Positions 1 through 64,000 of a DNA stretch of 64,000 nucleotides are shown here, piece by piece (the first letter of the stretch is position 1; each line of letters begins with the position of its first letter). Source of the DNA: Pelagomonas calceolata (taxonomy: Eukaryota); assembly GCA_918797485.1 (NCBI GenBank), contig CAKKNE010000001.1:3844001-3908000 (forward strand), in the 5' to 3' direction. The notes beneath the pieces are model-generated. The model worked only from the letters and a program-made list of their open reading frames with translations, did not search any database and was not told where the DNA came from. The position numbers were made by a program, and so were the translations under genes.

Positions 1-607
1 CGGGATCCCATGTTACGGAGCGGGGTCATGGCCTCAGATGACGGTCCTCAACGATAGCAGATGCCGCGAACGTGGCGGAGGGCGCCACACGGCTTGAGCG
101 GTGTCTGACGTCAAGGCGTGGCGTCGAGGCCCGTGCGACTCATCAAGTCAAGCAGTGGACGCGGACGCGCGTGCCCGGGTAGATAGAAGTGACGTAAGAC
201 CAAAAGCGCTTGAAACGATGGCCCTCAGGCCGCTGCAAATGGACGTTTGGTCCGGGGGTCTCGCGGAAAGTGCTCTGACGGGCCACCGCGAGGCTTCGAT
301 GCGAAATGGAGGGACGCAGGGCCTCAACAACTTCAATCTACCTGGACCAAACGCTAGAGCGCGAGGATTGACCGCTGAGATGTCTCCGTGGCTAGTTTCG
401 GAAGCGCGCTTCCGAATATCGAGCCATCGCCTGGAGCGCGCCCGGGACCATTGGGGAGCGCTTGACACGACTCAGTAACACTCCCTAGCGGGTATTTACT
501 TCATAGACGACGTGCCCGGCCGATTTGCGCGTTTAACGAATGGACCTGCGTCAGGAGCGAGAGATGCGCCTGGGAACGGTGGCGGCGGGCTCGTGATAAT
601 ACAGTTG

Positions 608-1874
608 TTAATGTACACAGAGCTCGTCGCAAACGTCACGCGTCAGCGCCGCCGCGAGGGAGTTCATGGGCAGCAGCTGGAACGGCTGTTCGAGCTCGAG
701 GCCAATCTGGTCGATGCCGACCATGACGTAGCTCGTCCCGAGCGTCGCCAGCGCCACCGCCGGGAGGGCGAGGCCGAGGGACTCGAGTCCGAGAGGCACG
801 CACGCGAGCCCTGCGTCGCGTCGATGGCGTAAGGTGGCGTAGATCCGGCGTCACGCCATCGCCGCGACCGTCGAATCGAAGGCATCTCGGAGGACGCCGC
901 AACGCGCAGGACAACAACACGCGCGACGTGTGTCGAGTGATCGTCGGCGGCACGGGACTCGCCAGCAACCGCTCGCACACGCCGATTTGCGCCTGTGTAG
1001 AAATCAAATTTCGCGGCTGAATCATCGCGTCGACCTCCACGCCATCGACGCAATGTCTGCTCGTTTCTACACAGATTTGCGCATTGAGGCTGTGGAGCTG
1101 CGTCAGGAGCGAGAGGTGCGCCTGCGCATCGAGCCGCCCCGCGGCCACCTCCTCGGCGACGACAGCGTGGGCGCCGCGCAGCAAGGCGACCGGTCGCTTC
1201 CGCGCCGCGAGCACCGTCTCCGCCGTCGCCGGCGGCAGCATCGTGCTCACTACATCTGAATCGTCCTCGCCGGCCCGCAAGCTCGCCTTCAGGCACCACC
1301 CGAGCACTGCTAAATGTCGGCAAATCGCCTCGGCGGGCGCGGCGGCGCAGTACGTCGCCGCTAGACCCGCAGTCTCTCGCGCGTGCAGCACGAGCCGGCC
1401 CCACGCGAGTCTAGATTCCTGGAGGCGCAGGAGAGAAAGATTCATTCGCAGCGTCAGAAGCAGCGCGACGGCCGAGCTGATCAGCGTGAGGGGCGCGAGC
1501 GGCGCAGAAAAGTTTGGGAAATACCGAATGCGCAGCGCGTGCGCCAAGCAGGACCAGAGCGAGAACGCGACGCAGACCGGCAGCACGAGGCGGGCCGTCG
1601 TGCTCCGCGGCCACTTGCGCAAATGTCTCCAGTAGCGGCCGACCTTCTGATGTCGAGCCCACGTCTCGAGATCCCAGAGGCGGCTGATTGTCGACTCTCC
1701 CGGCGACACTAATTCTGAGCGAGAGGTGTCGACGCGTCGTAGGTCGAGCACGGCATCGGCATCGGTGCGGAGCGACGACTTGAGACGCGTCGGCAAGCGT
1801 TGCGGTGTGCGAGGGAGCAGCCCTGCTGCACTTCTCAAGAGCAGTGCTAGAGGTAGCGAACGAGTACTAGGCAT
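608..1874 (-). CDS. Bestrophin (RFP-TM) family anion channel, probably plastid-targeted; 3 exons (introns 1082-993 and 907-811)
   Basis: Motifs LLLTLRMN..E.R..WG, CERLLASPVP...RHTSR, GIDQIGLELEQPF. Removing two GC-AG introns joins ORFs 636..1904 and 608..799. Hydrophobic N-terminus from ATG 1874. Confidence 0.85.
993..1074. mobile_element. Introner element (non-autonomous TIR DNA transposon forming an intron)
   Basis: Perfect 11-bp TIR CTGTGTAGAAA/TTTCTACACAG and perfect 8-bp TSD ATTTGCGC (985-992, 1075-1082). Splicing from GC (TSD) to CAG (TIR) restores NAQIG. Confidence 0.92.
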
Positions 1875-1974
1875 AATGAAGATCTTTTTTATAGACCTCT
1901 CCACGAGAATTAATGACGCCTAGCGAACCAAGAATGCTTGCATCATCTGACAAAGTGTGTTGCCGTATAATCAA

Positions 1975-1996
1975 CTAGCGTGATCGACACACTAGC
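1975..1996. promoter_or_regulatory. Degenerate copy of the bipartite CTAG promoter-associated motif
   Basis: CTAGCGTGATCGACACACTAGC between divergent genes. Confidence 0.45.
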
Positions 1997-2179
1997 ACCA
2001 ATGAAAGACAGCTGCGTCGTAGTTGAATAGCTGCAAAAACGGGCAGCACAAGGCATCACTGCACCGCCAGAGACTGCAAAAATCGAGGCGTCGTAGTTTA
2101 ACAGCCACCGTGGTATTAGGCTTATCGCTACACCAGTGCAGCATCAAGGCATCACTGCACCGCCAACGAGCGAAGAAGC

Positions 2180-4048
2180 ATGCGCGTGATGCTCTTCGCG
2201 GCCACAGGAGCGCTGCGCTGCAGCAGCCTTCGCCTGAGCGCGCTGCGCACCAACGCTGCACGCCGCGGCGTCGCGTTGCATGCCACAACTTCGGCCGCGC
2301 GCCAGGCGCGGCGCGCGGCGGCACTAAACGACGCGTCGAATCCCTACGCCGGCAAGACCGTCGCGGACCTCAAAGTTTTGCTAAAGGAGCGGGGGCTGCC
2401 CGTGTCGGGCGTCAAGAGTGCGCTCCTCGAGCGGCTCGCGGCCAGCGACGGAGGTGCATTGGCTGCGACCCCGCCGCGACGTGCTGACCCAGCCCTGAAG
2501 ACGGTGGAAGCGGCCGAGGCACCGCCTCAAACTGTACCGAAGAAGAGCGAGCCCACGGGCCGGCCCTTCGCGACGCTCGGCCTGAGTTCGCGCCTCGCCG
2601 CGAATTTAGAAAGCCAATTAGGAGCGGACGCGCGCATGACGCCGATCCAGGAACTCGCGTTTCCCGCGGCGCGGCGCGGAGACGACGTCGTGGCAAGGGC
2701 GCAGACGGGCACGGGCAAGACGCTCGCGTTTCTAGTTCCGAGTCTGGAGCGCCTCGAGACCGACCTCAACAACAGGCGGCCGGCTTTGGTGGTACTGTCG
2801 CCGACGCGCGAGCTCGCGCAGCAGATCCACGCCCAGGCTATGAGCCTCTGCGAGGGTTTGGGGCTGCGGTGCGGCTGCGTCGTCGGCGGCACGAGCAAGG
2901 GCGGGGACCTGCGGCGACTGCGGCGCGGCGTTGATGTATTGTGTGCGACGCCGGGGCGGCTCTGCGACTTGCTGGGCGAGGACGCGAAATTACTGAGGGG
3001 CACGAAAACACTAGTGCTCGACGAGGGCGACCGCTTACTGGACGAGGGTTTTGAAAGGCAGCTCTCGCAGATCATCGAGGCGTCTTCTAGATCTCGTCAG
3101 ACGCTGTGCTTTTCTGCTACCATGCCGGCGGACCTCAAGCGCATGCTCGACTCGGGCGCGGTCCGCTCGGAATACGAGCGCGTCGACGCTACTGGCGCCG
3201 CTGGTTCAGTCGATCAGACGGCCTCAAGGGTGGATCTGCGGCGCGTCGCGCTACCAAAAGGCGCGGACGCGCTGGGCGCCCTCGCGAACGTCCTCAAGAA
3301 GCACAGGGAGGGCCGCGCGGGGTCCAAGGTCGTCGTGTTTCTTCCCACGACGGCCGCGGCCGAGCTGGCGTCGGCCTACCTCGCGAACCGAGGGCTCAGC
3401 AACGCCGCGTTGCACTCGCGCAAGTCCCAGGGCTACCGGACGCGCACGTCCAATGAATTCCGCGACGCCGACGTCGCGCGGGAGCACGCTCTTTTAGTTG
3501 CCACTGATGTTGCGGCGCGCGGGGTTGATTATCCAGGTGTTTCATTAGTCGTACAAGCCGGCACGCCCGACAACCGCGAGCAGTTCGTACATCGCTCGGG
3601 GCGAACCGGCCGCGCGGGCACCGCCGGCGAAGCAATACTACTCGTGGAGGACTGGGAGTTCGCGCTGGCGAGCGATATGCTGTCGGACGTGAAAATGCTG
3701 GACATAGACGCGACAGAATTCCTCGACGCCGTGGCCGACGATTCGCAAAAGGCGATGAACCGCGTTATGCCGGACATACGGAGAAAGGCCTACGTGGGCT
3801 GGCTCGGCCACACGAACGCGCGGTGCAAGACGCTCGGCTGGTCGAAGCAGGAGCTCGTCGACCGCGCGAACGCCATGGCGCGCGAGGACTACCTCCTGCG
3901 CGAGACGCCGTCGCTGACGCCGCGCGCGGTCGGCTTCATGGGTTTGAAGAAAGTTCAAAACCTCCGCGTCGAGAAGCCACCGCCGCGGCAGAACCGCGGC
4001 GCGCCGGCGCCTGGGCGCCGCAAGCAGTCTCGGAAGCCGCGGCGCTAG
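2180..4048 (+). CDS. DEAD-box RNA helicase (MSS116/RH25-31-like) with N-terminal SAP domain, probably organelle-targeted
   Basis: Q motif, AQTGTGKT, SPTRELA, TPGRL, DEGD, SAT, ARGVD, HRSGRTGR. SAP motif KTVADLKVLLKERGLPVSGVKSALLERL. Confidence 0.92.
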   Translation: MRVMLFAATGALRCSSLRLSALRTNAARRGVALHATTSAARQARRAAALNDASNPYAGKTVADLKVLLKERGLPVSGVKSALLERLAASDGGALAATPPRRADPALKTVEAAEAPPQTVPKKSEPTGRPFATLGLSSRLAANLESQLGADARMTPIQELAFPAARRGDDVVARAQTGTGKTLAFLVPSLERLETDLNNRRPALVVLSPTRELAQQIHAQAMSLCEGLGLRCGCVVGGTSKGGDLRRLRRGVDVLCATPGRLCDLLGEDAKLLRGTKTLVLDEGDRLLDEGFERQLSQIIEASSRSRQTLCFSATMPADLKRMLDSGAVRSEYERVDATGAAGSVDQTASRVDLRRVALPKGADALGALANVLKKHREGRAGSKVVVFLPTTAAAELASAYLANRGLSNAALHSRKSQGYRTRTSNEFRDADVAREHALLVATDVAARGVDYPGVSLVVQAGTPDNREQFVHRSGRTGRAGTAGEAILLVEDWEFALASDMLSDVKMLDIDATEFLDAVADDSQKAMNRVMPDIRRKAYVGWLGHTNARCKTLGWSKQELVDRANAMAREDYLLRETPSLTPRAVGFMGLKKVQNLRVEKPPPRQNRGAPAPGRRKQSRKPRR

Positions 4049-4113
4049 TTTATAGTTACCTGTAAAGTCTAATTCGTTCGTAAATCATACACGGTAAATG
4101 ACTGCAAGGAAGC

Positions 4114-4938
4114 TTACGCCGTCCGCGGCGACCGCCCCCCCGCCGCCGCGGCCGACCGCGCGACGATCTCTCCCACTGCACGGTGGTCGACGGGGTTTTC
4201 GGCCAGGGTCCGTAGAAAGCCGACGGCCAGCCCCAGCGGCCGCGCGCCGAAGGCCTCGCACACCTCCGGGTCGTCCGCAATCTCATCCGCGACAGCGTTC
4301 GCCGTCGACTGGACGCAGCGACTCAAGGCCGCGCGGAGGGCGGCGGCCTGGCGTTCGGACAACCGCGGCGCCGGCGACCTAGGCGACCGCGTGCGTGCGG
4401 GAGAACGCGTTTTTGGAGGAGGCGCGCCGCCGAACGCCGGCGACCGCGCGCCCCCCGCAAAGGCCGAGGCGTCATCGTCGTCCGAGGCGTCGTCGTCCTC
4501 CGGGATCTCCTCGGAGCCCTCCTGGACCTCGCGCTCCTCGTCAATCGGTGCGTTTTGCTCCGTGCGGAGCTCCCTGAGTTTTTTGAGAGCAGACCCCGGC
4601 GACAGGCCCTTCAGGGCGTCCGACGAGGGCAGGGGCTTCCGGGGCACCGACGCGAGCGGCAGCGGCGAGACGGCCTCGACCACAGAGGGCGGCGGCGGCG
4701 GCAGCGTCGACGCCTTCGGCTCCGGCGGCTTTAACCTCTCCTGCGCCGCGGCGACGCAGCTGGTCGTGAGCTTTTGCGTTTGCTCCAGGAAGGCCTCGCG
4801 GTCCGTCGCGTTGAGCAGTAGGTCGAGCTCTTGGAGCGCACGGTCGCGGTGGGGCGTGGACCGCCGCGGCGGCATGCCGCGCCGGACGACGACGACGCGC
4901 GGCCTCTCTGTTTGTGTGCGCTCCATGAGCTGGGCCAT
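4114..4938 (-). CDS. Hypothetical protein
   Basis: 274-aa ATG ORF with typical codon usage, convergent with the helicase; no family recognised. Confidence 0.55.
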   Translation of the reverse strand: MAQLMERTQTERPRVVVVRRGMPPRRSTPHRDRALQELDLLLNATDREAFLEQTQKLTTSCVAAAQERLKPPEPKASTLPPPPPSVVEAVSPLPLASVPRKPLPSSDALKGLSPGSALKKLRELRTEQNAPIDEEREVQEGSEEIPEDDDASDDDDASAFAGGARSPAFGGAPPPKTRSPARTRSPRSPAPRLSERQAAALRAALSRCVQSTANAVADEIADDPEVCEAFGARPLGLAVGFLRTLAENPVDHRAVGEIVARSAAAAGGRSPRTA

Positions 4939-5314
4939 GGTTATGCGTTTGGGCTGCCTTTACTGCCAGTTTGCTGCCTCAAGAAGAGGCTGTGCAACGG
5001 ACGCCACGGACGCCAGAGAATCGAAAATTTTCACGGAAAGGTCTCTGGGGGGCTCCTGCAGAGCCCTCCTTGCGCGTGCATGGCTGAGCCTATTAAATTT
5101 TAATTCAAATCGAAGAAAATCGGGAGCAGCAAAATTAGCCGCCGCTGCGCGACAGCTTCTTTCCGCTCAAAACCTCCCTTGCACGGCGTTTAAGGAGCTG
5201 TAATCGAAGCATTACAGCGCCGACGCCTTCATCTTGGACGGAGAGCAATTGCCGCCGCCTTAAAGCGCGTATTACCCGCGATCCACAAAGTCTTTCAAAC
5301 CAGCAGAGGCCAGT

Positions 5315-7057
5315 ATGCGCGCCCTACTCGCCCTCACGGCGCTGGCGCCGGCGCTAGCTTTGATGAAGCCGCCCACGAACCCTTTGTTAGACGACGCGAA
5401 GCAATTACTAGGCAACGCCGGCAAATTTGCTCAGAAGAAAGTAGCCACGACGCTCGAAGACCTCGCGGCCCTGCCGGAGAAGACCAAGAAGGACGCGCAA
5501 TCCGCGCGACTCAAGCGCGCCTCCCAGTCGCGACAGAAGGCCCCCGATCAATTAAGCGCAGAACAGATCGCGAAGTACGAGGCCCTCGGCCTATCGTACG
5601 AGGACGGCGCCTGGAAGCGTAGTACAAAACGCCACGAGGCCTACAACGAGGAGAACGACATCTCCATATATGCGAGGACGGCGGAGCCCGACGTCTACGA
5701 CGTGGAAAGGTGGCAGGACGACGCGGCTGCGGAATTCGAGGACGAATTTATTGTTGATCAGTACATGCCGCGGCGGAAGCGGCGCTTCGTGCCCAAGCAA
5801 GCCGTCGCGGAGGAAGAGGTCGAGGTGAGCGAGGATCTTACTAGGTTAGGCTTCCGGAACGACAACGGCAAGTGGTCGCGCACGGCGCCGCGCACTGGTG
5901 CTAGAACAGTTGTGATAGAAGGCTCGAGAGGACGCACGCTGGAGGTCAAGGCCACGACGGAGACGGATTTACATGCTATATCAAGATTAGAATACATCCT
6001 GACCTGGTCCCAACTGGAAACGCCGCAGAATATTTGGGACGCCTCATTAAGAATTGCGCGGGACCCGTCGTTTGTTTTCGTGTGGGCGGCTGCTACGGCT
6101 AGACTGGGGTTGCTGTTTTCTCAACAGTATGGATTGGACGACTTCTTCTCCACGGAACAGTTGACCCTCGACGCGTCTCCCGAGATTTTAGTGGCCGGCT
6201 CCATCTTCGTGCTAGCCGCCTACGCGCGGAAGGCGCACTGGAGCGGGTCGAGCGGGCCCCTGACCGTCGGTGCTCTCGAAAGATCTATCGCGGACGGCTG
6301 GTTCACGGGCTTCAGCCGCGCGCCGGACACGCCCCAGGGCCGCAAGGAGAACGGTCTGCCTTACGCCATGGTTGCTTCGTTATTAACCTTATTGGCGGCG
6401 GCACCTCGAGTGGAAATCCTCCACCACTACCTCCAGAATCGATTAGAAGCGGACATCGCGGCGGCGATGCCTTTGTTCATCGTCGAGGACCAAACGCTGT
6501 GCGCGCTGGCCGTGTCGGCCCTCGCTATTGTGGGGTGCGGCGGCGTCGCTGGAGCGATGGAGTACTTTTCGCTGAACTGGGCGCGGCCGCCGCCCACATT
6601 TTCTGACGAGAAGAACGCCATCGCCGACGCCTTGGAGACCGATGCTTTATCTGCCCGAACGCTCGAAGCGCGGGCGGACAAGTGCGACGCCCAAAGGGAT
6701 GGCCCGGCCGTCAAGAAGTGTTATGATCAAGCCGCCCAACGCGCTTTAGATGAGGGCGAGGCCTTCGAGCGCGTCGCGGACGCGTGGTTGATGCACTTCC
6801 ACGACACGTCGACGGCCGACGTCGAGGTCGACGACCGGGCCCGTGAAACAAAAAGCTACCCGGCGGTCGCCGCGGCGTTCGTGTCCGGGGCTTCGGCGGC
6901 TGCGGCGTACGCTGCAGGCGGCTTAGCGGCGCCGTTGGCTTTACACGCCGCTGGGTCCGTCGTGGACGCTATTATTCCGACGCCGGCCGACGTGCTGAAG
7001 CCCAAGAAAGCCACGTTCGACGTCGACGCCGTGTTGCCCAAGACCGCGACGCCGTGA
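5315..7057 (+). CDS. Hypothetical membrane protein with signal peptide (possibly plastid)
   Basis: 580-aa ORF, MRALLALTALAPALAL signal, several hydrophobic segments. Confidence 0.7.
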   Translation: MRALLALTALAPALALMKPPTNPLLDDAKQLLGNAGKFAQKKVATTLEDLAALPEKTKKDAQSARLKRASQSRQKAPDQLSAEQIAKYEALGLSYEDGAWKRSTKRHEAYNEENDISIYARTAEPDVYDVERWQDDAAAEFEDEFIVDQYMPRRKRRFVPKQAVAEEEVEVSEDLTRLGFRNDNGKWSRTAPRTGARTVVIEGSRGRTLEVKATTETDLHAISRLEYILTWSQLETPQNIWDASLRIARDPSFVFVWAAATARLGLLFSQQYGLDDFFSTEQLTLDASPEILVAGSIFVLAAYARKAHWSGSSGPLTVGALERSIADGWFTGFSRAPDTPQGRKENGLPYAMVASLLTLLAAAPRVEILHHYLQNRLEADIAAAMPLFIVEDQTLCALAVSALAIVGCGGVAGAMEYFSLNWARPPPTFSDEKNAIADALETDALSARTLEARADKCDAQRDGPAVKKCYDQAAQRALDEGEAFERVADAWLMHFHDTSTADVEVDDRARETKSYPAVAAAFVSGASAAAAYAAGGLAAPLALHAAGSVVDAIIPTPADVLKPKKATFDVDAVLPKTATP

Positions 7058-7129
7058 AGTGTTCATAGAAACGCGCTATCTCTCTCCAGTGTAAATATCT
7101 AGTACTTTATTCAATGGGAAGGGAAGAAT

Positions 7130-8260
7130 CTAGTTGTCGTCGGCGCAGTACGCGCAGAAGTGCAAGTCCACCGGGAATTCCTCGGGGTAGAGCGCCGGCC
7201 CGAGCGCGTAGGTGCAGTACGCCTCCCTGTCCGTGCCGGCGTTGGCGCAGACGTTCCCGTCCTTGGACGGGCCCTTGCAGAGATGCTTCCCGTGCTTGCC
7301 GAACTCGGGACCGATGTCGCCGTCCGAGGGTCTGTGTTCCATCTCGCGGTCCTCGACGACGACGACGTTCTTCAAGAGGCAAGACACGGGTTGGCCTTGG
7401 TGCATCATGTCGACTGGCGTGTCCGGCTCTTTCAGCGGCACGCGGCAGCGCGCACAATGCGTGTCGCTCTCTTTGCCGACCTCGTAGTTGCACGTGTACT
7501 CGAAGTGATCGAGCCACATCTCGGCGCCCGGGGCCACGTCGTTCGAGCACACTTCGCCTTCGGCGTCCTCGCCTTTCTCGCACGTTTCCTCTTTGAACGT
7601 AGACTGGACGACGTTCTCGCCGCGGCACGGCACGCCGTTGATGAGGACGTCCTTGACCGGAGCGCTTGAGCAGGGCGTCTCCCAGTCGCGCACACACGAC
7701 TGCGTGCGATCGCACCAGCTAAAGCCGGCAGATCCCTTGCACCCATGAGTATCGAGATCCGAGCCGGGCGGCATCGACGCGAGCACGCAGGTCTTGAAGA
7801 TCGAGTCGCTCTTATACGTCGGCTCGTCGGAACCGAATTGGGCGTAGCAGCCGCCGGTGCCCGAGTCTTCGATGGTCGCGATCGTCGCGTCCGGGTAAAA
7901 TTCCCGCACCATGGCAATGCACTGCCACGGAGAGCTTGCGTAGCCGACCCGGTGTTGGCCTTTGGCGTTGCCGTTCGATCTAACCCAATCGCACGTGTCC
8001 CAGCCCGGCGCCGGGAGATCATTCTTGCTCGAGAGCGAGGCGGCCGAGTCATCATCAACGAGGTCGTAGGCCACGCTGCTCGCGAGCGAGGCGGCCGGCT
8101 GCGCCACCGCCGCGACGCCAGCCGACGTGGCAGTGGCGACCACCGCACCGAGGATGAAAGCTACAACAGCGGCGCCGGCGACGAGAAGCTTGAGGTTCGA
8201 CGATGTCTTCTTGGGCTTGAGGTACGTCTGATCATCAGGCACGGCTGAAATGGCAGACAT
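7130..8260 (-). CDS. Type II membrane, Cys-rich extracellular protein
   Basis: 376-aa ORF, N-terminal KPKK + TM helix, many Cys, DTHGCKGSAGFSWC motif. Confidence 0.75.
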   Translation of the reverse strand: MSAISAVPDDQTYLKPKKTSSNLKLLVAGAAVVAFILGAVVATATSAGVAAVAQPAASLASSVAYDLVDDDSAASLSSKNDLPAPGWDTCDWVRSNGNAKGQHRVGYASSPWQCIAMVREFYPDATIATIEDSGTGGCYAQFGSDEPTYKSDSIFKTCVLASMPPGSDLDTHGCKGSAGFSWCDRTQSCVRDWETPCSSAPVKDVLINGVPCRGENVVQSTFKEETCEKGEDAEGEVCSNDVAPGAEMWLDHFEYTCNYEVGKESDTHCARCRVPLKEPDTPVDMMHQGQPVSCLLKNVVVVEDREMEHRPSDGDIGPEFGKHGKHLCKGPSKDGNVCANAGTDREAYCTYALGPALYPEEFPVDLHFCAYCADDN

Positions 8261-8268
8261 TTTGCTTC

Positions 8269-8288
8269 AGAGAGAGAGAGAGAGAGAG
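8269..8288 (+). repeat. (AG)n microsatellite upstream of the 8260 gene
   Basis: About 10 AG units, plus a shorter run near 8315-8325. Confidence 0.8.
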
Positions 8289-8588
8289 TTTGCTTGAAAT
8301 TGCTTCAGACTCGTAGAGAGAGAGATGGATTGCGCGTGTGTAATCGATCGTAGTCGATCGTATGCGATCGTCCGAGTACTGGAATCAGGGATGGACGCGC
8401 TTTATTTCGTTATTTTCACGCTCGAGGCGACGAGCACGCTTTTTGCTCATTCCACGACGCTAGAGTGTCTTTCTCTCGCCAAACAGAAGCGTCGGGGTCT
8501 ACCTGGGGGTGGGTTCAATAAGCGACTCTCACTCTTTCTCACAAACAATAACTCATACTTCATAGACAATACATTACACCCGCCGCTA

Positions 8589-10151
8589 CTACACGACAAG
8601 CTCGTCGCCCGCCGAGGGAATCAGGGGGCTCTCGATGCCCGCGAGCCGCTCGCCCGACGCGAAGTACCGCTCGATCTCCTCCAGCGAGAGGCCCTTGGTC
8701 TCGGGCACGCGCGCGCGCACGAACTCCAAGGCGTAAAGAGCGATCGCCGCGAACGCGGCGAAGAGCACCGACATGGCCCACGCGTCGCCGACGACGTGTT
8801 TCAGCGCGTCGCGCGCCACGGGGAACAGCAATGCAACAACCATATTGGAGGCGAAGTTCGCTTGGACGGCCAGCGCGACGGCCTGCCCGCGCACCTCGAG
8901 CGGGAACAGCTCACTGATCAACAACCACGCGATCGGCCCGAAGGAGATCTGGTAGGCCGCGATGTACAAAAATATCAGGCCAATAATACCGACCTTGCGC
9001 GGCGTGAAGCCCGAACCTTCTCCCTCAAAGCCGTGAAACGCGACCGCGAGCCCCAGCAGCGCCACGACCATGAGGCTAATGCCGACGAACAACAACTTGC
9101 GCCGCCCGTGCTTGTCGACCGTCGCCACGGCGCCCAGCGTCGCGACGAGCTTGAACACGCCGACCGCGACGGAGGCCACGGCGCCGACGCCCGCCGCGTC
9201 GAAGATCGCGCCGGCGTAATACAAGACCGAAGGCTGGCCCGTAAATTGCTGGAGGAGGACCACGCCGATGCCGGCCGTGAGGGCCCGCCGGTAGCGCCGG
9301 TCCCCGAGCCTCGGCGGCGGCGCATTGCTGCGCGACTCCGAGGCCACGGCGAGCTCCTGGGCGGCGGCGTCGCGGGCGTCTACATCATTTGGGTACACGA
9401 ACGCCAGGCTCGCGACGGCCTCGACGGCCTTACCCCTCAGCGCGAGCCAGCGCGCCGACGGTGGGAGCGACTGGGCCCCGACCAGGAGAAGCAACGAAGC
9501 GGGCAGGGTCCAGCCGTAGGCCCAGCGCCAGCCGCCGTCCTTTTCTGAATAGGCATATCCCACGCCGTAGCCCAGGCAGATGCCCAGGACGATGGCCGCC
9601 TCTTTGAGAGAGACTAGCGTTCCTCGGATGGACGCGGGCGACATCTCGGCGATGTACGCGGGCGCGCCGTGCCTGTGTGTGTACGATCGATGACGTCGTG
9701 ACGTCTCCGCGATGGCGTGAAGGCGGCTTCTTCGGACGCCGGGTACGCGCATGGCGAAGCCGCACCCGGCCCCGTAGACGACTCGACCGAGGAGCAGCAG
9801 CGCCAGGCCGGTCGCTTCAGTAGTGCCGAAGCCAGACGCGACCTCCAGTACAGCGCCCGCGACGTACAGCAACGCGGCCAGAATCAGTTCGCGGCGGCGG
9901 CCGATCGCGTCGGCGACGCGAAATACAATCGCCGCGCCAATGAGTGCGCCCGCGACGCCGCCGCTCGTTATCAAACCCTGCAGGAAGCTCGAGCCCGCGA
10001 CGGCGCCGCTCCAGCTCACGCCACTGTACTCGGCTGACTGGAGCTGCGTCAGCACATAACTTGTTGCGCCGATGTCCCAGCCGAAGAGAAGACCGCCGAG
10101 GGCCGGCACGCCAAAAATGCGTGCCACGGCCGGCCGTGAGTAGCCTGCCAT
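8589..10151 (-). CDS. MFS sugar porter (D-xylose/proton symporter-like, VGT/XylE-type); one in-frame GC-AG intron 9750-9673
   Basis: GGLLFGWD, GRR, YIAEMSP..RG, QQFTGQPSVLYY, VDKHGRR, SFGPIAW..SELFP, PETKG. The 78-nt intron interrupts GFAM|HGAP. Confidence 0.92.
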   Translation of the reverse strand: MAGYSRPAVARIFGVPALGGLLFGWDIGATSYVLTQLQSAEYSGVSWSGAVAGSSFLQGLITSGGVAGALIGAAIVFRVADAIGRRRELILAALLYVAGAVLEVASGFGTTEATGLALLLLGRVVYGAGCGFAMRVPGVRRSRLHAIAETSRRHRSYTHRHGAPAYIAEMSPASIRGTLVSLKEAAIVLGICLGYGVGYAYSEKDGGWRWAYGWTLPASLLLLVGAQSLPPSARWLALRGKAVEAVASLAFVYPNDVDARDAAAQELAVASESRSNAPPPRLGDRRYRRALTAGIGVVLLQQFTGQPSVLYYAGAIFDAAGVGAVASVAVGVFKLVATLGAVATVDKHGRRKLLFVGISLMVVALLGLAVAFHGFEGEGSGFTPRKVGIIGLIFLYIAAYQISFGPIAWLLISELFPLEVRGQAVALAVQANFASNMVVALLFPVARDALKHVVGDAWAMSVLFAAFAAIALYALEFVRARVPETKGLSLEEIERYFASGERLAGIESPLIPSAGDELVV

Positions 10152-10392
10152 TTACTTGCGATGGCACTATTCTCGTCGCAGTGATAGCACGAGGTCTTCA
10201 CGTATCGCTGCGCGAGCGTTTGCGTAGTGTGTGCTGCACAGTCACACACTTGTAGACAGTGATGACAGCAAGCACTGGGGCCGACAATCCCACGGATGCT
10301 TATCAGAGGATGTGGATGCGCGGTCGCGCACACGTGTAGAGCGCGAACGGGCGGCTGGCGCAGCGCTGGGGTGGTGCTCCGGCAAGAATAAA

Positions 10393-10416
10393 GCTAGCGG
10401 CCCGTAAGACACTAGC
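10393..10416. promoter_or_regulatory. Bipartite CTAG promoter-associated motif
   Basis: GCTAGCGGCCCGTAAGACACTAGC upstream of the sugar porter. Confidence 0.55.
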
Positions 10417-10464
10417 ATCGAAAAACGCCGCCGCCGCGACGGCTCGGTATTATTCACAACGAAC

Positions 10465-11628
10465 TTACACAGGTTCGGGCCGCACGAACTCCCAGCCCGT
10501 CGCGAGCGCGTCGTCTCCATCTAAAAAGGAGGGGTCCGGCCCTTCGACGGGCGTGTCGACCGGCAGCGTCGTGAACCGCCCGTCGAAGTTCGCTCTATGA
10601 GCGGGCCGCGACAACGAGCGACAGGGCGCTATCGGCGGGTCCAACGCCCCGAGCACCAAGGCGTCAAAATCCACGCTCGCGAAGAACGCCTCCCCCCTCA
10701 ACTCGTCGGCGCCGTTCAACGCGCAGAGCCGCTGCTTCGGATGCCTTCGCAGCAACGCCGCGACGCAGGCGCCCGCTTCGGGAGGGACTGACGGTGGTAA
10801 CCTCAGAGGTGCTGACCGGATCCTGTCAAACAACTTCCGTCGGTCCGACGTGTACCACGCCGGCAATCCTGTTAACAGTTCATAACAACAGACGCCCAGG
10901 CCCCACCAGTCGACGGCCGTGCCGTAGCCCGACGGCTTTCGCGCTAAGACATCCGGAGCCATGTACTCTGGTGTTCCGCAGACGCTGTGCGCCCCGCGAA
11001 ACGGTGAAGTAACGCCGGCGCGCGCCAGGCCAAAGTCGCCGAGCTTCAGGTGGCCCCTATGGTCCAGAAAGCAGTTCTCTGGTTTTACATCTCTATAAAC
11101 CACGCCCGCCTCGTGCGCGCACTGCAGGGCTAACGCTATTTCCGCCCCGTAGAAGGCCGTCGCTTTCGCATCCAACACTCGTTTCTTGCAGAGGTGGTGG
11201 AATAATTCTCCTCCAGCACAATATTCAAACCCGAGGACCGCGTGGCCCTTCACTCGGAAGGCAAAATGCAGCTTGACGACGTGGGGATGCTCTAAAGTAG
11301 CTAAGATGGCTCGCTCATCCAGAGCGCGATCGAACTGCTTCCGGTCTTGCAACCTTGCCAGTGAAACGAATTTCAATGCATAGAGATCACCTGTCGCCTT
11401 CTGTTTGGCGAGGACAACCTTGCCAAACGACCCGACGCCCAACACGCCGATTCTCGTAAAGTCCGCGTCGCGGACCCTTGTTATACGTGTGAGCTCGACC
11501 TCGGTCTTCTTATTTTCAATTTCTTCGATGCGGCCGGGCGACGGCACGGCCGGCGCGTCCTCCTCCTCCCAGACCTCGTCGAAGTCGTCGAAGGAGATGG
11601 CCGTGACCTCGCCCTCCTGCGCTGCCAT
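10465..11628 (-). CDS. AGC-family Ser/Thr protein kinase (Akt/S6K-like)
   Basis: LGVGSFGKV, YALK, YRDVKPEN, DFGL, CGTPEYMAP, AGC C-tail NFDGRFT. Confidence 0.92.
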   Translation of the reverse strand: MAAQEGEVTAISFDDFDEVWEEEDAPAVPSPGRIEEIENKKTEVELTRITRVRDADFTRIGVLGVGSFGKVVLAKQKATGDLYALKFVSLARLQDRKQFDRALDERAILATLEHPHVVKLHFAFRVKGHAVLGFEYCAGGELFHHLCKKRVLDAKATAFYGAEIALALQCAHEAGVVYRDVKPENCFLDHRGHLKLGDFGLARAGVTSPFRGAHSVCGTPEYMAPDVLARKPSGYGTAVDWWGLGVCCYELLTGLPAWYTSDRRKLFDRIRSAPLRLPPSVPPEAGACVAALLRRHPKQRLCALNGADELRGEAFFASVDFDALVLGALDPPIAPCRSLSRPAHRANFDGRFTTLPVDTPVEGPDPSFLDGDDALATGWEFVRPEPV

Positions 11629-11823
11629 TGTTGTGTAACGCGGCGGCGTCGAGTCCTGCGGCGGCTGGCCACGGCTGCTTGGCACTCCAGCGCTTGTGGA
11701 ATCGGTTGCCTGACGGCACGAGCAGCGCGCGCTACTGGCTGCAGCTATGCTGAGCAATGCGTGCGATTGCTATCAAGCACTGCTAACGCACTGCTTCGCG
11801 TGGCGCACGGCTTTTTTGTGAAT

Positions 11824-14255
11824 AAGGGGGGGTGCACCAACCCCAAACCGGGTTTCTCAATCAGTTCCGGCGCAAAAATCTCGCAGACTAATTTTCGCGA
11901 CGTCTCAGCTCCGCGTTAGGTTCCGGGCACGGCAGAGAGAGCCCTGACACAGAAAAAACCGCCCGAAACGGCTCAGCAGAGGCTGAGAACAGAAACCAGA
12001 ACATCCTTCAACACGCTAGACGCGGCGACGCGAGGACGCCGCGCCGCTCCCGAGGGGCTATATCAATAGCCCAGACACGCACGAAGCCGTCATGGCCGAG
12101 ACCATGGCCCTCAGGGCCGGCGACGGCTCGACGGGCTCGACGACGCCGTTGGGCGACTTCGATTTACGCCGCTGGGGCGACGACGCCGTTATGACGGAAG
12201 GCGAGCGCAATGAATGGCGCAGACGGCACGCGAAGGCGGCGCCGGCGCGCGCGACGGATGAGTTACCCAAGGCCGACGAGGCCACGGCGCCGCCGTCGGT
12301 CAAGAAGCTAGTGACGCCGCCGTCGAGCGTGTGCGACCCCGACGAGACGGTCGTCGCCGACGAGCCGGTAGTGGCGCCGGAAGGCGTGATCGTTAGCGAC
12401 GGCTCGGACTCGGACGAGGGCTTGGCGCGCGACCGCGCGGCCCGGCTCGACGTGAACCGCCGATTACAAGAGATAGAAGCGCGTCAGGCGCGGCTCGAGG
12501 CGCGCCTAGTGGCGCGGATCGCGGCGTCCGAGAGGGGCGTCGCCGACCTGACCCGCCTCGTGGTCGGGCGGCCCGGGGGCCTGGGCCAGGGGACCCGCAC
12601 GGAAAACCCGTTTCGCCGAGCAAGCCGTTTTGGCCCGGGACGGGCGCCTGCCGGTGCGACGCGGACGCTCGTCCCCCGCCGGTCGCGACCGCGCCGCCGG
12701 GTCCTGAAACGACGCGAACCGGCCCTCCCGTCCGGCCGGCCTCAAGTTCAAGTTAGGCCAGAGCGGGCCTAACGTGCTTCGAGGTCGGCCCGACGGCCGC
12801 GACCGTCGCCGCCGATACCCCGCGCAGGAGTCGCTTATCGTCCGGCGATGGAGCGGAGCGCGGCGATTGGTTCGCGGAGCTCGCAAATCTCGCTTCGTGG
12901 CGGCCCCTCTAGGGCGTGTCCACGCGAGTAGACGCCGGCCGGGGTCCTCTTCGGCCGAGCCGCCTTCGTGGTCTAGCCCACCCCAACGGTGCTACGGCTC
13001 TACCCGGGGCCTCATTCGGGGAAACCTCGCTAACGGCGGTCTCATCTGGGACGTGTCGTGCGAGTGGACGCCGGCCGGGGGCTTCCTCCGGCCGCGCGGT
13101 CTTTGTGGTTTTTGACACGCCCAAACGCTGTCAGGGTTTGACGCGCCCCAAGTCGTTAGACGGTCAGCGGGCTCTCGCTTAGAGCGGGATTTTCGCGGGC
13201 TGTCGAAATCCGAGGAAATGTGCGTGCTGCGTCGCCGCCGAGGGATCATGGGAGGGGGCGAAACGTTGTCCTCAGGGCTCTGGCAGACCCCCCTCTCCCC
13301 TCGCCCGCGTTGTGGGGCGCCCCAATCTGTTGAGCTATCTACGCCGTCTGTGTTTGCGTCGTCGCGAGTGCGGCCGTTGAGAGCAGGCTTTGTATGAGTT
13401 CCGGTGCGCTACCGGGCCCAGACCTCCTGCGCGCGATTCCTGGCGCGTCTTGAAGGGGGGCTAGAGGGGCTAGGGTAAGAGCTTGGAGGGGGGGTTCTAG
13501 CGCAAGACCTCGATGAGCCTTGCGCCGGCAAATCCGGGGCAGTCCTCTGTGGGTTCTATGGAGTAGATACAGACAAAACTTACCGGAGAATAGGGGGATT
13601 TCGGGTCGTGGTGAGGCAAAAACATGCCGAAATGAGGTCGAAATGCCATTTTGAAGCGATTTGGGGGCCGGCTGGACAGACGGAGCGTCGCAGGACTTCG
13701 TTCGTGTACCATGCGTGGGCCGTGACCACTTGTATTGAAGCGTTCGTCCTCCTCGTGGCCGCTTTGGCCCCGTTTACGTCGTTCGCGGCAGGCGCTGCGC
13801 GGCCGCTGGCGGACTATCAGCGCTGGCATAGCTGAAAAAGAGGCGGGAGTGCGGGTCGGAACCTCATCGGGCAACTCACAAACACCCTCTTTCGGGCTGC
13901 GCATGCGTTTTGAAAAATGGCCCAATCCTGAACTCGACCGGTGTTGTGGGCAGCCCCTCAGTCTCCGCCGCGGAGTGCCGAAACTTCATCGGGGCTGCTC
14001 CTACGCCAGCACCAACACCCACTGATGATGCGCCATCGATGAAGTTTTTGCGTAGGAGCAGCCTGCGGCTCGGTAGAGGCGCTTAATGGCACAACGACTG
14101 CCAAAAGCGGCAATTTTAGGGTCCCGTATCGGCCCTCTCCAAACGCGAAGTTTGTTCGACGAGCCAGCTAGAAGCCTCCCTCCGGACAAATGCCCGGACT
14201 TGCCGGCGCAAGGCTGAACCGGAACCCGAGCGGCCATTTTTGTGCACCCCCCCGT
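11824..14255. mobile_element. ~2.4-kb non-autonomous TIR DNA transposon
   Basis: Perfect 12-bp inverted repeat GGGGGGGTGCAC (11826-11837)/GTGCACCCCCCC (14242-14253), flanked by direct repeat TTGTGAAT (11816-11823, 14256-14263). Fills the only long gene-poor gap. Confidence 0.7.
12092..12772 (+). CDS. Hypothetical coiled-coil ORF inside the putative transposon
   Basis: 226-aa ATG ORF; first two thirds look coding (RRLQEIEARQARLEARL), tail is low complexity. Confidence 0.4.
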   Translation: MAETMALRAGDGSTGSTTPLGDFDLRRWGDDAVMTEGERNEWRRRHAKAAPARATDELPKADEATAPPSVKKLVTPPSSVCDPDETVVADEPVVAPEGVIVSDGSDSDEGLARDRAARLDVNRRLQEIEARQARLEARLVARIAASERGVADLTRLVVGRPGGLGQGTRTENPFRRASRFGPGRAPAGATRTLVPRRSRPRRRVLKRREPALPSGRPQVQVRPERA

Positions 14256-14641
14256 TTGTGAATTAAGGCTGCTTTCCGCGGGTTTTGTCGGCTCGTCCGC
14301 GGATACCTATGATCCTCCACAAATCCTCGCTCCCGCAGACCTCTCCGCGGCCCCACTTCCGCAAGAGCCTCGCCCCCGTTTTGCCGAGCGCCGCCGCTGT
14401 TTGCTCTGGCTGGGGCAGCTTTGCACGCGCCGGGGGCAGCCCCCTTTCCAAGCCGCCGCCGCGATCCCTCGAAACGAGTCGCAAGGAGCAGGAATTCGAC
14501 CCGGCGACCGCATCGGGCGAGCACACCACTGGCAACAAAAGGGCAGCTGCAGCGCCCAGTGTTAGCACCTGGGCGCGCGGCGCGCGAGCAGCTGCATAGC
14601 TACAGCGCCGCGCCGACGGCGAAACAAGCCAAAAACAAGCC

Positions 14642-15277
14642 ATGGAGCTCGCGGTCTGCGCCACGCCGCTCACGCCCGTGGCCGCGGCCCGCGCCGCCGT
14701 CACGCTGCGGCGCATGAAGGCGAAACGTAAAGGTAAGAAGAAACTTCGCAGCGCGCCTCCAAAGGCCAAAATTACACGAGAAGCCCCGATCCTTCGAGCC
14801 CAGGAGGCCGCCGCGCGCTTGGAGGCCTCGACGTCAAGGCCACTGCCAGCTGTCCCTCAACAACGGCCGACGACGGGCGCCAAGATGCTGTCGTCGACGT
14901 TTCCGCCGCCTACTAAAGGTCCAGTGGCCGACGTCCAACGGGAACGGCTCAAGGCCAAAGAACGAGTCGCGAAGCACCGGAGGAAGGTCGAGGCGGAACG
15001 TAAAGCCAAGGAGCTGGACGAGGAGAAGCGTCGACGGCAGTACGCCCACGTCGACCTCGACCAATTAAGAGAGGAGGCCGCGAGGCGTGCAAAGGACGCG
15101 GCGGCGAAGAATGCGATGGCGGCGGCGAAGATCGCCGCGGCGTTGAAGGCTAAAAAGGAAGCTGCCGCCGCAAAAAGGGCCGCGGACGCGCGCGCACGGG
15201 AAAGACGTAGGGCGGAGATCTACGCGCTGAACCACATCATGCGCGACTATTTTCGTGGTTTAGGGGCCGTGGACTAA
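14642..15277 (+). CDS. Hypothetical basic coiled-coil protein
   Basis: 211-aa ATG ORF, K/R/E/A-rich helices. Confidence 0.65.
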   Translation: MELAVCATPLTPVAAARAAVTLRRMKAKRKGKKKLRSAPPKAKITREAPILRAQEAAARLEASTSRPLPAVPQQRPTTGAKMLSSTFPPPTKGPVADVQRERLKAKERVAKHRRKVEAERKAKELDEEKRRRQYAHVDLDQLREEAARRAKDAAAKNAMAAAKIAAALKAKKEAAAAKRAADARARERRRAEIYALNHIMRDYFRGLGAVD

Positions 15278-15354
15278 CTGGTCTTGTTCGGACGTGTGTT
15301 TACTACGTTAGTCGTGTTAGGGTAGGGATCGTCGTCGTGTCCGGTCGGCCCTAG

Positions 15355-16542
15355 CTACTTGCAGTAGCCAGGGATGCCTGGGGTGCGGCTCGTCTGCTTC
15401 GCGAGGGGGCAGTTGCCTTGGCACGTCACGCCGGGCATGATGTACTGCTCCAACTTGGTCCACTGATTACCGTCGTAGCCCGTGAGGACCCAGACAATCT
15501 CGTGCGTCGGCGGGCAGATCTCCGAGGCCGAGCCGGCGTAGGCCTCGCGGATCAGCGTGCCCTTGTCCGGCTTCGGCCGGTCCCACTTGCAACCCTTCTC
15601 CGTGCAGCGGCTCCAGAGCCCCTGGGACGTGTAGGTGAGGGCGCGTGACGTAGTGCCATCGCGTCCGGGGCCGATCGACGGCGAGCCCGCCACGGGGCGC
15701 GCGTCATCGTCGGTCCCGAGGTCGTCGTCGTGGACGTAGTAGTTAAGGTCGGCGTCGAGCTGGGCGCAGTGGTCGTTGGCCCACGTCGCGATGGTCCAGA
15801 ACGGGTTGACGGTTGAACCCCCTTTGTCTCCGTAGGGGGGACAACCTTGGCCATTGGAGGGGTCGATGGTCGTGATCGCCGTGATCGGGCAGAGGCCGAG
15901 CTGCTTGGTCACCCAGTTGTCGAGCTGGGCGGCGATTAACTTGCGGCGGTCTTCGCCTGTTGGTTTGAGGTTGTTGCGCAGCGCCTTCGGGCAGGCCGCG
16001 TCGCAGATCGTGTTCGCGCCGGGTAAATCATACTTCTCTGGACTGCCGTCTTCGGCGTGGCGCATGATGACGAGGGCGGGCGTGCACGTCGAGGGCGGCG
16101 TCGGCGTGGAGCTGCATCTGCCGCATTTTTCCGGTTCCTCGGTCGCGATTTTGCCGCACGCCGTGGCTGCGTCCTCCTTCTCTTGGTTCATCAGGTACGC
16201 GACGCGAGACCCGCAGGTCGCGCCGGGGTCCTCGGCGACCGGGGCCGACGCGTCCCATGGGCACGACTCGCCGCACGCGCATCCGCCGCAGATCTTCGGA
16301 GCCTCGGTCGCGACTTGGCCGCACGCCGTGATGGCGTCCTTGCCCTCGTCCTCGATGAGGTACTGCACGCGATTTCCGCACGTCGCGTCGGCGTTGCCGT
16401 CGACCGGCGCCGACGCGTACCACTCGCACGCCGCGCCGCACTTGTTGCTGTCGCCTTCGGTCTGGCCAAAGAGGGGCTTGCGCAACCCGCCCTGGCCCAC
16501 GGCGCCGGCGGCGAGGACCAATAGAAGGGCGGTGGCTCTCAT
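15355..16542 (-). CDS. Secreted protein with two Cys-rich repeats and a histidine-phosphatase-like motif
   Basis: Signal peptide; two TCG.RV.YL...ACG..ATE.P..CG.C repeats; LVIMRHAE. Confidence 0.75.
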   Translation of the reverse strand: MRATALLLVLAAGAVGQGGLRKPLFGQTEGDSNKCGAACEWYASAPVDGNADATCGNRVQYLIEDEGKDAITACGQVATEAPKICGGCACGESCPWDASAPVAEDPGATCGSRVAYLMNQEKEDAATACGKIATEEPEKCGRCSSTPTPPSTCTPALVIMRHAEDGSPEKYDLPGANTICDAACPKALRNNLKPTGEDRRKLIAAQLDNWVTKQLGLCPITAITTIDPSNGQGCPPYGDKGGSTVNPFWTIATWANDHCAQLDADLNYYVHDDDLGTDDDARPVAGSPSIGPGRDGTTSRALTYTSQGLWSRCTEKGCKWDRPKPDKGTLIREAYAGSASEICPPTHEIVWVLTGYDGNQWTKLEQYIMPGVTCQGNCPLAKQTSRTPGIPGYCK

Positions 16543-16722
16543 TATCTCCGCTGAAGTACTCTCTCTCAGGTTCTTGCTCCCAGAGTCTCAGTGGCCGGTT
16601 TTCCAAAGAGGATTGAAAGACCGTGCGATAAAGCCGTGCGCCAAAGACTCGACCAGGTGATGATCCAATTCGGCAATGAACCAGTTTTAAGGAGGTACCG
16701 CCTCGGGGTGCGGCTCATCAAC

Positions 16723-16745
16723 GCTAGCGGCTGTAACATACTAGC
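16723..16745. promoter_or_regulatory. Bipartite CTAG promoter-associated motif
   Basis: GCTAGCGGCTGTAACATACTAGC between divergent genes. Confidence 0.55.
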
Positions 16746-16961
16746 AAGTACCTCCTGATTATGATGGCGACGAGCACTTTATAGGACGAATTGATACACG
16801 CAGCAGCGCTCCCTCAGTCTGTGAGTGTCGCCGCGCTGCCCAGGCCAAATTGTGGCGCTGAGCACACGCGCAGCGCCTCCGTTTCATTCCGCTCTCAGAG
16901 AGTGGTCTCCCTGACCCTGATAGCCGGCGCACGCACGCGGGCGACACGCTGATCAAAAACA

Positions 16962-18050
16962 ATGTCCGAAACCAAGGCGCCGCGCCCGCGCAACGTTTTG
17001 ATCGCCGAGTTCGAGGGCCTCAGCAAGGAGGACGCCAGCCAAGCGCTCCGCGACGCCGGCGGCGACCTCGAGAAAGCCCGAGCGCTCGTGCGCCGCCGCC
17101 GCGCGAACCCCGACGACACGGACGACGACGAGCCCGCGGTGAAAGCCGAGCCGGCGCCGCCGCCGCCTCCGTCCGACGACGAAGACGAGGAAGAGTCGGA
17201 CGACGACGACGACGACGATTACGCATGTACCAGGGCCGAAATCAATACGCCATCGCGTCGATGGCGTGACGCGGTGGATTCCGCACAGGACTTCGACGAG
17301 TGGCGCAACAACCCCTACGGCAAGAAGCCCAAAGCAAAAAAGTCCAAGAAGCTCTCGGACGAAGAGAAGGCGCGGCGCAAGGAGGAGCGCGACCGGAAGC
17401 GCGAGGAGAAGAAACGCGAGGCGCAAAGAGAGAAGGACAAGTGGGCGCAGAACCGCCAATCATTACTGGAGGGCCGCGAGGCGAAGAGCACGCTCGCGAG
17501 CTACGCGGGCAAGTCGTCGTATCTGCACTCCGTCGGCGACCGGCCGAACTTCGCCGACGCGAAGCTGTTGTACGTCAAATCCATCAAGATGGAGGAAAAT
17601 GATTATGGAGAGAAGTACAAGCGCCTGCACACGTTCGCGATCGGCAATGACATTGTACAGTGGTGGGCCTCTACTTCCAACAAGGAGGCCAAGCTCATCG
17701 GCGATCCGGGGTGTGTGGTGGATTTTGCGGGCTCCATCTCGAAGCACTCGGAGTACGACGACTGCCAGATCACTACCGTGATGCGGTTGAAAGTGCACGT
17801 CGTCGACGGCGTGCGCGTCGCGCCCACGCCAAAAGAGAAGAAGAAGAAGGGCCAGAAGCTGTCGGACGACGCGAAGCCCTCGCCGGCGAAGAAGCCCCGC
17901 GTCGCCGGCGGCGCCGCGCGCCAGAAGTCCATGGACAAGGAGCTCTTGCGCGACGACGCCGTCGACGTGGATGATGAAAATAAAGAAATCGTCGACGGCA
18001 ACGACTGGCTCAAGCAGCTCGCGCGGCAGAGAGCGGAGCGCAGAAAGTGA
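16962..18050 (+). CDS. Hypothetical protein with N-terminal UBA-like segment; in-frame GC-AG intron 17223-17288
   Basis: FEGLSKEDASQALRDAGGDLEKA is UBA-like. The 66-nt intron carries the ACGCCATCG..CGATGGCGT hairpin and ends CCGCACAG. Confidence 0.7.
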   Translation: MSETKAPRPRNVLIAEFEGLSKEDASQALRDAGGDLEKARALVRRRRANPDDTDDDEPAVKAEPAPPPPPSDDEDEEESDDDDDDDYACTRAEINTPSRRWRDAVDSAQDFDEWRNNPYGKKPKAKKSKKLSDEEKARRKEERDRKREEKKREAQREKDKWAQNRQSLLEGREAKSTLASYAGKSSYLHSVGDRPNFADAKLLYVKSIKMEENDYGEKYKRLHTFAIGNDIVQWWASTSNKEAKLIGDPGCVVDFAGSISKHSEYDDCQITTVMRLKVHVVDGVRVAPTPKEKKKKGQKLSDDAKPSPAKKPRVAGGAARQKSMDKELLRDDAVDVDDENKEIVDGNDWLKQLARQRAERRK

Positions 18051-18151
18051 AGACGCGTGTGTAGTAAAGCGTTGCCCTGTATACTGTTCCCGTCGCTTCG
18101 ATGGCGTGAAGGGGTCGCGTTATCGTACGTGTGGTAGCGTGTGCGGTTTTT

Positions 18152-18173
18152 GCTAGCGCTGTAAGATACTAGC
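18152..18173. promoter_or_regulatory. Bipartite CTAG promoter-associated motif
   Basis: GCTAGCGCTGTAAGATACTAGC about 120 bp upstream of ATG 18296. Confidence 0.55.
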
Positions 18174-18295
18174 AACTGCTCCAGCTGGTAGTTTTTGGCT
18201 CGCATTGCGGCGCATTTGTGCCGCTGCTGCGTGAAATCAGAAGTGCTGGGCTGCGGCCACAACTGCTCGGCACTGGAGCTCGTTTGGGCATCACT

Positions 18296-19105
18296 ATGGA
18301 CGAATGGGACACTACACAAGCACAACTGGACGACGCCGACGAGGAGGGCGCCGTCCTCGCGCTGGCCGAGGGCTGCGCGGCGTTCCGCGCGGGCGTCGCG
18401 GCGGACGACGACGACGTCGAGCTGGTCGGCGTACAGACGCCGGCCGAGCGCGCCGCCGAGTCGCGGCGCCGCGCCGAGGCCGAGGGCAAAGTGCTCGAGA
18501 TCGACGACGACGTCGAGTTCCTCGGCACGCGCCAGGCCGAGCAGCGGCCGGTAAGGCGCCACCTCGCGGAACCACCACGACGAAAGTCGCCGCCGCCGCG
18601 CGACACGATCCGGACCTTCGGCGGCAGCACCGCGAAGCCGACCGGAGGCCGGTGCGCCTGCGCGTCGTGCGCCGCGATCGCGAAGTTCGCGGCCTACCCG
18701 GCCTGCAGCGTCTCGGCGCCGCCAGAACTAATTATTGATGGCGAGACGTGGCGCGCGCGGCAGCACGTCATGGACGCGCTGGACGCGCGCTACGGCGGGA
18801 TCCTGGTCTACGCCGTGCGGACGGAGAAGGAGAAGGCGCCGTGCGTCGTTATTAAGAGAGGCGGCCGCGGGCGGTCGCCTCCGCCGGCGCCGGCGCCCGC
18901 GCCGCCTAAGCGCGCTCGGGCCCGTGGCCCGCCGCCGCCGCCGCGCGAGGCGACGCGGCGCGGCGGCTTCGCGATCTCGGCGCGGTCGCGCACCGCGGCC
19001 GGCCTCGAGCCGCTCGTCGCCCTGGCGCCGACGCGACGCGGCGGCACTGGTGGGAGTACGGGCACGGTGTCGCGGGCGAAGCGGCCACGGAGACGGCCGT
19101 TGTAG
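18296..19105 (+). CDS. Hypothetical protein (acidic SIM-like motifs, Cys cluster)
   Basis: ATG 18296 in ORF 18218..19105; DDDDVELVG, VLEIDDDVEFLG, CACASC. Confidence 0.55.
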   Translation: MDEWDTTQAQLDDADEEGAVLALAEGCAAFRAGVAADDDDVELVGVQTPAERAAESRRRAEAEGKVLEIDDDVEFLGTRQAEQRPVRRHLAEPPRRKSPPPRDTIRTFGGSTAKPTGGRCACASCAAIAKFAAYPACSVSAPPELIIDGETWRARQHVMDALDARYGGILVYAVRTEKEKAPCVVIKRGGRGRSPPPAPAPAPPKRARARGPPPPPREATRRGGFAISARSRTAAGLEPLVALAPTRRGGTGGSTGTVSRAKRPRRRPL

Positions 19106-19175
19106 TAGTTCTGTAAAACACAACATGTTATCATAGCACCATCGCCGTCGGCGCGGGCCCACCCCACTCCTACTA

Positions 19176-19856
19176 TCACCGAGAAGAAGGCAGGGCCGTC
19201 CCCGGCTGCGTGTGCGCGAGGTCCGCGACGGCCGGGTGGGTAGGAGGCGCCGCGCCGAGGCGCCTTAACAAAGGCAGGAGCAGCCGGTTCTCGAGGAAGC
19301 GCGATACCAAGGCGGCGGGGTTGTCTCCCTTCGTATCGAGCGGCCGCGTGTGCACGCTGAGCGCCCCTATTTCGTTCGCCGCGAGGACGTCCGTCGCGAG
19401 GCGGTCGCCGACGACGGCTACAGTACTAGCGTCCGAGGCTGGCAGGGAGGCGACGACGCCCTCTAAACATTGCGGCTTCTGGGCCTCCGGGTGGCGCGCG
19501 ACCCGCAGCCCGAGTGCGGCCTCGCACGCCTTTGCGGCGTTATAATCGGGCGCGTCGTCGCCCGAGCCCGCGCTGTTCGACAGGACAATGCAGTTGTCGG
19601 CCCCGAAGGCGTCCTTGGCGCGTGTTATTGCATCGGCTACCTCTATGTGGGCGGTGTCGACGTAGGGCGCCGTCAGCGTGTTGTCCTTGTCAAAAATTAT
19701 GGACGCGACGCCCGCGGCGCGCAGGGCGTCGAAGTCGAGCGCGTCTACATTTGATACGGCCACGTGCGGCACGAGCAGGCCCGGCCTCCTTATTAGTGTG
19801 CGCGCCGTCGCTATTAGAGCTAATGGGTTCCAGGACTGGCGGCTGAGGAGGCGCAT
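19176..19856 (-). CDS. HAD phosphatidylglycerophosphatase (GEP4/YqeG family)
   Basis: IFDKDNTLT, LSNSAG, KP, VGDRLATD; 5' end uncertain. Confidence 0.88.
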   Translation of the reverse strand: MRLLSRQSWNPLALIATARTLIRRPGLLVPHVAVSNVDALDFDALRAAGVASIIFDKDNTLTAPYVDTAHIEVADAITRAKDAFGADNCIVLSNSAGSGDDAPDYNAAKACEAALGLRVARHPEAQKPQCLEGVVASLPASDASTVAVVGDRLATDVLAANEIGALSVHTRPLDTKGDNPAALVSRFLENRLLLPLLRRLGAAPPTHPAVADLAHTQPGTALPSSR

Positions 19857-20046
19857 CACCGTTGACTGCCTTCCGCCGTCGCCCAGCGGTCGCGTCGATG
19901 GCGTCAGCTCTAGCTGTACACGTCCGTGCGACGCTATCTATCGTTATGAAGGCGTAGTGCAGACAAGATGAGCAATCGTAAACCAACCGTAGATGAATGC
20001 AGCACGAATGGCCGTGCTTTGCCCTCGCAAAAGCTTGGCAGGGCTT

Positions 20047-20069
20047 GCTAGTGTGTTACAGCCGCTAGC
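20047..20069. promoter_or_regulatory. Bipartite CTAG promoter-associated motif
   Basis: GCTAGTGTGTTACAGCCGCTAGC. Confidence 0.55.
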
Positions 20070-20179
20070 CACGTTTTCCTTGCGCAGGCCCTGGAAGCCG
20101 CGCCCGGGCAGGCGGTAGATTTTACTGCACCGGTTTGCGTGATTCACAACAACATTCATGCTTATAATCAAACGCAAAG

Positions 20180-21409
20180 TCATTCGAGCCGCCGCAACGC
20201 CGATAACAGATCATCAATAAGATCGTCCGGGTCCTCGAGGCCGATAGACAGGCGGACGAGGAGCGGGCTCACGGCGTCGTCGTACTTGCGGCGCCACTCC
20301 GCGAGCGACTCGACGCCGCCCAGCGACGTCGCGCTCCGGAAGAGCGCCAGCGTCTCGGGCAGGGCCCGCGCCGCGGCCTCGGACCGGCACTCGACCGCGA
20401 GGATCGACCCGTACGACGTCATCTGGCGCGTTGCGACGGCGTGATCCGGGTGCGAAGCGAGCCCGGGGTACAGGACCCGTTGCAGTAGCCCGGAGGCCTC
20501 GAGCGCCTCGGCGACGCGCTGTGCCGTGGCGTTCTGCCGAGTGACGCGGACGTCAAGCGTCCGCAACGACCGCAGCAGCAGCCAGCAGTCCAGGGACCCG
20601 GGCGCCGCGCCGGCCGCGGTCCGGTGCCACGCCAGGCGGTCCGCCAGCTCCCCATCGCGTGTGATCGCAACGCCCCCCAGGAGGTCCGAGTGGCCGCCGA
20701 GGCCCTTCGTCGCCGAATGGATAACGCAGGCAACGTCGTCGTCCAACAGCCTCTGCGCAAGCGGTGCGAAGGTCGCGTCGACGACCACGTCAGCGGGTCC
20801 GGCGCAGGCCCCCGCGACGTCCGGCACGCGCAGGTCCGGGTTCCGCGGGCTCTCGAGCCAGACGACGTCGCCCTCGCCTAAATCGGCGGCCCCGCCAACC
20901 ATCTCGACGGCGGGGCCGAGGGCCGCGACCGCGTCGCGCGTGCCGTGGTAGCCGATGCCGTCGGTGGCGACGCGCGGCGTCCGCCCGTTCTCGCGCGCGC
21001 GCGCCGCGAGGCTCGCGAGCACGGCGTGCGTCGCCGCGTTGCCGCTCGCGAACAGCACCGCGCGCGCACCCCCGCCGCCCTCGAGCGCCGCGAGCACAGC
21101 TTCGCAGCGTTCTCGCGTCGGCGCGCTAATCCGCGAGTACACGTGGTCGGCGCCGTCGTCGAAGGTTGTCGAGAGACCAATCGGTGGAGCGACGTCGCTG
21201 TCGTGTGACGTTTTGTCGATCCCGGCGTCGGCGTGGACTGCTGCTGTCGCGGGTGCCCAGGTCGACCTCTGGCGTCGTTGCGACCCATCAGCACGCCTCG
21301 ACGGCTGCCGCGTCGCCCGGGACCGATGCCAGAGGGCGCTGCTTTGGAGGGCCCTCTGTAGCGGCCGCCGCGCGCTGTAACGCTGAGCCACCTGCAAGCA
21401 CGGCCGCAT
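20180..21409 (-). CDS. PLP-dependent Cys/Met metabolism enzyme (cystathionine gamma-lyase/synthase family)
   Basis: PPIGLSTTF, YSR...PT, LESPRNP, VVVDATFA, HSATKGLGGHSD, TSLGGVESL, RLSIGLED. Confidence 0.92.
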   Translation of the reverse strand: MRPCLQVAQRYSARRPLQRALQSSALWHRSRATRQPSRRADGSQRRQRSTWAPATAAVHADAGIDKTSHDSDVAPPIGLSTTFDDGADHVYSRISAPTRERCEAVLAALEGGGGARAVLFASGNAATHAVLASLAARARENGRTPRVATDGIGYHGTRDAVAALGPAVEMVGGAADLGEGDVVWLESPRNPDLRVPDVAGACAGPADVVVDATFAPLAQRLLDDDVACVIHSATKGLGGHSDLLGGVAITRDGELADRLAWHRTAAGAAPGSLDCWLLLRSLRTLDVRVTRQNATAQRVAEALEASGLLQRVLYPGLASHPDHAVATRQMTSYGSILAVECRSEAAARALPETLALFRSATSLGGVESLAEWRRKYDDAVSPLLVRLSIGLEDPDDLIDDLLSALRRLE

Positions 21410-21708
21410 GAATGGACTAAAAACACAACCAACGTCTCGCTTTGCTCTAAATGCTGGATGGTCGCCGAACGCAATTTTGCGGACTAGCGTATGTAAACAC
21501 ACTAGAGCGGCTGAAACCGCTTTGCTCCGGAACGCGATTGTTTGCCCTCTGACTGCTGTTAAACGCTTCATCAACGCTGCCGTTCTTTTCCGAAGACCAC
21601 GAATTTGCACTCACGGCAATTTCACAACTGCTGCCTTGCGTGCGAGGCCAAAATCTGAGGAGCACGAGTTTGGACCATTTTGACCACGCCCATCACATCG
21701 CATAAACA

Positions 21709-23322
21709 ATGCTCGTCGACCTCTACGCCGCGCCCTACACGGCAGCAGCTCTGATAACCACCACGGTCCTCGCGCTGCTCTACGGCCGCGAGCGCAAGAA
21801 GACGAAGCGACCCCACTGTCGTGATGTGCGCCTGCCGGGCGGCGAGAAATGCGTGGTTTCTGGTGTAGCCTTGGGCCTCCCGGGAACTAGAAGAAGGGTC
21901 TTCGACCCGAGCAATTTCGCAGTCCTAAGGGAAGGCACAAATTTACTAGAAAAGGTCGACGAAGCAGGCGTCAAGGCCATGTTAAGGAGGAATGTGGCAA
22001 GACTACGCAAGGAGCACGGCAAGGCCACGAAATTGCCGATCACGCAGGAGAATAATATAGCCGTGTCCGCGCGGCTCGGCGTCTTCGACCTTTGTCGGGA
22101 TTACGGCGTTCCCGAGCCATTGGTAAAGACCATGGGCCGCGCGACGCAGCTCGCCGTCGCTGCGGGCTTGGAATGCATGAAGGACGCCGGGCTGATTCCT
22201 TCTGTGGATGGGCAGCTCCCCGAAAGCCTCCGGGACGGCACGGGGATTATCTATGCGACGTCGTTCCCAGCCTTAGATGCCGCCATCGGCGAGATCTCGA
22301 AGTACGGCGATCCTAGAAGGCGACCTACTTCCGAGTTAATAGATGCTCTGGCAACACGCATAGACCCGGAAAATCAAGATCTACAGGCCGCTCTACATCT
22401 GTTAAGAGCCAAGGCCCAGGAGTGCCAGAAGCCCTATGCGTTCGATCGGAAGTTCCTGTTCAAGGTTTTATGTTTGGCGAATTCGCAGCTGGCGCAGCTC
22501 GTGAAAGCGCGCGGTCCCAACCTCCAAACGAACGCCGCGTGCGCCGGGACGACGCAAGCCGTAGCCTTAGCCCAAGATCTCATAAGAGCGGGCCGCTGCG
22601 ACCGGGTTGTTGTGGTGAGTGGAGACGACGCGTCGGGCGACGCGCTCATGCCGTGGGTGGGCAACGGCTTTGCGGCGCTCGGGGCGGCGTCGATCGCGAA
22701 GGACGCTTCGTCGATAGCGCGACCCTTCGATAAAAGGCGGTCGGGCATGGTCGTCGGCGCGGGCGCTTGTGGGTTGGTCATCGAGCGCGCTTCCTCGGTG
22801 GGTGCCCGGCAACCACAGCGGCGCGCAAGGTGCCGCGTCGTCGAATCTCTAGTCAGCAATTCAGCGTTCCATGGGGCGGCCATGTGTGCCCAACATATCG
22901 CTACGGAGTTGGAGGCCTTCCTGCAACTCGTCGAACGAAGGCACGGCATTCCTCGGTCAGAAATAGCACGAGGCGTCTACCTGAGCCACGAGACGGGCAC
23001 GCATGCCACACCGTCATCATCTTGCGCGCACAACGAGGTGCAAGCTTTACGGGCGTGCTTCGGGGACGATTTGAATGAACTGCGACTGGTGAACACGAAA
23101 GCGTTGACCGGCCACCCGATGGCCGTCGGCGTCGAGGACGCCGTCGCGGCCTACGCCCTGTCGCGGAACGTGTCGTTCCCGCCCAGACCACCAAACTGCG
23201 TCGCCGACCCGAACCTCGGCTCGTCCCTGAGGTTTGCGGATAGGCGGCCCGCGCGGTACGCGCTGCGCTTCGCGGCGGGGTTCGGAAGCCAGGTCGCGTT
23301 CGTGCTCTACGCTTCTGCTTAA
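21709..23322 (+). CDS. Stand-alone beta-ketoacyl synthase domain protein with N-terminal TM anchor
   Basis: NAACAG (catalytic Cys), RPFD..R.G, SHETGT, NTKALTGH, AGFG. Confidence 0.85.
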   Translation: MLVDLYAAPYTAAALITTTVLALLYGRERKKTKRPHCRDVRLPGGEKCVVSGVALGLPGTRRRVFDPSNFAVLREGTNLLEKVDEAGVKAMLRRNVARLRKEHGKATKLPITQENNIAVSARLGVFDLCRDYGVPEPLVKTMGRATQLAVAAGLECMKDAGLIPSVDGQLPESLRDGTGIIYATSFPALDAAIGEISKYGDPRRRPTSELIDALATRIDPENQDLQAALHLLRAKAQECQKPYAFDRKFLFKVLCLANSQLAQLVKARGPNLQTNAACAGTTQAVALAQDLIRAGRCDRVVVVSGDDASGDALMPWVGNGFAALGAASIAKDASSIARPFDKRRSGMVVGAGACGLVIERASSVGARQPQRRARCRVVESLVSNSAFHGAAMCAQHIATELEAFLQLVERRHGIPRSEIARGVYLSHETGTHATPSSSCAHNEVQALRACFGDDLNELRLVNTKALTGHPMAVGVEDAVAAYALSRNVSFPPRPPNCVADPNLGSSLRFADRRPARYALRFAAGFGSQVAFVLYASA

Positions 23323-23335
23323 CATTACATCACAC

Positions 23336-23674
23336 TTACCAGAGCCCGGCCCCGAAGCCCTCGAACGGCCGCAGCCGGTGCCTCTCAGTTTGTGTGCGCG
23401 GCGGCAAATCTCTGATTGATGGTGCCGTCGCCTCGACGACGACGCTCGCCTTCGCCGGGCCGCCGGCGAGCACGAGCGCGCCCCGCACGTCGACGAGCGC
23501 GTCGTCGCGCACGGCCACGGTCGCGACGGTCGCGTCCTCGAAACGCTCGCAGGCGGCGATCGTCATCGCGTCGCTTAGCGAGGTCCCGTGCGCCGTCTCC
23601 AGCGCCGTGGTGAGGAGCTGTTCGGCGTAGTGCGGTTCGATTGGCGGTGCTAGGGCTATCCTGAGGGCGACCAT
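23336..23674 (-). CDS. Small hypothetical protein, possibly Rpp14/Pop5-like RNase P/MRP subunit
   Basis: 112-aa ATG ORF with a pattern (ALETAHG..VAVR...VRGALVL..ATAPS) loosely resembling Rpp14. Confidence 0.4.
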   Translation of the reverse strand: MVALRIALAPPIEPHYAEQLLTTALETAHGTSLSDAMTIAACERFEDATVATVAVRDDALVDVRGALVLAGGPAKASVVVEATAPSIRDLPPRTQTERHRLRPFEGFGAGLW

Positions 23675-23818
23675 CTAGCTGCTGGCTCCCGCCTTGGCAT
23701 ACACAAAAGTGCTCGCAGTACGATCTTCTACAGCATAGATAACCACGAATTACCGAGTCTTAGCCGCGAACTGCAGGCCTTGCTTAGTTAGCGCTGGCCA
23801 AAGTTCAGCTTGGTGTTT

Positions 23819-23840
23819 GCTAGTGTGTTACACCGCTAGC
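23819..23840. promoter_or_regulatory. Bipartite CTAG promoter-associated motif
   Basis: GCTAGTGTGTTACACCGCTAGC between divergent genes. Confidence 0.55.
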
Positions 23841-24028
23841 TAGCCATTTTGGCATAAGAAGATTTGCCTGCCATTTGTTGCGTCTGAAGGACTTAGGAGG
23901 CTGTGCGCTTCTTTATCTCTCGCATACTTTCGAGCGGATAGCTGTCACTTGCGTTTGACAGCACAAGAGCGTCTATAAGAGGCAGTGAAGATCTTTGCAA
24001 ACAAGGAGGCAGTGAGACAGCGGAGGCA

Positions 24029-24984
24029 ATGAGGACATCTATCATAGTAGCAGCCCTGCTGCAACACGCTCTGTCCTTCTTCGCCCCGCCCGTACGAGTC
24101 GCACCGTCGCTGCGTGTAAAGTCGGCAACGCGGGCCACGCCCGACGACGACGCGACCGCTACGGCAGTGGAGGACGCCGTCGCTGCGGTAGAGGACGACG
24201 CGACGCCGAAGCGACGCCCGCTTCGCAACCTATGGCGGCGGATTAGGCGAAAAAAAACGGAGGAGCCTTCTGAGCCCGAGCCCAAGCAGCCGCCCCTAAA
24301 GGTCGGCGAGACTGTCGTGGTCGAGGCGACGGGCCGGAGCGGCAAGGTGAGCCTCGTCGCGGCGAACGGGTGGTGTCAAGTGACTTATGATGACGAGGAG
24401 TGCGAGGGCCAGACGGAGACGCTGCAGTGCCCCGACCTCATGCGCGAGGAGGCGGCCCTCGCAGAGACGATAGACGCGGAGGTGTCGGACTTCGACGAGG
24501 TCCTCATCAAGTGGGGGTTCGTCAGTAACTGCGTGGAAATCAAATTTCAGGCGCCCCACGCCATCGACGCGACGTAGTTCGCGTAACTCACTGGTCGATT
24601 TCTATACAGAAGGAGGACCCGCGCATCCCGGAGGAGTGTCGGGTCGACCAGATGACCCGCATAAAGGACAGCGGACAAGCCGGCGTCATCGCCTACGCGA
24701 TCACGGAAGCTGGTTTTTGGGTCGGCAGCGTGCCGTTCGCCCTCGGCGCCGCGTACGTCGCGACGGGCGAGATCCCGGACTGGACGACCGAGGAGGGCAA
24801 GACGGCATTGGGCGGCTACGCCTTCGTGCTGATCAACTTCGCGCGGCTGATCGTGCCCGCGCGGATAGCCCTGGCGCTGGCGTTCGCGCCGTGGGTGGAC
24901 GAGAACATCGTGAAGCGGATCAATCCACCGGACCCGGCGGACTTGCCTGAGGACTGCGTCGTCGAGGAGGCGGGTGCGGAGTAA
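24029..24984 (+). CDS. Plastid-targeted membrane protein (C-terminal FAM210/DUF1279-like); intron 24521-24609
   Basis: ALSFFAP presequence; a GT-AG intron joins ORFs 24029 and 24652 in frame (WGF|KED); C-terminal PARIALALAFAP. Confidence 0.75.
24529..24609. mobile_element. Introner element (TSD not recognisable)
   Basis: TIR-like CTGCGTGGAAATC/GATTTCTATACAG; interior very similar to the 48656 copy. Confidence 0.8.
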
Positions 24985-25004
24985 TGTATACTTATCCTAC
25001 GAAT

Positions 25005-25026
25005 GCTAGTGTCTTACAGAGCTAGC
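25005..25026. promoter_or_regulatory. Bipartite CTAG promoter-associated motif
   Basis: GCTAGTGTCTTACAGAGCTAGC about 100 bp upstream of the FKBP ATG. Confidence 0.55.
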
Positions 25027-25127
25027 TCGCAGAGCGCGCACCACCTTGCACTCTGTCCTGTCAGAGCTTGCAGGCACATCTCGGTGCTTGGCTGTTCGTG
25101 GTTTGACTGCTGCAGCCGCATACTACC

Positions 25128-25724
25128 ATGGCGCGCCTTTGCATTGCACTCATGTCGACGGCATATGCATTGACACCGCGACGCGGCGTGCTTGTTGGCA
25201 CCGGCAGCACTCTTGCATCAGCGCTCGCACCGCCAGCGTTCGCGCGCGACGAACAGATGCTGCGGGTCGGCCAGGAGCAACCGTTGACGGACCGCGACAA
25301 CGTGCAGTTCCAGACGCTCTCGAGCGGCGTCAAGGTTCAACAATTAAGGCCCGGCGACGGCGCATCAGTCGGCCGCTCGTCGACGATCGCCGTGGAAGCG
25401 ACGGGTCGGCTCCTAAACTTGAACGGCGTGCAGTTTTATTCAACGAAACGCCTCGCCGGCGCCGACGCGCTCGGCGGCGCCGAACAAATCTTGCGGCTCG
25501 GCACCGGGTCGGTGGTGCCCGGACTCGAACAGGGCCTCCAGGGCGCCAAGAAGAACGAGATCCGACGCATCATCGTGCCCTCGAACCTCGGCTACTCCGA
25601 GACGACGGACCTCGAGCCCGTCCCGCCGACGATCGAGGACAAACGCGCCCTCGACAGCGTGCTGCGGAACCCACGCCGCGACGCGGCGCTGCTCTTCGAC
25701 GTGAAGATTTTGCGCGTGAAGTAG
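25128..25724 (+). CDS. FKBP-type peptidyl-prolyl isomerase, likely thylakoid lumen
   Basis: Signal peptide, twin-Arg (PRRG), AFA cleavage site; VVPGLEQGL, RRIIVPSNLGY, LLFDVK. Confidence 0.88.
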   Translation: MARLCIALMSTAYALTPRRGVLVGTGSTLASALAPPAFARDEQMLRVGQEQPLTDRDNVQFQTLSSGVKVQQLRPGDGASVGRSSTIAVEATGRLLNLNGVQFYSTKRLAGADALGGAEQILRLGTGSVVPGLEQGLQGAKKNEIRRIIVPSNLGYSETTDLEPVPPTIEDKRALDSVLRNPRRDAALLFDVKILRVK

Positions 25725-25765
25725 TAGGCTAAGTAGACATTACTCAGTCCTCCTGAAAGGAGGTC

Positions 25766-26407
25766 TTACCCACCCACGCCGTCGCAGCAAGTCGGCGCGT
25801 TCTGCGGGCACGGCCCCGGACACCCCCGCGAGAACGACACGTACGACGTCCAGAGCAGCGACGCCGCCGCCGTGACTGGAACCCGGGCCCAAAGTGGCGA
25901 AAATAAAAAGTTCGCCGTCTGCACCGGCACCCAGAACGACCAGATCGCCGGCACGTCCTCGCGCCACCGCTCCCGAAACTTCGCGAGGCCATCAATCGCG
26001 CGGCCGCCTTGGTAGAGGCTCTGGACCGCGTAGAAGGAGGGAAAATAGAGCAACGCGTTGTTCAAGACGTTCTCGATGGCCACCTGGCCGCCGACGGCTC
26101 GCAGGCCGGCGGCCGACCGGAGGCGCTCCCGGACCGGCAGAACGAGGAATGCGTCGACATTGGGGAAGAGGCGCGGCATCACGCGATTGTAGAGGTAGTA
26201 CTGCCAGCACCCGGTAAAACCGAAGCAGAACGTCGTGAACACCGCCACGCGTTTTATGTCGATCTCGTCGCAGCGGCGGCCCTCAACACACGTCTGGATC
26301 ATGCAATCGGCCGTCGCGGCCTTAAGCGTCGCGGCCGACGCGCCGACGGCGAACGGGTGCGCCCGCGCGAACGCCGTCACGGACAGTGCGGGCAGGGACA
26401 AAGCCAT
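25766..26407 (-). CDS. Mpv17/PMP22 family membrane protein
   Basis: HPF...KAATAD..Q, D.KR..F, W.FWVPVQ..NF..P..RVP. Confidence 0.85.
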   Translation of the reverse strand: MALSLPALSVTAFARAHPFAVGASAATLKAATADCMIQTCVEGRRCDEIDIKRVAVFTTFCFGFTGCWQYYLYNRVMPRLFPNVDAFLVLPVRERLRSAAGLRAVGGQVAIENVLNNALLYFPSFYAVQSLYQGGRAIDGLAKFRERWREDVPAIWSFWVPVQTANFLFSPLWARVPVTAAASLLWTSYVSFSRGCPGPCPQNAPTCCDGVGG

Positions 26408-26744
26408 ATGTATTAATGCTTCGGCGTGTTCTGTGTCAACGACGCTTCCGCGTGTGGCGTTTTCGTCGACGAGCGGCGCGTCACAGACGAGCGAGGAGGC
26501 TTGGTTACTGTCTTGACTTTGGCTGTGAGAGAAGACTTGGGTTGTTTCCAACTCTTCGCGCTGGAGCGTCGCGTCAATGAACTCTTAGGCGGCATGTCCA
26601 ATCGCCGCGAAACGTAAGCGTGAAATACCTTGCACAACTCGACCAAAAGAGCAAGCCTCGACTGTGCCAAAACAGGTTTATCGCTCCGCACGCGAAGAAC
26701 GAACGAACGAACAAAGGACCCATACAATAAGTTACACGAGAGAG

Positions 26745-27861
26745 CTAGCGGCTGGCCGCCGGCGCGATGAGTGACCCGAGCGCGTCGAAGTTCCGCGCGA
26801 GCTGCTTCTCCGCGAGCCGCGCCGCGAGCTTCGTGCCGAACAGCCGCAGGTCGTCCCGCCGTTCATTCACGACCGGCGACAGGGCCCGCAGCTGCCGCAA
26901 GACGGACGCGGACGTCCGCGACGGCGCGACCGACGACAAATCTACGTTGTTGTCGTTTCTCAGCAGGAACGCGACCAATTTCCGAGCGTTTTCGATGGCC
27001 GCTCTATCGTCGTCATCCGCAGGTGGCTGTAACTTCGCCAAGAACGTCGTCACGCGCGGGCTTGCTAAAGGTGGCCGCGGAATCGGCAGCGTCGCGCGCG
27101 CCCCGGCATCGATGCTCTTGACGAGTTCATCCAACAAAAACTCGCGAAATACTTCCCCATCTTCGCCGAAGAAGAAGGCTAACGCGTCTCTGGCCGCGTC
27201 CTCGTCCTGCGGCACTATTGATCTGTCAAGGATAGGAGCGTCCGCCTCTCGGACCAAACCCGTCTCTCTACTCTCGGAAATGACGATGTCCACATCCCTA
27301 TCCGCGAGCTTCTTCACGGCGGCGAACCGTTCTAAGGCTCCTAACATATCAATCACTCGGTCGACGTCAAATCTTTCCGACTGCCCGTAGACCATGTACT
27401 TCAGAGCAGCTCTCAGTCTTGGTGAGGTATCCGTCAGCAATCGACGAGAGATGTAGGGGTAGGCTTCGTCCACGATCGCGAAGCCCGGGTCGCCCACTAG
27501 GGCAATGCCCTCGAGCACGCCGATCGCGCGAATCACCAGCGCGAAATACGGCGGAATGCGAAAGGGAAACGTGAACGTGATCTCCGCCAAGTCGGCAGCG
27601 AGATCATTAAAATTGATGGCCTTGGCGCCGCCGCCCGCGAGGGCCGCGTCGAAGACCCGAGCGAGCGCCGGTACGATGGGCTTGACGTCTGTACCCTCGG
27701 GGATGAAATCTAGGTTCACAAAGTCGTCGCCAATCCGATCGTAGTCCCTATGTATCAAATGGGCGATGGCCTCGATCATGCCATATCTTTGATCGTCCGT
27801 CACCTCCGTCATGAGGCCAAAGTCCAAAATGACCAACCGCCCGTCGGGAGCTCGTAACATG

Positions 27862-27892
<31 letters not shown>

Positions 27893-29006
27893 CCGTATCT
27901 AACAATTGTGTGAGATAGGTCACCACACCTAAATTCACGAGCTCCGCCACATCGTCCGCTGTACTTTGTGAGAGTTTTTCCCCGTCGACCCACTCGGCCA
28001 CATGGACTCGTCTAGTAGTCACCTCGGGGTAGTTCTTCGGGATCAACACTCGTGGTAAGTTCTTCATGTCCTCCCTGACCCTTTCACCGTTCTCGCACTC
28101 CAATACATAGTCCAGTTCGCCGTAGAAGCGTCCCGCGAACTCATCTAACAAATCAATCACATCTAACCTCTCGGTAACGAAGCTAGGCGCAAAGTTTCGT
28201 AACCCAATACCCAACTGCCGTGCCAGATACAGATCCAACGACACCGTCTCGAGCACGAAGGGCCGTTGTACCTTTACCGCCACCTCGTCACCTGTTGATC
28301 GTAGAGTAGCTTTATATACTTGCCCTAGGGATGCCGCCGCGACGGGCTCCGGCGTGATCTCGGAGAAGACGTCTTTCACTGAGTTGACATTTAATTCCTC
28401 ACAAATGGTCGCAAACGCTAAATCAGATGGGAAGGAAGGTACCTTGTCGCATAGCTGCTGTAATTCGACCATGGCTCGCGGCGAGAGAATATCAGGTCTG
28501 ATACTGAGAGCTTGGCCCAACTTGATGAAGAACGGTCCCAGCGAGACGATAGTGCGGCGTAGTTGGGCCGCCCTTGCGACTTCCGCTTCTTCCAGCTTGC
28601 CACGGGCGGCATCCCACGCTAGACCAGTCAAGTATGAAGCTGAGGTGGAAACAACCTGCAACACACGAGAAAAGACCGCGCCCGGCCGCTTCCCGAAGTA
28701 GTCAGCTAAAGCCTCGGGGTCGTACGTTGTGGGCAAGTCCTTCTCGCCCTCGCGCATCTCGACGACCTTCATCCTCACGTTCGCGTCCTGGAAGTCGTCT
28801 TCGTTCGTATTGGCGCCCCGCAGCGCCTGCATGACGAGCTTCGTCTGCTCGTCCTCCTCCATGAGCTTGCGCTGCTCGCGCATCATGTCCGACATCTCCT
28901 TGACTGATGTAGAGTGTAGCTTTGTGTTGTGCGGCCTCGGGATGGGGGCCAGCAGGGCCGTGGCCAAGCTCGTGAGCAGCGCCGCGACGGCGTATCGACG
29001 AGCCAT
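26745..29006 (-). CDS. ABC1/UbiB atypical kinase, plastid-targeted
   Basis: LGPFFIKLGQ, AAASLGQVY, VAVKVQRP, ELDY..E, FFHADPHPGN, LDFGL. Confidence 0.93.
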
Positions 29007-29329
29007 TTTCGCGCGCAGGCTGGCTCAGACGGTCAAGTCCGTCACCAGGAACGAGCGCTTGCCAGCCGTGCGCAGCCTCGCGGGCCGCCAGCACACGGAG
29101 ATGGTGGGACAGCTCACTTTTAGCATTTTTAGCAAACTGAGGCTTTTAGCAAACAAAGGACCCACGACCTCCTGCGGCGGCCGCATGACGAGCAGAGGAT
29201 CCTGGGAGGCACCCGGACGAGCGGTCCTCCAGTCGTGGTCCGTCGGCACCGCGGGGCGCGGCGTCGTCGTCACCGTCGTCACGCTGTCGACGCAAGATTA
29301 ACCCAAGCAATTCTTACAGCACCCGAACC

Positions 29330-30592
29330 CTACACGAGCGCCGCCAACGCCTCGACGCTGCGGTCCTCGGACTCGTACTTCGTCGCCTTGCCGCCCTTGA
29401 TCACGTTGATCGTCGGGAACGACTCCGTGTTGAATTTCGACTGGACGAAGTCGCGATCCTCGTCGCCGCGGTATTTCGCGACCGTAATACCCTTGGCAGC
29501 GGCATCGGCGGCGAACTTTTCGTAGGCCTCCTCCATGCCCTGGCAGAACTGGCACCAGGGGGCGTAGACGACCATGACGCCGTCCTTCATCGCTAAGGCG
29601 TCTTCCTGCGACGCGAGCTCCTTGACGGCACCACCTTCCCACAAATCACGATCGAAGGTCTTCTCGGCGCCGGCGACGTGGATGCCGCACTCCGTCTTCG
29701 TCGAGCCGTCCTTGTTGACCAAGCCGACGAAGCGGCCCTTGCGCTCGTTCCCATAGTCGAGCCAGATGGCCTTGTCGCCCGTCCACTTGCCGTCGACGAA
29801 CTTGACGCTACCGGCGGCGCCCTGGAAGCCCGACAGACCATCGGGGTCCGGCACGGGCACCGTGTCCTTCTCGTCGCCCTGCGACGGGTAGCCCAGCGCC
29901 ACCGTCGGGTGGAGCGGCACGCCGTTCGCCGCCGCGTAGTCGAAGCAGTCCTCGAGCGTCCAGTACGCGAGAGGATTGAGCTTGGCCAACCCTCCACCGA
30001 TCGGCGCGACCTCCGCGATGTCGATGTAGGCGCGCTCGGCGCCGTGGTCCCGACGCCTCCCGTTGATCATCACATCGGTATTGAGCGTCTTGAGGCCGCG
30101 CTGGAAGGGCTCGACCTTGCAGATCTTGTCGTACTGCTCGACGTCGGCCACCCACAACTTATCACCGTACTTCTTGAGGTAGACATCCTTGTTCTCGCAG
30201 TCGGCCGGCCCAAAAATCTCGGCCTTGAAATTGTACTTCTTTTCTAAATCAGCTAAGAACGGCATCGTGCTATCAAACAAGTGGAACGTGTCGACGACCA
30301 TCACCTTCACTTTGCCGGACTCGAGGTAGCCTAATTTACCGAGTAAGTGCGTGATCACGCAGTCGCCGACGATCATGGCGTTCGGGAAGACGGCGCGCTC
30401 AAAGTTGTCGGCGGCGAGCGTCAGAGCTTCCAACGACTGGGCCTCGAGGTGCGCGAGGCGGTCGGCCTTGGCCTTCTCGATCATGGCCTCGGTCGTGATC
30501 GCCTTGAGCGGCGTCGCGGGCGCGCGCGGCGCTACCGGCGCCATGAAGGCAGCAGCATTGCTGAGGAGTGCTAAAGCCACCACGAGCTTCAT
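29330..30592 (-). CDS. Plastid APS reductase, APR-B type, with C-terminal thioredoxin-like domain
   Basis: AAAFMAP presequence; VDTFHLF, YDKICKVEP, GRRRD, KLNPLAYW, GYPSQGD, TECGIH; YAPWCQFC. Confidence 0.88.
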   Translation of the reverse strand: MKLVVALALLSNAAAFMAPVAPRAPATPLKAITTEAMIEKAKADRLAHLEAQSLEALTLAADNFERAVFPNAMIVGDCVITHLLGKLGYLESGKVKVMVVDTFHLFDSTMPFLADLEKKYNFKAEIFGPADCENKDVYLKKYGDKLWVADVEQYDKICKVEPFQRGLKTLNTDVMINGRRRDHGAERAYIDIAEVAPIGGGLAKLNPLAYWTLEDCFDYAAANGVPLHPTVALGYPSQGDEKDTVPVPDPDGLSGFQGAAGSVKFVDGKWTGDKAIWLDYGNERKGRFVGLVNKDGSTKTECGIHVAGAEKTFDRDLWEGGAVKELASQEDALAMKDGVMVVYAPWCQFCQGMEEAYEKFAADAAAKGITVAKYRGDEDRDFVQSKFNTESFPTINVIKGGKATKYESEDRSVEALAALV

Positions 30593-30820
30593 CGTTGCTG
30601 CTACTTTTTGCTAGCGTTTGACTGCTGCTGCTTTAGAGTTGCAAGAACGGCTCCGAGAGTCCCTTTTCGCAATCCGTACGACGCGGCGTGTGGCACCAGG
30701 ACGATGCTACGACTGCGGCGATATGGATCCGCTGCGAGTCGATGAAACGTAGAAGAGGCATGCAGCGGCCCTCCCGAGGGCTCGGTAGTTCGATCCAGAC
30801 GGCTCTTTCGGAACCGGGCT

Positions 30821-30839
30821 CTAGCTGTGAGACACTAGC
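30821..30839. promoter_or_regulatory. Short variant of the bipartite CTAG motif
   Basis: CTAGCTGTGAGACACTAGC between divergent genes. Confidence 0.45.
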
Positions 30840-31060
30840 CAAGCAAAAGCGGCAGAGGCACAGAGTTTAAGCTTGCACGTCGTCGCGCTCATTGCAGGCG
30901 CGACTCGTTTTAGCAGCACAGATCACTCGGCGCAACCAGCTCGCGTGAAGGCCGCTGCGGCAACCGTGTACTGAACGCTCTCCGAGAGTGCTCAGCCTCG
31001 CTGCCTAGCAACGCGGCGCAGGATCGTTGCACCACCGCACCGCTCGAAGGAAGCACCATC

Positions 31061-32272
31061 ATGGCACCCGCCGCCGCCACCGACGAAGAGAAAGCCAAGA
31101 AAGCCGCGGAAAAGGCCCGCCGCAAGGCCGAGTTCGAGGCGAAGCGCGCCAAGGAGGGCAATCCGCCGAAGAAAAAACAACTTTCCAAAGCTGAGAGAAG
31201 AGAACTCCAGGAGAAGCAGCGCGCGGACAAGGAGGCCAAGAAGAACCCCAAGCCCAAAGCTGACAAGCCGCCGCCGCCGCCCGTCGAACGACCGACGACG
31301 ATCCTCGGCCACCTGACGAAGGCGACTTCCTCGACGCCACCGGCGGACGGCGTGCCGGCATCTATCGTGGAATTAGGTCAGAAATATGCTGCCGGCGAAT
31401 TTGATGGTTCGAATGATAGATGTCGAAGCCTGCTCGACGCCGTCCGGACGAGCATCAAGGACTACGCGCCGCCTCCGGACGCCGCGGCGGCGCGCGATTT
31501 GGACGTGAAGCTCAAATCATGGGCTTCATACTTAGAAAAGTGCCGCGAGCCGACGGCGTCGACGCTCGCGGCTCTGAAACGTTTAAGGTTGGTAGCATCA
31601 ACACTGCCGCCGGACATCTCGCCATCGGAAGCGCAGGCGGCCGTGGAGACTTGTTGTGACCGGTTTAGGGAGGAGCGCGTGGAATTAGCTGTAAGAGAGA
31701 TCGGGCGGCGGGGCGCCCAAAAGATTCGAGATGGAGACGTGGTCGTGGCCTACGGCTATGCGGACGCCGTCGAGGCCCTGTTCTCCGAAGCGGTTGGGCG
31801 AAACTTCGAGGTCGTCGTCGTCGATTCAGCACCAGCATTCGCCGGTAGAAGGTTGCTGAACGCCCTCTACGCGAAACGCGTGCGCACGACCTACGTGCGA
31901 CTCACGGCGGCGGCCCCAGAAATCGAACGGGCGACGCTCGTCGTGTTGGGTGCGGACGCGGTGTTTAGTAATGGCTCCATACTGGCCCGGTCGGGCGCCT
32001 TCGCCGTCGCGGCGCTGGCGCAACGGCGGCACGTGCCCGTGCTCGTGACGTGCGAGGCCTACAAGTGCCACGACCGCGTGCGCTTGGATGCGGCGGACGC
32101 GAACGAGCTCTTCGAGTTTCCTTCTTCGGATGATACGCCGCCCCTCACGCACCTGACCTACGACGTGACTCCCGCCTCATATGTGTCGGCGGTCGCGACG
32201 GAGCACGGGCTCCTGCCGCCCAGCGCTGTTGCTGCTTTAATTCGCGAGCTCGCGGAAAAGGAGACCGCCTAA
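31061..32272 (+). CDS. EIF2B4: Translation initiation factor eIF2B subunit delta
   Basis: LSKAERRELQEKQRA.K, GSN.RC, VVVDSAP, LGADAV.SNG, CEAYK, YDVTP, TEHG. Confidence 0.88.
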   Translation: MAPAAATDEEKAKKAAEKARRKAEFEAKRAKEGNPPKKKQLSKAERRELQEKQRADKEAKKNPKPKADKPPPPPVERPTTILGHLTKATSSTPPADGVPASIVELGQKYAAGEFDGSNDRCRSLLDAVRTSIKDYAPPPDAAAARDLDVKLKSWASYLEKCREPTASTLAALKRLRLVASTLPPDISPSEAQAAVETCCDRFREERVELAVREIGRRGAQKIRDGDVVVAYGYADAVEALFSEAVGRNFEVVVVDSAPAFAGRRLLNALYAKRVRTTYVRLTAAAPEIERATLVVLGADAVFSNGSILARSGAFAVAALAQRRHVPVLVTCEAYKCHDRVRLDAADANELFEFPSSDDTPPLTHLTYDVTPASYVSAVATEHGLLPPSAVAALIRELAEKETA

Positions 32273-32278
32273 GTAGTA

Positions 32279-33541
32279 CTATTTAAACCCGAACAGCTTC
32301 TTCTTCGGCGGCGGCGGCGCGCCGTCCTCCTGCTGCTGGTTGTTCTGGTAGATCTTGGCCGTGACGTCGTCCTTGGAGTTGATCAATCCAGAAAATGAGT
32401 TGCCGAGCTGGATCTTCTGCGACGCCGCGTAGCGCCCGTCGTTCGCCACGCCGCCTATTCTTTTGTTCACTCCTTCTTCATATTCTTGCCGCGCCCGAGC
32501 GGTCCGTGACCGCAGCTCCCGGTACTCGTCGTAGCGCGCCGCTTCCGACAGCGAGATCGAGTCGAGCAATCGATTGATGTCCCGCTTCAAACGCTCGATC
32601 TGTTGTCGGTCGCGCTCCATCTGCTCCCTAACAGCTGCATCTGCCTTCTCCATGTCGGCCTCGAACTGCTCCCTGTATTTCAATTCTAGCGCTGATGTCG
32701 AGATGACGCCCTTCTCTTCCTCCGTGAGGCCGGGGATACGTATGGTTTGCGCATCGAGCGGCAGCCACCCAAGCGCCTTGCCGAAGACTTGCAGGAGTTC
32801 TTTCTCTCGAGCCTCAGAGGTATATTGGGCGTTCTCTCGCGCTAGGATTCTTGCCTCTACAATGTTCTCGAGCACACCAGGCAAGAACTGGAACTCGACG
32901 TCGAAGATGGCGGCACCATCATATAACTCGGCCAATACATATACTCCGGCGCCGTTGAAAAAATTCCCCTTCGCTGTTAATACTGTAGCGTCCGCCGCGG
33001 AGTAGAGTAACTCTAGTAAATTCCCGACGGCGTCGCCCTTTTGATCGAAAAACACGAAGGGCGGGGTGTATTTTTTCTCACCACGAGTCCCGGACAAACA
33101 CTTCGTATTGCTCGGACAGGCCCGCAGTCGATCCGTGCCGTCCTTGAGCCCGACCTCGTAGTCCCGGGGAATGACGGGCCCGTCGGGCTCCGCCGGTCGT
33201 ACTTTGGCCACCGTGCCCTCGACGCCGAGACTATCAAGCAACGTCTTGATCTGGCCCAATGCTGCTCTGAATGGTGCGTCCTCATCTAAACCAATAACAA
33301 CCCCTTGGTTCGGGCCGTTCGGGTCCAGGGTCCCCAGGTTCGGGTTCAGGGCGGCGAGCGCCGGGGTCATCGTGGCCAGCGGAGCCGTCACGGAGAGCGC
33401 CGCGCAGCCCGCGGTCCGTCGGAGCGACGTCCAGCGGCGCGGCGGCGTCGGCGCCAAGGCTCTTGAGGCGCCGGCGAGGCCTAGCAGTAAGAGTGTCCGT
33501 CGTCGTCGTCGGCGTCGCGATGCTGCATGGAGGCTTGCCAT
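32279..33541 (-). CDS. DUF1499-like plastid/thylakoid protein with C-terminal coiled coil
   Basis: Presequence with RR; LRACPSNTKCLS, DVEF.F. Confidence 0.7.
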   Translation of the reverse strand: MASLHAASRRRRRRRTLLLLGLAGASRALAPTPPRRWTSLRRTAGCAALSVTAPLATMTPALAALNPNLGTLDPNGPNQGVVIGLDEDAPFRAALGQIKTLLDSLGVEGTVAKVRPAEPDGPVIPRDYEVGLKDGTDRLRACPSNTKCLSGTRGEKKYTPPFVFFDQKGDAVGNLLELLYSAADATVLTAKGNFFNGAGVYVLAELYDGAAIFDVEFQFLPGVLENIVEARILARENAQYTSEAREKELLQVFGKALGWLPLDAQTIRIPGLTEEEKGVISTSALELKYREQFEADMEKADAAVREQMERDRQQIERLKRDINRLLDSISLSEAARYDEYRELRSRTARARQEYEEGVNKRIGGVANDGRYAASQKIQLGNSFSGLINSKDDVTAKIYQNNQQQEDGAPPPPKKKLFGFK

Positions 33542-33998
33542 GCTGGCAGGAGAGCGCTCTTGCGCGTCTCGGTTTGAAATTTGCTGTCGAATGCGTGGAG
33601 ATCAATGCACTAGCAGCACTTTGAATCAAGCTGTCGGCGTATTTTTTTGCACACCGGCTGCGCCAAGGCACGCTTTGCGCTCGATCCGGCCAGCGCAGCT
33701 CTAGAGCCCCTGCTGCACTAGCTCGAATGCTTGCGAGGGTTCGGGGGGATAATGCGGGCGTTGGGGGTTGATGAAACACCCCGGTATCGTGCGACGTACG
33801 TATGCGCGCAAAGCAGGGCGGCGATGGTGAAGACGCGGCCCGCGCCGAGCAACGCGCAAGTGGTTCCCCAGCCCAGGGGCTAGACCCAGGGGCGCCGCCA
33901 AACAACACAGGCACGCCAGGGATTGGCCCACACACGACGCCATCGACGCGGCGCGAAAGACGAAACAGTAGAACGAAACAGATCATTAGCCAGAGCTC

Positions 33999-34781
33999 CT
34001 ACATCGTCCGCGACACGTGACACTTGTGGACGTCATCAGGAAACCCCAGCGTGTTCTCCGCGTCAAAAGAGGCGTCCGTGGGGATCAGGCCCAGCGACCG
34101 CGCGCGCTTCACCGCCTTGCGCACGCGCCGTTGACATCTGGCGCACAACCGCGACTGGTGCCGCTTCGCGATCATGCCGCCTTCCGTGACGTACTCCGAC
34201 AAGAAAGCCAAGTTCCCCGCGTGCACCTGCTCCGGGTCGATCAAATGAAAACCTGACTTCTTGTCACAGCGCGGCCGGTCGCCGCGGTATCGATTCAACC
34301 GCGCCAGCAGCTCGTGGGGCCTTTCCCTATCATGCTGGTGCACCTGGAAGTCGTACTCTTCGGGGGCGACGATGGACCCCTGTCTCCTTCGTCTCGTCAG
34401 GTACGAGAGGTCCCGCTCCGTCCCTGATGAAGAGGACTCCCAGTCCGCGCCGAGCATGTCGTTGTCGGGCGCCGCGGGCTCATCATGGGTCGTCGCCGCG
34501 GCGGGGGGGTTGACCTGTATGCTGGACAGCAGCGCGTCCTCGTACCTCCACAATTGCTCCTGCGACACCTCGCCTCTACCTCTTCCGCGGCCGCCGGCGC
34601 CGCGGCCGCGACCTGCGCCTCGCCCTCGGCCTGCCGGCGCCTCGGCTGGTTTCTTCGCGGCATCGCTGCCGTCGTCGCCGCCACTGCTGCTCGTCGAGCT
34701 GGCACCTCTCAGTGGCCAGGCGCGGCGGCGTGCGACGTGTGCTGGTCGTGCGGTCGCGGCTAATTTGTGGAGACGACGCAT
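33999..34781 (-). CDS. Mitochondrial ribosomal protein S18 (bS18m)
   Basis: Arg-rich transit peptide; NLAFLSEYVTEGGMI..R..S.LCARCQRRV.KAVKRAR.LGLIP. Confidence 0.85.
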   Translation of the reverse strand: MRRLHKLAATARPAHVARRRAWPLRGASSTSSSGGDDGSDAAKKPAEAPAGRGRGAGRGRGAGGRGRGRGEVSQEQLWRYEDALLSSIQVNPPAAATTHDEPAAPDNDMLGADWESSSSGTERDLSYLTRRRRQGSIVAPEEYDFQVHQHDRERPHELLARLNRYRGDRPRCDKKSGFHLIDPEQVHAGNLAFLSEYVTEGGMIAKRHQSRLCARCQRRVRKAVKRARSLGLIPTDASFDAENTLGFPDDVHKCHVSRTM

Positions 34782-34852
34782 TGTTGCTGATGCGCGTTGT
34801 CCGTGATTGCAAGCGCGCGCAATGCGAGCACCCCGGCCGCCTCGGGCTTTTG

Positions 34853-34877
34853 GCTAGTGCCTTTACACGACGCTAGC
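34853..34877. promoter_or_regulatory. Bipartite CTAG promoter-associated motif
   Basis: GCTAGTGCCTTTACACGACGCTAGC between divergent genes. Confidence 0.5.
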
Positions 34878-35237
34878 CCACGGTGCAAAAAAGCAGACGT
34901 CCTGCGGGTCCGTGGAGGCTTTCTCCCGGGTCCAAACTCGTGGGAGCGGTGAGTTGGTTGGCGGCTCGACTCCTCATCAGACTTGATGACATATTGGTGA
35001 GACGAGCTAAACGCAGGCTCCCAGTGCACCATATGTGAAATCGATCGTCAGGAGTAGACTGCACCACCGCACTTCGCTGCTGAAAGAGTATCGCGTCGCC
35101 GCGGCAAGGGGCTCTCCCGCATGGGCAGTCTCAACCTGGAGGGGTCGAGGCAAGCAGCTGCAGTCGCGTAGGCGGACGCAGCGGCAAGAAGCACGCATTC
35201 CTCGCACAGCTGGACTTGTCATTTCGCGCAGGCAAAA

Positions 35238-35595
35238 ATGAAGGCCGCCGTATTTGCTGCCCTCGCGACGACTGCCGCCGCGTTCGCGCCCGTCGCGCGG
35301 CCGCTGGCCGCGGCCGCGGCGACGAAGCTGAGCGTCGTGCCGGAGACGGTCGCGGAGCTGCCGTCGATGCTCACGGCGCTAACCCTGTGTGGAGATCAAC
35401 CAGTGATCGGGCTCGGCTCCATCGACCAAAAACGCCTGACATTCGATGTCCACACAGGCGCTGCCGACGCTGACCGCGCCCCAGGAGGGCGAGCTCTTCT
35501 TCACGAGCCCCTTCTTCGTCGCCTTCTTCGTCCTGTCTTCCGCTTTTGGCTGGCCGGTCCTCGCGGCGCTGCGCCTGAACTCGCTCGAGGAGTAG
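35238..35595 (+). CDS. Small (~91 aa) plastid-targeted single-TM protein; GC-AG intron 35376-35457
   Basis: TAAAFAP motif; the spliced product ends ...ELFFTSPFFVAFFVLSSAFGWPVLAALRLNSLEE*. Confidence 0.75.
35385..35457. mobile_element. Introner element, partly decayed
   Basis: TIR CTGTGTGGAGATC/GATGTCCACACAG; degenerate TSD GCGCTAAC(C)/GCGCTGCC. Confidence 0.78.
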
Positions 35596-35774
35596 ACTGG
35601 TGTGCGTGCATATATGGCGCCGGCGGATGGCTGGAGCGCTAAGTTGTAGGATAAACTTAATACTCCACGTCTACGCGTGCGTCATCCCGAATCGCGCCGA
35701 TGGCGTCGAGGGGGGGCACTTCGAATAGACAATATAAAACAGCGAGAAGGATTTCTTTCGCCACGACACGACGC

Positions 35775-39885
<4,111 letters not shown>

Positions 39886-40108
39886 TGTTGCTTTGAAAGT
39901 GGAACGCTGGGGCAGCCCAAACGCTACGGAAATGGCATCAGTGCCGCCGCGGCACTGCAGAACCGCGCGTGGTGCGAGGCGAAGCAGCTTCTTTGCTCTC
40001 GTCGACGCGCAACGCGAGCCCCAGCGCCCACAAAGGCTTGAACCCGCAAGCTGAGCAGCTGGGAGTGGCATCATCCTTGGAAAACGCAAGAAGAATAGGG
40101 AACTAGAC

Positions 40109-41827
40109 TTACTCCAGCAACGCCCCGCCCGCGAGCAGCAGGTTGCCCGGCGTCCAGCGCACGTCGAGCACGGGCCTATCAGAAGTTGAGGACGAGAAGG
40201 CCGGCGCCGGCGCGGGCCCCTTCGCTTGCAATAACGCGACGTCCCACACTTTCAGGGAGCCGTCGCGGCCGCACGTGGCGATAGCCGCGCCGCACGCGGA
40301 AAACGCGCACGCGTAGGCGCAGCCCGCGTGCGCCTCGATTGACGCCGTCGTCTTCCCGGACGCGAGGTCCCAGACGTGCAGCATGCCATTCGTGGAGACG
40401 GCGCAGGCGGACGCGCCATCCGTAGAAATGTCGCATCTCACTAATTCGGACGACGCCGCGTCCAGCACGCGCGCGCAGAGCGGCCCGCCGCCGTCGACCC
40501 GCACGTCCCACAGTCTACAAGTCGCGTCCCGCGAGCACGATAAGATCGAGTGGGCGTTCGGGTGGATTTTGACCGAGGTGACATCCGACCAATGCCCCGC
40601 GAAGATTCGTAAAGGCCGCGTCCGGTCCGTCGAGAAGAGGCGACAGGTCCGGTCCGCGCCGCCCGTCGCAAAAATACGACCGCCGCCCAAGGAATCTGAT
40701 GATGAAGGCGAATGGACGGACCAGCACGCGTCCGCGTGCGCCGCGTAGCGCTGTAACGGCGCGCCCTCGCCTTCGTCGTTCGGCGCGTCGGCGTCCCACA
40801 GCACCACGGCGCCGTCGTTGCCCGAGGATAAAGCGTAGCGCGAACCGCCGGCCCAGCTCACGCTCGACACGCCGCCGACGTGCGCCGCCAAGGGTTTCGA
40901 CGGTCTTCGGTTCTTGTCGTCATCCTCCACAGCGTCGGGCCGCCAGATTCTAACTGTAGAGTCGGCAAACCCCGCGATGCACCTTGTCGTATCGTCGGAA
41001 CCTTGGACGCAAGATACTCGTTGCGCGTCGCCGCCGACAATACACAAACCAAGCACCGTCGGCTTCAGGGCGTCCAAAGGGCCCCTTCCTCGAGAAACTA
41101 AGCCACTTTCAGTTGCCTGCTGCAGCGGCCGGCGGCAGGCGTCTCTCAATAGCGAAGCGCCGTAGGGCGTCGAGAAGTCCGGAACATTCAACCCACTCGG
41201 CGTTTCCAGCTCCGACCGCGTCGGCACGCCCAGCGCCACCTCTGTGAGTACAACGTCCTCGTCGACTAACCGCGCGACGCCCTTCAGACCTTCTTCTTCC
41301 ACCTCTACGAAGTTGTTGAGGATCCGCAACACAGCGGTAAGCTCGGAGCGGATGAGGAAGTCGCCGAGTAAGTCTCTAGCCGCCTTGCCGAGACATACTT
41401 TGAATTTTGATTTCGCCAAGCGCTTGCGGAAGGGGTCGCGCTTGGAAGATGCTTTCGACGAGGCCCTCCTCAGACTCTCGACGTAGGACGCGTAGCGGTC
41501 GTCATGAGAGGGAGCCCACCGTTCCAAGAATCTCGATGCCTCGTCGGTGTTCCCTTCGTCCACAAGGGAACAGTAGCAGTGCGCAAACACGGGAAAAAGT
41601 GCCCCGCTCAAATCCGCGCGCGCCGCCTCCAAACAGCGCTCGACCCAGCCGTGGAACTGCGCGTACTCCGTCGCGGTCTTGGTCGAGGCGAAGCGCGCCT
41701 TGAGGTCGGCCTCGCTCGTGTCGAGGACGGCGCCTTCGTTGTCTTCGACCGCCTCGGGCTCGGCCTCGGGCTCCGGCTCGGGCGCTTTACGCTTTTTGCG
41801 GGCCGCGGGCTTCTTGCGCGGGGGCAT
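40109..41827 (-). CDS. TAF5: TFIID subunit TAF5
   Basis: NTD2 (LFPVFAHCY..LV), GFADSTVRIW, WD40s with DRTCRLFSTDR..PLRIFAGHWSDV..V..HPN. Confidence 0.85.
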   Translation of the reverse strand: MPPRKKPAARKKRKAPEPEPEAEPEAVEDNEGAVLDTSEADLKARFASTKTATEYAQFHGWVERCLEAARADLSGALFPVFAHCYCSLVDEGNTDEASRFLERWAPSHDDRYASYVESLRRASSKASSKRDPFRKRLAKSKFKVCLGKAARDLLGDFLIRSELTAVLRILNNFVEVEEEGLKGVARLVDEDVVLTEVALGVPTRSELETPSGLNVPDFSTPYGASLLRDACRRPLQQATESGLVSRGRGPLDALKPTVLGLCIVGGDAQRVSCVQGSDDTTRCIAGFADSTVRIWRPDAVEDDDKNRRPSKPLAAHVGGVSSVSWAGGSRYALSSGNDGAVVLWDADAPNDEGEGAPLQRYAAHADACWSVHSPSSSDSLGGGRIFATGGADRTCRLFSTDRTRPLRIFAGHWSDVTSVKIHPNAHSILSCSRDATCRLWDVRVDGGGPLCARVLDAASSELVRCDISTDGASACAVSTNGMLHVWDLASGKTTASIEAHAGCAYACAFSACGAAIATCGRDGSLKVWDVALLQAKGPAPAPAFSSSTSDRPVLDVRWTPGNLLLAGGALLE

Positions 41828-42017
41828 TGTCTTTCGTGTTGGCTGGGTCGCTGGTGGGGCGCTCTGCTCGCGGCGATTCAGCGCCCTGGTTGCAGCGATG
41901 CGCGGGCGTGTAGCTGAGGATCGCTGGTCACAGTGAGAAGCAGCGCTTCTTTTTAAACGCCTCCTTGACGTCTAGCGCGCTCAAATGGCCCTGCTTTTTG
42001 CCCCCGCAAAATGAGGC

Positions 42018-42040
42018 GCTAGCGTGATGTAACACACTAG
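42018..42040. promoter_or_regulatory. Bipartite CTAG promoter-associated motif
   Basis: GCTAGCGTGATGTAACACACTAG between divergent genes. Confidence 0.55.
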
Positions 42041-42237
42041 GAAACAGCTCGAGGCTCGAGCTGTGGTCTTGTTTTTGGCCTCCTGCAAGCTTGCTTCGTC
42101 ATCTGAGAGTCGCATCGATGCTCCAGGTTGCTGCGGTTTTAAACTGAGCGCGAACGCGCCAGTTACCGGAGCGCTAGGTGCCACAGAGCAAATACTGAGA
42201 GAGAACCGGTTGCCGCAGCGCTGGACGCCGCAGAGCA

Positions 42238-43866
42238 ATGAGCTCCTCCTGGACATGTAATCAATGCACCTACGTGCATTCTGACGCCGAGGCGCAGTTC
42301 CTCTGCTGCGCCATCTGTAGCGCAGAACGGCCGAAGGCGATCGCTCCTGCGTCGGCACAGGCCGCGGCACCGGCCCCGGCGCCGGCCGCCGCGAGACCGC
42401 GCGCGAAACCGCCGGTCGGGGCCAAGCCGCGCGTGAGCCTGAGCCTGCAACGCCCGGGGCCCGCGACGACGCGACCCGCGCCGCCGCCGCCGCCGGCACC
42501 GACGCCCCCGGTCGACGAGGCCGACGCCGCCGCGCCGCCCACAACCGCAAAAAAGAAGCCGCTCGCCCCGCTCTTCCTGCCCAAGAAGCGCCCGGCGCCG
42601 CCCCCCAAGGCGCGGGCGCCGCTCAAGGCGCCGCGGACGGCCGCCGCCTGGCCCATACAATCCCAGAGGACCGTCGCGCTGCGGTTTTCGATGGCGCGGG
42701 ACGGCGAGGGCCGCGTGCGTGCCTCGATCGAGCGCGGCGGGCCGCAGGCGCCGGCGGCCGGCCGGCGCCGCGTCTTCGAGGCAGAGCGGACCTGCAAGTT
42801 GGCGCTGGCGCACGAGGGCAAGGCGGCCTGCGACGTGAAAATCCACCTGACGCTCGACACTGCCGGTGAAGACGGCGCGGCGTGGCGCGACCGGCGGACC
42901 TACACGGGCGCCAGGGCCGCGGGCGGCCTCGGCCTGCTCCAGTCGCACCTCCAAAAGTGCGTCCGGCGCGGGAACGTGGACCTGGCCGTGCGGTCGGCGC
43001 ACGAGCTGGCCGGCATCACGTATGCCCCGGCGTTGCGTGAAGGCGCCTTCGCTGCCGCGTCGGTGGCGTAGACGCGTCGTGCCCGACGCAGGTTTGGACC
43101 GACGGACCCCGCGGGTATTAAGATGCTCGTGCGGCGCCTGCCGGTCATCGCCGTCGAGGACTCCGCGGCGCTCCCCTGTATAGTGCCAGCCGTCTGGTAC
43201 ATGATGGCTTTGTCGCCGACCGAGAAGTCGCCCGCGACGTACAAGCCCACTGCACAAGACGTCCTCGTCCTGTGCGCGTGTGCGGCCCAGCTCGCGGCGC
43301 ACGGGAGCCGCGACCGGTTCCCGCCGCCGCGCAAGGGCCGCAACGAGCTGCCGACGGACGGCGTCAACCTCGCGCTGCTGATCCGCGCGGCCTACGGCGG
43401 CATGAAGGGCGACGTCGCCATGCTCAGGGAGCGCGCGCACGCCGCGGCGCCGGACGAGACTAGTCCGTGGCTCGCGCCCGTCGCCGCGCCGCCCGCCCTG
43501 CGTCCGGGCGACTGGCTGCTCGAGGGCGTCGACTTCCACCAGAAGGGCGGCGAGATCCTCGGCCGCATGCGGGCCAAGGACATGGCGCTCCAGTCCGTGA
43601 CTGTGCTGAAATCGACCCCACGCCATCGAGCTGCCGCAGTTGCGGGGACGACGTCGCGTCGATGGCGTGGGGCGTCCGCAATTTGATTTCCGCACAGGTT
43701 CGTGTCCGACGAGGATCTGAAGAAGTGGATCTGGCATACGCGGTCAAAATGCAACCGTCGCGACGCGCCGCGGGAGCCGTCGGCGCCGCCGCCCTGGGCC
43801 GACGCGGCCGCGCGCGCGGCGGACGCGGCGGCGCGGGACATGATCGCTGGTGCATGGCGGGGGTAG
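42238..43866 (+). CDS. Protein with RanBP2-type zinc finger and an MgsA-C-like helical domain; introns 43020-43091 and 43593-43697
   Basis: WTCNQCTYVH....CAIC; LLQSHLQKCVRRG, RRLPVIAVED, YGGMKGD..ML, VDFH. Splicing gives one continuous frame ending TAG 43866. Confidence 0.78.
43601..43697. mobile_element. Introner element
   Basis: TIR CTGTGCTGAAATC/GATTTCCGCACAG; TSD GTCCGTGA/GTTCGTGT (6/8). Confidence 0.82.
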
Positions 43867-43964
43867 TGGCCTTGTGACTGTGTGACTCTAAGTGATCTCA
43901 ATGTGGTGGATATTGTAGGGTTCCAGAGGGTTCTTAGAAACTGCACGGGTTTTTCATAACAGGT

Positions 43965-44370
43965 CCGTGATTTCGGATGTTCCAAAATCCGAACTCCCAA
44001 AAACGGCTCAAGCGGAGGCGCCGGCGCGCCCGGACGGGTCAGGCACACGCTGAGAGGGTTAGAGGACGTGGGAGAGGGGGTTGGGGAGACGCGTCGACGT
44101 CCCGCGCGAAATTTGGGCGAGAAGGAGCGGGCACTTTTCAATGCCCGCGACCGCTTTACATAGGTCGGAATCTTACCTATCCGTCCCGTGGCACCTTTCA
44201 ATGCCGCGGGTCGGGCCCTGGAAGGCCCCACGACACGATCCCGCGTCCCGCGCCCGTCGTCCCCTCTCCCACAGGTCCATTTTTACCCTTCTTCGGAGCT
44301 TCGGATCCGAAAATTTTCTCGAACTCGGGCCTTCGGCCCGAGTTCGGATTTTGGGCCTCCGAAATCACGG
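43965..44370. repeat. Intergenic element bounded by ~31-bp imperfect inverted repeats (MITE-like)
   Basis: CCGTGATTTCGGATGTTCCAAAATCCGAACTC (43965-43996) is inverted relative to GAGTTCGGATTTTGGGCCTCCGAAATCACGG (44340-44370). Confidence 0.65.
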
Positions 44371-44449
44371 GTTTTTCACAGATTTTTTTCGACGTTTGGC
44401 CAAGCCGAGCCATTTGCGCACGATCAAGTGTGTTGTGTGTGTAACCCTG

Positions 44450-44872
44450 ATGGCCACGTACTCGCGCCAACTGCTCTCACGGCACAAGACGACGGCTACG
44501 TATGGTGGCCAGGAAGAAGGGAGAGAGAGCATGCTTAAGGTGAGGCAGGGAGTTGGAACGGGCGCCTTACGCCATCGACGCGTTTACGCATTCACGCAGG
44601 TCTTCCCGCCGCGCCCGAACAAGATGTGGGAGACGTTCCACATCGTCGCGTACGAGTCCTACGAGAAGCCCGGCCAGTACGGCGACGCGCAGCAAACAAT
44701 CCAGCGCTTCACGGACCTGGAAGGTGCCCACGCCGCGACCGTCGCGAAGCTCAACAAGGGCGACAAGGTTCGCTTAGAATGGGACCACAACTACGTGACG
44801 CGGTCCGAAAACGGCGGCGGCGAGAGCAAGTACCCCGAGCGCGTCATCACGGCGCTCGAGCCCGTCGCGTAA
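44450..44872 (+). CDS. Small hypothetical beta-rich protein; in-frame intron 44540-44599
   Basis: ATG 44450; 60-nt GTGAGG...CACGCAG intron with the ACGCCATCGACGC core; C-terminus V.L.W.H.YVT....KYPER. Confidence 0.65.
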   Translation: MATYSRQLLSRHKTTATYGGQEEGRESMLKVRQGVGTGALRHRRVYAFTQVFPPRPNKMWETFHIVAYESYEKPGQYGDAQQTIQRFTDLEGAHAATVAKLNKGDKVRLEWDHNYVTRSENGGGESKYPERVITALEPVA

Positions 44873-44886
44873 CGAAACGAACATAG

Positions 44887-45378
44887 TTACTCGAGGAACG
44901 GCTCCGGGTTTTCCGCGCGCGCCGCGTTGCGGTCGTCGGCGAAGCGGTCGGACGTGAACTCTAGCGCTTTCACGCGCGGCGCGCCGTTCGCACATTTCCC
45001 CGAGAGGCAGACGCCAGGATCCATATTTTCGACGGGCTGGTCCTTCAGCGGGCTCTTCGACTGCGTGAAGAAGAGGGACGAGAAGAGGAGGAGGAACGCG
45101 CCGGCGATGGCGGCGACGCCGACGACCGCGGCCTCCTTGCCGAGGGCCGCCATCTTCTCGAGATCTAGAGGCGGCCCCTCGTCCCCGAACACCGCCTCGA
45201 CGACGTCGATCTGCTGCACCTCCTCCACCCTTGCTTTGAACGCGGCCTCGAAGTCGAAGTCGTCCTCATCATCAGCCGCGCGTCGCCGCGTCGGCCGCAA
45301 CGCGCGGCGCGGCAGCTGAAAGGCATTCGTGAAAACTGTCAAACCGACGAGGGCTGTCGTCGTCCGTCGCGCGAGCAT
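44887..45378 (-). CDS. Small plastid-targeted single-TM hypothetical protein
   Basis: TNAFQLP presequence, one TM helix. Confidence 0.7.
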   Translation of the reverse strand: MLARRTTTALVGLTVFTNAFQLPRRALRPTRRRAADDEDDFDFEAAFKARVEEVQQIDVVEAVFGDEGPPLDLEKMAALGKEAAVVGVAAIAGAFLLLFSSLFFTQSKSPLKDQPVENMDPGVCLSGKCANGAPRVKALEFTSDRFADDRNAARAENPEPFLE

Positions 45379-45539
45379 GGCTGTGCCAGCTGGTGCTCTC
45401 AGGGTTTATGACAGTGGTGGCAAGCAACGCAGTGCAGCTTGGCCGACAGGAATCGCGCGCAGCGATGGCGTAAATAGTCACTTTGCCAGCGCAATTGCCA
45501 CCCCAATGGCCTCTCAAAGCTATGCACGCGCGCCTCAGA

Positions 45540-45563
45540 GCTAGCGTACTTTAAGACACTAGC
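45540..45563. promoter_or_regulatory. Bipartite CTAG promoter-associated motif
   Basis: GCTAGCGTACTTTAAGACACTAGC between divergent genes. Confidence 0.55.
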
Positions 45564-45650
45564 AAGCAAAAAAAAAGAGGCATTGCCTAAAAAAAGCTGG
45601 GTGGCCTAGCCAAGACATTCTACCGACACAGAGTTTTCACATACTTATAC

Positions 45651-47153
45651 ATGCTCGCAGCTGGACGACCAACGATGCTGCTAGCGCGCCGCACAGCTCT
45701 CACCGCGACCCGCGCCGGCCGCCGTACCCTCTCCACAGCGCAACAAACCACGACAGAAAGGTACCCGGTCCTCTGGCAGGCCGCCGCGCTCTACTGCGGC
45801 GGCGGCCTGGCGGTGAGCGCCTATCAACTCTTGAATGCGGACTGCCGCGAGGCAATCGAGAAAGCACACACCGACGCGTGGGGCGCGCGCAGACGCCTGG
45901 AGGGCTTCGACGAGGTGCTCGAGTGGCTCGAGTGGTCCGAGGCGGGCGTCGGCTGCGACGTGGCGCCGAAGTTGGTGCGGCAGGGCGCGCTGGCCGCGGC
46001 CGTCGACGGCCTGCTGTCCGACGATCTGGACGTGAGGTGCGCCGCGGCGGCGACTTTGGCGGGCCTCACGCGCGACGACGAGCTCGCGCGACGGTGCTGT
46101 TCCACTGATGACGCGCGGGCGGCGCTCGTCGAGGCCCTGGAGCGCTGCGAGGTCAAGGCGCGGACGCCGCGCCTCGACGTCGACCTCGGCAACGCCCAGA
46201 TCGCCGACGCCGAGGCCTGGGCCGACGCGCGCGCCCACGAGGCGACGCTGCTCTTGGTTGCAGCGAACCTGGCGCCCTCGTGGCCGGCTAACGACCGGGC
46301 GCAGCTCGCGAAAGTACTCGTCGCGGTCCTCGACGCGACGCGGCGCCGGAGCGCGGGCCTGGATAAAGCAAGGGAGCAGTACCTCGACCAGGCCGACGCC
46401 CAGCCGCGGGTCGCGAAGCTCGCCGTCGCCCTCCACGACTCGGCGCTGCGCGAGGCCCTGCGCGAGGTCGAGGCCGCCGGCGCGCTCCTCGCGCACGCGC
46501 TGGCCGCGGCGACGGACGCCGAGGAGCGGTTGTTAGATATTGTCCGTGCTAACGCGCCGGACGCTGTCGCTCACGTAAAACGCGTCGATTTGGCCGGCGG
46601 CGGCCGCGGCGAGGCGCGGCTGCCCGAATTGATGGCTGCGCTCGCGTGGTCCGAGGACGCCGAGGCGGCGCTCCACGCGAACTTCGCGGCGCATCTATTG
46701 CACGCGTCGGACGATCTCCCGGAGCCGGACCTCGGCGTCGCGTCGGGCCTCGACGCGCGCCAGGCCGATTTATTACATCGCTGCCTCGACGCGCTCGAGC
46801 CGGAGCCTTTGCTCTTAGCCTCGGGCTGGGGCGTCGCGCGAAGGTGGTACCGCCACGCGACGTCGCCCTACGCCTTCTTCCCCGCGGCGCACCAGCGGTC
46901 GCTGCGGCCGTTGCCGCAGGCCCTCGTCCGGAGCGCTCTATCAACAGCGCTCGGCGCGGCGCTTCTCACATCACTCTACGGCGCGCGCGGCTGCCGCTAC
47001 GAGCTGCGGCGGGGCTACCTCGCCGAGTCCGACGCGCACCAGGTCGCCTTCAGCGCGGCGCTCGTGTCGCTGGACCTGGCCGTCGTGCTGGCGACGCTGC
47101 GGCGCGCGCCGTTCGCGGCGTTTCCGTTCGTCGTGTGGAACGTGCTGAGCTGA
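45651..47153 (+). CDS. Hypothetical helical (ARM-like) membrane protein, probably mitochondrial
   Basis: 500-aa ORF, Arg/Thr-rich transit peptide, terminal TM segments. Confidence 0.65.
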   Translation: MLAAGRPTMLLARRTALTATRAGRRTLSTAQQTTTERYPVLWQAAALYCGGGLAVSAYQLLNADCREAIEKAHTDAWGARRRLEGFDEVLEWLEWSEAGVGCDVAPKLVRQGALAAAVDGLLSDDLDVRCAAAATLAGLTRDDELARRCCSTDDARAALVEALERCEVKARTPRLDVDLGNAQIADAEAWADARAHEATLLLVAANLAPSWPANDRAQLAKVLVAVLDATRRRSAGLDKAREQYLDQADAQPRVAKLAVALHDSALREALREVEAAGALLAHALAAATDAEERLLDIVRANAPDAVAHVKRVDLAGGGRGEARLPELMAALAWSEDAEAALHANFAAHLLHASDDLPEPDLGVASGLDARQADLLHRCLDALEPEPLLLASGWGVARRWYRHATSPYAFFPAAHQRSLRPLPQALVRSALSTALGAALLTSLYGARGCRYELRRGYLAESDAHQVAFSAALVSLDLAVVLATLRRAPFAAFPFVVWNVLS

Positions 47154-47167
47154 CTTGTGTAGTAAGG

Positions 47168-47758
47168 CTAGCTAGACTTATGCCGTCGTACCTCGCCGGC
47201 GAGTGGTGCGTTCGCACGCAGGCTCATCAAGGACCCGAAGTAGATCCGGGCGACGTCCTGCCAGAGGACGCGCACTGGGACGGGAAGGTTGAACGTGACG
47301 CAATGCGCGAGGGACCAGAACCAGACGCTATCGGTCCAGAGCGCGGGAAGCTGCTCCCGAACTCGGTGGCCGGGGTCCGAGCCCTCGGCGAGCGCCGAGT
47401 AGGTGAGAAAACAAAACAGAAACGGGGGCGCCATCAGCGTCTGGTCGAGCGCGACCTTGACGACCGTCGACCGGATTCGGTACCTTAGCCACATTTTTTC
47501 ATACCATGGATGGAGCCAATGGAGATACGGGGCGTGGAACACGACCGCCCACAGCGCGAGTCGGGAAGACCGCGCCGCGTCCCAGCGAAACGGCTCGGCG
47601 TCGTCGGCGTCGCGCTTCTCGAGTTTCTGACGCATCACATCTGACACTACCATCAATGCACCGCTCGTCGCGCACTTCGTCGGCAGCGGGTGGGTTTCGA
47701 GTGATCTCGCGTAGGCGCGCACGGGCGCGGTGCGCTGCAGGGCCCGCAGGACCATCAT
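47168..47758 (-). CDS. Mpv17/PMP22 family membrane protein
   Basis: Y...LETHPLPTK..TSG.L...SD..Q, KVALDQ. Confidence 0.88.
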   Translation of the reverse strand: MMVLRALQRTAPVRAYARSLETHPLPTKCATSGALMVVSDVMRQKLEKRDADDAEPFRWDAARSSRLALWAVVFHAPYLHWLHPWYEKMWLRYRIRSTVVKVALDQTLMAPPFLFCFLTYSALAEGSDPGHRVREQLPALWTDSVWFWSLAHCVTFNLPVPVRVLWQDVARIYFGSLMSLRANAPLAGEVRRHKSS

Positions 47759-48037
47759 TGTGCCACTCCGCACTGCTGCGCACCGTTCTGCTGTGAGAAT
47801 GCCTCGGCTGCACCACTGCGCTCAAAAAACCATCCTTACGCCACTGCCCCGCACTGCTAAGAGATGCTGCACGGGCCGACACCAGGCTGCACCAGGCTGC
47901 ACACTGCACTAAATGCTCGCAGTCCTGCAAGAGATGCCTCACGGCGCACGAGAGGAAGTATGTTCCACGAAACAAGCTATGCACGCAGTGATGTGGCCAC
48001 CTGGGGTGAGCTACGCGTGTGTCGACGCACGGATTGC

Positions 48038-48061
48038 GCTAGTGTCTTACATGCCGCTAGC
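48038..48061. promoter_or_regulatory. Bipartite CTAG promoter-associated motif
   Basis: GCTAGTGTCTTACATGCCGCTAGC between divergent genes. Confidence 0.6.
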
Positions 48062-48216
48062 TCGCGTTTTTTTGCGTCGGGGCTTCGTGAATCGTGAGCG
48101 GTTGATTGCACACGAGGCGTCTTATACGAGACACCCGCAACCTCCTCGGAGCGGCAACCTTCGGCAAGAGTCAATCATGGCCCTGGCAAAAAGTCTGCTG
48201 TGAAACTAGATTAACA

Positions 48217-49481
48217 ATGAGGCGGCCGTGGCTCACAATCGCGCTCGCCACTCGCGTGATCGCCGAGGACGACGCTATCGCCGCCTACGTCCGCTTCGCC
48301 CGGACGACACTCCCGAAACTTGAAAAAGCGTGGGCGGCGCCGCACCGAGCTGACCCCGTAACACAAAGCAAACGCAGCCGCGTCCTCCTGCTCACGTTCC
48401 CGAACTCGGGCACGTCATACACCATCCGAGCCGCCGAGTGCCTCGCCGACTCGCAGATGTGCTCCTCCTATATCCACGAGTGCGAGAAAAGCCGTATTGT
48501 TGGAGAGCGGCCTCACCACCCGTTTCTGGACCGGAATCCGGAGCTCATCTCGTTTCAGGGAGGGAGAATGAGAATACGGGACCCGGCCAAATTAGAAAAG
48601 GCCATGGCGCTGTATTTTAATGGAAGGCCCGCAGAGCAATTAGTCGAGTTCCAGGCTGTGTGGAAATCAAATTGCAGGCGCCCCACGCCATCGACGCAAC
48701 CTAACTCACTGGTTGATTTCCACACAGGTTCCAAGCCAGCCTCGCGAACCTCACGGCGGCGGCGCCCGTGCGGGAATGTGGAAAGGGCGCCTGGGTGTTA
48801 AGGGACGACAATCAAACTATGTCCGACGCGGCGTCCCCGCTCGTAAAGTGGCACGGCGTAAGTTATGGAGGCGACGGCGACCTACCCGCCTCAGCACTTA
48901 TACGGGAGTTCAGGTATCGGTTCGAGAGAGACGACGACTGGCCCGTTGTGCGCGTTCTGAGGTTGACGCGCAACGTCTTCGACAATTTAGTGGCAAGGCA
49001 TCACCTCGAGTGCAAAGCTAGGCGGCCGACATGCCCGACGGGCGTCGCGACGCGCGAGAACTTCGTGCGAGGCGGTCCGCCCGTCGACGACGGGGGCCCC
49101 CACTTTTTGAGAGATGTCTGCAAGTACATGAAGTGGCACCACCGCGCGGCGGCGATGCGGCGCAACTCGACGAAGCCCTGGACGACGCTGGCCTACGAGA
49201 CGTTGTACGAGGACTCTCCAAAGTACTTCCAGACGGTCTTGGAGACGCTGGGGTTGGAAGGGGACGGCGCCGCGGGCATGGAGAAGCCGGTCCCGCGCTG
49301 CACGATGGACCAGGCGCGACTCAAGACGAGGGAGGTGGCCCGCGCCCAGGGCGTCGCGCTGCCCGTCTACCTGCACATGTTCGACGCGCCGACGATCCGA
49401 CGCATCGACATGCTCGTCGGGCGCTACCTGGACAGCTCGGACAACTTCGCCGCGCCGGACATCAAGCCCTGCATGGAGTAA
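48217..49481 (+). CDS. Secretory-pathway sulfotransferase-like protein; intron 48648-48727
   Basis: Signal peptide; LLTFPNSGTSY (PAPS loop), LVKWH, LTRN.FDNLVAR, LAYETL. Confidence 0.75.
48656..48727. mobile_element. Introner element
   Basis: Perfect 15-bp TIR CTGTGTGGAAATCAA/TTGATTTCCACACAG; TSD GTTCCAGG/GTTCCAAG (7/8). Confidence 0.92.
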
Positions 49482-49487
49482 CAACAA

Positions 49488-50672
49488 CTAGGATTTATTC
49501 AGCCACGCGTCCGGCGCGAGGGCCTCGCACGCACGGTCGACGTGCGCCGCGCTCTTGCAGATGGTGAAGCGCACCCACGTGTCCTCCGCGGGCGGTGTGG
49601 CATAAAAGACCGAGAGCGGCGTGCACACGACACCCGTATCGAACGCTAGTTTCTCGACGAAGCCCATCGCCGGCTCGTGGCAGTTGGCGCACAGGAAGTA
49701 GCCGCCCTCAGGCGGGAACACGTCCAAGCCCCGCGCATTCAAAGCTGCGGCCAGCATCTCGGCGTTGCGGTGAAACGTGAACGGCACGCCGTCGAAGGAG
49801 CCGTCCTCCGCTTTGAGGGCCTCGGCGACGCCCTTCTGCAGCGGCGTCGGCGCGCTGTAGGTCAGCGCCGTGTGCGCGTTCGACACCTTCAGCGCCAGGT
49901 CCCGCGGCGCGAGCGCCCAGCCCACACGCCAGCCCGTGAGCGAGAACAACTTCCCCGCGGACGACAGCGAGATCGTCCGGTCGCGCAGGCGGTCCGCGAG
50001 CCGGTGGTGCGTCCTTCCGGGAAACACGGCGTGCTCGTAGACCTCGTCGGCCACGGCGTAGATGTTTTGCCGCTCGCAGAACGAGGCGAAGGCGTCGATC
50101 TCGGTCGCGGAGAAGACCCTTCCAGTAGGATTGTGCGGCGTGTTTAGCACGGCGCACGCCGTCGTCGCGTCCGCCGCGGCGTCGAGTGCGGCCTCATCAA
50201 GAACAAAGCCGTGGCCAAGCCGCGCGGGCTGCATGACGCCTCCGGCCGCGGCGATCGCAGGAGCGAGAAAGGGGTAGAACGGCTCCATGACAACAACGCC
50301 GCGGCGCTCCTCCGTGAAACACGCTTTGAGGGCTGCGACCAGGGCCTCCTGGCCCGACGTCGTGACCACCACTTCGTCATCGTCGTAGGTCGAGCCATAG
50401 CTCCTCTCGTAGAAGTTTCGGATCTCGTCGCGCAGCTCCGCGAGGCCATTAATGGGCGCGTACTGATTGAGCGCCGGCACGTCGAGCGCCGCCTTCGCCG
50501 CATCGCGCGCCACGGCCGAGCCGGCGAAGTCGGGAAAGCCCTGGCCCATGTTGATCGCGCCCGGCCGCGCGCCGAGCTCGTTCAGCTTCGTCCAGAGGGC
50601 GCCCGTGGAGCTGAGACGCATAAGCACGGCGCGGCGCAGCGGTCGCGCTGCTGTGCGCAGCAGCGGTCGCAT
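49488..50672 (-). CDS. Class I/II aminotransferase (kynurenine/glutamine/methionine transaminase-like)
   Basis: INMGQGFPD, NQYA, LNTPHNPTG, DEVYE, SAGKLFSLTGWRVGW, VRFTICK. Confidence 0.92.
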   Translation of the reverse strand: MRPLLRTAARPLRRAVLMRLSSTGALWTKLNELGARPGAINMGQGFPDFAGSAVARDAAKAALDVPALNQYAPINGLAELRDEIRNFYERSYGSTYDDDEVVVTTSGQEALVAALKACFTEERRGVVVMEPFYPFLAPAIAAAGGVMQPARLGHGFVLDEAALDAAADATTACAVLNTPHNPTGRVFSATEIDAFASFCERQNIYAVADEVYEHAVFPGRTHHRLADRLRDRTISLSSAGKLFSLTGWRVGWALAPRDLALKVSNAHTALTYSAPTPLQKGVAEALKAEDGSFDGVPFTFHRNAEMLAAALNARGLDVFPPEGGYFLCANCHEPAMGFVEKLAFDTGVVCTPLSVFYATPPAEDTWVRFTICKSAAHVDRACEALAPDAWLNKS

Positions 50673-50850
50673 GGCTGCCTTGCACTGCTGAGGCTTGCAG
50701 TGGTCCAGCCGGCAGCGGGCTCCAGCGAGTCGCAGCGATGCTCAACTGTGGCGGCACAGTGGTACGAGCACCACAGCACTTCAAAACGCCGGATGCACGT
50801 CTGTGGCGGCCACACAAAGTGCACGCGCAAGTTGAGTAGCTCGAGCAAAT

Positions 50851-50874
50851 GCTAGTGTCTTACAGACCGCTAGC
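50851..50874. promoter_or_regulatory. Bipartite CTAG promoter-associated motif
   Basis: GCTAGTGTCTTACAGACCGCTAGC between divergent genes. Confidence 0.6.
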
Positions 50875-51045
50875 TACGCCGGCTTGCGCGAGGCGCAGCA
50901 GGCTGTGCCGCCGATCTTGTGTCATTCAAGGCAGCATTCGTGCAACCCTCGCCTCTGCGACGACGTCCTTCCATCGCTTCGCCCGCCACGGCGCTTAACT
51001 CACCAGCATTGTACACCACTCCCTGAAAGCACGCGCGACTCGTCA

Positions 51046-53022
51046 ATGCCCATCGTCGACGTCGAGCTGAAGCGAGACGTGCCACGGCCGCGCCGCGGCT
51101 ACGTGAAATATGCGCTCACGGCTATCGCTGCCGTCTTATTTTTTCACGGCGCCGCGACGTTCGCGCTCCATCGCCACCTGCACGACCAGGGCCACGGCCG
51201 CCACCACAGCATCGATGGCGAACAAGACCGGCCACCACCACCGGAGGAGGCCGACGCGCCGCCGCCGCTGGAGCACGCCCCGGCCGCGGCGGCCCACGCG
51301 GCCGCCGAGCGGCTGAAAGCGAAACCGGACCACAAGCCCGACGGCGGCCGGCCCCAGGCGCCGCCGCCGCGCAAAAAACCACCCGCGAAGACGGCGCGGC
51401 CACTTTCCGGCGCGCAAACACCCGCGAAGACGCCGCCGCGCAAAACACCGAACCTGTGGCAGCCGCCGGCGCGCGGCGTGAAGGTACCCCTCGACCCGCC
51501 GCCGCGGCCGCCGCTCCCAAAACTGGGCGACGGCGTCGCGCTTTTGCGCGCCGACGCGCCTGAGGTCTACGATGCCATCGACGACGCCACCGTGGCGCAA
51601 CGAGTCCTGCCCTGTGTGGAATTCAACCAGTGAGTTAGATTGTGAGCCTCCACGCCATCAAGCCGATGCGGCCACGGAAAAAACGTCGCATCGATGGCGT
51701 GGGGCGCCCGAAATTTGATTTCCACACAGGTCCTGCCGCAGTCGTTTTTGAATAGGGAACGCGCGGCGCAGATCACGAAAAGGAAAGACTTCTGGCCGGA
51801 CGAATCCATTTTCGTGTCTGTGGCGTCCTACCGCGATCCTGAAATTGCGAAAACAGTCGCTAGAGCGTTCGAGCGCGCCGCGGACCCGGACCGCGTGTTC
51901 TTTGGTATCTTCCAGCAAAACGACGAATCCAAGGACGTCGACGCCGTGCGCGGCCTCGCGCCTCTGATACAGTGCCCGGGCCACGCGGCGTGTGGTAGAG
52001 TGCGCAACGGACAAATTAGAATTCATAGAATCGCGTGGAAGGACACGCTCGGGCCGACCGTGGCAAGGCACCTCTCCGAAACTTTATATGGGAACGAGAC
52101 TTATGTTATTTCTTTCGATTCGCATACGAACTTCGCGCACGGCTGGGACGTCATCGCCATCGACATGTTCAAGCGCATCAATAATCCAAGGGCCATCGTC
52201 ACGACGTACCCGGCGTCCTATAGTGCGACGGAGCACTCGGAGCGCTGGAAGGTTTTGGATGAGAAGGGGCCCTGTGTCGAATGTCGGAAGGTCGACGACC
52301 AAGCTAACGTAGATGTGCCCGTGCTCTCATCAAGGCAGATGTCCATTTGCAGAACTAGGAGGGTGGCGGTCGGGCGGACGACGTCTTTTAAACATGACGT
52401 TAACTCGATGCAGCGGCCCCCGAAGCCGACGTTGGTTCCTTTCTTGGCGGCCGGGTTCAATTTTGCGTCGGGGCGGCGCATTCTCGAAGTACCTTACGAC
52501 GCGCACTCGGCGTATTTGTTCGACGGCGAGGAGACGTCGCTCGCGGTCCGGGCGTGGACGCACGGCTACGACTTCTACCATCCAGATAGAGATATTGTAT
52601 CGCACCTCTACATCCCGAACAGGTCGCCGCTGCGCCCCGTTTTTTGGACCCAGGACTGGGGCCAGCGGGCGCGGGTCCAGTTCTGGACGATGCTGCGCAT
52701 CAATTATTTGTTGGGGCTGCACGACCTGTTGGACTACTGGGTGAACGCGACGCTGCTGGACACGCGCGACGCCACGATCTACGGCCTCGGCACGCGCCGC
52801 CGCGCCGTGGACTATTGGTCTTACGTGGGCGTCACACCCGATCGGGACGGCGTCGAGTGGTCGCCGGGGCGCTGCAAGGTCTTCTCGACGACGGGGCTGC
52901 CCGCGTTTCCCGTCGACGCGCCGGGCTCGCACAACGACTATTCAAAATACGCCGAGAGCTTTCCGTCCGAGGCGATGGCCGAGGCGACGGTCGACGCCAA
53001 CTACGCGAGGCAGTTTCTCTAG
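51046..53022 (+). CDS. GT60-family GlcNAc transferase, type II membrane; intron 51604-51729
   Basis: TM + Pro-rich stem; IFVSVASYRD, GP..AR, DSH..F..GWD, FLAAGFNF, LFDGEE...R.WTHGYD. Confidence 0.88.
51612..51729. mobile_element. Introner element (opposite orientation to the 48656 copy)
   Basis: TIR CTGTGTGGAATTCAA/TTGATTTCCACACAG; perfect TSD GTCCTGCC (51604-51611, 51730-51737). Confidence 0.93.
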
Positions 53023-53042
53023 TTTTAACTAATGTGTTGTGT

Positions 53043-54292
53043 TTAACATTCCTCCCTAACAATACCCAGGTCGGCGTCCCAGGGCAGGCTCGCTTCCCGC
53101 GCGGTCCGCTCCATCTCCGCGCGCGACTGGTCTGCGATCCTGTGTGTGCAAATCAACCACTGAGTGCTCGTGAATTTTTCTTTCTTTTCCGCGCAGCCGC
53201 TCACCCGCGCACGCGCACGGAGTCGTGGAGGCCGCGGCCGCCGGCCCGCGCGTACGGGTCCTCGAGGCCAAACGCCACCTGCAACAGGGCGTTGAAGGCG
53301 AGCTGGAGCGCCAACGCGTAGATCACGGGGAGCGCCGGCCCGGTGCCGCCCCGCGCCGAGAGGCTCGCGTACCACGGGCCCGCGAAGATGCCGTGCCAGA
53401 CGACCGAGATCCGCGCGAGTGCGCGCGCACCAACAGGCGTCCGGTACTCCTTGAGCATCGCGACCTGGTGGAAGTGGCACGCGATAATGCTAAGGTACTG
53501 GTCGAGCCGGTGCGCCTCACCGCCGGGCAGGCCGTCGACCTTCAGCTGCTGGACGAGGCGGCGGCAGGCCTGGATCGCGGATCCAACCTCCGACTTCCTG
53601 AGGTACAGCAGGTGATTCAGCGTTTCAGATTCGGAGTGATACGATGAAAGGACATAGCGCGTGCGGTGGCCGCGCGGCGTCGCACAATACCGCGACGCCT
53701 TCTCGGCGATGCGACAGCAGGCGACCAGCGCCCGTTCACTTGCGGCGCCGTCGCTCACGCGCCGCCACGCGCCGTCCTGGAACTTCTGCCATGTGCAGGC
53801 GGCGCCGAGAAGAGCCTCTAAATTACCTAGTAATTTGGAGAAAGCTGCGAGCGCCGCCTCGCGCCGGCTGAAGGCGAATCCAATAAGTGCCGTGATCGGA
53901 AACACGATCACGACGCCCAAAATAGTACTCACCGCGCTCGTGTCGTTCTGAAATTCAAAGAAGTAACAGAGCAGCGTCGACGCGATGGCGATGAGACAGC
54001 CGAAGAAGGCCTCCCATGTGTGGACGAGCCCACCCACGATCCACAGGCTGCCGCGCATGTCCGAGAATACCGCACAGAACGACGATTGGACCGGCGGCGT
54101 CGAGCCGCGCGGGCGCTCCAGCGAGTAGTCTTGCACGCTTATCGAGACGTCGCTCTGCCTTGAGGCCATGGCGCGCTGCGACGAGGCCATGGTCATGCTC
54201 CTGCGCTCGCTGGCGCTCCGCGACGAGGCCATGGCGCTCTGCGACCCTGCAGTGGACATGCTCTTGTGGAAGCTCGCTCCGATCAATGACAT
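53043..54292 (-). CDS. Bestrophin-like membrane protein; intron 53204-53140
   Basis: VFPI...I..AF.RRE.AL, KEYRTP...R, LEDPY...D; a GT-AG intron joins the last exon (IADQ...EEC*). Confidence 0.75.
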
Positions 54293-54680
54293 TTCGACCT
54301 TTGGGAGCTTGGTAATGCTGCTGCGCTAGCTCTGCGGCGTGCACAAGCTGCTCTGGTCACGCCGTGTGCTGCAGCCTAGCAGCGGTCTCGCCAGCACGAA
54401 AGGTCCTTCGCAGTAGCGCTACGTGCCAGAGACACAAAATTTGCAAGCAAATTGATGGCGTTTATCCGTGCTCGGAATTGCGGGCAGATGCGTTCTAGTA
54501 TGTCAATAGACGCTAGCTCGCAGCGCTGGGAAAAACTGACGAGACAAGCGCCTGGGGCGCCAGAGGAGCAGACGGGCTGCTCAGCAGCGCTAAGGCTAAG
54601 GCTTGAAGCAATTCGCAGCGTGAGCCTTAGACTCCTGACGCCCAGCGGCCTCAATCCGACAGCCTCAAGCCGACAGCCTG

Positions 54681-56048
54681 ATGGATCATATGGAGCCCAC
54701 TGCAAAAAGCAGCCAAAAGCCGGCCATCAATGACACCTCCCTCCTGGCCTGTCTCCCGGAGCCGGTCCTCGAGCTCGTCCTCGCCGCGGCGGGCCCCCGG
54801 GCACGCATGCGGTCGGCGCGCTGCTCGCGCGGCGTGCAGGACGCCGCGCTGCTGCCAGACAAGTACTGGCGCGAGGCCTACACGCAGCGCTGGTGGCACG
54901 CCCGCGCGGCGCTGGTGCCAGAAAAGTCCGCGGTCGCGTTCGCGGCGCGCGTCAAGGGCGAGCGGGCCTGCTGCGATCTCCTCGTCGCGCTGGCCGAGAG
55001 CGGCAACCAGCTTACCTGGCGGCAGAAGAACGACTGCGTCGAGCGGGCGGGCGACGACGCCTGCGAACTCCTCGCCCGCATTTCCGCAGCTACCAACGTC
55101 TACTCGGAGCCGCACACGCCGTTCGGCCGCGCCCGCCGCTCGGGCCTGCGCCCGCCGCCGGCACCGGGGTCGACGGCCGCCTGGGTCGCCGTCGTCTCGC
55201 CGCGCGCGGCCCAGACGCTCCGCGCGTGCGGCCAGGCGGGCGTCGTCGGCAACCACGCGCGGGACCTGCTCACGCACGCCCAGACGGCGCGGCTCCGCAA
55301 CCGCTGGCGCCCGGCACCTTCTTTAGAGGAGGCCGCGGCGCGCGTCGCGTCCGCGTTTCGGGTCTTTTATGATGGTGAAGGTGTAGTAAAAGCGCTCGAA
55401 GCGCTGGCGGCGCGCGTGCGTGCGGCCAGCGCTTCGACGGACCAGCTCGCGCTCATACGGGCGACGGAGGCCGTGCTCTTCGACGAGTGCGGATTTAGGG
55501 GAGTCGACGCCGACGAGTACTACGCCGCGTCGAACTCGTTCCTCGACGAGGTGTTAAGAAGGCGCGCGGGCATTCCCATTTCATTGGCGTGTCTGTTTGT
55601 GGCGGTCGCCGAGCGCGCGGGCGTAAAACGGGGCGCGCTGCGGCCCGTGAGCGCTCCCGGGCATTTCTTGCTCGCGTTCGGCGACGACGACGCCTTTGAT
55701 GATGCTGCCGATGTCTTCTTCTCTCGCGCCATCTTCCTCGACGTCTTCGCGCGCCACCGCGGGCCGCGCTACGGCTCGCTTTCGTTTGGACAGGTCGCGG
55801 CCTTCATCGCGCGGCACGTTGGTGTGAATGAGCAGCAGGCCGCTTTGTATTTGCACGACGCCTGCAAGAACTACGCGCGGCCCGACGAGGTCGGCGCGCG
55901 CTGCGCCCGGAACCTCATGCTCATCATGGAGAACGAGGAGCGGCGGAGCCTCGCCGGCTCGGTCGGCATCACGCACGGCGTCCGGCCCTTGGCTGCTCTA
56001 GACATCTATCGCCAGCTCGAGAACGCCTTCCGGAATGGCGGCGACTAG
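54681..56048 (+). CDS. F-box protein with SirB1/transglutaminase-like domain (FBXO21-like)
   Basis: LLACLPEPVLELVL F-box; YY...NSFLDEVL.RRAGIPISL, PGHFL, RNL. Confidence 0.82.
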   Translation: MDHMEPTAKSSQKPAINDTSLLACLPEPVLELVLAAAGPRARMRSARCSRGVQDAALLPDKYWREAYTQRWWHARAALVPEKSAVAFAARVKGERACCDLLVALAESGNQLTWRQKNDCVERAGDDACELLARISAATNVYSEPHTPFGRARRSGLRPPPAPGSTAAWVAVVSPRAAQTLRACGQAGVVGNHARDLLTHAQTARLRNRWRPAPSLEEAAARVASAFRVFYDGEGVVKALEALAARVRAASASTDQLALIRATEAVLFDECGFRGVDADEYYAASNSFLDEVLRRRAGIPISLACLFVAVAERAGVKRGALRPVSAPGHFLLAFGDDDAFDDAADVFFSRAIFLDVFARHRGPRYGSLSFGQVAAFIARHVGVNEQQAALYLHDACKNYARPDEVGARCARNLMLIMENEERRSLAGSVGITHGVRPLAALDIYRQLENAFRNGGD

Positions 56049-56552
56049 ATCCCCTTGTTCCCTCCCCGCCCGCCGCGCGGCCGAAGACGCGCGCGACTCC
56101 CTCCTCCTCCTCTCTCTGCGTATATAATTCATTCTTGTGACTCTGCAGTGAGCCATCGGCGGCGCGCGCCGGCCGCCGGCCGCGAGTCGTCCGCGATCCG
56201 CCCCGCGGGCAATTAACTACCCTTCTATGGGCTATTCAGTGTATTGAAGTGCTTAACAAGGGCGCACGGGGACTCCGCACAAAACCCGAACATAGCCGAG
56301 CTTGATGCAAACGCGTACGCATCGCAGTGGATACGGTGGCTTAGACCGCCGATAAACAGCAGCAGCGTTCACAGAAGAACGCATTCGACCGGTGCAGCGG
56401 GCCCACGACAGCTTCCTTGGCACCCAAGAGAGCCTGCAACCCGGAGAGCATCTTGGCTGCACAGCCGCTACCGCCGTGCAACCCCACAACCTAGCTGTAA
56501 CAGCTCACGCCATCGACGCGACACACGCATAAAAAAAACCGATCGAGCGACC

Positions 56553-57401
56553 ATGCCCTTCGGCAAGAGCAAAGCTCCGATCGTGGACCCCGACGAGTGG
56601 TACGGCAAGTCGCTCGGCGAGACCTTCGGCAATCGCCACTTCCAACTACAATTGGTAGCGATGATGGGCCTGCACGCGGCGCTCTACTACTACTTCAAGG
56701 GCAACCCCAAGTCCGCCTTCCACGCGAACCCGAACAAGATGGGCCACTACGTGCCTTTCTTAATAGCGTTCCAGTTCATGGCGGTCTATGGTACGTACAT
56801 ATGGTTGACGGATACGGACTTTCATTCGATTGATGCGACGTGGGGCTACCACCCCGGTGCGGAAACTATTCTCTTTAGCATGCTGGCCATCCAAAGCTAC
56901 GACACGCCCATATCTTTATGTATTCCGGAATTGCGGCAGATCACCTTTGTATTACACCACGCCGTCGTGCTCTCCCTCAGCATACTATCATTAAGATACC
57001 GGGCGTTCTACTACTACGCTGTGTATTTCTTGGGCGTCATCGAGCTGTCGTCGCCTTTTCTAGCTGTGGTGGATGCCGCTCGGGACTACCCAAAAATCGC
57101 GGACAAGTATCCGATTACGAACGAGATATGTAGAGTGATGTTCGCCATCGTGTTTTATATAGTGCGCATTTTTGGGTGGTTCCCGGTGTCGTACTGCTTT
57201 TGGAGGGATGCGCTCTATTTACTATTTAATAGCGACGCGGCGATGCACCAAATGCCCAAGTGGGTGCCGGCCTTCTGGCTCTTCACGCACGGCTTTTTGA
57301 CGTGCTTGCAGGTGTGGTGGGGCTACCTCATCCTCAAGGCCGTCTACGCCATGGCCACGGGCGACGAGGAGGCCCGGAAGAACGAGGCGAAGAACGCCTA
57401 G
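56553..57401 (+). CDS. TLC (TRAM/LAG1/CLN8) domain membrane protein
   Basis: YD, LHH, ELSSPFL, F...F...R, Q..W...I motifs; multiple TM helices. Confidence 0.85.
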   Translation: MPFGKSKAPIVDPDEWYGKSLGETFGNRHFQLQLVAMMGLHAALYYYFKGNPKSAFHANPNKMGHYVPFLIAFQFMAVYGTYIWLTDTDFHSIDATWGYHPGAETILFSMLAIQSYDTPISLCIPELRQITFVLHHAVVLSLSILSLRYRAFYYYAVYFLGVIELSSPFLAVVDAARDYPKIADKYPITNEICRVMFAIVFYIVRIFGWFPVSYCFWRDALYLLFNSDAAMHQMPKWVPAFWLFTHGFLTCLQVWWGYLILKAVYAMATGDEEARKNEAKNA

Positions 57402-57565
57402 GCGCGCGCGCGGGCGTAAGTGCATATGCTCGATGGCGTCAGTGGAGTTTCCACGCCATCGACGCGACGTCGTCCCCATCATCACCGCGCCTGCTCGATG
57501 GCGTGGAGGTTGCGACGAGAAGGTAAGATAAAGCAGGAGTTAAAACATGGGGCGGGGCCGCGCGA

Positions 57566-57862
57566 CTACTTCACGCTCCCCTCGGTCATCTCGACGTTCT
57601 CGCCGACGGCCTCCTTCTCGAAGGCGAACTTCGTGCCCGAGGGCGGCGCCTTGAAGCCCAGCACTTCCGTCTTGAAGGACTGCGTGAGGGCCGGAAAGAC
57701 GAGCCAGCCGCCGATCATTCCCAGCGGCAGGACCCAGCCCGGGATCACGGCCCGCGCGTAGGAGCCGAGCTCGCTGGCCCGTAACAAATTCACCTTGACG
57801 TCGGGGATCTCCCTCACTTGGTGCCAGAGGCGCGAGAAGATGGACGGGAGTCGCGCGGACAT
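57566..57862 (-). CDS. Small single-TM protein, possibly a cytochrome bc1 subunit (QCR10-like)
   Basis: 98-aa ATG ORF with W..P....GW..FPA helix. Confidence 0.5.
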   Translation of the reverse strand: MSARLPSIFSRLWHQVREIPDVKVNLLRASELGSYARAVIPGWVLPLGMIGGWLVFPALTQSFKTEVLGFKAPPSGTKFAFEKEAVGENVEMTEGSVK

Positions 57863-58146
57863 GGTCGCGGGTTGCTCGTTATTCCAACGCTATATTCTCA
57901 GCGCGCCGCGGCGACGACGCGTGTGTAAATACAGCTTGAGTAGCAGCTGTTTGAGGTGCCGGTGAACGTTGGCGGGGCCGCGCACCAAAGGCAGCTTGAG
58001 GAGCAGTGTGGGCTGGTGGGCGTCGCCGGGCGTCGCGCCGAATCTGTCGTGCGCAGCGCTTCTAGAGATCTCAGAAATTGCAAGCAGCCGCCGAGGTGAC
58101 CTCCAGCAGTTCCCGTTTCCCTTGCCCTGGCTGTTTGTCGAAGCTT

Positions 58147-58170
58147 GCTAGTGTGTTACGGGCCGCTAGC
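58147..58170. promoter_or_regulatory. Bipartite CTAG promoter-associated motif
   Basis: GCTAGTGTGTTACGGGCCGCTAGC upstream of the 57862 gene. Confidence 0.55.
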
Positions 58171-58172
58171 TC

Positions 58173-58591
58173 CTAATGCGAGAGCCAGCCGCGCCCCGGG
58201 GACGCGAAGAGTCCTCCGTAGTCCTCGGGCAAGTGCCCCCGCGACCTCTGGGGATCGCAAACACAAGTTAAGCGGGGAGGGTGTCGCGCCTCACTCGCGG
58301 TGCACCATGCCGTACGTGTAGTTCGAGTCGAACTGGAAGTGGGGGTAATACGCCTCGGCGTTGCCTGCGCGCGGGGACTTAATCGAGGCGCCATAGTCCG
58401 AAGAATTCCCGCGCCGCGCGCGCGCCGCGGACGTCCGCCGCGGCTTTGAGCGCCGCGGGTGTCGGGTAGAACCAGCCCTCTTCCGTGGTCCCGTTGCGGA
58501 AGGTGGACTTTTGGTTGTAACGCCCCGGAGCGGCGGCTTGTTGGGGCTGATGGGTTCCTGCAGAGCCTGCAGTGTCTCGCGGCGGCGCCAT
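58173..58591 (-). CDS. Putative small multi-exon hypothetical gene
   Basis: Three coding-like blocks in different frames separated by intron-like stretches; splice sites ambiguous. Confidence 0.35.
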
Positions 58592-59013
58592 GGGGCTGCT
58601 CGGCTGTGCCAACGACGCGCGAGGAAGAAATGTCGACGACGGCCAGCCGGAAAAGCACAATGTGCTACACAAAAACCAAAAGCCCATGAAATGGCAAGGG
58701 CAGGGGCCTTGGCCTCTCCAAACCCGACCGACCACAACCGACTCCAGCGCTCCGCGAATCAAGGACTCCTCCCGTCCCGCACCGGCGCCTCGAAACGCGG
58801 CCTCAAACGACCCCCCTCAAATGGAAGCGAGCCGCTATCTCAGCCTCTCGGAAGGCAGAGGCGCGCAAATAGCGGCTGTTCCACTGCCCGAGCGCGCATA
58901 CGACCCAAGGACCAATTGGGTGAGACACCCAAGTGTGCATACGACCCGACGAGCAGCCCGAAGATCTGGGGGGCGGGCTGCTCCCGCCCTCATTGGACAT
59001 ATTGTACATAACC

Positions 59014-59307
59014 ATGCTGCGCGCGCTCCTGGCCAGCTTGTTGCTCACGGCGCTCTACGCTAGAGCGCTCACCGGCGCCGAGCGCCGCGCGCCCCTCCGC
59101 GCGAAACGCACAAAGCGGCCTCCCAGCAGCTCCGCCGGCGCGAAGACGCGGACGCGCTATGTAGACGATCCGGGCTTCGTCGGCGACGGCTACTTCGAGG
59201 CCGTCGAGGTCCACCGGAGGGAGCCGCCGCGCGCCGCGCGGACGCCGGCCTTGGACTTCGGGAATGCGACGCGGCCCGTCTACGTCGCGGACCCGCTCTG
59301 GCTCTAG
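59014..59307 (+). CDS. Short hypothetical secreted protein (possibly incomplete)
   Basis: ATG + signal peptide MLRALLASLLLTALYARA. Confidence 0.4.
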   Translation: MLRALLASLLLTALYARALTGAERRAPLRAKRTKRPPSSSAGAKTRTRYVDDPGFVGDGYFEAVEVHRREPPRAARTPALDFGNATRPVYVADPLWL

Positions 59308-59506
59308 TCCGGCGCGTGCGTAAGCCGCCCGGGGACCTGTCTTCGTTGCTCTTTTTTTTTGGGTTCGGGGCCGCGTCGACGGCGTCCGGCTCTAACTTAT
59401 CTTTTACGGTGCTAGGACGAATGGGCGATTCATCGGCGGCGGGCGCCTGCCGCCGTCCAATTCAACTATTTCAACTTAACATGCCAAGCTTTTGCGCGCT
59501 GCGCCT

Positions 59507-60427
59507 TCACAGAAAGTACCCAAGCGCGGCGCCCGCCAGGAGGCCGCCCGCGTGGGCCGCGTACCTGGCTCTGCGCTCGACCCTGCGCGGGCAGCCGGGC
59601 GTGGGCCGCGTTAACGGGCGTGGGCCGCATCCGCTGTAATCGCGGTCGTCGGAGTAGAGAAGCTTGGCCTCGACCCACTCGCACAAGAGGACGTTCACCG
59701 CGACGTTTACCCAGAGCATGACTCGGATGTCGTGGGGCTTTCGGACGCCGAACGGGGTCCAGAGCGTCCGGCGATTCAGGGCCAGCATCACGCCGCCGAC
59801 GCCGAGCACCGCCGCCGTAGGGGCGCCGACGCCGCCTACTAAGAAGGTGTAGACGGCTAGTTCCAAATCAAAAGGTCGCGGGCCTTCCCCGACATGCCAG
59901 GCTTCCCAAATTGTGCGTTGTTCCCATACGTACGCGTACCAAGTACGGCGGTACGGCTGGAGAGCCAGGCAGCCCGCGGCGCCCGAGAGGACGTACACCG
60001 CGAGCATGCGCGCCTTGCCGACGGCCGGCTCAACCACCGAGCCGAATTGGAAGAGGGCGAACACGTTCGCGGCCAGGTGGAGCGAGCTCATGTGCCGGAG
60101 AAACAGAAAGGGGAAGGGGTACCACCACCTGCGCAGGTGCCACCACCTGTCCTTCTTGAACAAAATTGTCAACTCTTGTTGTTGGAGGAATGCCGCGCAC
60201 ATCAGGAGGATCAAGGTGAACGTGATGATCGGCAGGCCGCGAGAGGGCGCCGCGCGCTGGTCGCCTGTTTTTAGTAGGCCTCGCGACCAGCGCGCCGCGT
60301 CCGACGCCAGCTCGCGCCGCGCGCGATTCGCGTCCCGACCCGAGGAGTCGGACTCACGGTCAGACCGGCTGGAGCAGCGCGAACGCGGCGCCTCGTCGTC
60401 CGAGTGGTCGGGGTACCGGTTGGCCAT
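59507..60427 (-). CDS. Rhomboid-family membrane protein, probably catalytically altered
   Basis: W.R, H....HLAAN, G...E...G..R, VGAPTAAVLG, AAHAGGLLAG. Confidence 0.78.
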   Translation of the reverse strand: MANRYPDHSDDEAPRSRCSSRSDRESDSSGRDANRARRELASDAARWSRGLLKTGDQRAAPSRGLPIITFTLILLMCAAFLQQQELTILFKKDRWWHLRRWWYPFPFLFLRHMSSLHLAANVFALFQFGSVVEPAVGKARMLAVYVLSGAAGCLALQPYRRTWYAYVWEQRTIWEAWHVGEGPRPFDLELAVYTFLVGGVGAPTAAVLGVGGVMLALNRRTLWTPFGVRKPHDIRVMLWVNVAVNVLLCEWVEAKLLYSDDRDYSGCGPRPLTRPTPGCPRRVERRARYAAHAGGLLAGAALGYFL

Positions 60428-60499
60428 GACCCGCGTCGCCTCGACTCTCCGGGACAACCGGTACAAGACTGAAATACGAGCGGGGATTTCCGGGTGCAT

Positions 60500-60521
60500 G
60501 CTAGCGGTGTAAGACACTAGC
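60500..60521. promoter_or_regulatory. Bipartite CTAG promoter-associated motif
   Basis: GCTAGCGGTGTAAGACACTAGC between divergent genes; a half site AAGACACTAGC also lies near 60587-60597. Confidence 0.6.
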
Positions 60522-60626
60522 AAAGCAAGCAAGCAGCAGCAAAAGCAGCGAGACCGCTGCGTTCCGCATGGTATAGGTGCAGTTTAAAGACACTAGCACC
60601 ACCGCACCGCAGCATCAAAAGCAGCC

Positions 60627-62882
60627 ATGAGCCAACAACCACCGATAAAAAAGCGCAAGGGCGACGTCCTCGGCGGCCTCGTCGCGAGCGTCCAGGAGAC
60701 GGCGCGCGAGGTCGGCGGCCTGCACGCGAGAGATGCGGCGAAAGGCGCTGCTTCATTAGTGGCCAAGGAGCAGTCGTTAAAAGGCGCCAACGTGGAGGCG
60801 TCGCTCGCGAACGCGCTCAATGCTCTACGAACGGCAGCACAAGGCATCGGTGGTGCCATTGAAGTAGAGTGTCGCATCGGCGTGGCCTGCGAGAAGGGCG
60901 CGGGTCTAGGGTCAGCCACGGCCGCAGCGAAACGGTTCGTGGCGGGAAGACGGGGCTGCGGCGCCGTGGCCATCGGCGGCTCGTCGGACTTCTGCCCTGG
61001 GGTTTCTGAAGTTTCTTTCAGGGAAGCGCAGGAGAATGTCGAGCGGTGCCAATCTGTTTCTTGGACGGAGAGTGTGGAGTCGACTTTTGGCGCGGAGACT
61101 GGACCTAGGTTGGTGGTGTCGTCAGATGGGAGGCAAAGACTGGAGCAGAAGAGCAAGCTGGACACCCACGACTTCGCGCTGCCGTCTGCGGCCTACGACG
61201 TGCGCCTCCAAGTGGCCTCGGAGGCGAATTTACCGCTCGCCCAACTCCCGGAACCTACGAAGAAACACTGGACGTTTCGTCGCATAAAAAAGCGAAGGTC
61301 CTGCGCGCCCGCGTCCTTCCGAGGCTGGCGCGTCGACCTGACGGAGGTCACGAGACACGACTACACCGTGGACAAGCTCACGACGCAAACAGCGTTGGAA
61401 GTGGCAAAGGGCAAGGGTCCTCCGCCCGCTTCCTCCTCGACCGTCTACGAAGTCGAGGTCGAATTAGATAGTGCAGCTACCCAAAGATGGCTCGCTTTAC
61501 CAATGGGGGTCTCGCAGGAGGAGAAAATGATTGCTGATGTGCTATCCGCGGTCCTACGAGTACTGAACCCCGTCGAAGCGACCGATACCAGGGGCAACCC
61601 TGCCGTGCCCGCCCCCAAGATGCTCCAGAACATCGCCAAGTCGGTGTTAAGGGGTATCCAGGCCGGCCAGTCTAGGGCCTTCCCGGGCGCGATGCCCGTC
61701 GGTCTGGCTCGGAGAAATATGAAAGACGTGCGATCAAATTATTTCGTGGCCGAGAAGAGCGATGGGGAACGTCGACTATTGGTGGCAGTCCACGACAAGG
61801 CCGCGGGGAAAGTTAGATGTTGTTTAGTCGATAGGAAAGGTACCGTAGAGGTAGCTAGAGTGACGGGTGGAAAACCGCTCAAGCCGGGGACCGTGTTGGA
61901 TGGAGAGATTGTCAGAAACTTAGCTCATCAAGCACCAGTGTTCCTGATCTTCGACGTGCTGCACAACGGCCAGGAAGACGTCTCGCAGGCTACCTTTTCA
62001 CAACGTTATTTCGGGGGCCTCTCGTCGAAAACGCTCAAGGACTGCCTCAGTACGAAGTGCCCACCACCTACAGCAACGAAGGAGGACGGCATGCACGACG
62101 ACGGGAGCTTCCAGGTGGCCGTGCACCAGCCCTCCGATCCGAACGACGCCTTGCTCAAGGACGCGCCGGCCTTGCCGCTCGTGCCGAAGCGCTTCGTTTC
62201 CTCGCGACGGTGCGGCGAGATCTTAGCCAAAATAACGCAGGACAACGACGAGGAAGGTTCTGTGCCCTTCGGGTGCCGCGTGTCGCGAGATGGCGCGTTC
62301 CGGACGCATCGCTCGGATGGCTTGGTTTTTGTGCCCGACACGCCCTATATCGCGGGCACGGATCACTCCCTGTTGAAGTGGAAGGCTCGGGACCAACTCA
62401 CCGTCGATCTGACCGTCCGAGGTGCCGGGAAGGGCGAGGGCCTCGGTTTTTTCGCGGTGGACGACGATGGTGGGGATGTCGACTGTTCGAAGCACGTGCA
62501 TCTGTCGGAGCAGGACGCGGCACGATTACGAGCTGATGTCGCTGATAGACCTAGTCGCGTCACTGTGGCCGAACTGGGCCTAGATAGTTCTTCCGGGTTG
62601 TGGGTCTACCACGCCGTAAGGCCAGACAAGGAAGGAGGAAACCACTTCGACACCTTTCTCTCTACGCTACTGTTGCATGCGGAGTCGCCCTCCGAACCCG
62701 AACTCAGATATCGCCTCTCGTCGCCGACGGACGACTGGGCGAAGAGGGAAGAAGGCGCGCTGCTCGCGGCGGCGTCGCCCTGGCGCGAGCAGTTCTCCAA
62801 GTCGCAGAACCGGCCCTTCTGGTGGAACAGCGTCACGGACGAGAAGTCGTGGGCGCGGCCGGCGCCGTTCCTGTCGCTCTAA
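60627..62882 (+). CDS. mRNA capping enzyme: TTM/CYTH triphosphatase + guanylyltransferase + OB fold + C-terminal WW-like domain
   Basis: EVECRIG, RIKKRRS, WRVDLTEV, YEVEVEL; EKSDGER, LDGEI, IFDVL, DGLVF, LLKWK, RPDK..N; WREQFS..NRPFWWN..T....W.RP. Confidence 0.88.
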   Translation: MSQQPPIKKRKGDVLGGLVASVQETAREVGGLHARDAAKGAASLVAKEQSLKGANVEASLANALNALRTAAQGIGGAIEVECRIGVACEKGAGLGSATAAAKRFVAGRRGCGAVAIGGSSDFCPGVSEVSFREAQENVERCQSVSWTESVESTFGAETGPRLVVSSDGRQRLEQKSKLDTHDFALPSAAYDVRLQVASEANLPLAQLPEPTKKHWTFRRIKKRRSCAPASFRGWRVDLTEVTRHDYTVDKLTTQTALEVAKGKGPPPASSSTVYEVEVELDSAATQRWLALPMGVSQEEKMIADVLSAVLRVLNPVEATDTRGNPAVPAPKMLQNIAKSVLRGIQAGQSRAFPGAMPVGLARRNMKDVRSNYFVAEKSDGERRLLVAVHDKAAGKVRCCLVDRKGTVEVARVTGGKPLKPGTVLDGEIVRNLAHQAPVFLIFDVLHNGQEDVSQATFSQRYFGGLSSKTLKDCLSTKCPPPTATKEDGMHDDGSFQVAVHQPSDPNDALLKDAPALPLVPKRFVSSRRCGEILAKITQDNDEEGSVPFGCRVSRDGAFRTHRSDGLVFVPDTPYIAGTDHSLLKWKARDQLTVDLTVRGAGKGEGLGFFAVDDDGGDVDCSKHVHLSEQDAARLRADVADRPSRVTVAELGLDSSSGLWVYHAVRPDKEGGNHFDTFLSTLLLHAESPSEPELRYRLSSPTDDWAKREEGALLAAASPWREQFSKSQNRPFWWNSVTDEKSWARPAPFLSL

Positions 62883-62893
62883 CATTAAACTAG

Positions 62894-63667
62894 TTATGGC
62901 CTCATCCCAAAACCGCCGGACGGCCGGTGGCAGACACAGTTCGTGCGCCAGAGCCCGAGCCGGTTGTGCGCGAAGTCCGTCAGGGCGCGGTGCGCGCCGC
63001 GCGTCGCTAGGTCCGCGAGAGTACTGTAGAAGACGTTCACCGAGACCGAGACGTCGAGCGACCGCACGGCGTGGAACCAATCCCGCGGGATGAAGAGGGC
63101 GTCTCCCGCCCGCAAGACGAAGCTCAGCGGCGGCGCGCAGCCCGCGTACGGCGGATGCTGCCGCGCCTTCTCCGCCTCGGACAGAAACGCGTCGATCTCG
63201 CAGCACTCCGTGCCGTTGTCATACCTTGGATTCGGGTCGAGGTGCCTCCTTGAATTCGGCGGGTAGAGCAGGACGTGCTTGGAACCGTGCGTCACTATTA
63301 ATACATTGTCCTCGTCGTCGCTGTGCAGTCCGGTGGTCGCGTCGGCGCCGCCGACCCATAAAAACGCCGTCTCCTGGACCCACGACGTGAGAAAAGGCGC
63401 GTGCGCCCGCAATGACCACCGGCAGCCCAGATCCTCGAGCGGGCACTGCTTCAGGTAGCCCGCGCGCGGGTCGCCGCGGAGCGTCGCACAGAAGTGGCCG
63501 AGCGTGACGTCCTCCTTGCTCGATTCCGCTGCGACCCTCTCCTCGCACCCGTGCGAGACGGCAACGCGCTTGTCCGGTTTTAAAGTTGCCACTTCTTCGG
63601 GTGTTTGTGGTAGCGCGGAGGCGTCGACGGCGACGAGGTGTGGGGTTGGTGTGGTTTTGCTTGCCAT
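62894..63667 (-). CDS. JmjC (cupin_8) 2-oxoglutarate/Fe dioxygenase
   Basis: LWVG, TGLHSD..DN, GSK..LLYPP, L.AGDALFIP..WFHAVRSL. Confidence 0.9.
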   Translation of the reverse strand: MASKTTPTPHLVAVDASALPQTPEEVATLKPDKRVAVSHGCEERVAAESSKEDVTLGHFCATLRGDPRAGYLKQCPLEDLGCRWSLRAHAPFLTSWVQETAFLWVGGADATTGLHSDDEDNVLIVTHGSKHVLLYPPNSRRHLDPNPRYDNGTECCEIDAFLSEAEKARQHPPYAGCAPPLSFVLRAGDALFIPRDWFHAVRSLDVSVSVNVFYSTLADLATRGAHRALTDFAHNRLGLWRTNCVCHRPSGGFGMRP

Positions 63668-63798
63668 GTCTGCAGCCCAGTGCAGTGAGGCGTGGGCGTG
63701 GGCTAGCAGTGCTGCTCAGAGGTCGTCTTCCACAAATATTGAGGAGCTGTGCGAGCGCGCGCACTGCTGATCCAGCACGAGGACGAGCTGGCTGATTT

Positions 63799-63821
63799 GC
63801 TAGTGTCTTACTGCACGCTAG
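63799..63821. promoter_or_regulatory. Bipartite CTAG promoter-associated motif
   Basis: GCTAGTGTCTTACTGCACGCTAG upstream of the JmjC gene. Confidence 0.55.
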
Positions 63822-64000
63822 GTAGTGTTTTGGCTCGTTTTGGCTCCTTTGCCTCTGTGCAAACGCAACGCAAGAGCGCCGTAGATATCAAGACTTCACC
63901 CACGCAGTGCGAAATACGCAAAAAAAGGCAGCTCTGCGACGAAATCAGCCTCAGGCCCACATGCTCTCCATCGCACAACTCAAAATCATCAGCGGCTGCG

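Follow-up and report, generated by a model that had tools for sequence, protein, structure and literature searches.

A real sequence element of about 30 bp recurs upstream of genes in the 64,000-nucleotide stretch of Pelagomonas calceolata DNA analyzed here (hereafter, the window), and it is probably the site of an abundant, likely dimeric factor that would keep the promoter open and direct initiation in both directions. This reading draws on the observed sequence of the motif, its placement, its freedom of orientation, the RNA 5' ends pointing outward from it, its retention in orthologues and the symmetry of its flanks. No published description of the motif was found in the literature.

Sequence and placement of the motif

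The metagenome sites described below lengthen the consensus to ~30 bp, giving (T)GCTT-GCTAGTGTCTTAC-A(G)G(C/A)C-GCTAG-CT, in which inverted GCTAG(T/C)G arms spaced 16-19 bp apart enclose a TSTTAC core; GCTT- and -CT are the preferred flanks, and the spacer is specified in part. The first-pass annotation had listed 18 copies with two CTAG palindromes around a core, and the CTAG..CTAG pair is present in the bipartite arrangement at all 18 coordinates (Table 1). The pattern proposed there, which ends in (C/G)TTAC-N2-6-GCTAGC, captured a real motif, but its strict form fits only 8 of the 18 copies and the true motif is longer. A relaxed grammar retrieves 20 window sites, namely the 18 listed ones and two weak matches, of which the one at 1847 falls in a coding region and the other is at 33701. 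Under Markov nulls of orders 1, 3 and 5 (60 each), there were at most two relaxed and no strict matches. The window has 18 CTAG pairs 16-19 bp apart; 5000 permutations averaged 1.2 such pairs and never gave more than 6.

Table 1. Copies of the motif in the window and the RNA 5' ends next to them
Position	Strand	Form	Gene context	RNA 5' ends
1975..1996	-	degenerate core variant TGTCGAT	divergent gap between bestrophin and DEAD helicase genes	
10393..10416	-	strict	tandem gap preceding the sugar transporter gene	
16723..16745	-		divergent gap	
18152..18173	-		tandem gap	
20047..20069	+	strict	tandem gap preceding the PGP phosphatase gene	
21484..21505	-	1-base insertion in core	divergent gap	21456 (-), 21535 (+)
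23819..23840	+	strict	divergent gap	23786 (-), 23885 (+)
25005..25026	+	strict	tandem gap, 20 bp past upstream stop codon, upstream of FKBP	
30821..30839	-	short spacer	divergent gap between PAPS reductase and eIF2B-type genes	cluster 30695 (-), 126 bp off
34853..34877	+	degenerate core	divergent gap	35001-35006 (+), ~127 bp off
42018..42041	-		divergent gap by TAF5-like gene	41916 (-), 103 bp off
45540..45563	-		divergent gap	45520 (-), 21 bp off
48038..48061	+	strict	divergent gap	
50851..50874	+	strict	divergent gap	
54494..54517	+	degenerate core variant TGTCAAT	divergent gap	
58147..58170	+	strict		strongest cluster, 58120-58131 (-), 17-28 bp off, 263-nt leader
60500..60521	-	strict	divergent gap, rhomboid / mRNA capping enzyme	60550 (+), 30 bp off
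60585..60597	-	left half-site only	within leader past RNA 5' end 60550	
63799..63822	+		upstream of JmjC/cupin gene; right neighbour beyond window	

The copies had been described as exclusively intergenic, and indeed all 17 with annotated genes on either side are intergenic (intergenic fraction 0.21, P ~2e-12), with the 18th listed copy located upstream of the last gene in the window. The measured distance from the motif edge to the ATG is 71-361 bp (median 181; 29 arms), compared with the roughly 70-300 bp estimated previously. The reported preference for divergent genes holds: the motif occupies 13 of the 15 divergent gaps and 4 of the 12 tandem ones (Fisher P=0.007), that is, 17 of the 27 promoter-containing gaps in the window, and never occurs twice in the same gap. 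Random placement on intergenic DNA hit 13 divergent gaps in none of 50,000 trials, and the avoidance of two copies per gap has P=0.0007 under the same placement. The absence of the motif between convergent genes (0 of 15), also stated in the first-pass annotation, is correct but uninformative (P=0.42) because these gaps have a median length of 61 bp. Altogether, 30 of the 43 window genes have a motif within 400 bp and 13 have none; a weight-matrix scan, which missed the insertion variant at 21484, revealed no hidden copies in the motif-less promoters. The motif-linked genes have unrelated housekeeping and metabolic functions and represent diverse Pfam families, so that promoters of functionally unrelated genes are enriched for the motif, as is the case for the sites of general regulatory factors and for bidirectional motifs.

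The metagenome scan identified 127 further independent motif sites in pelagophyte-like DNA, and the motif density is one per 3.6 kb in the window; elsewhere it is no lower than one per 9.5 kb. A rough gene caller, the refined starts of which matched 26 of the 29 window starts on which it was trained, found genes pointing outward from 48 left arms and 47 right arms among the 136 called at the metagenome sites, indicating no orientation bias; the gene strand bias of classical core elements was likewise not seen. Among the 54 metagenome sites with both arms long enough, 52 have at least one outward gene, and one was called convergent. In the orthologous promoter pairs L053/L076 and L052/L144, which come from related lineages, the motif is retained while the adjoining intergenic DNA diverges; both members of each pair were picked for the motif, and the pairs therefore illustrate the contrast with the flanks rather than a retention rate. 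The groups L041/L067/L093, L072/L113, L073/L080/L081 and L089/L127 were set aside as not being clean orthologous promoters. No metagenome locus overlaps the window by 120 bp or more, so the scan yielded no orthologues of the promoters in the window. Prokaryote genomes (596 Gb) contain only 6 motif matches, all in marine metagenome-assembled contigs. In the viral collection, a looser pattern gave 40 single, chance-like matches, mostly in AT-rich DNA, and the fuller consensus gave none.

RNA 5' ends and flanking composition

The RNA data come from ordinary poly(A) RNA-seq of one sample (X21-X24) and delineate RNA 5' ends rather than caps; of the 21 clusters of 5' ends listed, the 9 inside genes were dropped. 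Among the listed clusters, 10 are located upstream of motif-linked genes, and all of these point outward from the motif. Seven of these 10 are less than 50 bp from the motif edge (17-46 bp; 3.1 expected, P ~0.01), and the remaining three are 103-127 bp away. At two promoters, those at 21484 and 23819, outward 5' ends were detected on both strands, so that, in this sample, the motif combines orientation freedom with starts in both directions, as general-regulatory-factor and bidirectional motifs do. Together with the enrichment in divergent gaps and the single copy per region, these observations support the earlier proposal of a bidirectional promoter element.

A strict core element with a fixed start distance, the other promoter role suggested in the first-pass annotation, is not well supported because starts lie either 17-46 or 103-127 bp away and because no copy of the motif lies close to the strong starts at 56320-56336 and 58864-58870. 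We regard as unlikely a symmetric core promoter in which each GCTAG arm would occupy position -30 for its own direction and a lineage-specific initiation factor would replace the TATA box. The inverted arms fit two directions, and 5 of the 7 close clusters, among those listed, lie ~27-34 bp from the near arm, which matches the 25-34 bp distance given for the TATA box (PMC6192621). Against this stand, in addition to the spread of start distances and the strong promoters that lack the motif, the fact that two genes share one copy, whose spacer is variable, and the presence of a separate A/T-rich band that could serve the later starts. Moreover, the G/C-rich arms are unsuited to TBP.

Base composition is mirror-symmetric about the motif, with T/A runs at 6-26 bp, the A/T-rich band at 60-80 bp and a CpG trough at 130-160 bp on moving outward. 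The left and right flanks are correlated (r=0.79 for the CpG residual and r=0.61 for A/T dinucleotides, values reached by none of 300 jittered nulls), and the bootstrap intervals of these features exclude zero. The features stay fixed across strata of ATG distance and flatten out once aligned on the ATG, and thus are anchored on the motif. The CpG profiles of the window and the metagenome agree (r=0.67); for A/T, the profile from the 36 arms in the window shows no correlation with that of the metagenome (r=-0.04). The nucleosome positioning role proposed earlier gains at most indirect support from the motif-anchored symmetric composition, and neither a 10-bp dinucleotide periodicity (0 of 25 tests) nor a clear CpG period of nucleosome length was detected. 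No phasing of intron elements was found (P=0.6, n=28).

Under the preferred reading, that of a dimeric factor directing initiation both ways, the ~30 bp element sits once at the center of most divergent promoters, with transcripts starting outward from it. Two protomers would read the two inverted GCTAG(T/C)G arms, and the TSTTAC core would be read by one of them or by a partner, whereas the flanking composition may mark an open region of ~180 bp between positioned -1 and +1 nucleosomes. The motif is one route to a promoter and not the sole one. A more far-reaching proposal, which we consider rather doubtful, is that most promoters in Pelagomonas-type algae are defined by a single long symmetric element together with its lineage-specific reader, with the start ~30 bp from each arm; one master site would then govern this eukaryotic promoter grammar, which would resemble a bacterial consensus promoter more than a mix of weak motifs.

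Other functions and origins considered

It appears quite unlikely that the motif is primarily an insulator or roadblock, the bound factor chiefly separating transcription units and stopping read-through rather than activating. The four tandem copies lie 20-111 bp beyond the upstream stop codon, a pile of RNA 3' ends at 24981 immediately precedes the copy at 25005, and general regulatory factors of yeast are described as roadblocks and repressors (PMC5052057, PMC9481977). The motif, however, prefers divergent gaps, where nothing terminates, and the CpG trough is missing from arms that face a gene end.

A replication-origin signal, recognized by ORC or a helper and found in open intergenic DNA by chance, would account for a long, conserved, intergenic motif with an asymmetric core, but is very unlikely given that the motif is linked to RNA starts and is too dense: eukaryotic origins are far sparser than one per 3.6-9.5 kb. 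Action as a DNA cruciform or RNA hairpin, instead of through sequence readout, is highly improbable. Although the arms make up an inverted repeat of 7 bp that includes one T-G pair, they do not covary (Fisher P=0.27), which leaves the hairpin unsupported; furthermore, the next pair is a T-C mismatch in the commonest form (79 of 139), the mean DNA fold energies of the two strands are just -3.5 and -2.4 kcal/mol, and the mapped RNA 5' ends fall outside the motif. No Rfam match was found in the window.

That the motif represents a dispersed transposon's end or footprint, as its many dispersed copies and the CTAG of Helitron termini might suggest, is exceedingly improbable because the flanks are unrelated (none of the 7626 pairs of 50-bp upstream flanks and none of the 7750 downstream pairs exceeds 60% identity); information drops to background within 5 bp of the motif edges, and there is one copy per promoter, common to orthologues. 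The shared flanks that the first-pass annotation named as the sign of a transposon end are thus missing, which, at the sensitivity of the comparison, refutes a MITE, Helitron or introner end. The motif may nevertheless descend from a transposon that was completely domesticated long ago.

Two known signals resemble parts of the motif. TGTAA, present on its reverse strand, is the poly(A) signal in green algae; this reading was rejected because tandem copies are split between the strands (2:2 in the window and 12:9 in the metagenome). The left arm, often TTGCTAG, is similar to the GTTGCTAG-like half-site of the RFX X-box, the consensus of which, GTTRCY, has a leading G. Three bases ahead of GCTAG, however, G is found in 8% of 124 motif sites (C in 50%) and the right arm lacks TT, so the motif was not identified as an X-box.

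Relation to known promoter systems and implications

The best reading is that the motif works in a manner analogous to yeast Reb1/Abf1 sites or human bidirectional motifs. Like the sites of Reb1, Abf1 and Rap1, it is found in promoters of many unrelated genes, and its placement is free of orientation, with symmetric flanks and T/A runs close by. The Abf1 site is bipartite, and none of the three yeast motifs has a known sequence likeness to the pelagophyte one, which differs also in its ~30 bp length, variable spacer and presence at most window genes. Remodelers are reported to build symmetric arrays around Reb1 sites whatever their orientation (10.1101/2020.02.28.969618). Such yeast factors, according to PMC9481977, can also repress divergent transcription, which counts against our preferred explanation.

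The human bidirectional initiation motifs (SP, NFY, ETS, ZNF143, NRF1 as well as CREB) and the CGCG element, one copy of which is described at POLR1C/YIPF3, where 30 nt separate the divergent starts on either side of it (PMC6192621), are unlike the pelagophyte motif in sequence. In contrast to these, a single long element, the activity of which we infer, dominates in a compact algal genome, with one copy per region. The oomycete INR, FPR, DPEP and CCAAT are also stramenopile promoter motifs, but none of these core elements is similar to the pelagophyte motif. In the account of PMC3599244, the oomycete CCAAT lies upstream of the start in either orientation, and YCAYTYY, MWTTTNC and SAASMMS are 7-nt, forward-biased elements of 7-18% of promoters.

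P. calceolata is described as being among the most abundant ocean eukaryotes (PMC9481584), and we found no promoter element described for it in the literature. With 30 of the 43 window genes downstream of it, a single site of high information would provide a direct handle on transcription start in this algal class. The motif could serve as bait for the candidate binding factor, as a candidate promoter, short and bidirectional, for transgenes, and as a marker of gene starts and, given the scarcity of matches in prokaryote genomes, of pelagophyte DNA in metagenomes.

Form and placement of the motif in the window

The first-pass annotation had placed a bipartite motif at about 18 positions. Two CTAG words in bipartite arrangement are present at all 18 listed coordinates, but the strict pattern proposed then matches only 8 of these copies. 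With a relaxed grammar, 20 sites were detected in the window versus at most 2 in any of 180 Markov nulls, and the window contains 18 pairs of CTAG words at a spacing of 16-19 bp, versus a null mean of 1.2. A second core variant, CTAGTRTGTC, often followed by RAT and with the right arm intact, is recurrent (see the table); possibly, it is a tolerated form or the mark of a second partner factor.

Placement was assessed against 43 genes annotated by hand from the window sequence; Pfam matches were obtained for 21 of the 44 frames scanned, and gene strands agree with strand-specific RNA depth in two 19.9-kb stretches. The motif is present in 13 of the 15 divergent gaps, 4 of the 12 tandem gaps and none of the 15 convergent gaps, never twice in the same gap, and 30 of the 43 start codons have a copy within 400 bp upstream. 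When copies were placed at random on intergenic DNA, 13 occupied divergent gaps were not reached in any of 50,000 trials, and the avoidance of doubles had P=0.0007. The lack of copies between convergent genes, also claimed in the first-pass annotation, is correct as a count but uninformative, since it is expected for gaps this small (P=0.42). As an occupied divergent gap has just one copy, it appears that a single site serves two genes.

The window has a GC content of 63.6%, an excess of CpG and intron elements; an excerpt of PMC9481584 gives 63% GC for Pelagomonas calceolata, on which basis this species or a close relative is the probable source. The best named relatives of the PAPS reductase encoded in the window come from Aureococcus (74%) and Chrysophaeum (72%), and the window is pelagophyte DNA. 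Long non-coding blocks at 12772-14642 and 43866-44450 lack the motif; positions 44180 and 44211 differ in most reads, suggesting repeats. Short repeated elements with a CCATCGACGC-type core, located mostly in introns and once in a convergent gap, attract reads from elsewhere and resemble pelagophyte introner elements. At 35657-37010, a long gene that also encodes an AAA-type domain carries a WD40-like repeat array at its 3' end, with a near-identical short intron interrupting each repeat.

Repeated elements and core variants of the motif (L-numbers, loci from the metagenome and prokaryote-genome scans)
Feature	Window coordinates	Other loci
CCATCGACGC-type element	991-1075	
CCATCGACGC-type element	17227-17289	
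CCATCGACGC-type element	24521-24609	
CCATCGACGC-type element	43600-43698	
CCATCGACGC-type element	48653-48728	
CCATCGACGC-type element	51600-51730	
CCATCGACGC-type element	57430-57510	
Core variant CTAGTRTGTC	1975-1996, 54494-54517	L073, L074, L166, L168

Transcript starts and flank composition

A single sample of stranded poly(A) RNA, whose raw reads covered two stretches and mark read ends rather than capped ends, yielded at least 21 RNA 5' end clusters: 10 preceding motif-linked genes, 2 at promoters with no motif nearby and 9 inside genes, the last being left out of the distance analysis. Among the 10 motif-linked clusters listed, 7 are 17-46 bp and 3 are 103-127 bp away from the edge of the motif, which puts 7 within 50 bp versus 3.1 expected (P about 0.01). 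At copies 21484 and 23819, RNA 5' ends on the two strands flank the motif and are separated by 79 and 99 bp, respectively; together with the occupancy of divergent gaps, these outward ends support the earlier proposal of a bidirectional promoter element. The strongest listed cluster, at 58120-58131 with up to 74 molecules, lies directly beside the motif, with the start codon 263 nt further. In mature RNA, copy 58147 is active in one direction only: expression is very high to its left, and hardly any RNA is seen for about 700 bp on the right (58170-59014). The motif is not required by every promoter, given that transcripts of the well-expressed genes at 56553 and 59014 begin in its absence. RNA 3' ends accumulate at 24981, on the stop codon of gene 24029-24984, which points to a nearly absent 3' UTR; a motif copy follows about 20 bp further on.

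A rough codon-based gene caller trained on the window was applied to the metagenome sites. Of 136 arms, 48 on the left and 47 on the right had an outward gene, and among the 54 sites with two long arms, 52 had one or more. The distance from the motif edge to the start codon is mostly 120-210 bp.

Read outward from the motif, the left and right flanks have the same profile: T runs (79 versus 16 expected) and A runs (59 versus 30 expected) at 6-26 bp, an A/T-rich band at 60-80 bp, and a CpG bump at 95-120 bp followed by a trough at 130-160 bp. Left-right residual correlations (0.79 for CpG, 0.61 for A/T dinucleotides) exceed all 300 jittered nulls, and the features keep their motif-relative position across start-codon distance classes but flatten when aligned on the ATG. 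This composition suggests that about 180 bp of DNA are open and bounded by positioned nucleosomes, a reading weakened by the lack of a 10-bp periodicity or a clear CpG period of nucleosome length, of correlation between the A/T profiles of window and metagenome arms, and of phasing of intron elements.

Sites beyond the window

Scanning metagenomes for the pattern returned at least 125 stretches, of which 122 loci (GC 0.51-0.74, CpG mostly in excess) were analysed, with at least 127 unique sites after removal of one duplicate locus. The consensus, in which the spacer spans 3-6 bases (mode 5), is (T)GCTT-GCTAGTGTCTTAC-A(G)G(C/A)C-GCTAG-CT; the core was preset by the search pattern, so that only the flanks and the spacer are unbiased. 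Across 209 kb, 22 non-seed copies were counted, a density of one per 9.5 kb that is probably a minimum, compared with one per 3.6 kb in the window.

The best named relatives of a protein from locus L053 are pelagophytes, and aligned stretches of L053 and L076 are 82-85% identical, indicating that more than one lineage has the motif. In the pairs L053/L076 and L052/L144, both members of which were picked for having the motif, it forms an island of identity within diverged intergenic DNA. L089 and L127 share the motif and about 150 bp downstream but differ past this point, a pattern that duplication or exchange of a promoter segment would produce. The sole double seen, two copies back to back 6 bp apart, is at L063:1250-1299.

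The viral sequences scanned contained chance-like matches only. Prokaryote genomes gave six matches (L163-L168), all in marine metagenome-assembled contigs, several with alga-like frames beside the motif adjoining bacterial-looking genes. L166 and L168, labeled as a gammaproteobacterium and an archaeon, have 765 bp in common at 94.6%; such likeness despite distant labels suggests chimeric or contaminated contigs.

Readout, alternatives and known systems

GCTAG(T/C)G is present in both arms as an inverted repeat, and sequence readout by a putative binding protein is the simplest account, the reader probably consisting of two protomers around the asymmetric core. We consider it fairly probable that this factor, by occupying the motif, would keep the promoter open and direct initiation outward on both strands. 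A symmetric core promoter is an unlikely alternative, an insulator or roadblock more doubtful still, and a replication origin quite improbable. Extrusion of the arms as a cruciform is very improbable: they do not covary and fold only weakly, and the commonest form carries a T-C mismatch; no Rfam family matched the window. A transposon end with shared flanks, which the first-pass annotation named as a finding that would refute its reading, is refuted at the metagenome sites, where the flanks are unrelated (none of 7626 and 7750 pairs of 50-bp flanks on the two sides exceeds 60% identity) and information drops to background within 5 bp of the element.

Judging from excerpts of the sources, the motif would work similarly to yeast general regulatory factor sites (10.1101/2020.02.28.969618, PMC9481977) and human bidirectional motifs (10.1101/2023.06.27.546584, PMC6192621). 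By sequence, it falls outside both groups, TCTCGCGAGA included, and it differs from the oomycete INR, FPR and DPEP as described in PMC3599244. It also fails the RFX half-site.

The terms 'promoter' and 'motif' are absent from the main text of PMC9481584, PMC13284251 and 10.1101/2024.10.30.620910 (term search), the accessible portion of the PMC9481584 supplements makes no relevant use of them, and the promoter motif in the available part of PMC5917014 is viral. No description was found in the openly accessible literature on Pelagomonas promoters and motifs or, among the matches listed, in that on pelagophyte chromatin, stramenopile bidirectional promoters and Aureococcus cis-regulation; the matches listed for motif words include none on algae. 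A 2014 linker-methylation study reportedly profiled Aureococcus and could hold a description. The earlier impression that the motif lacks a known description agrees with the accessible literature on pelagophyte and stramenopile promoters. The motif is real, conserved and apparently undescribed, and is probably a bidirectional promoter element of pelagophytes, unusual among such elements in its length and prevalence.
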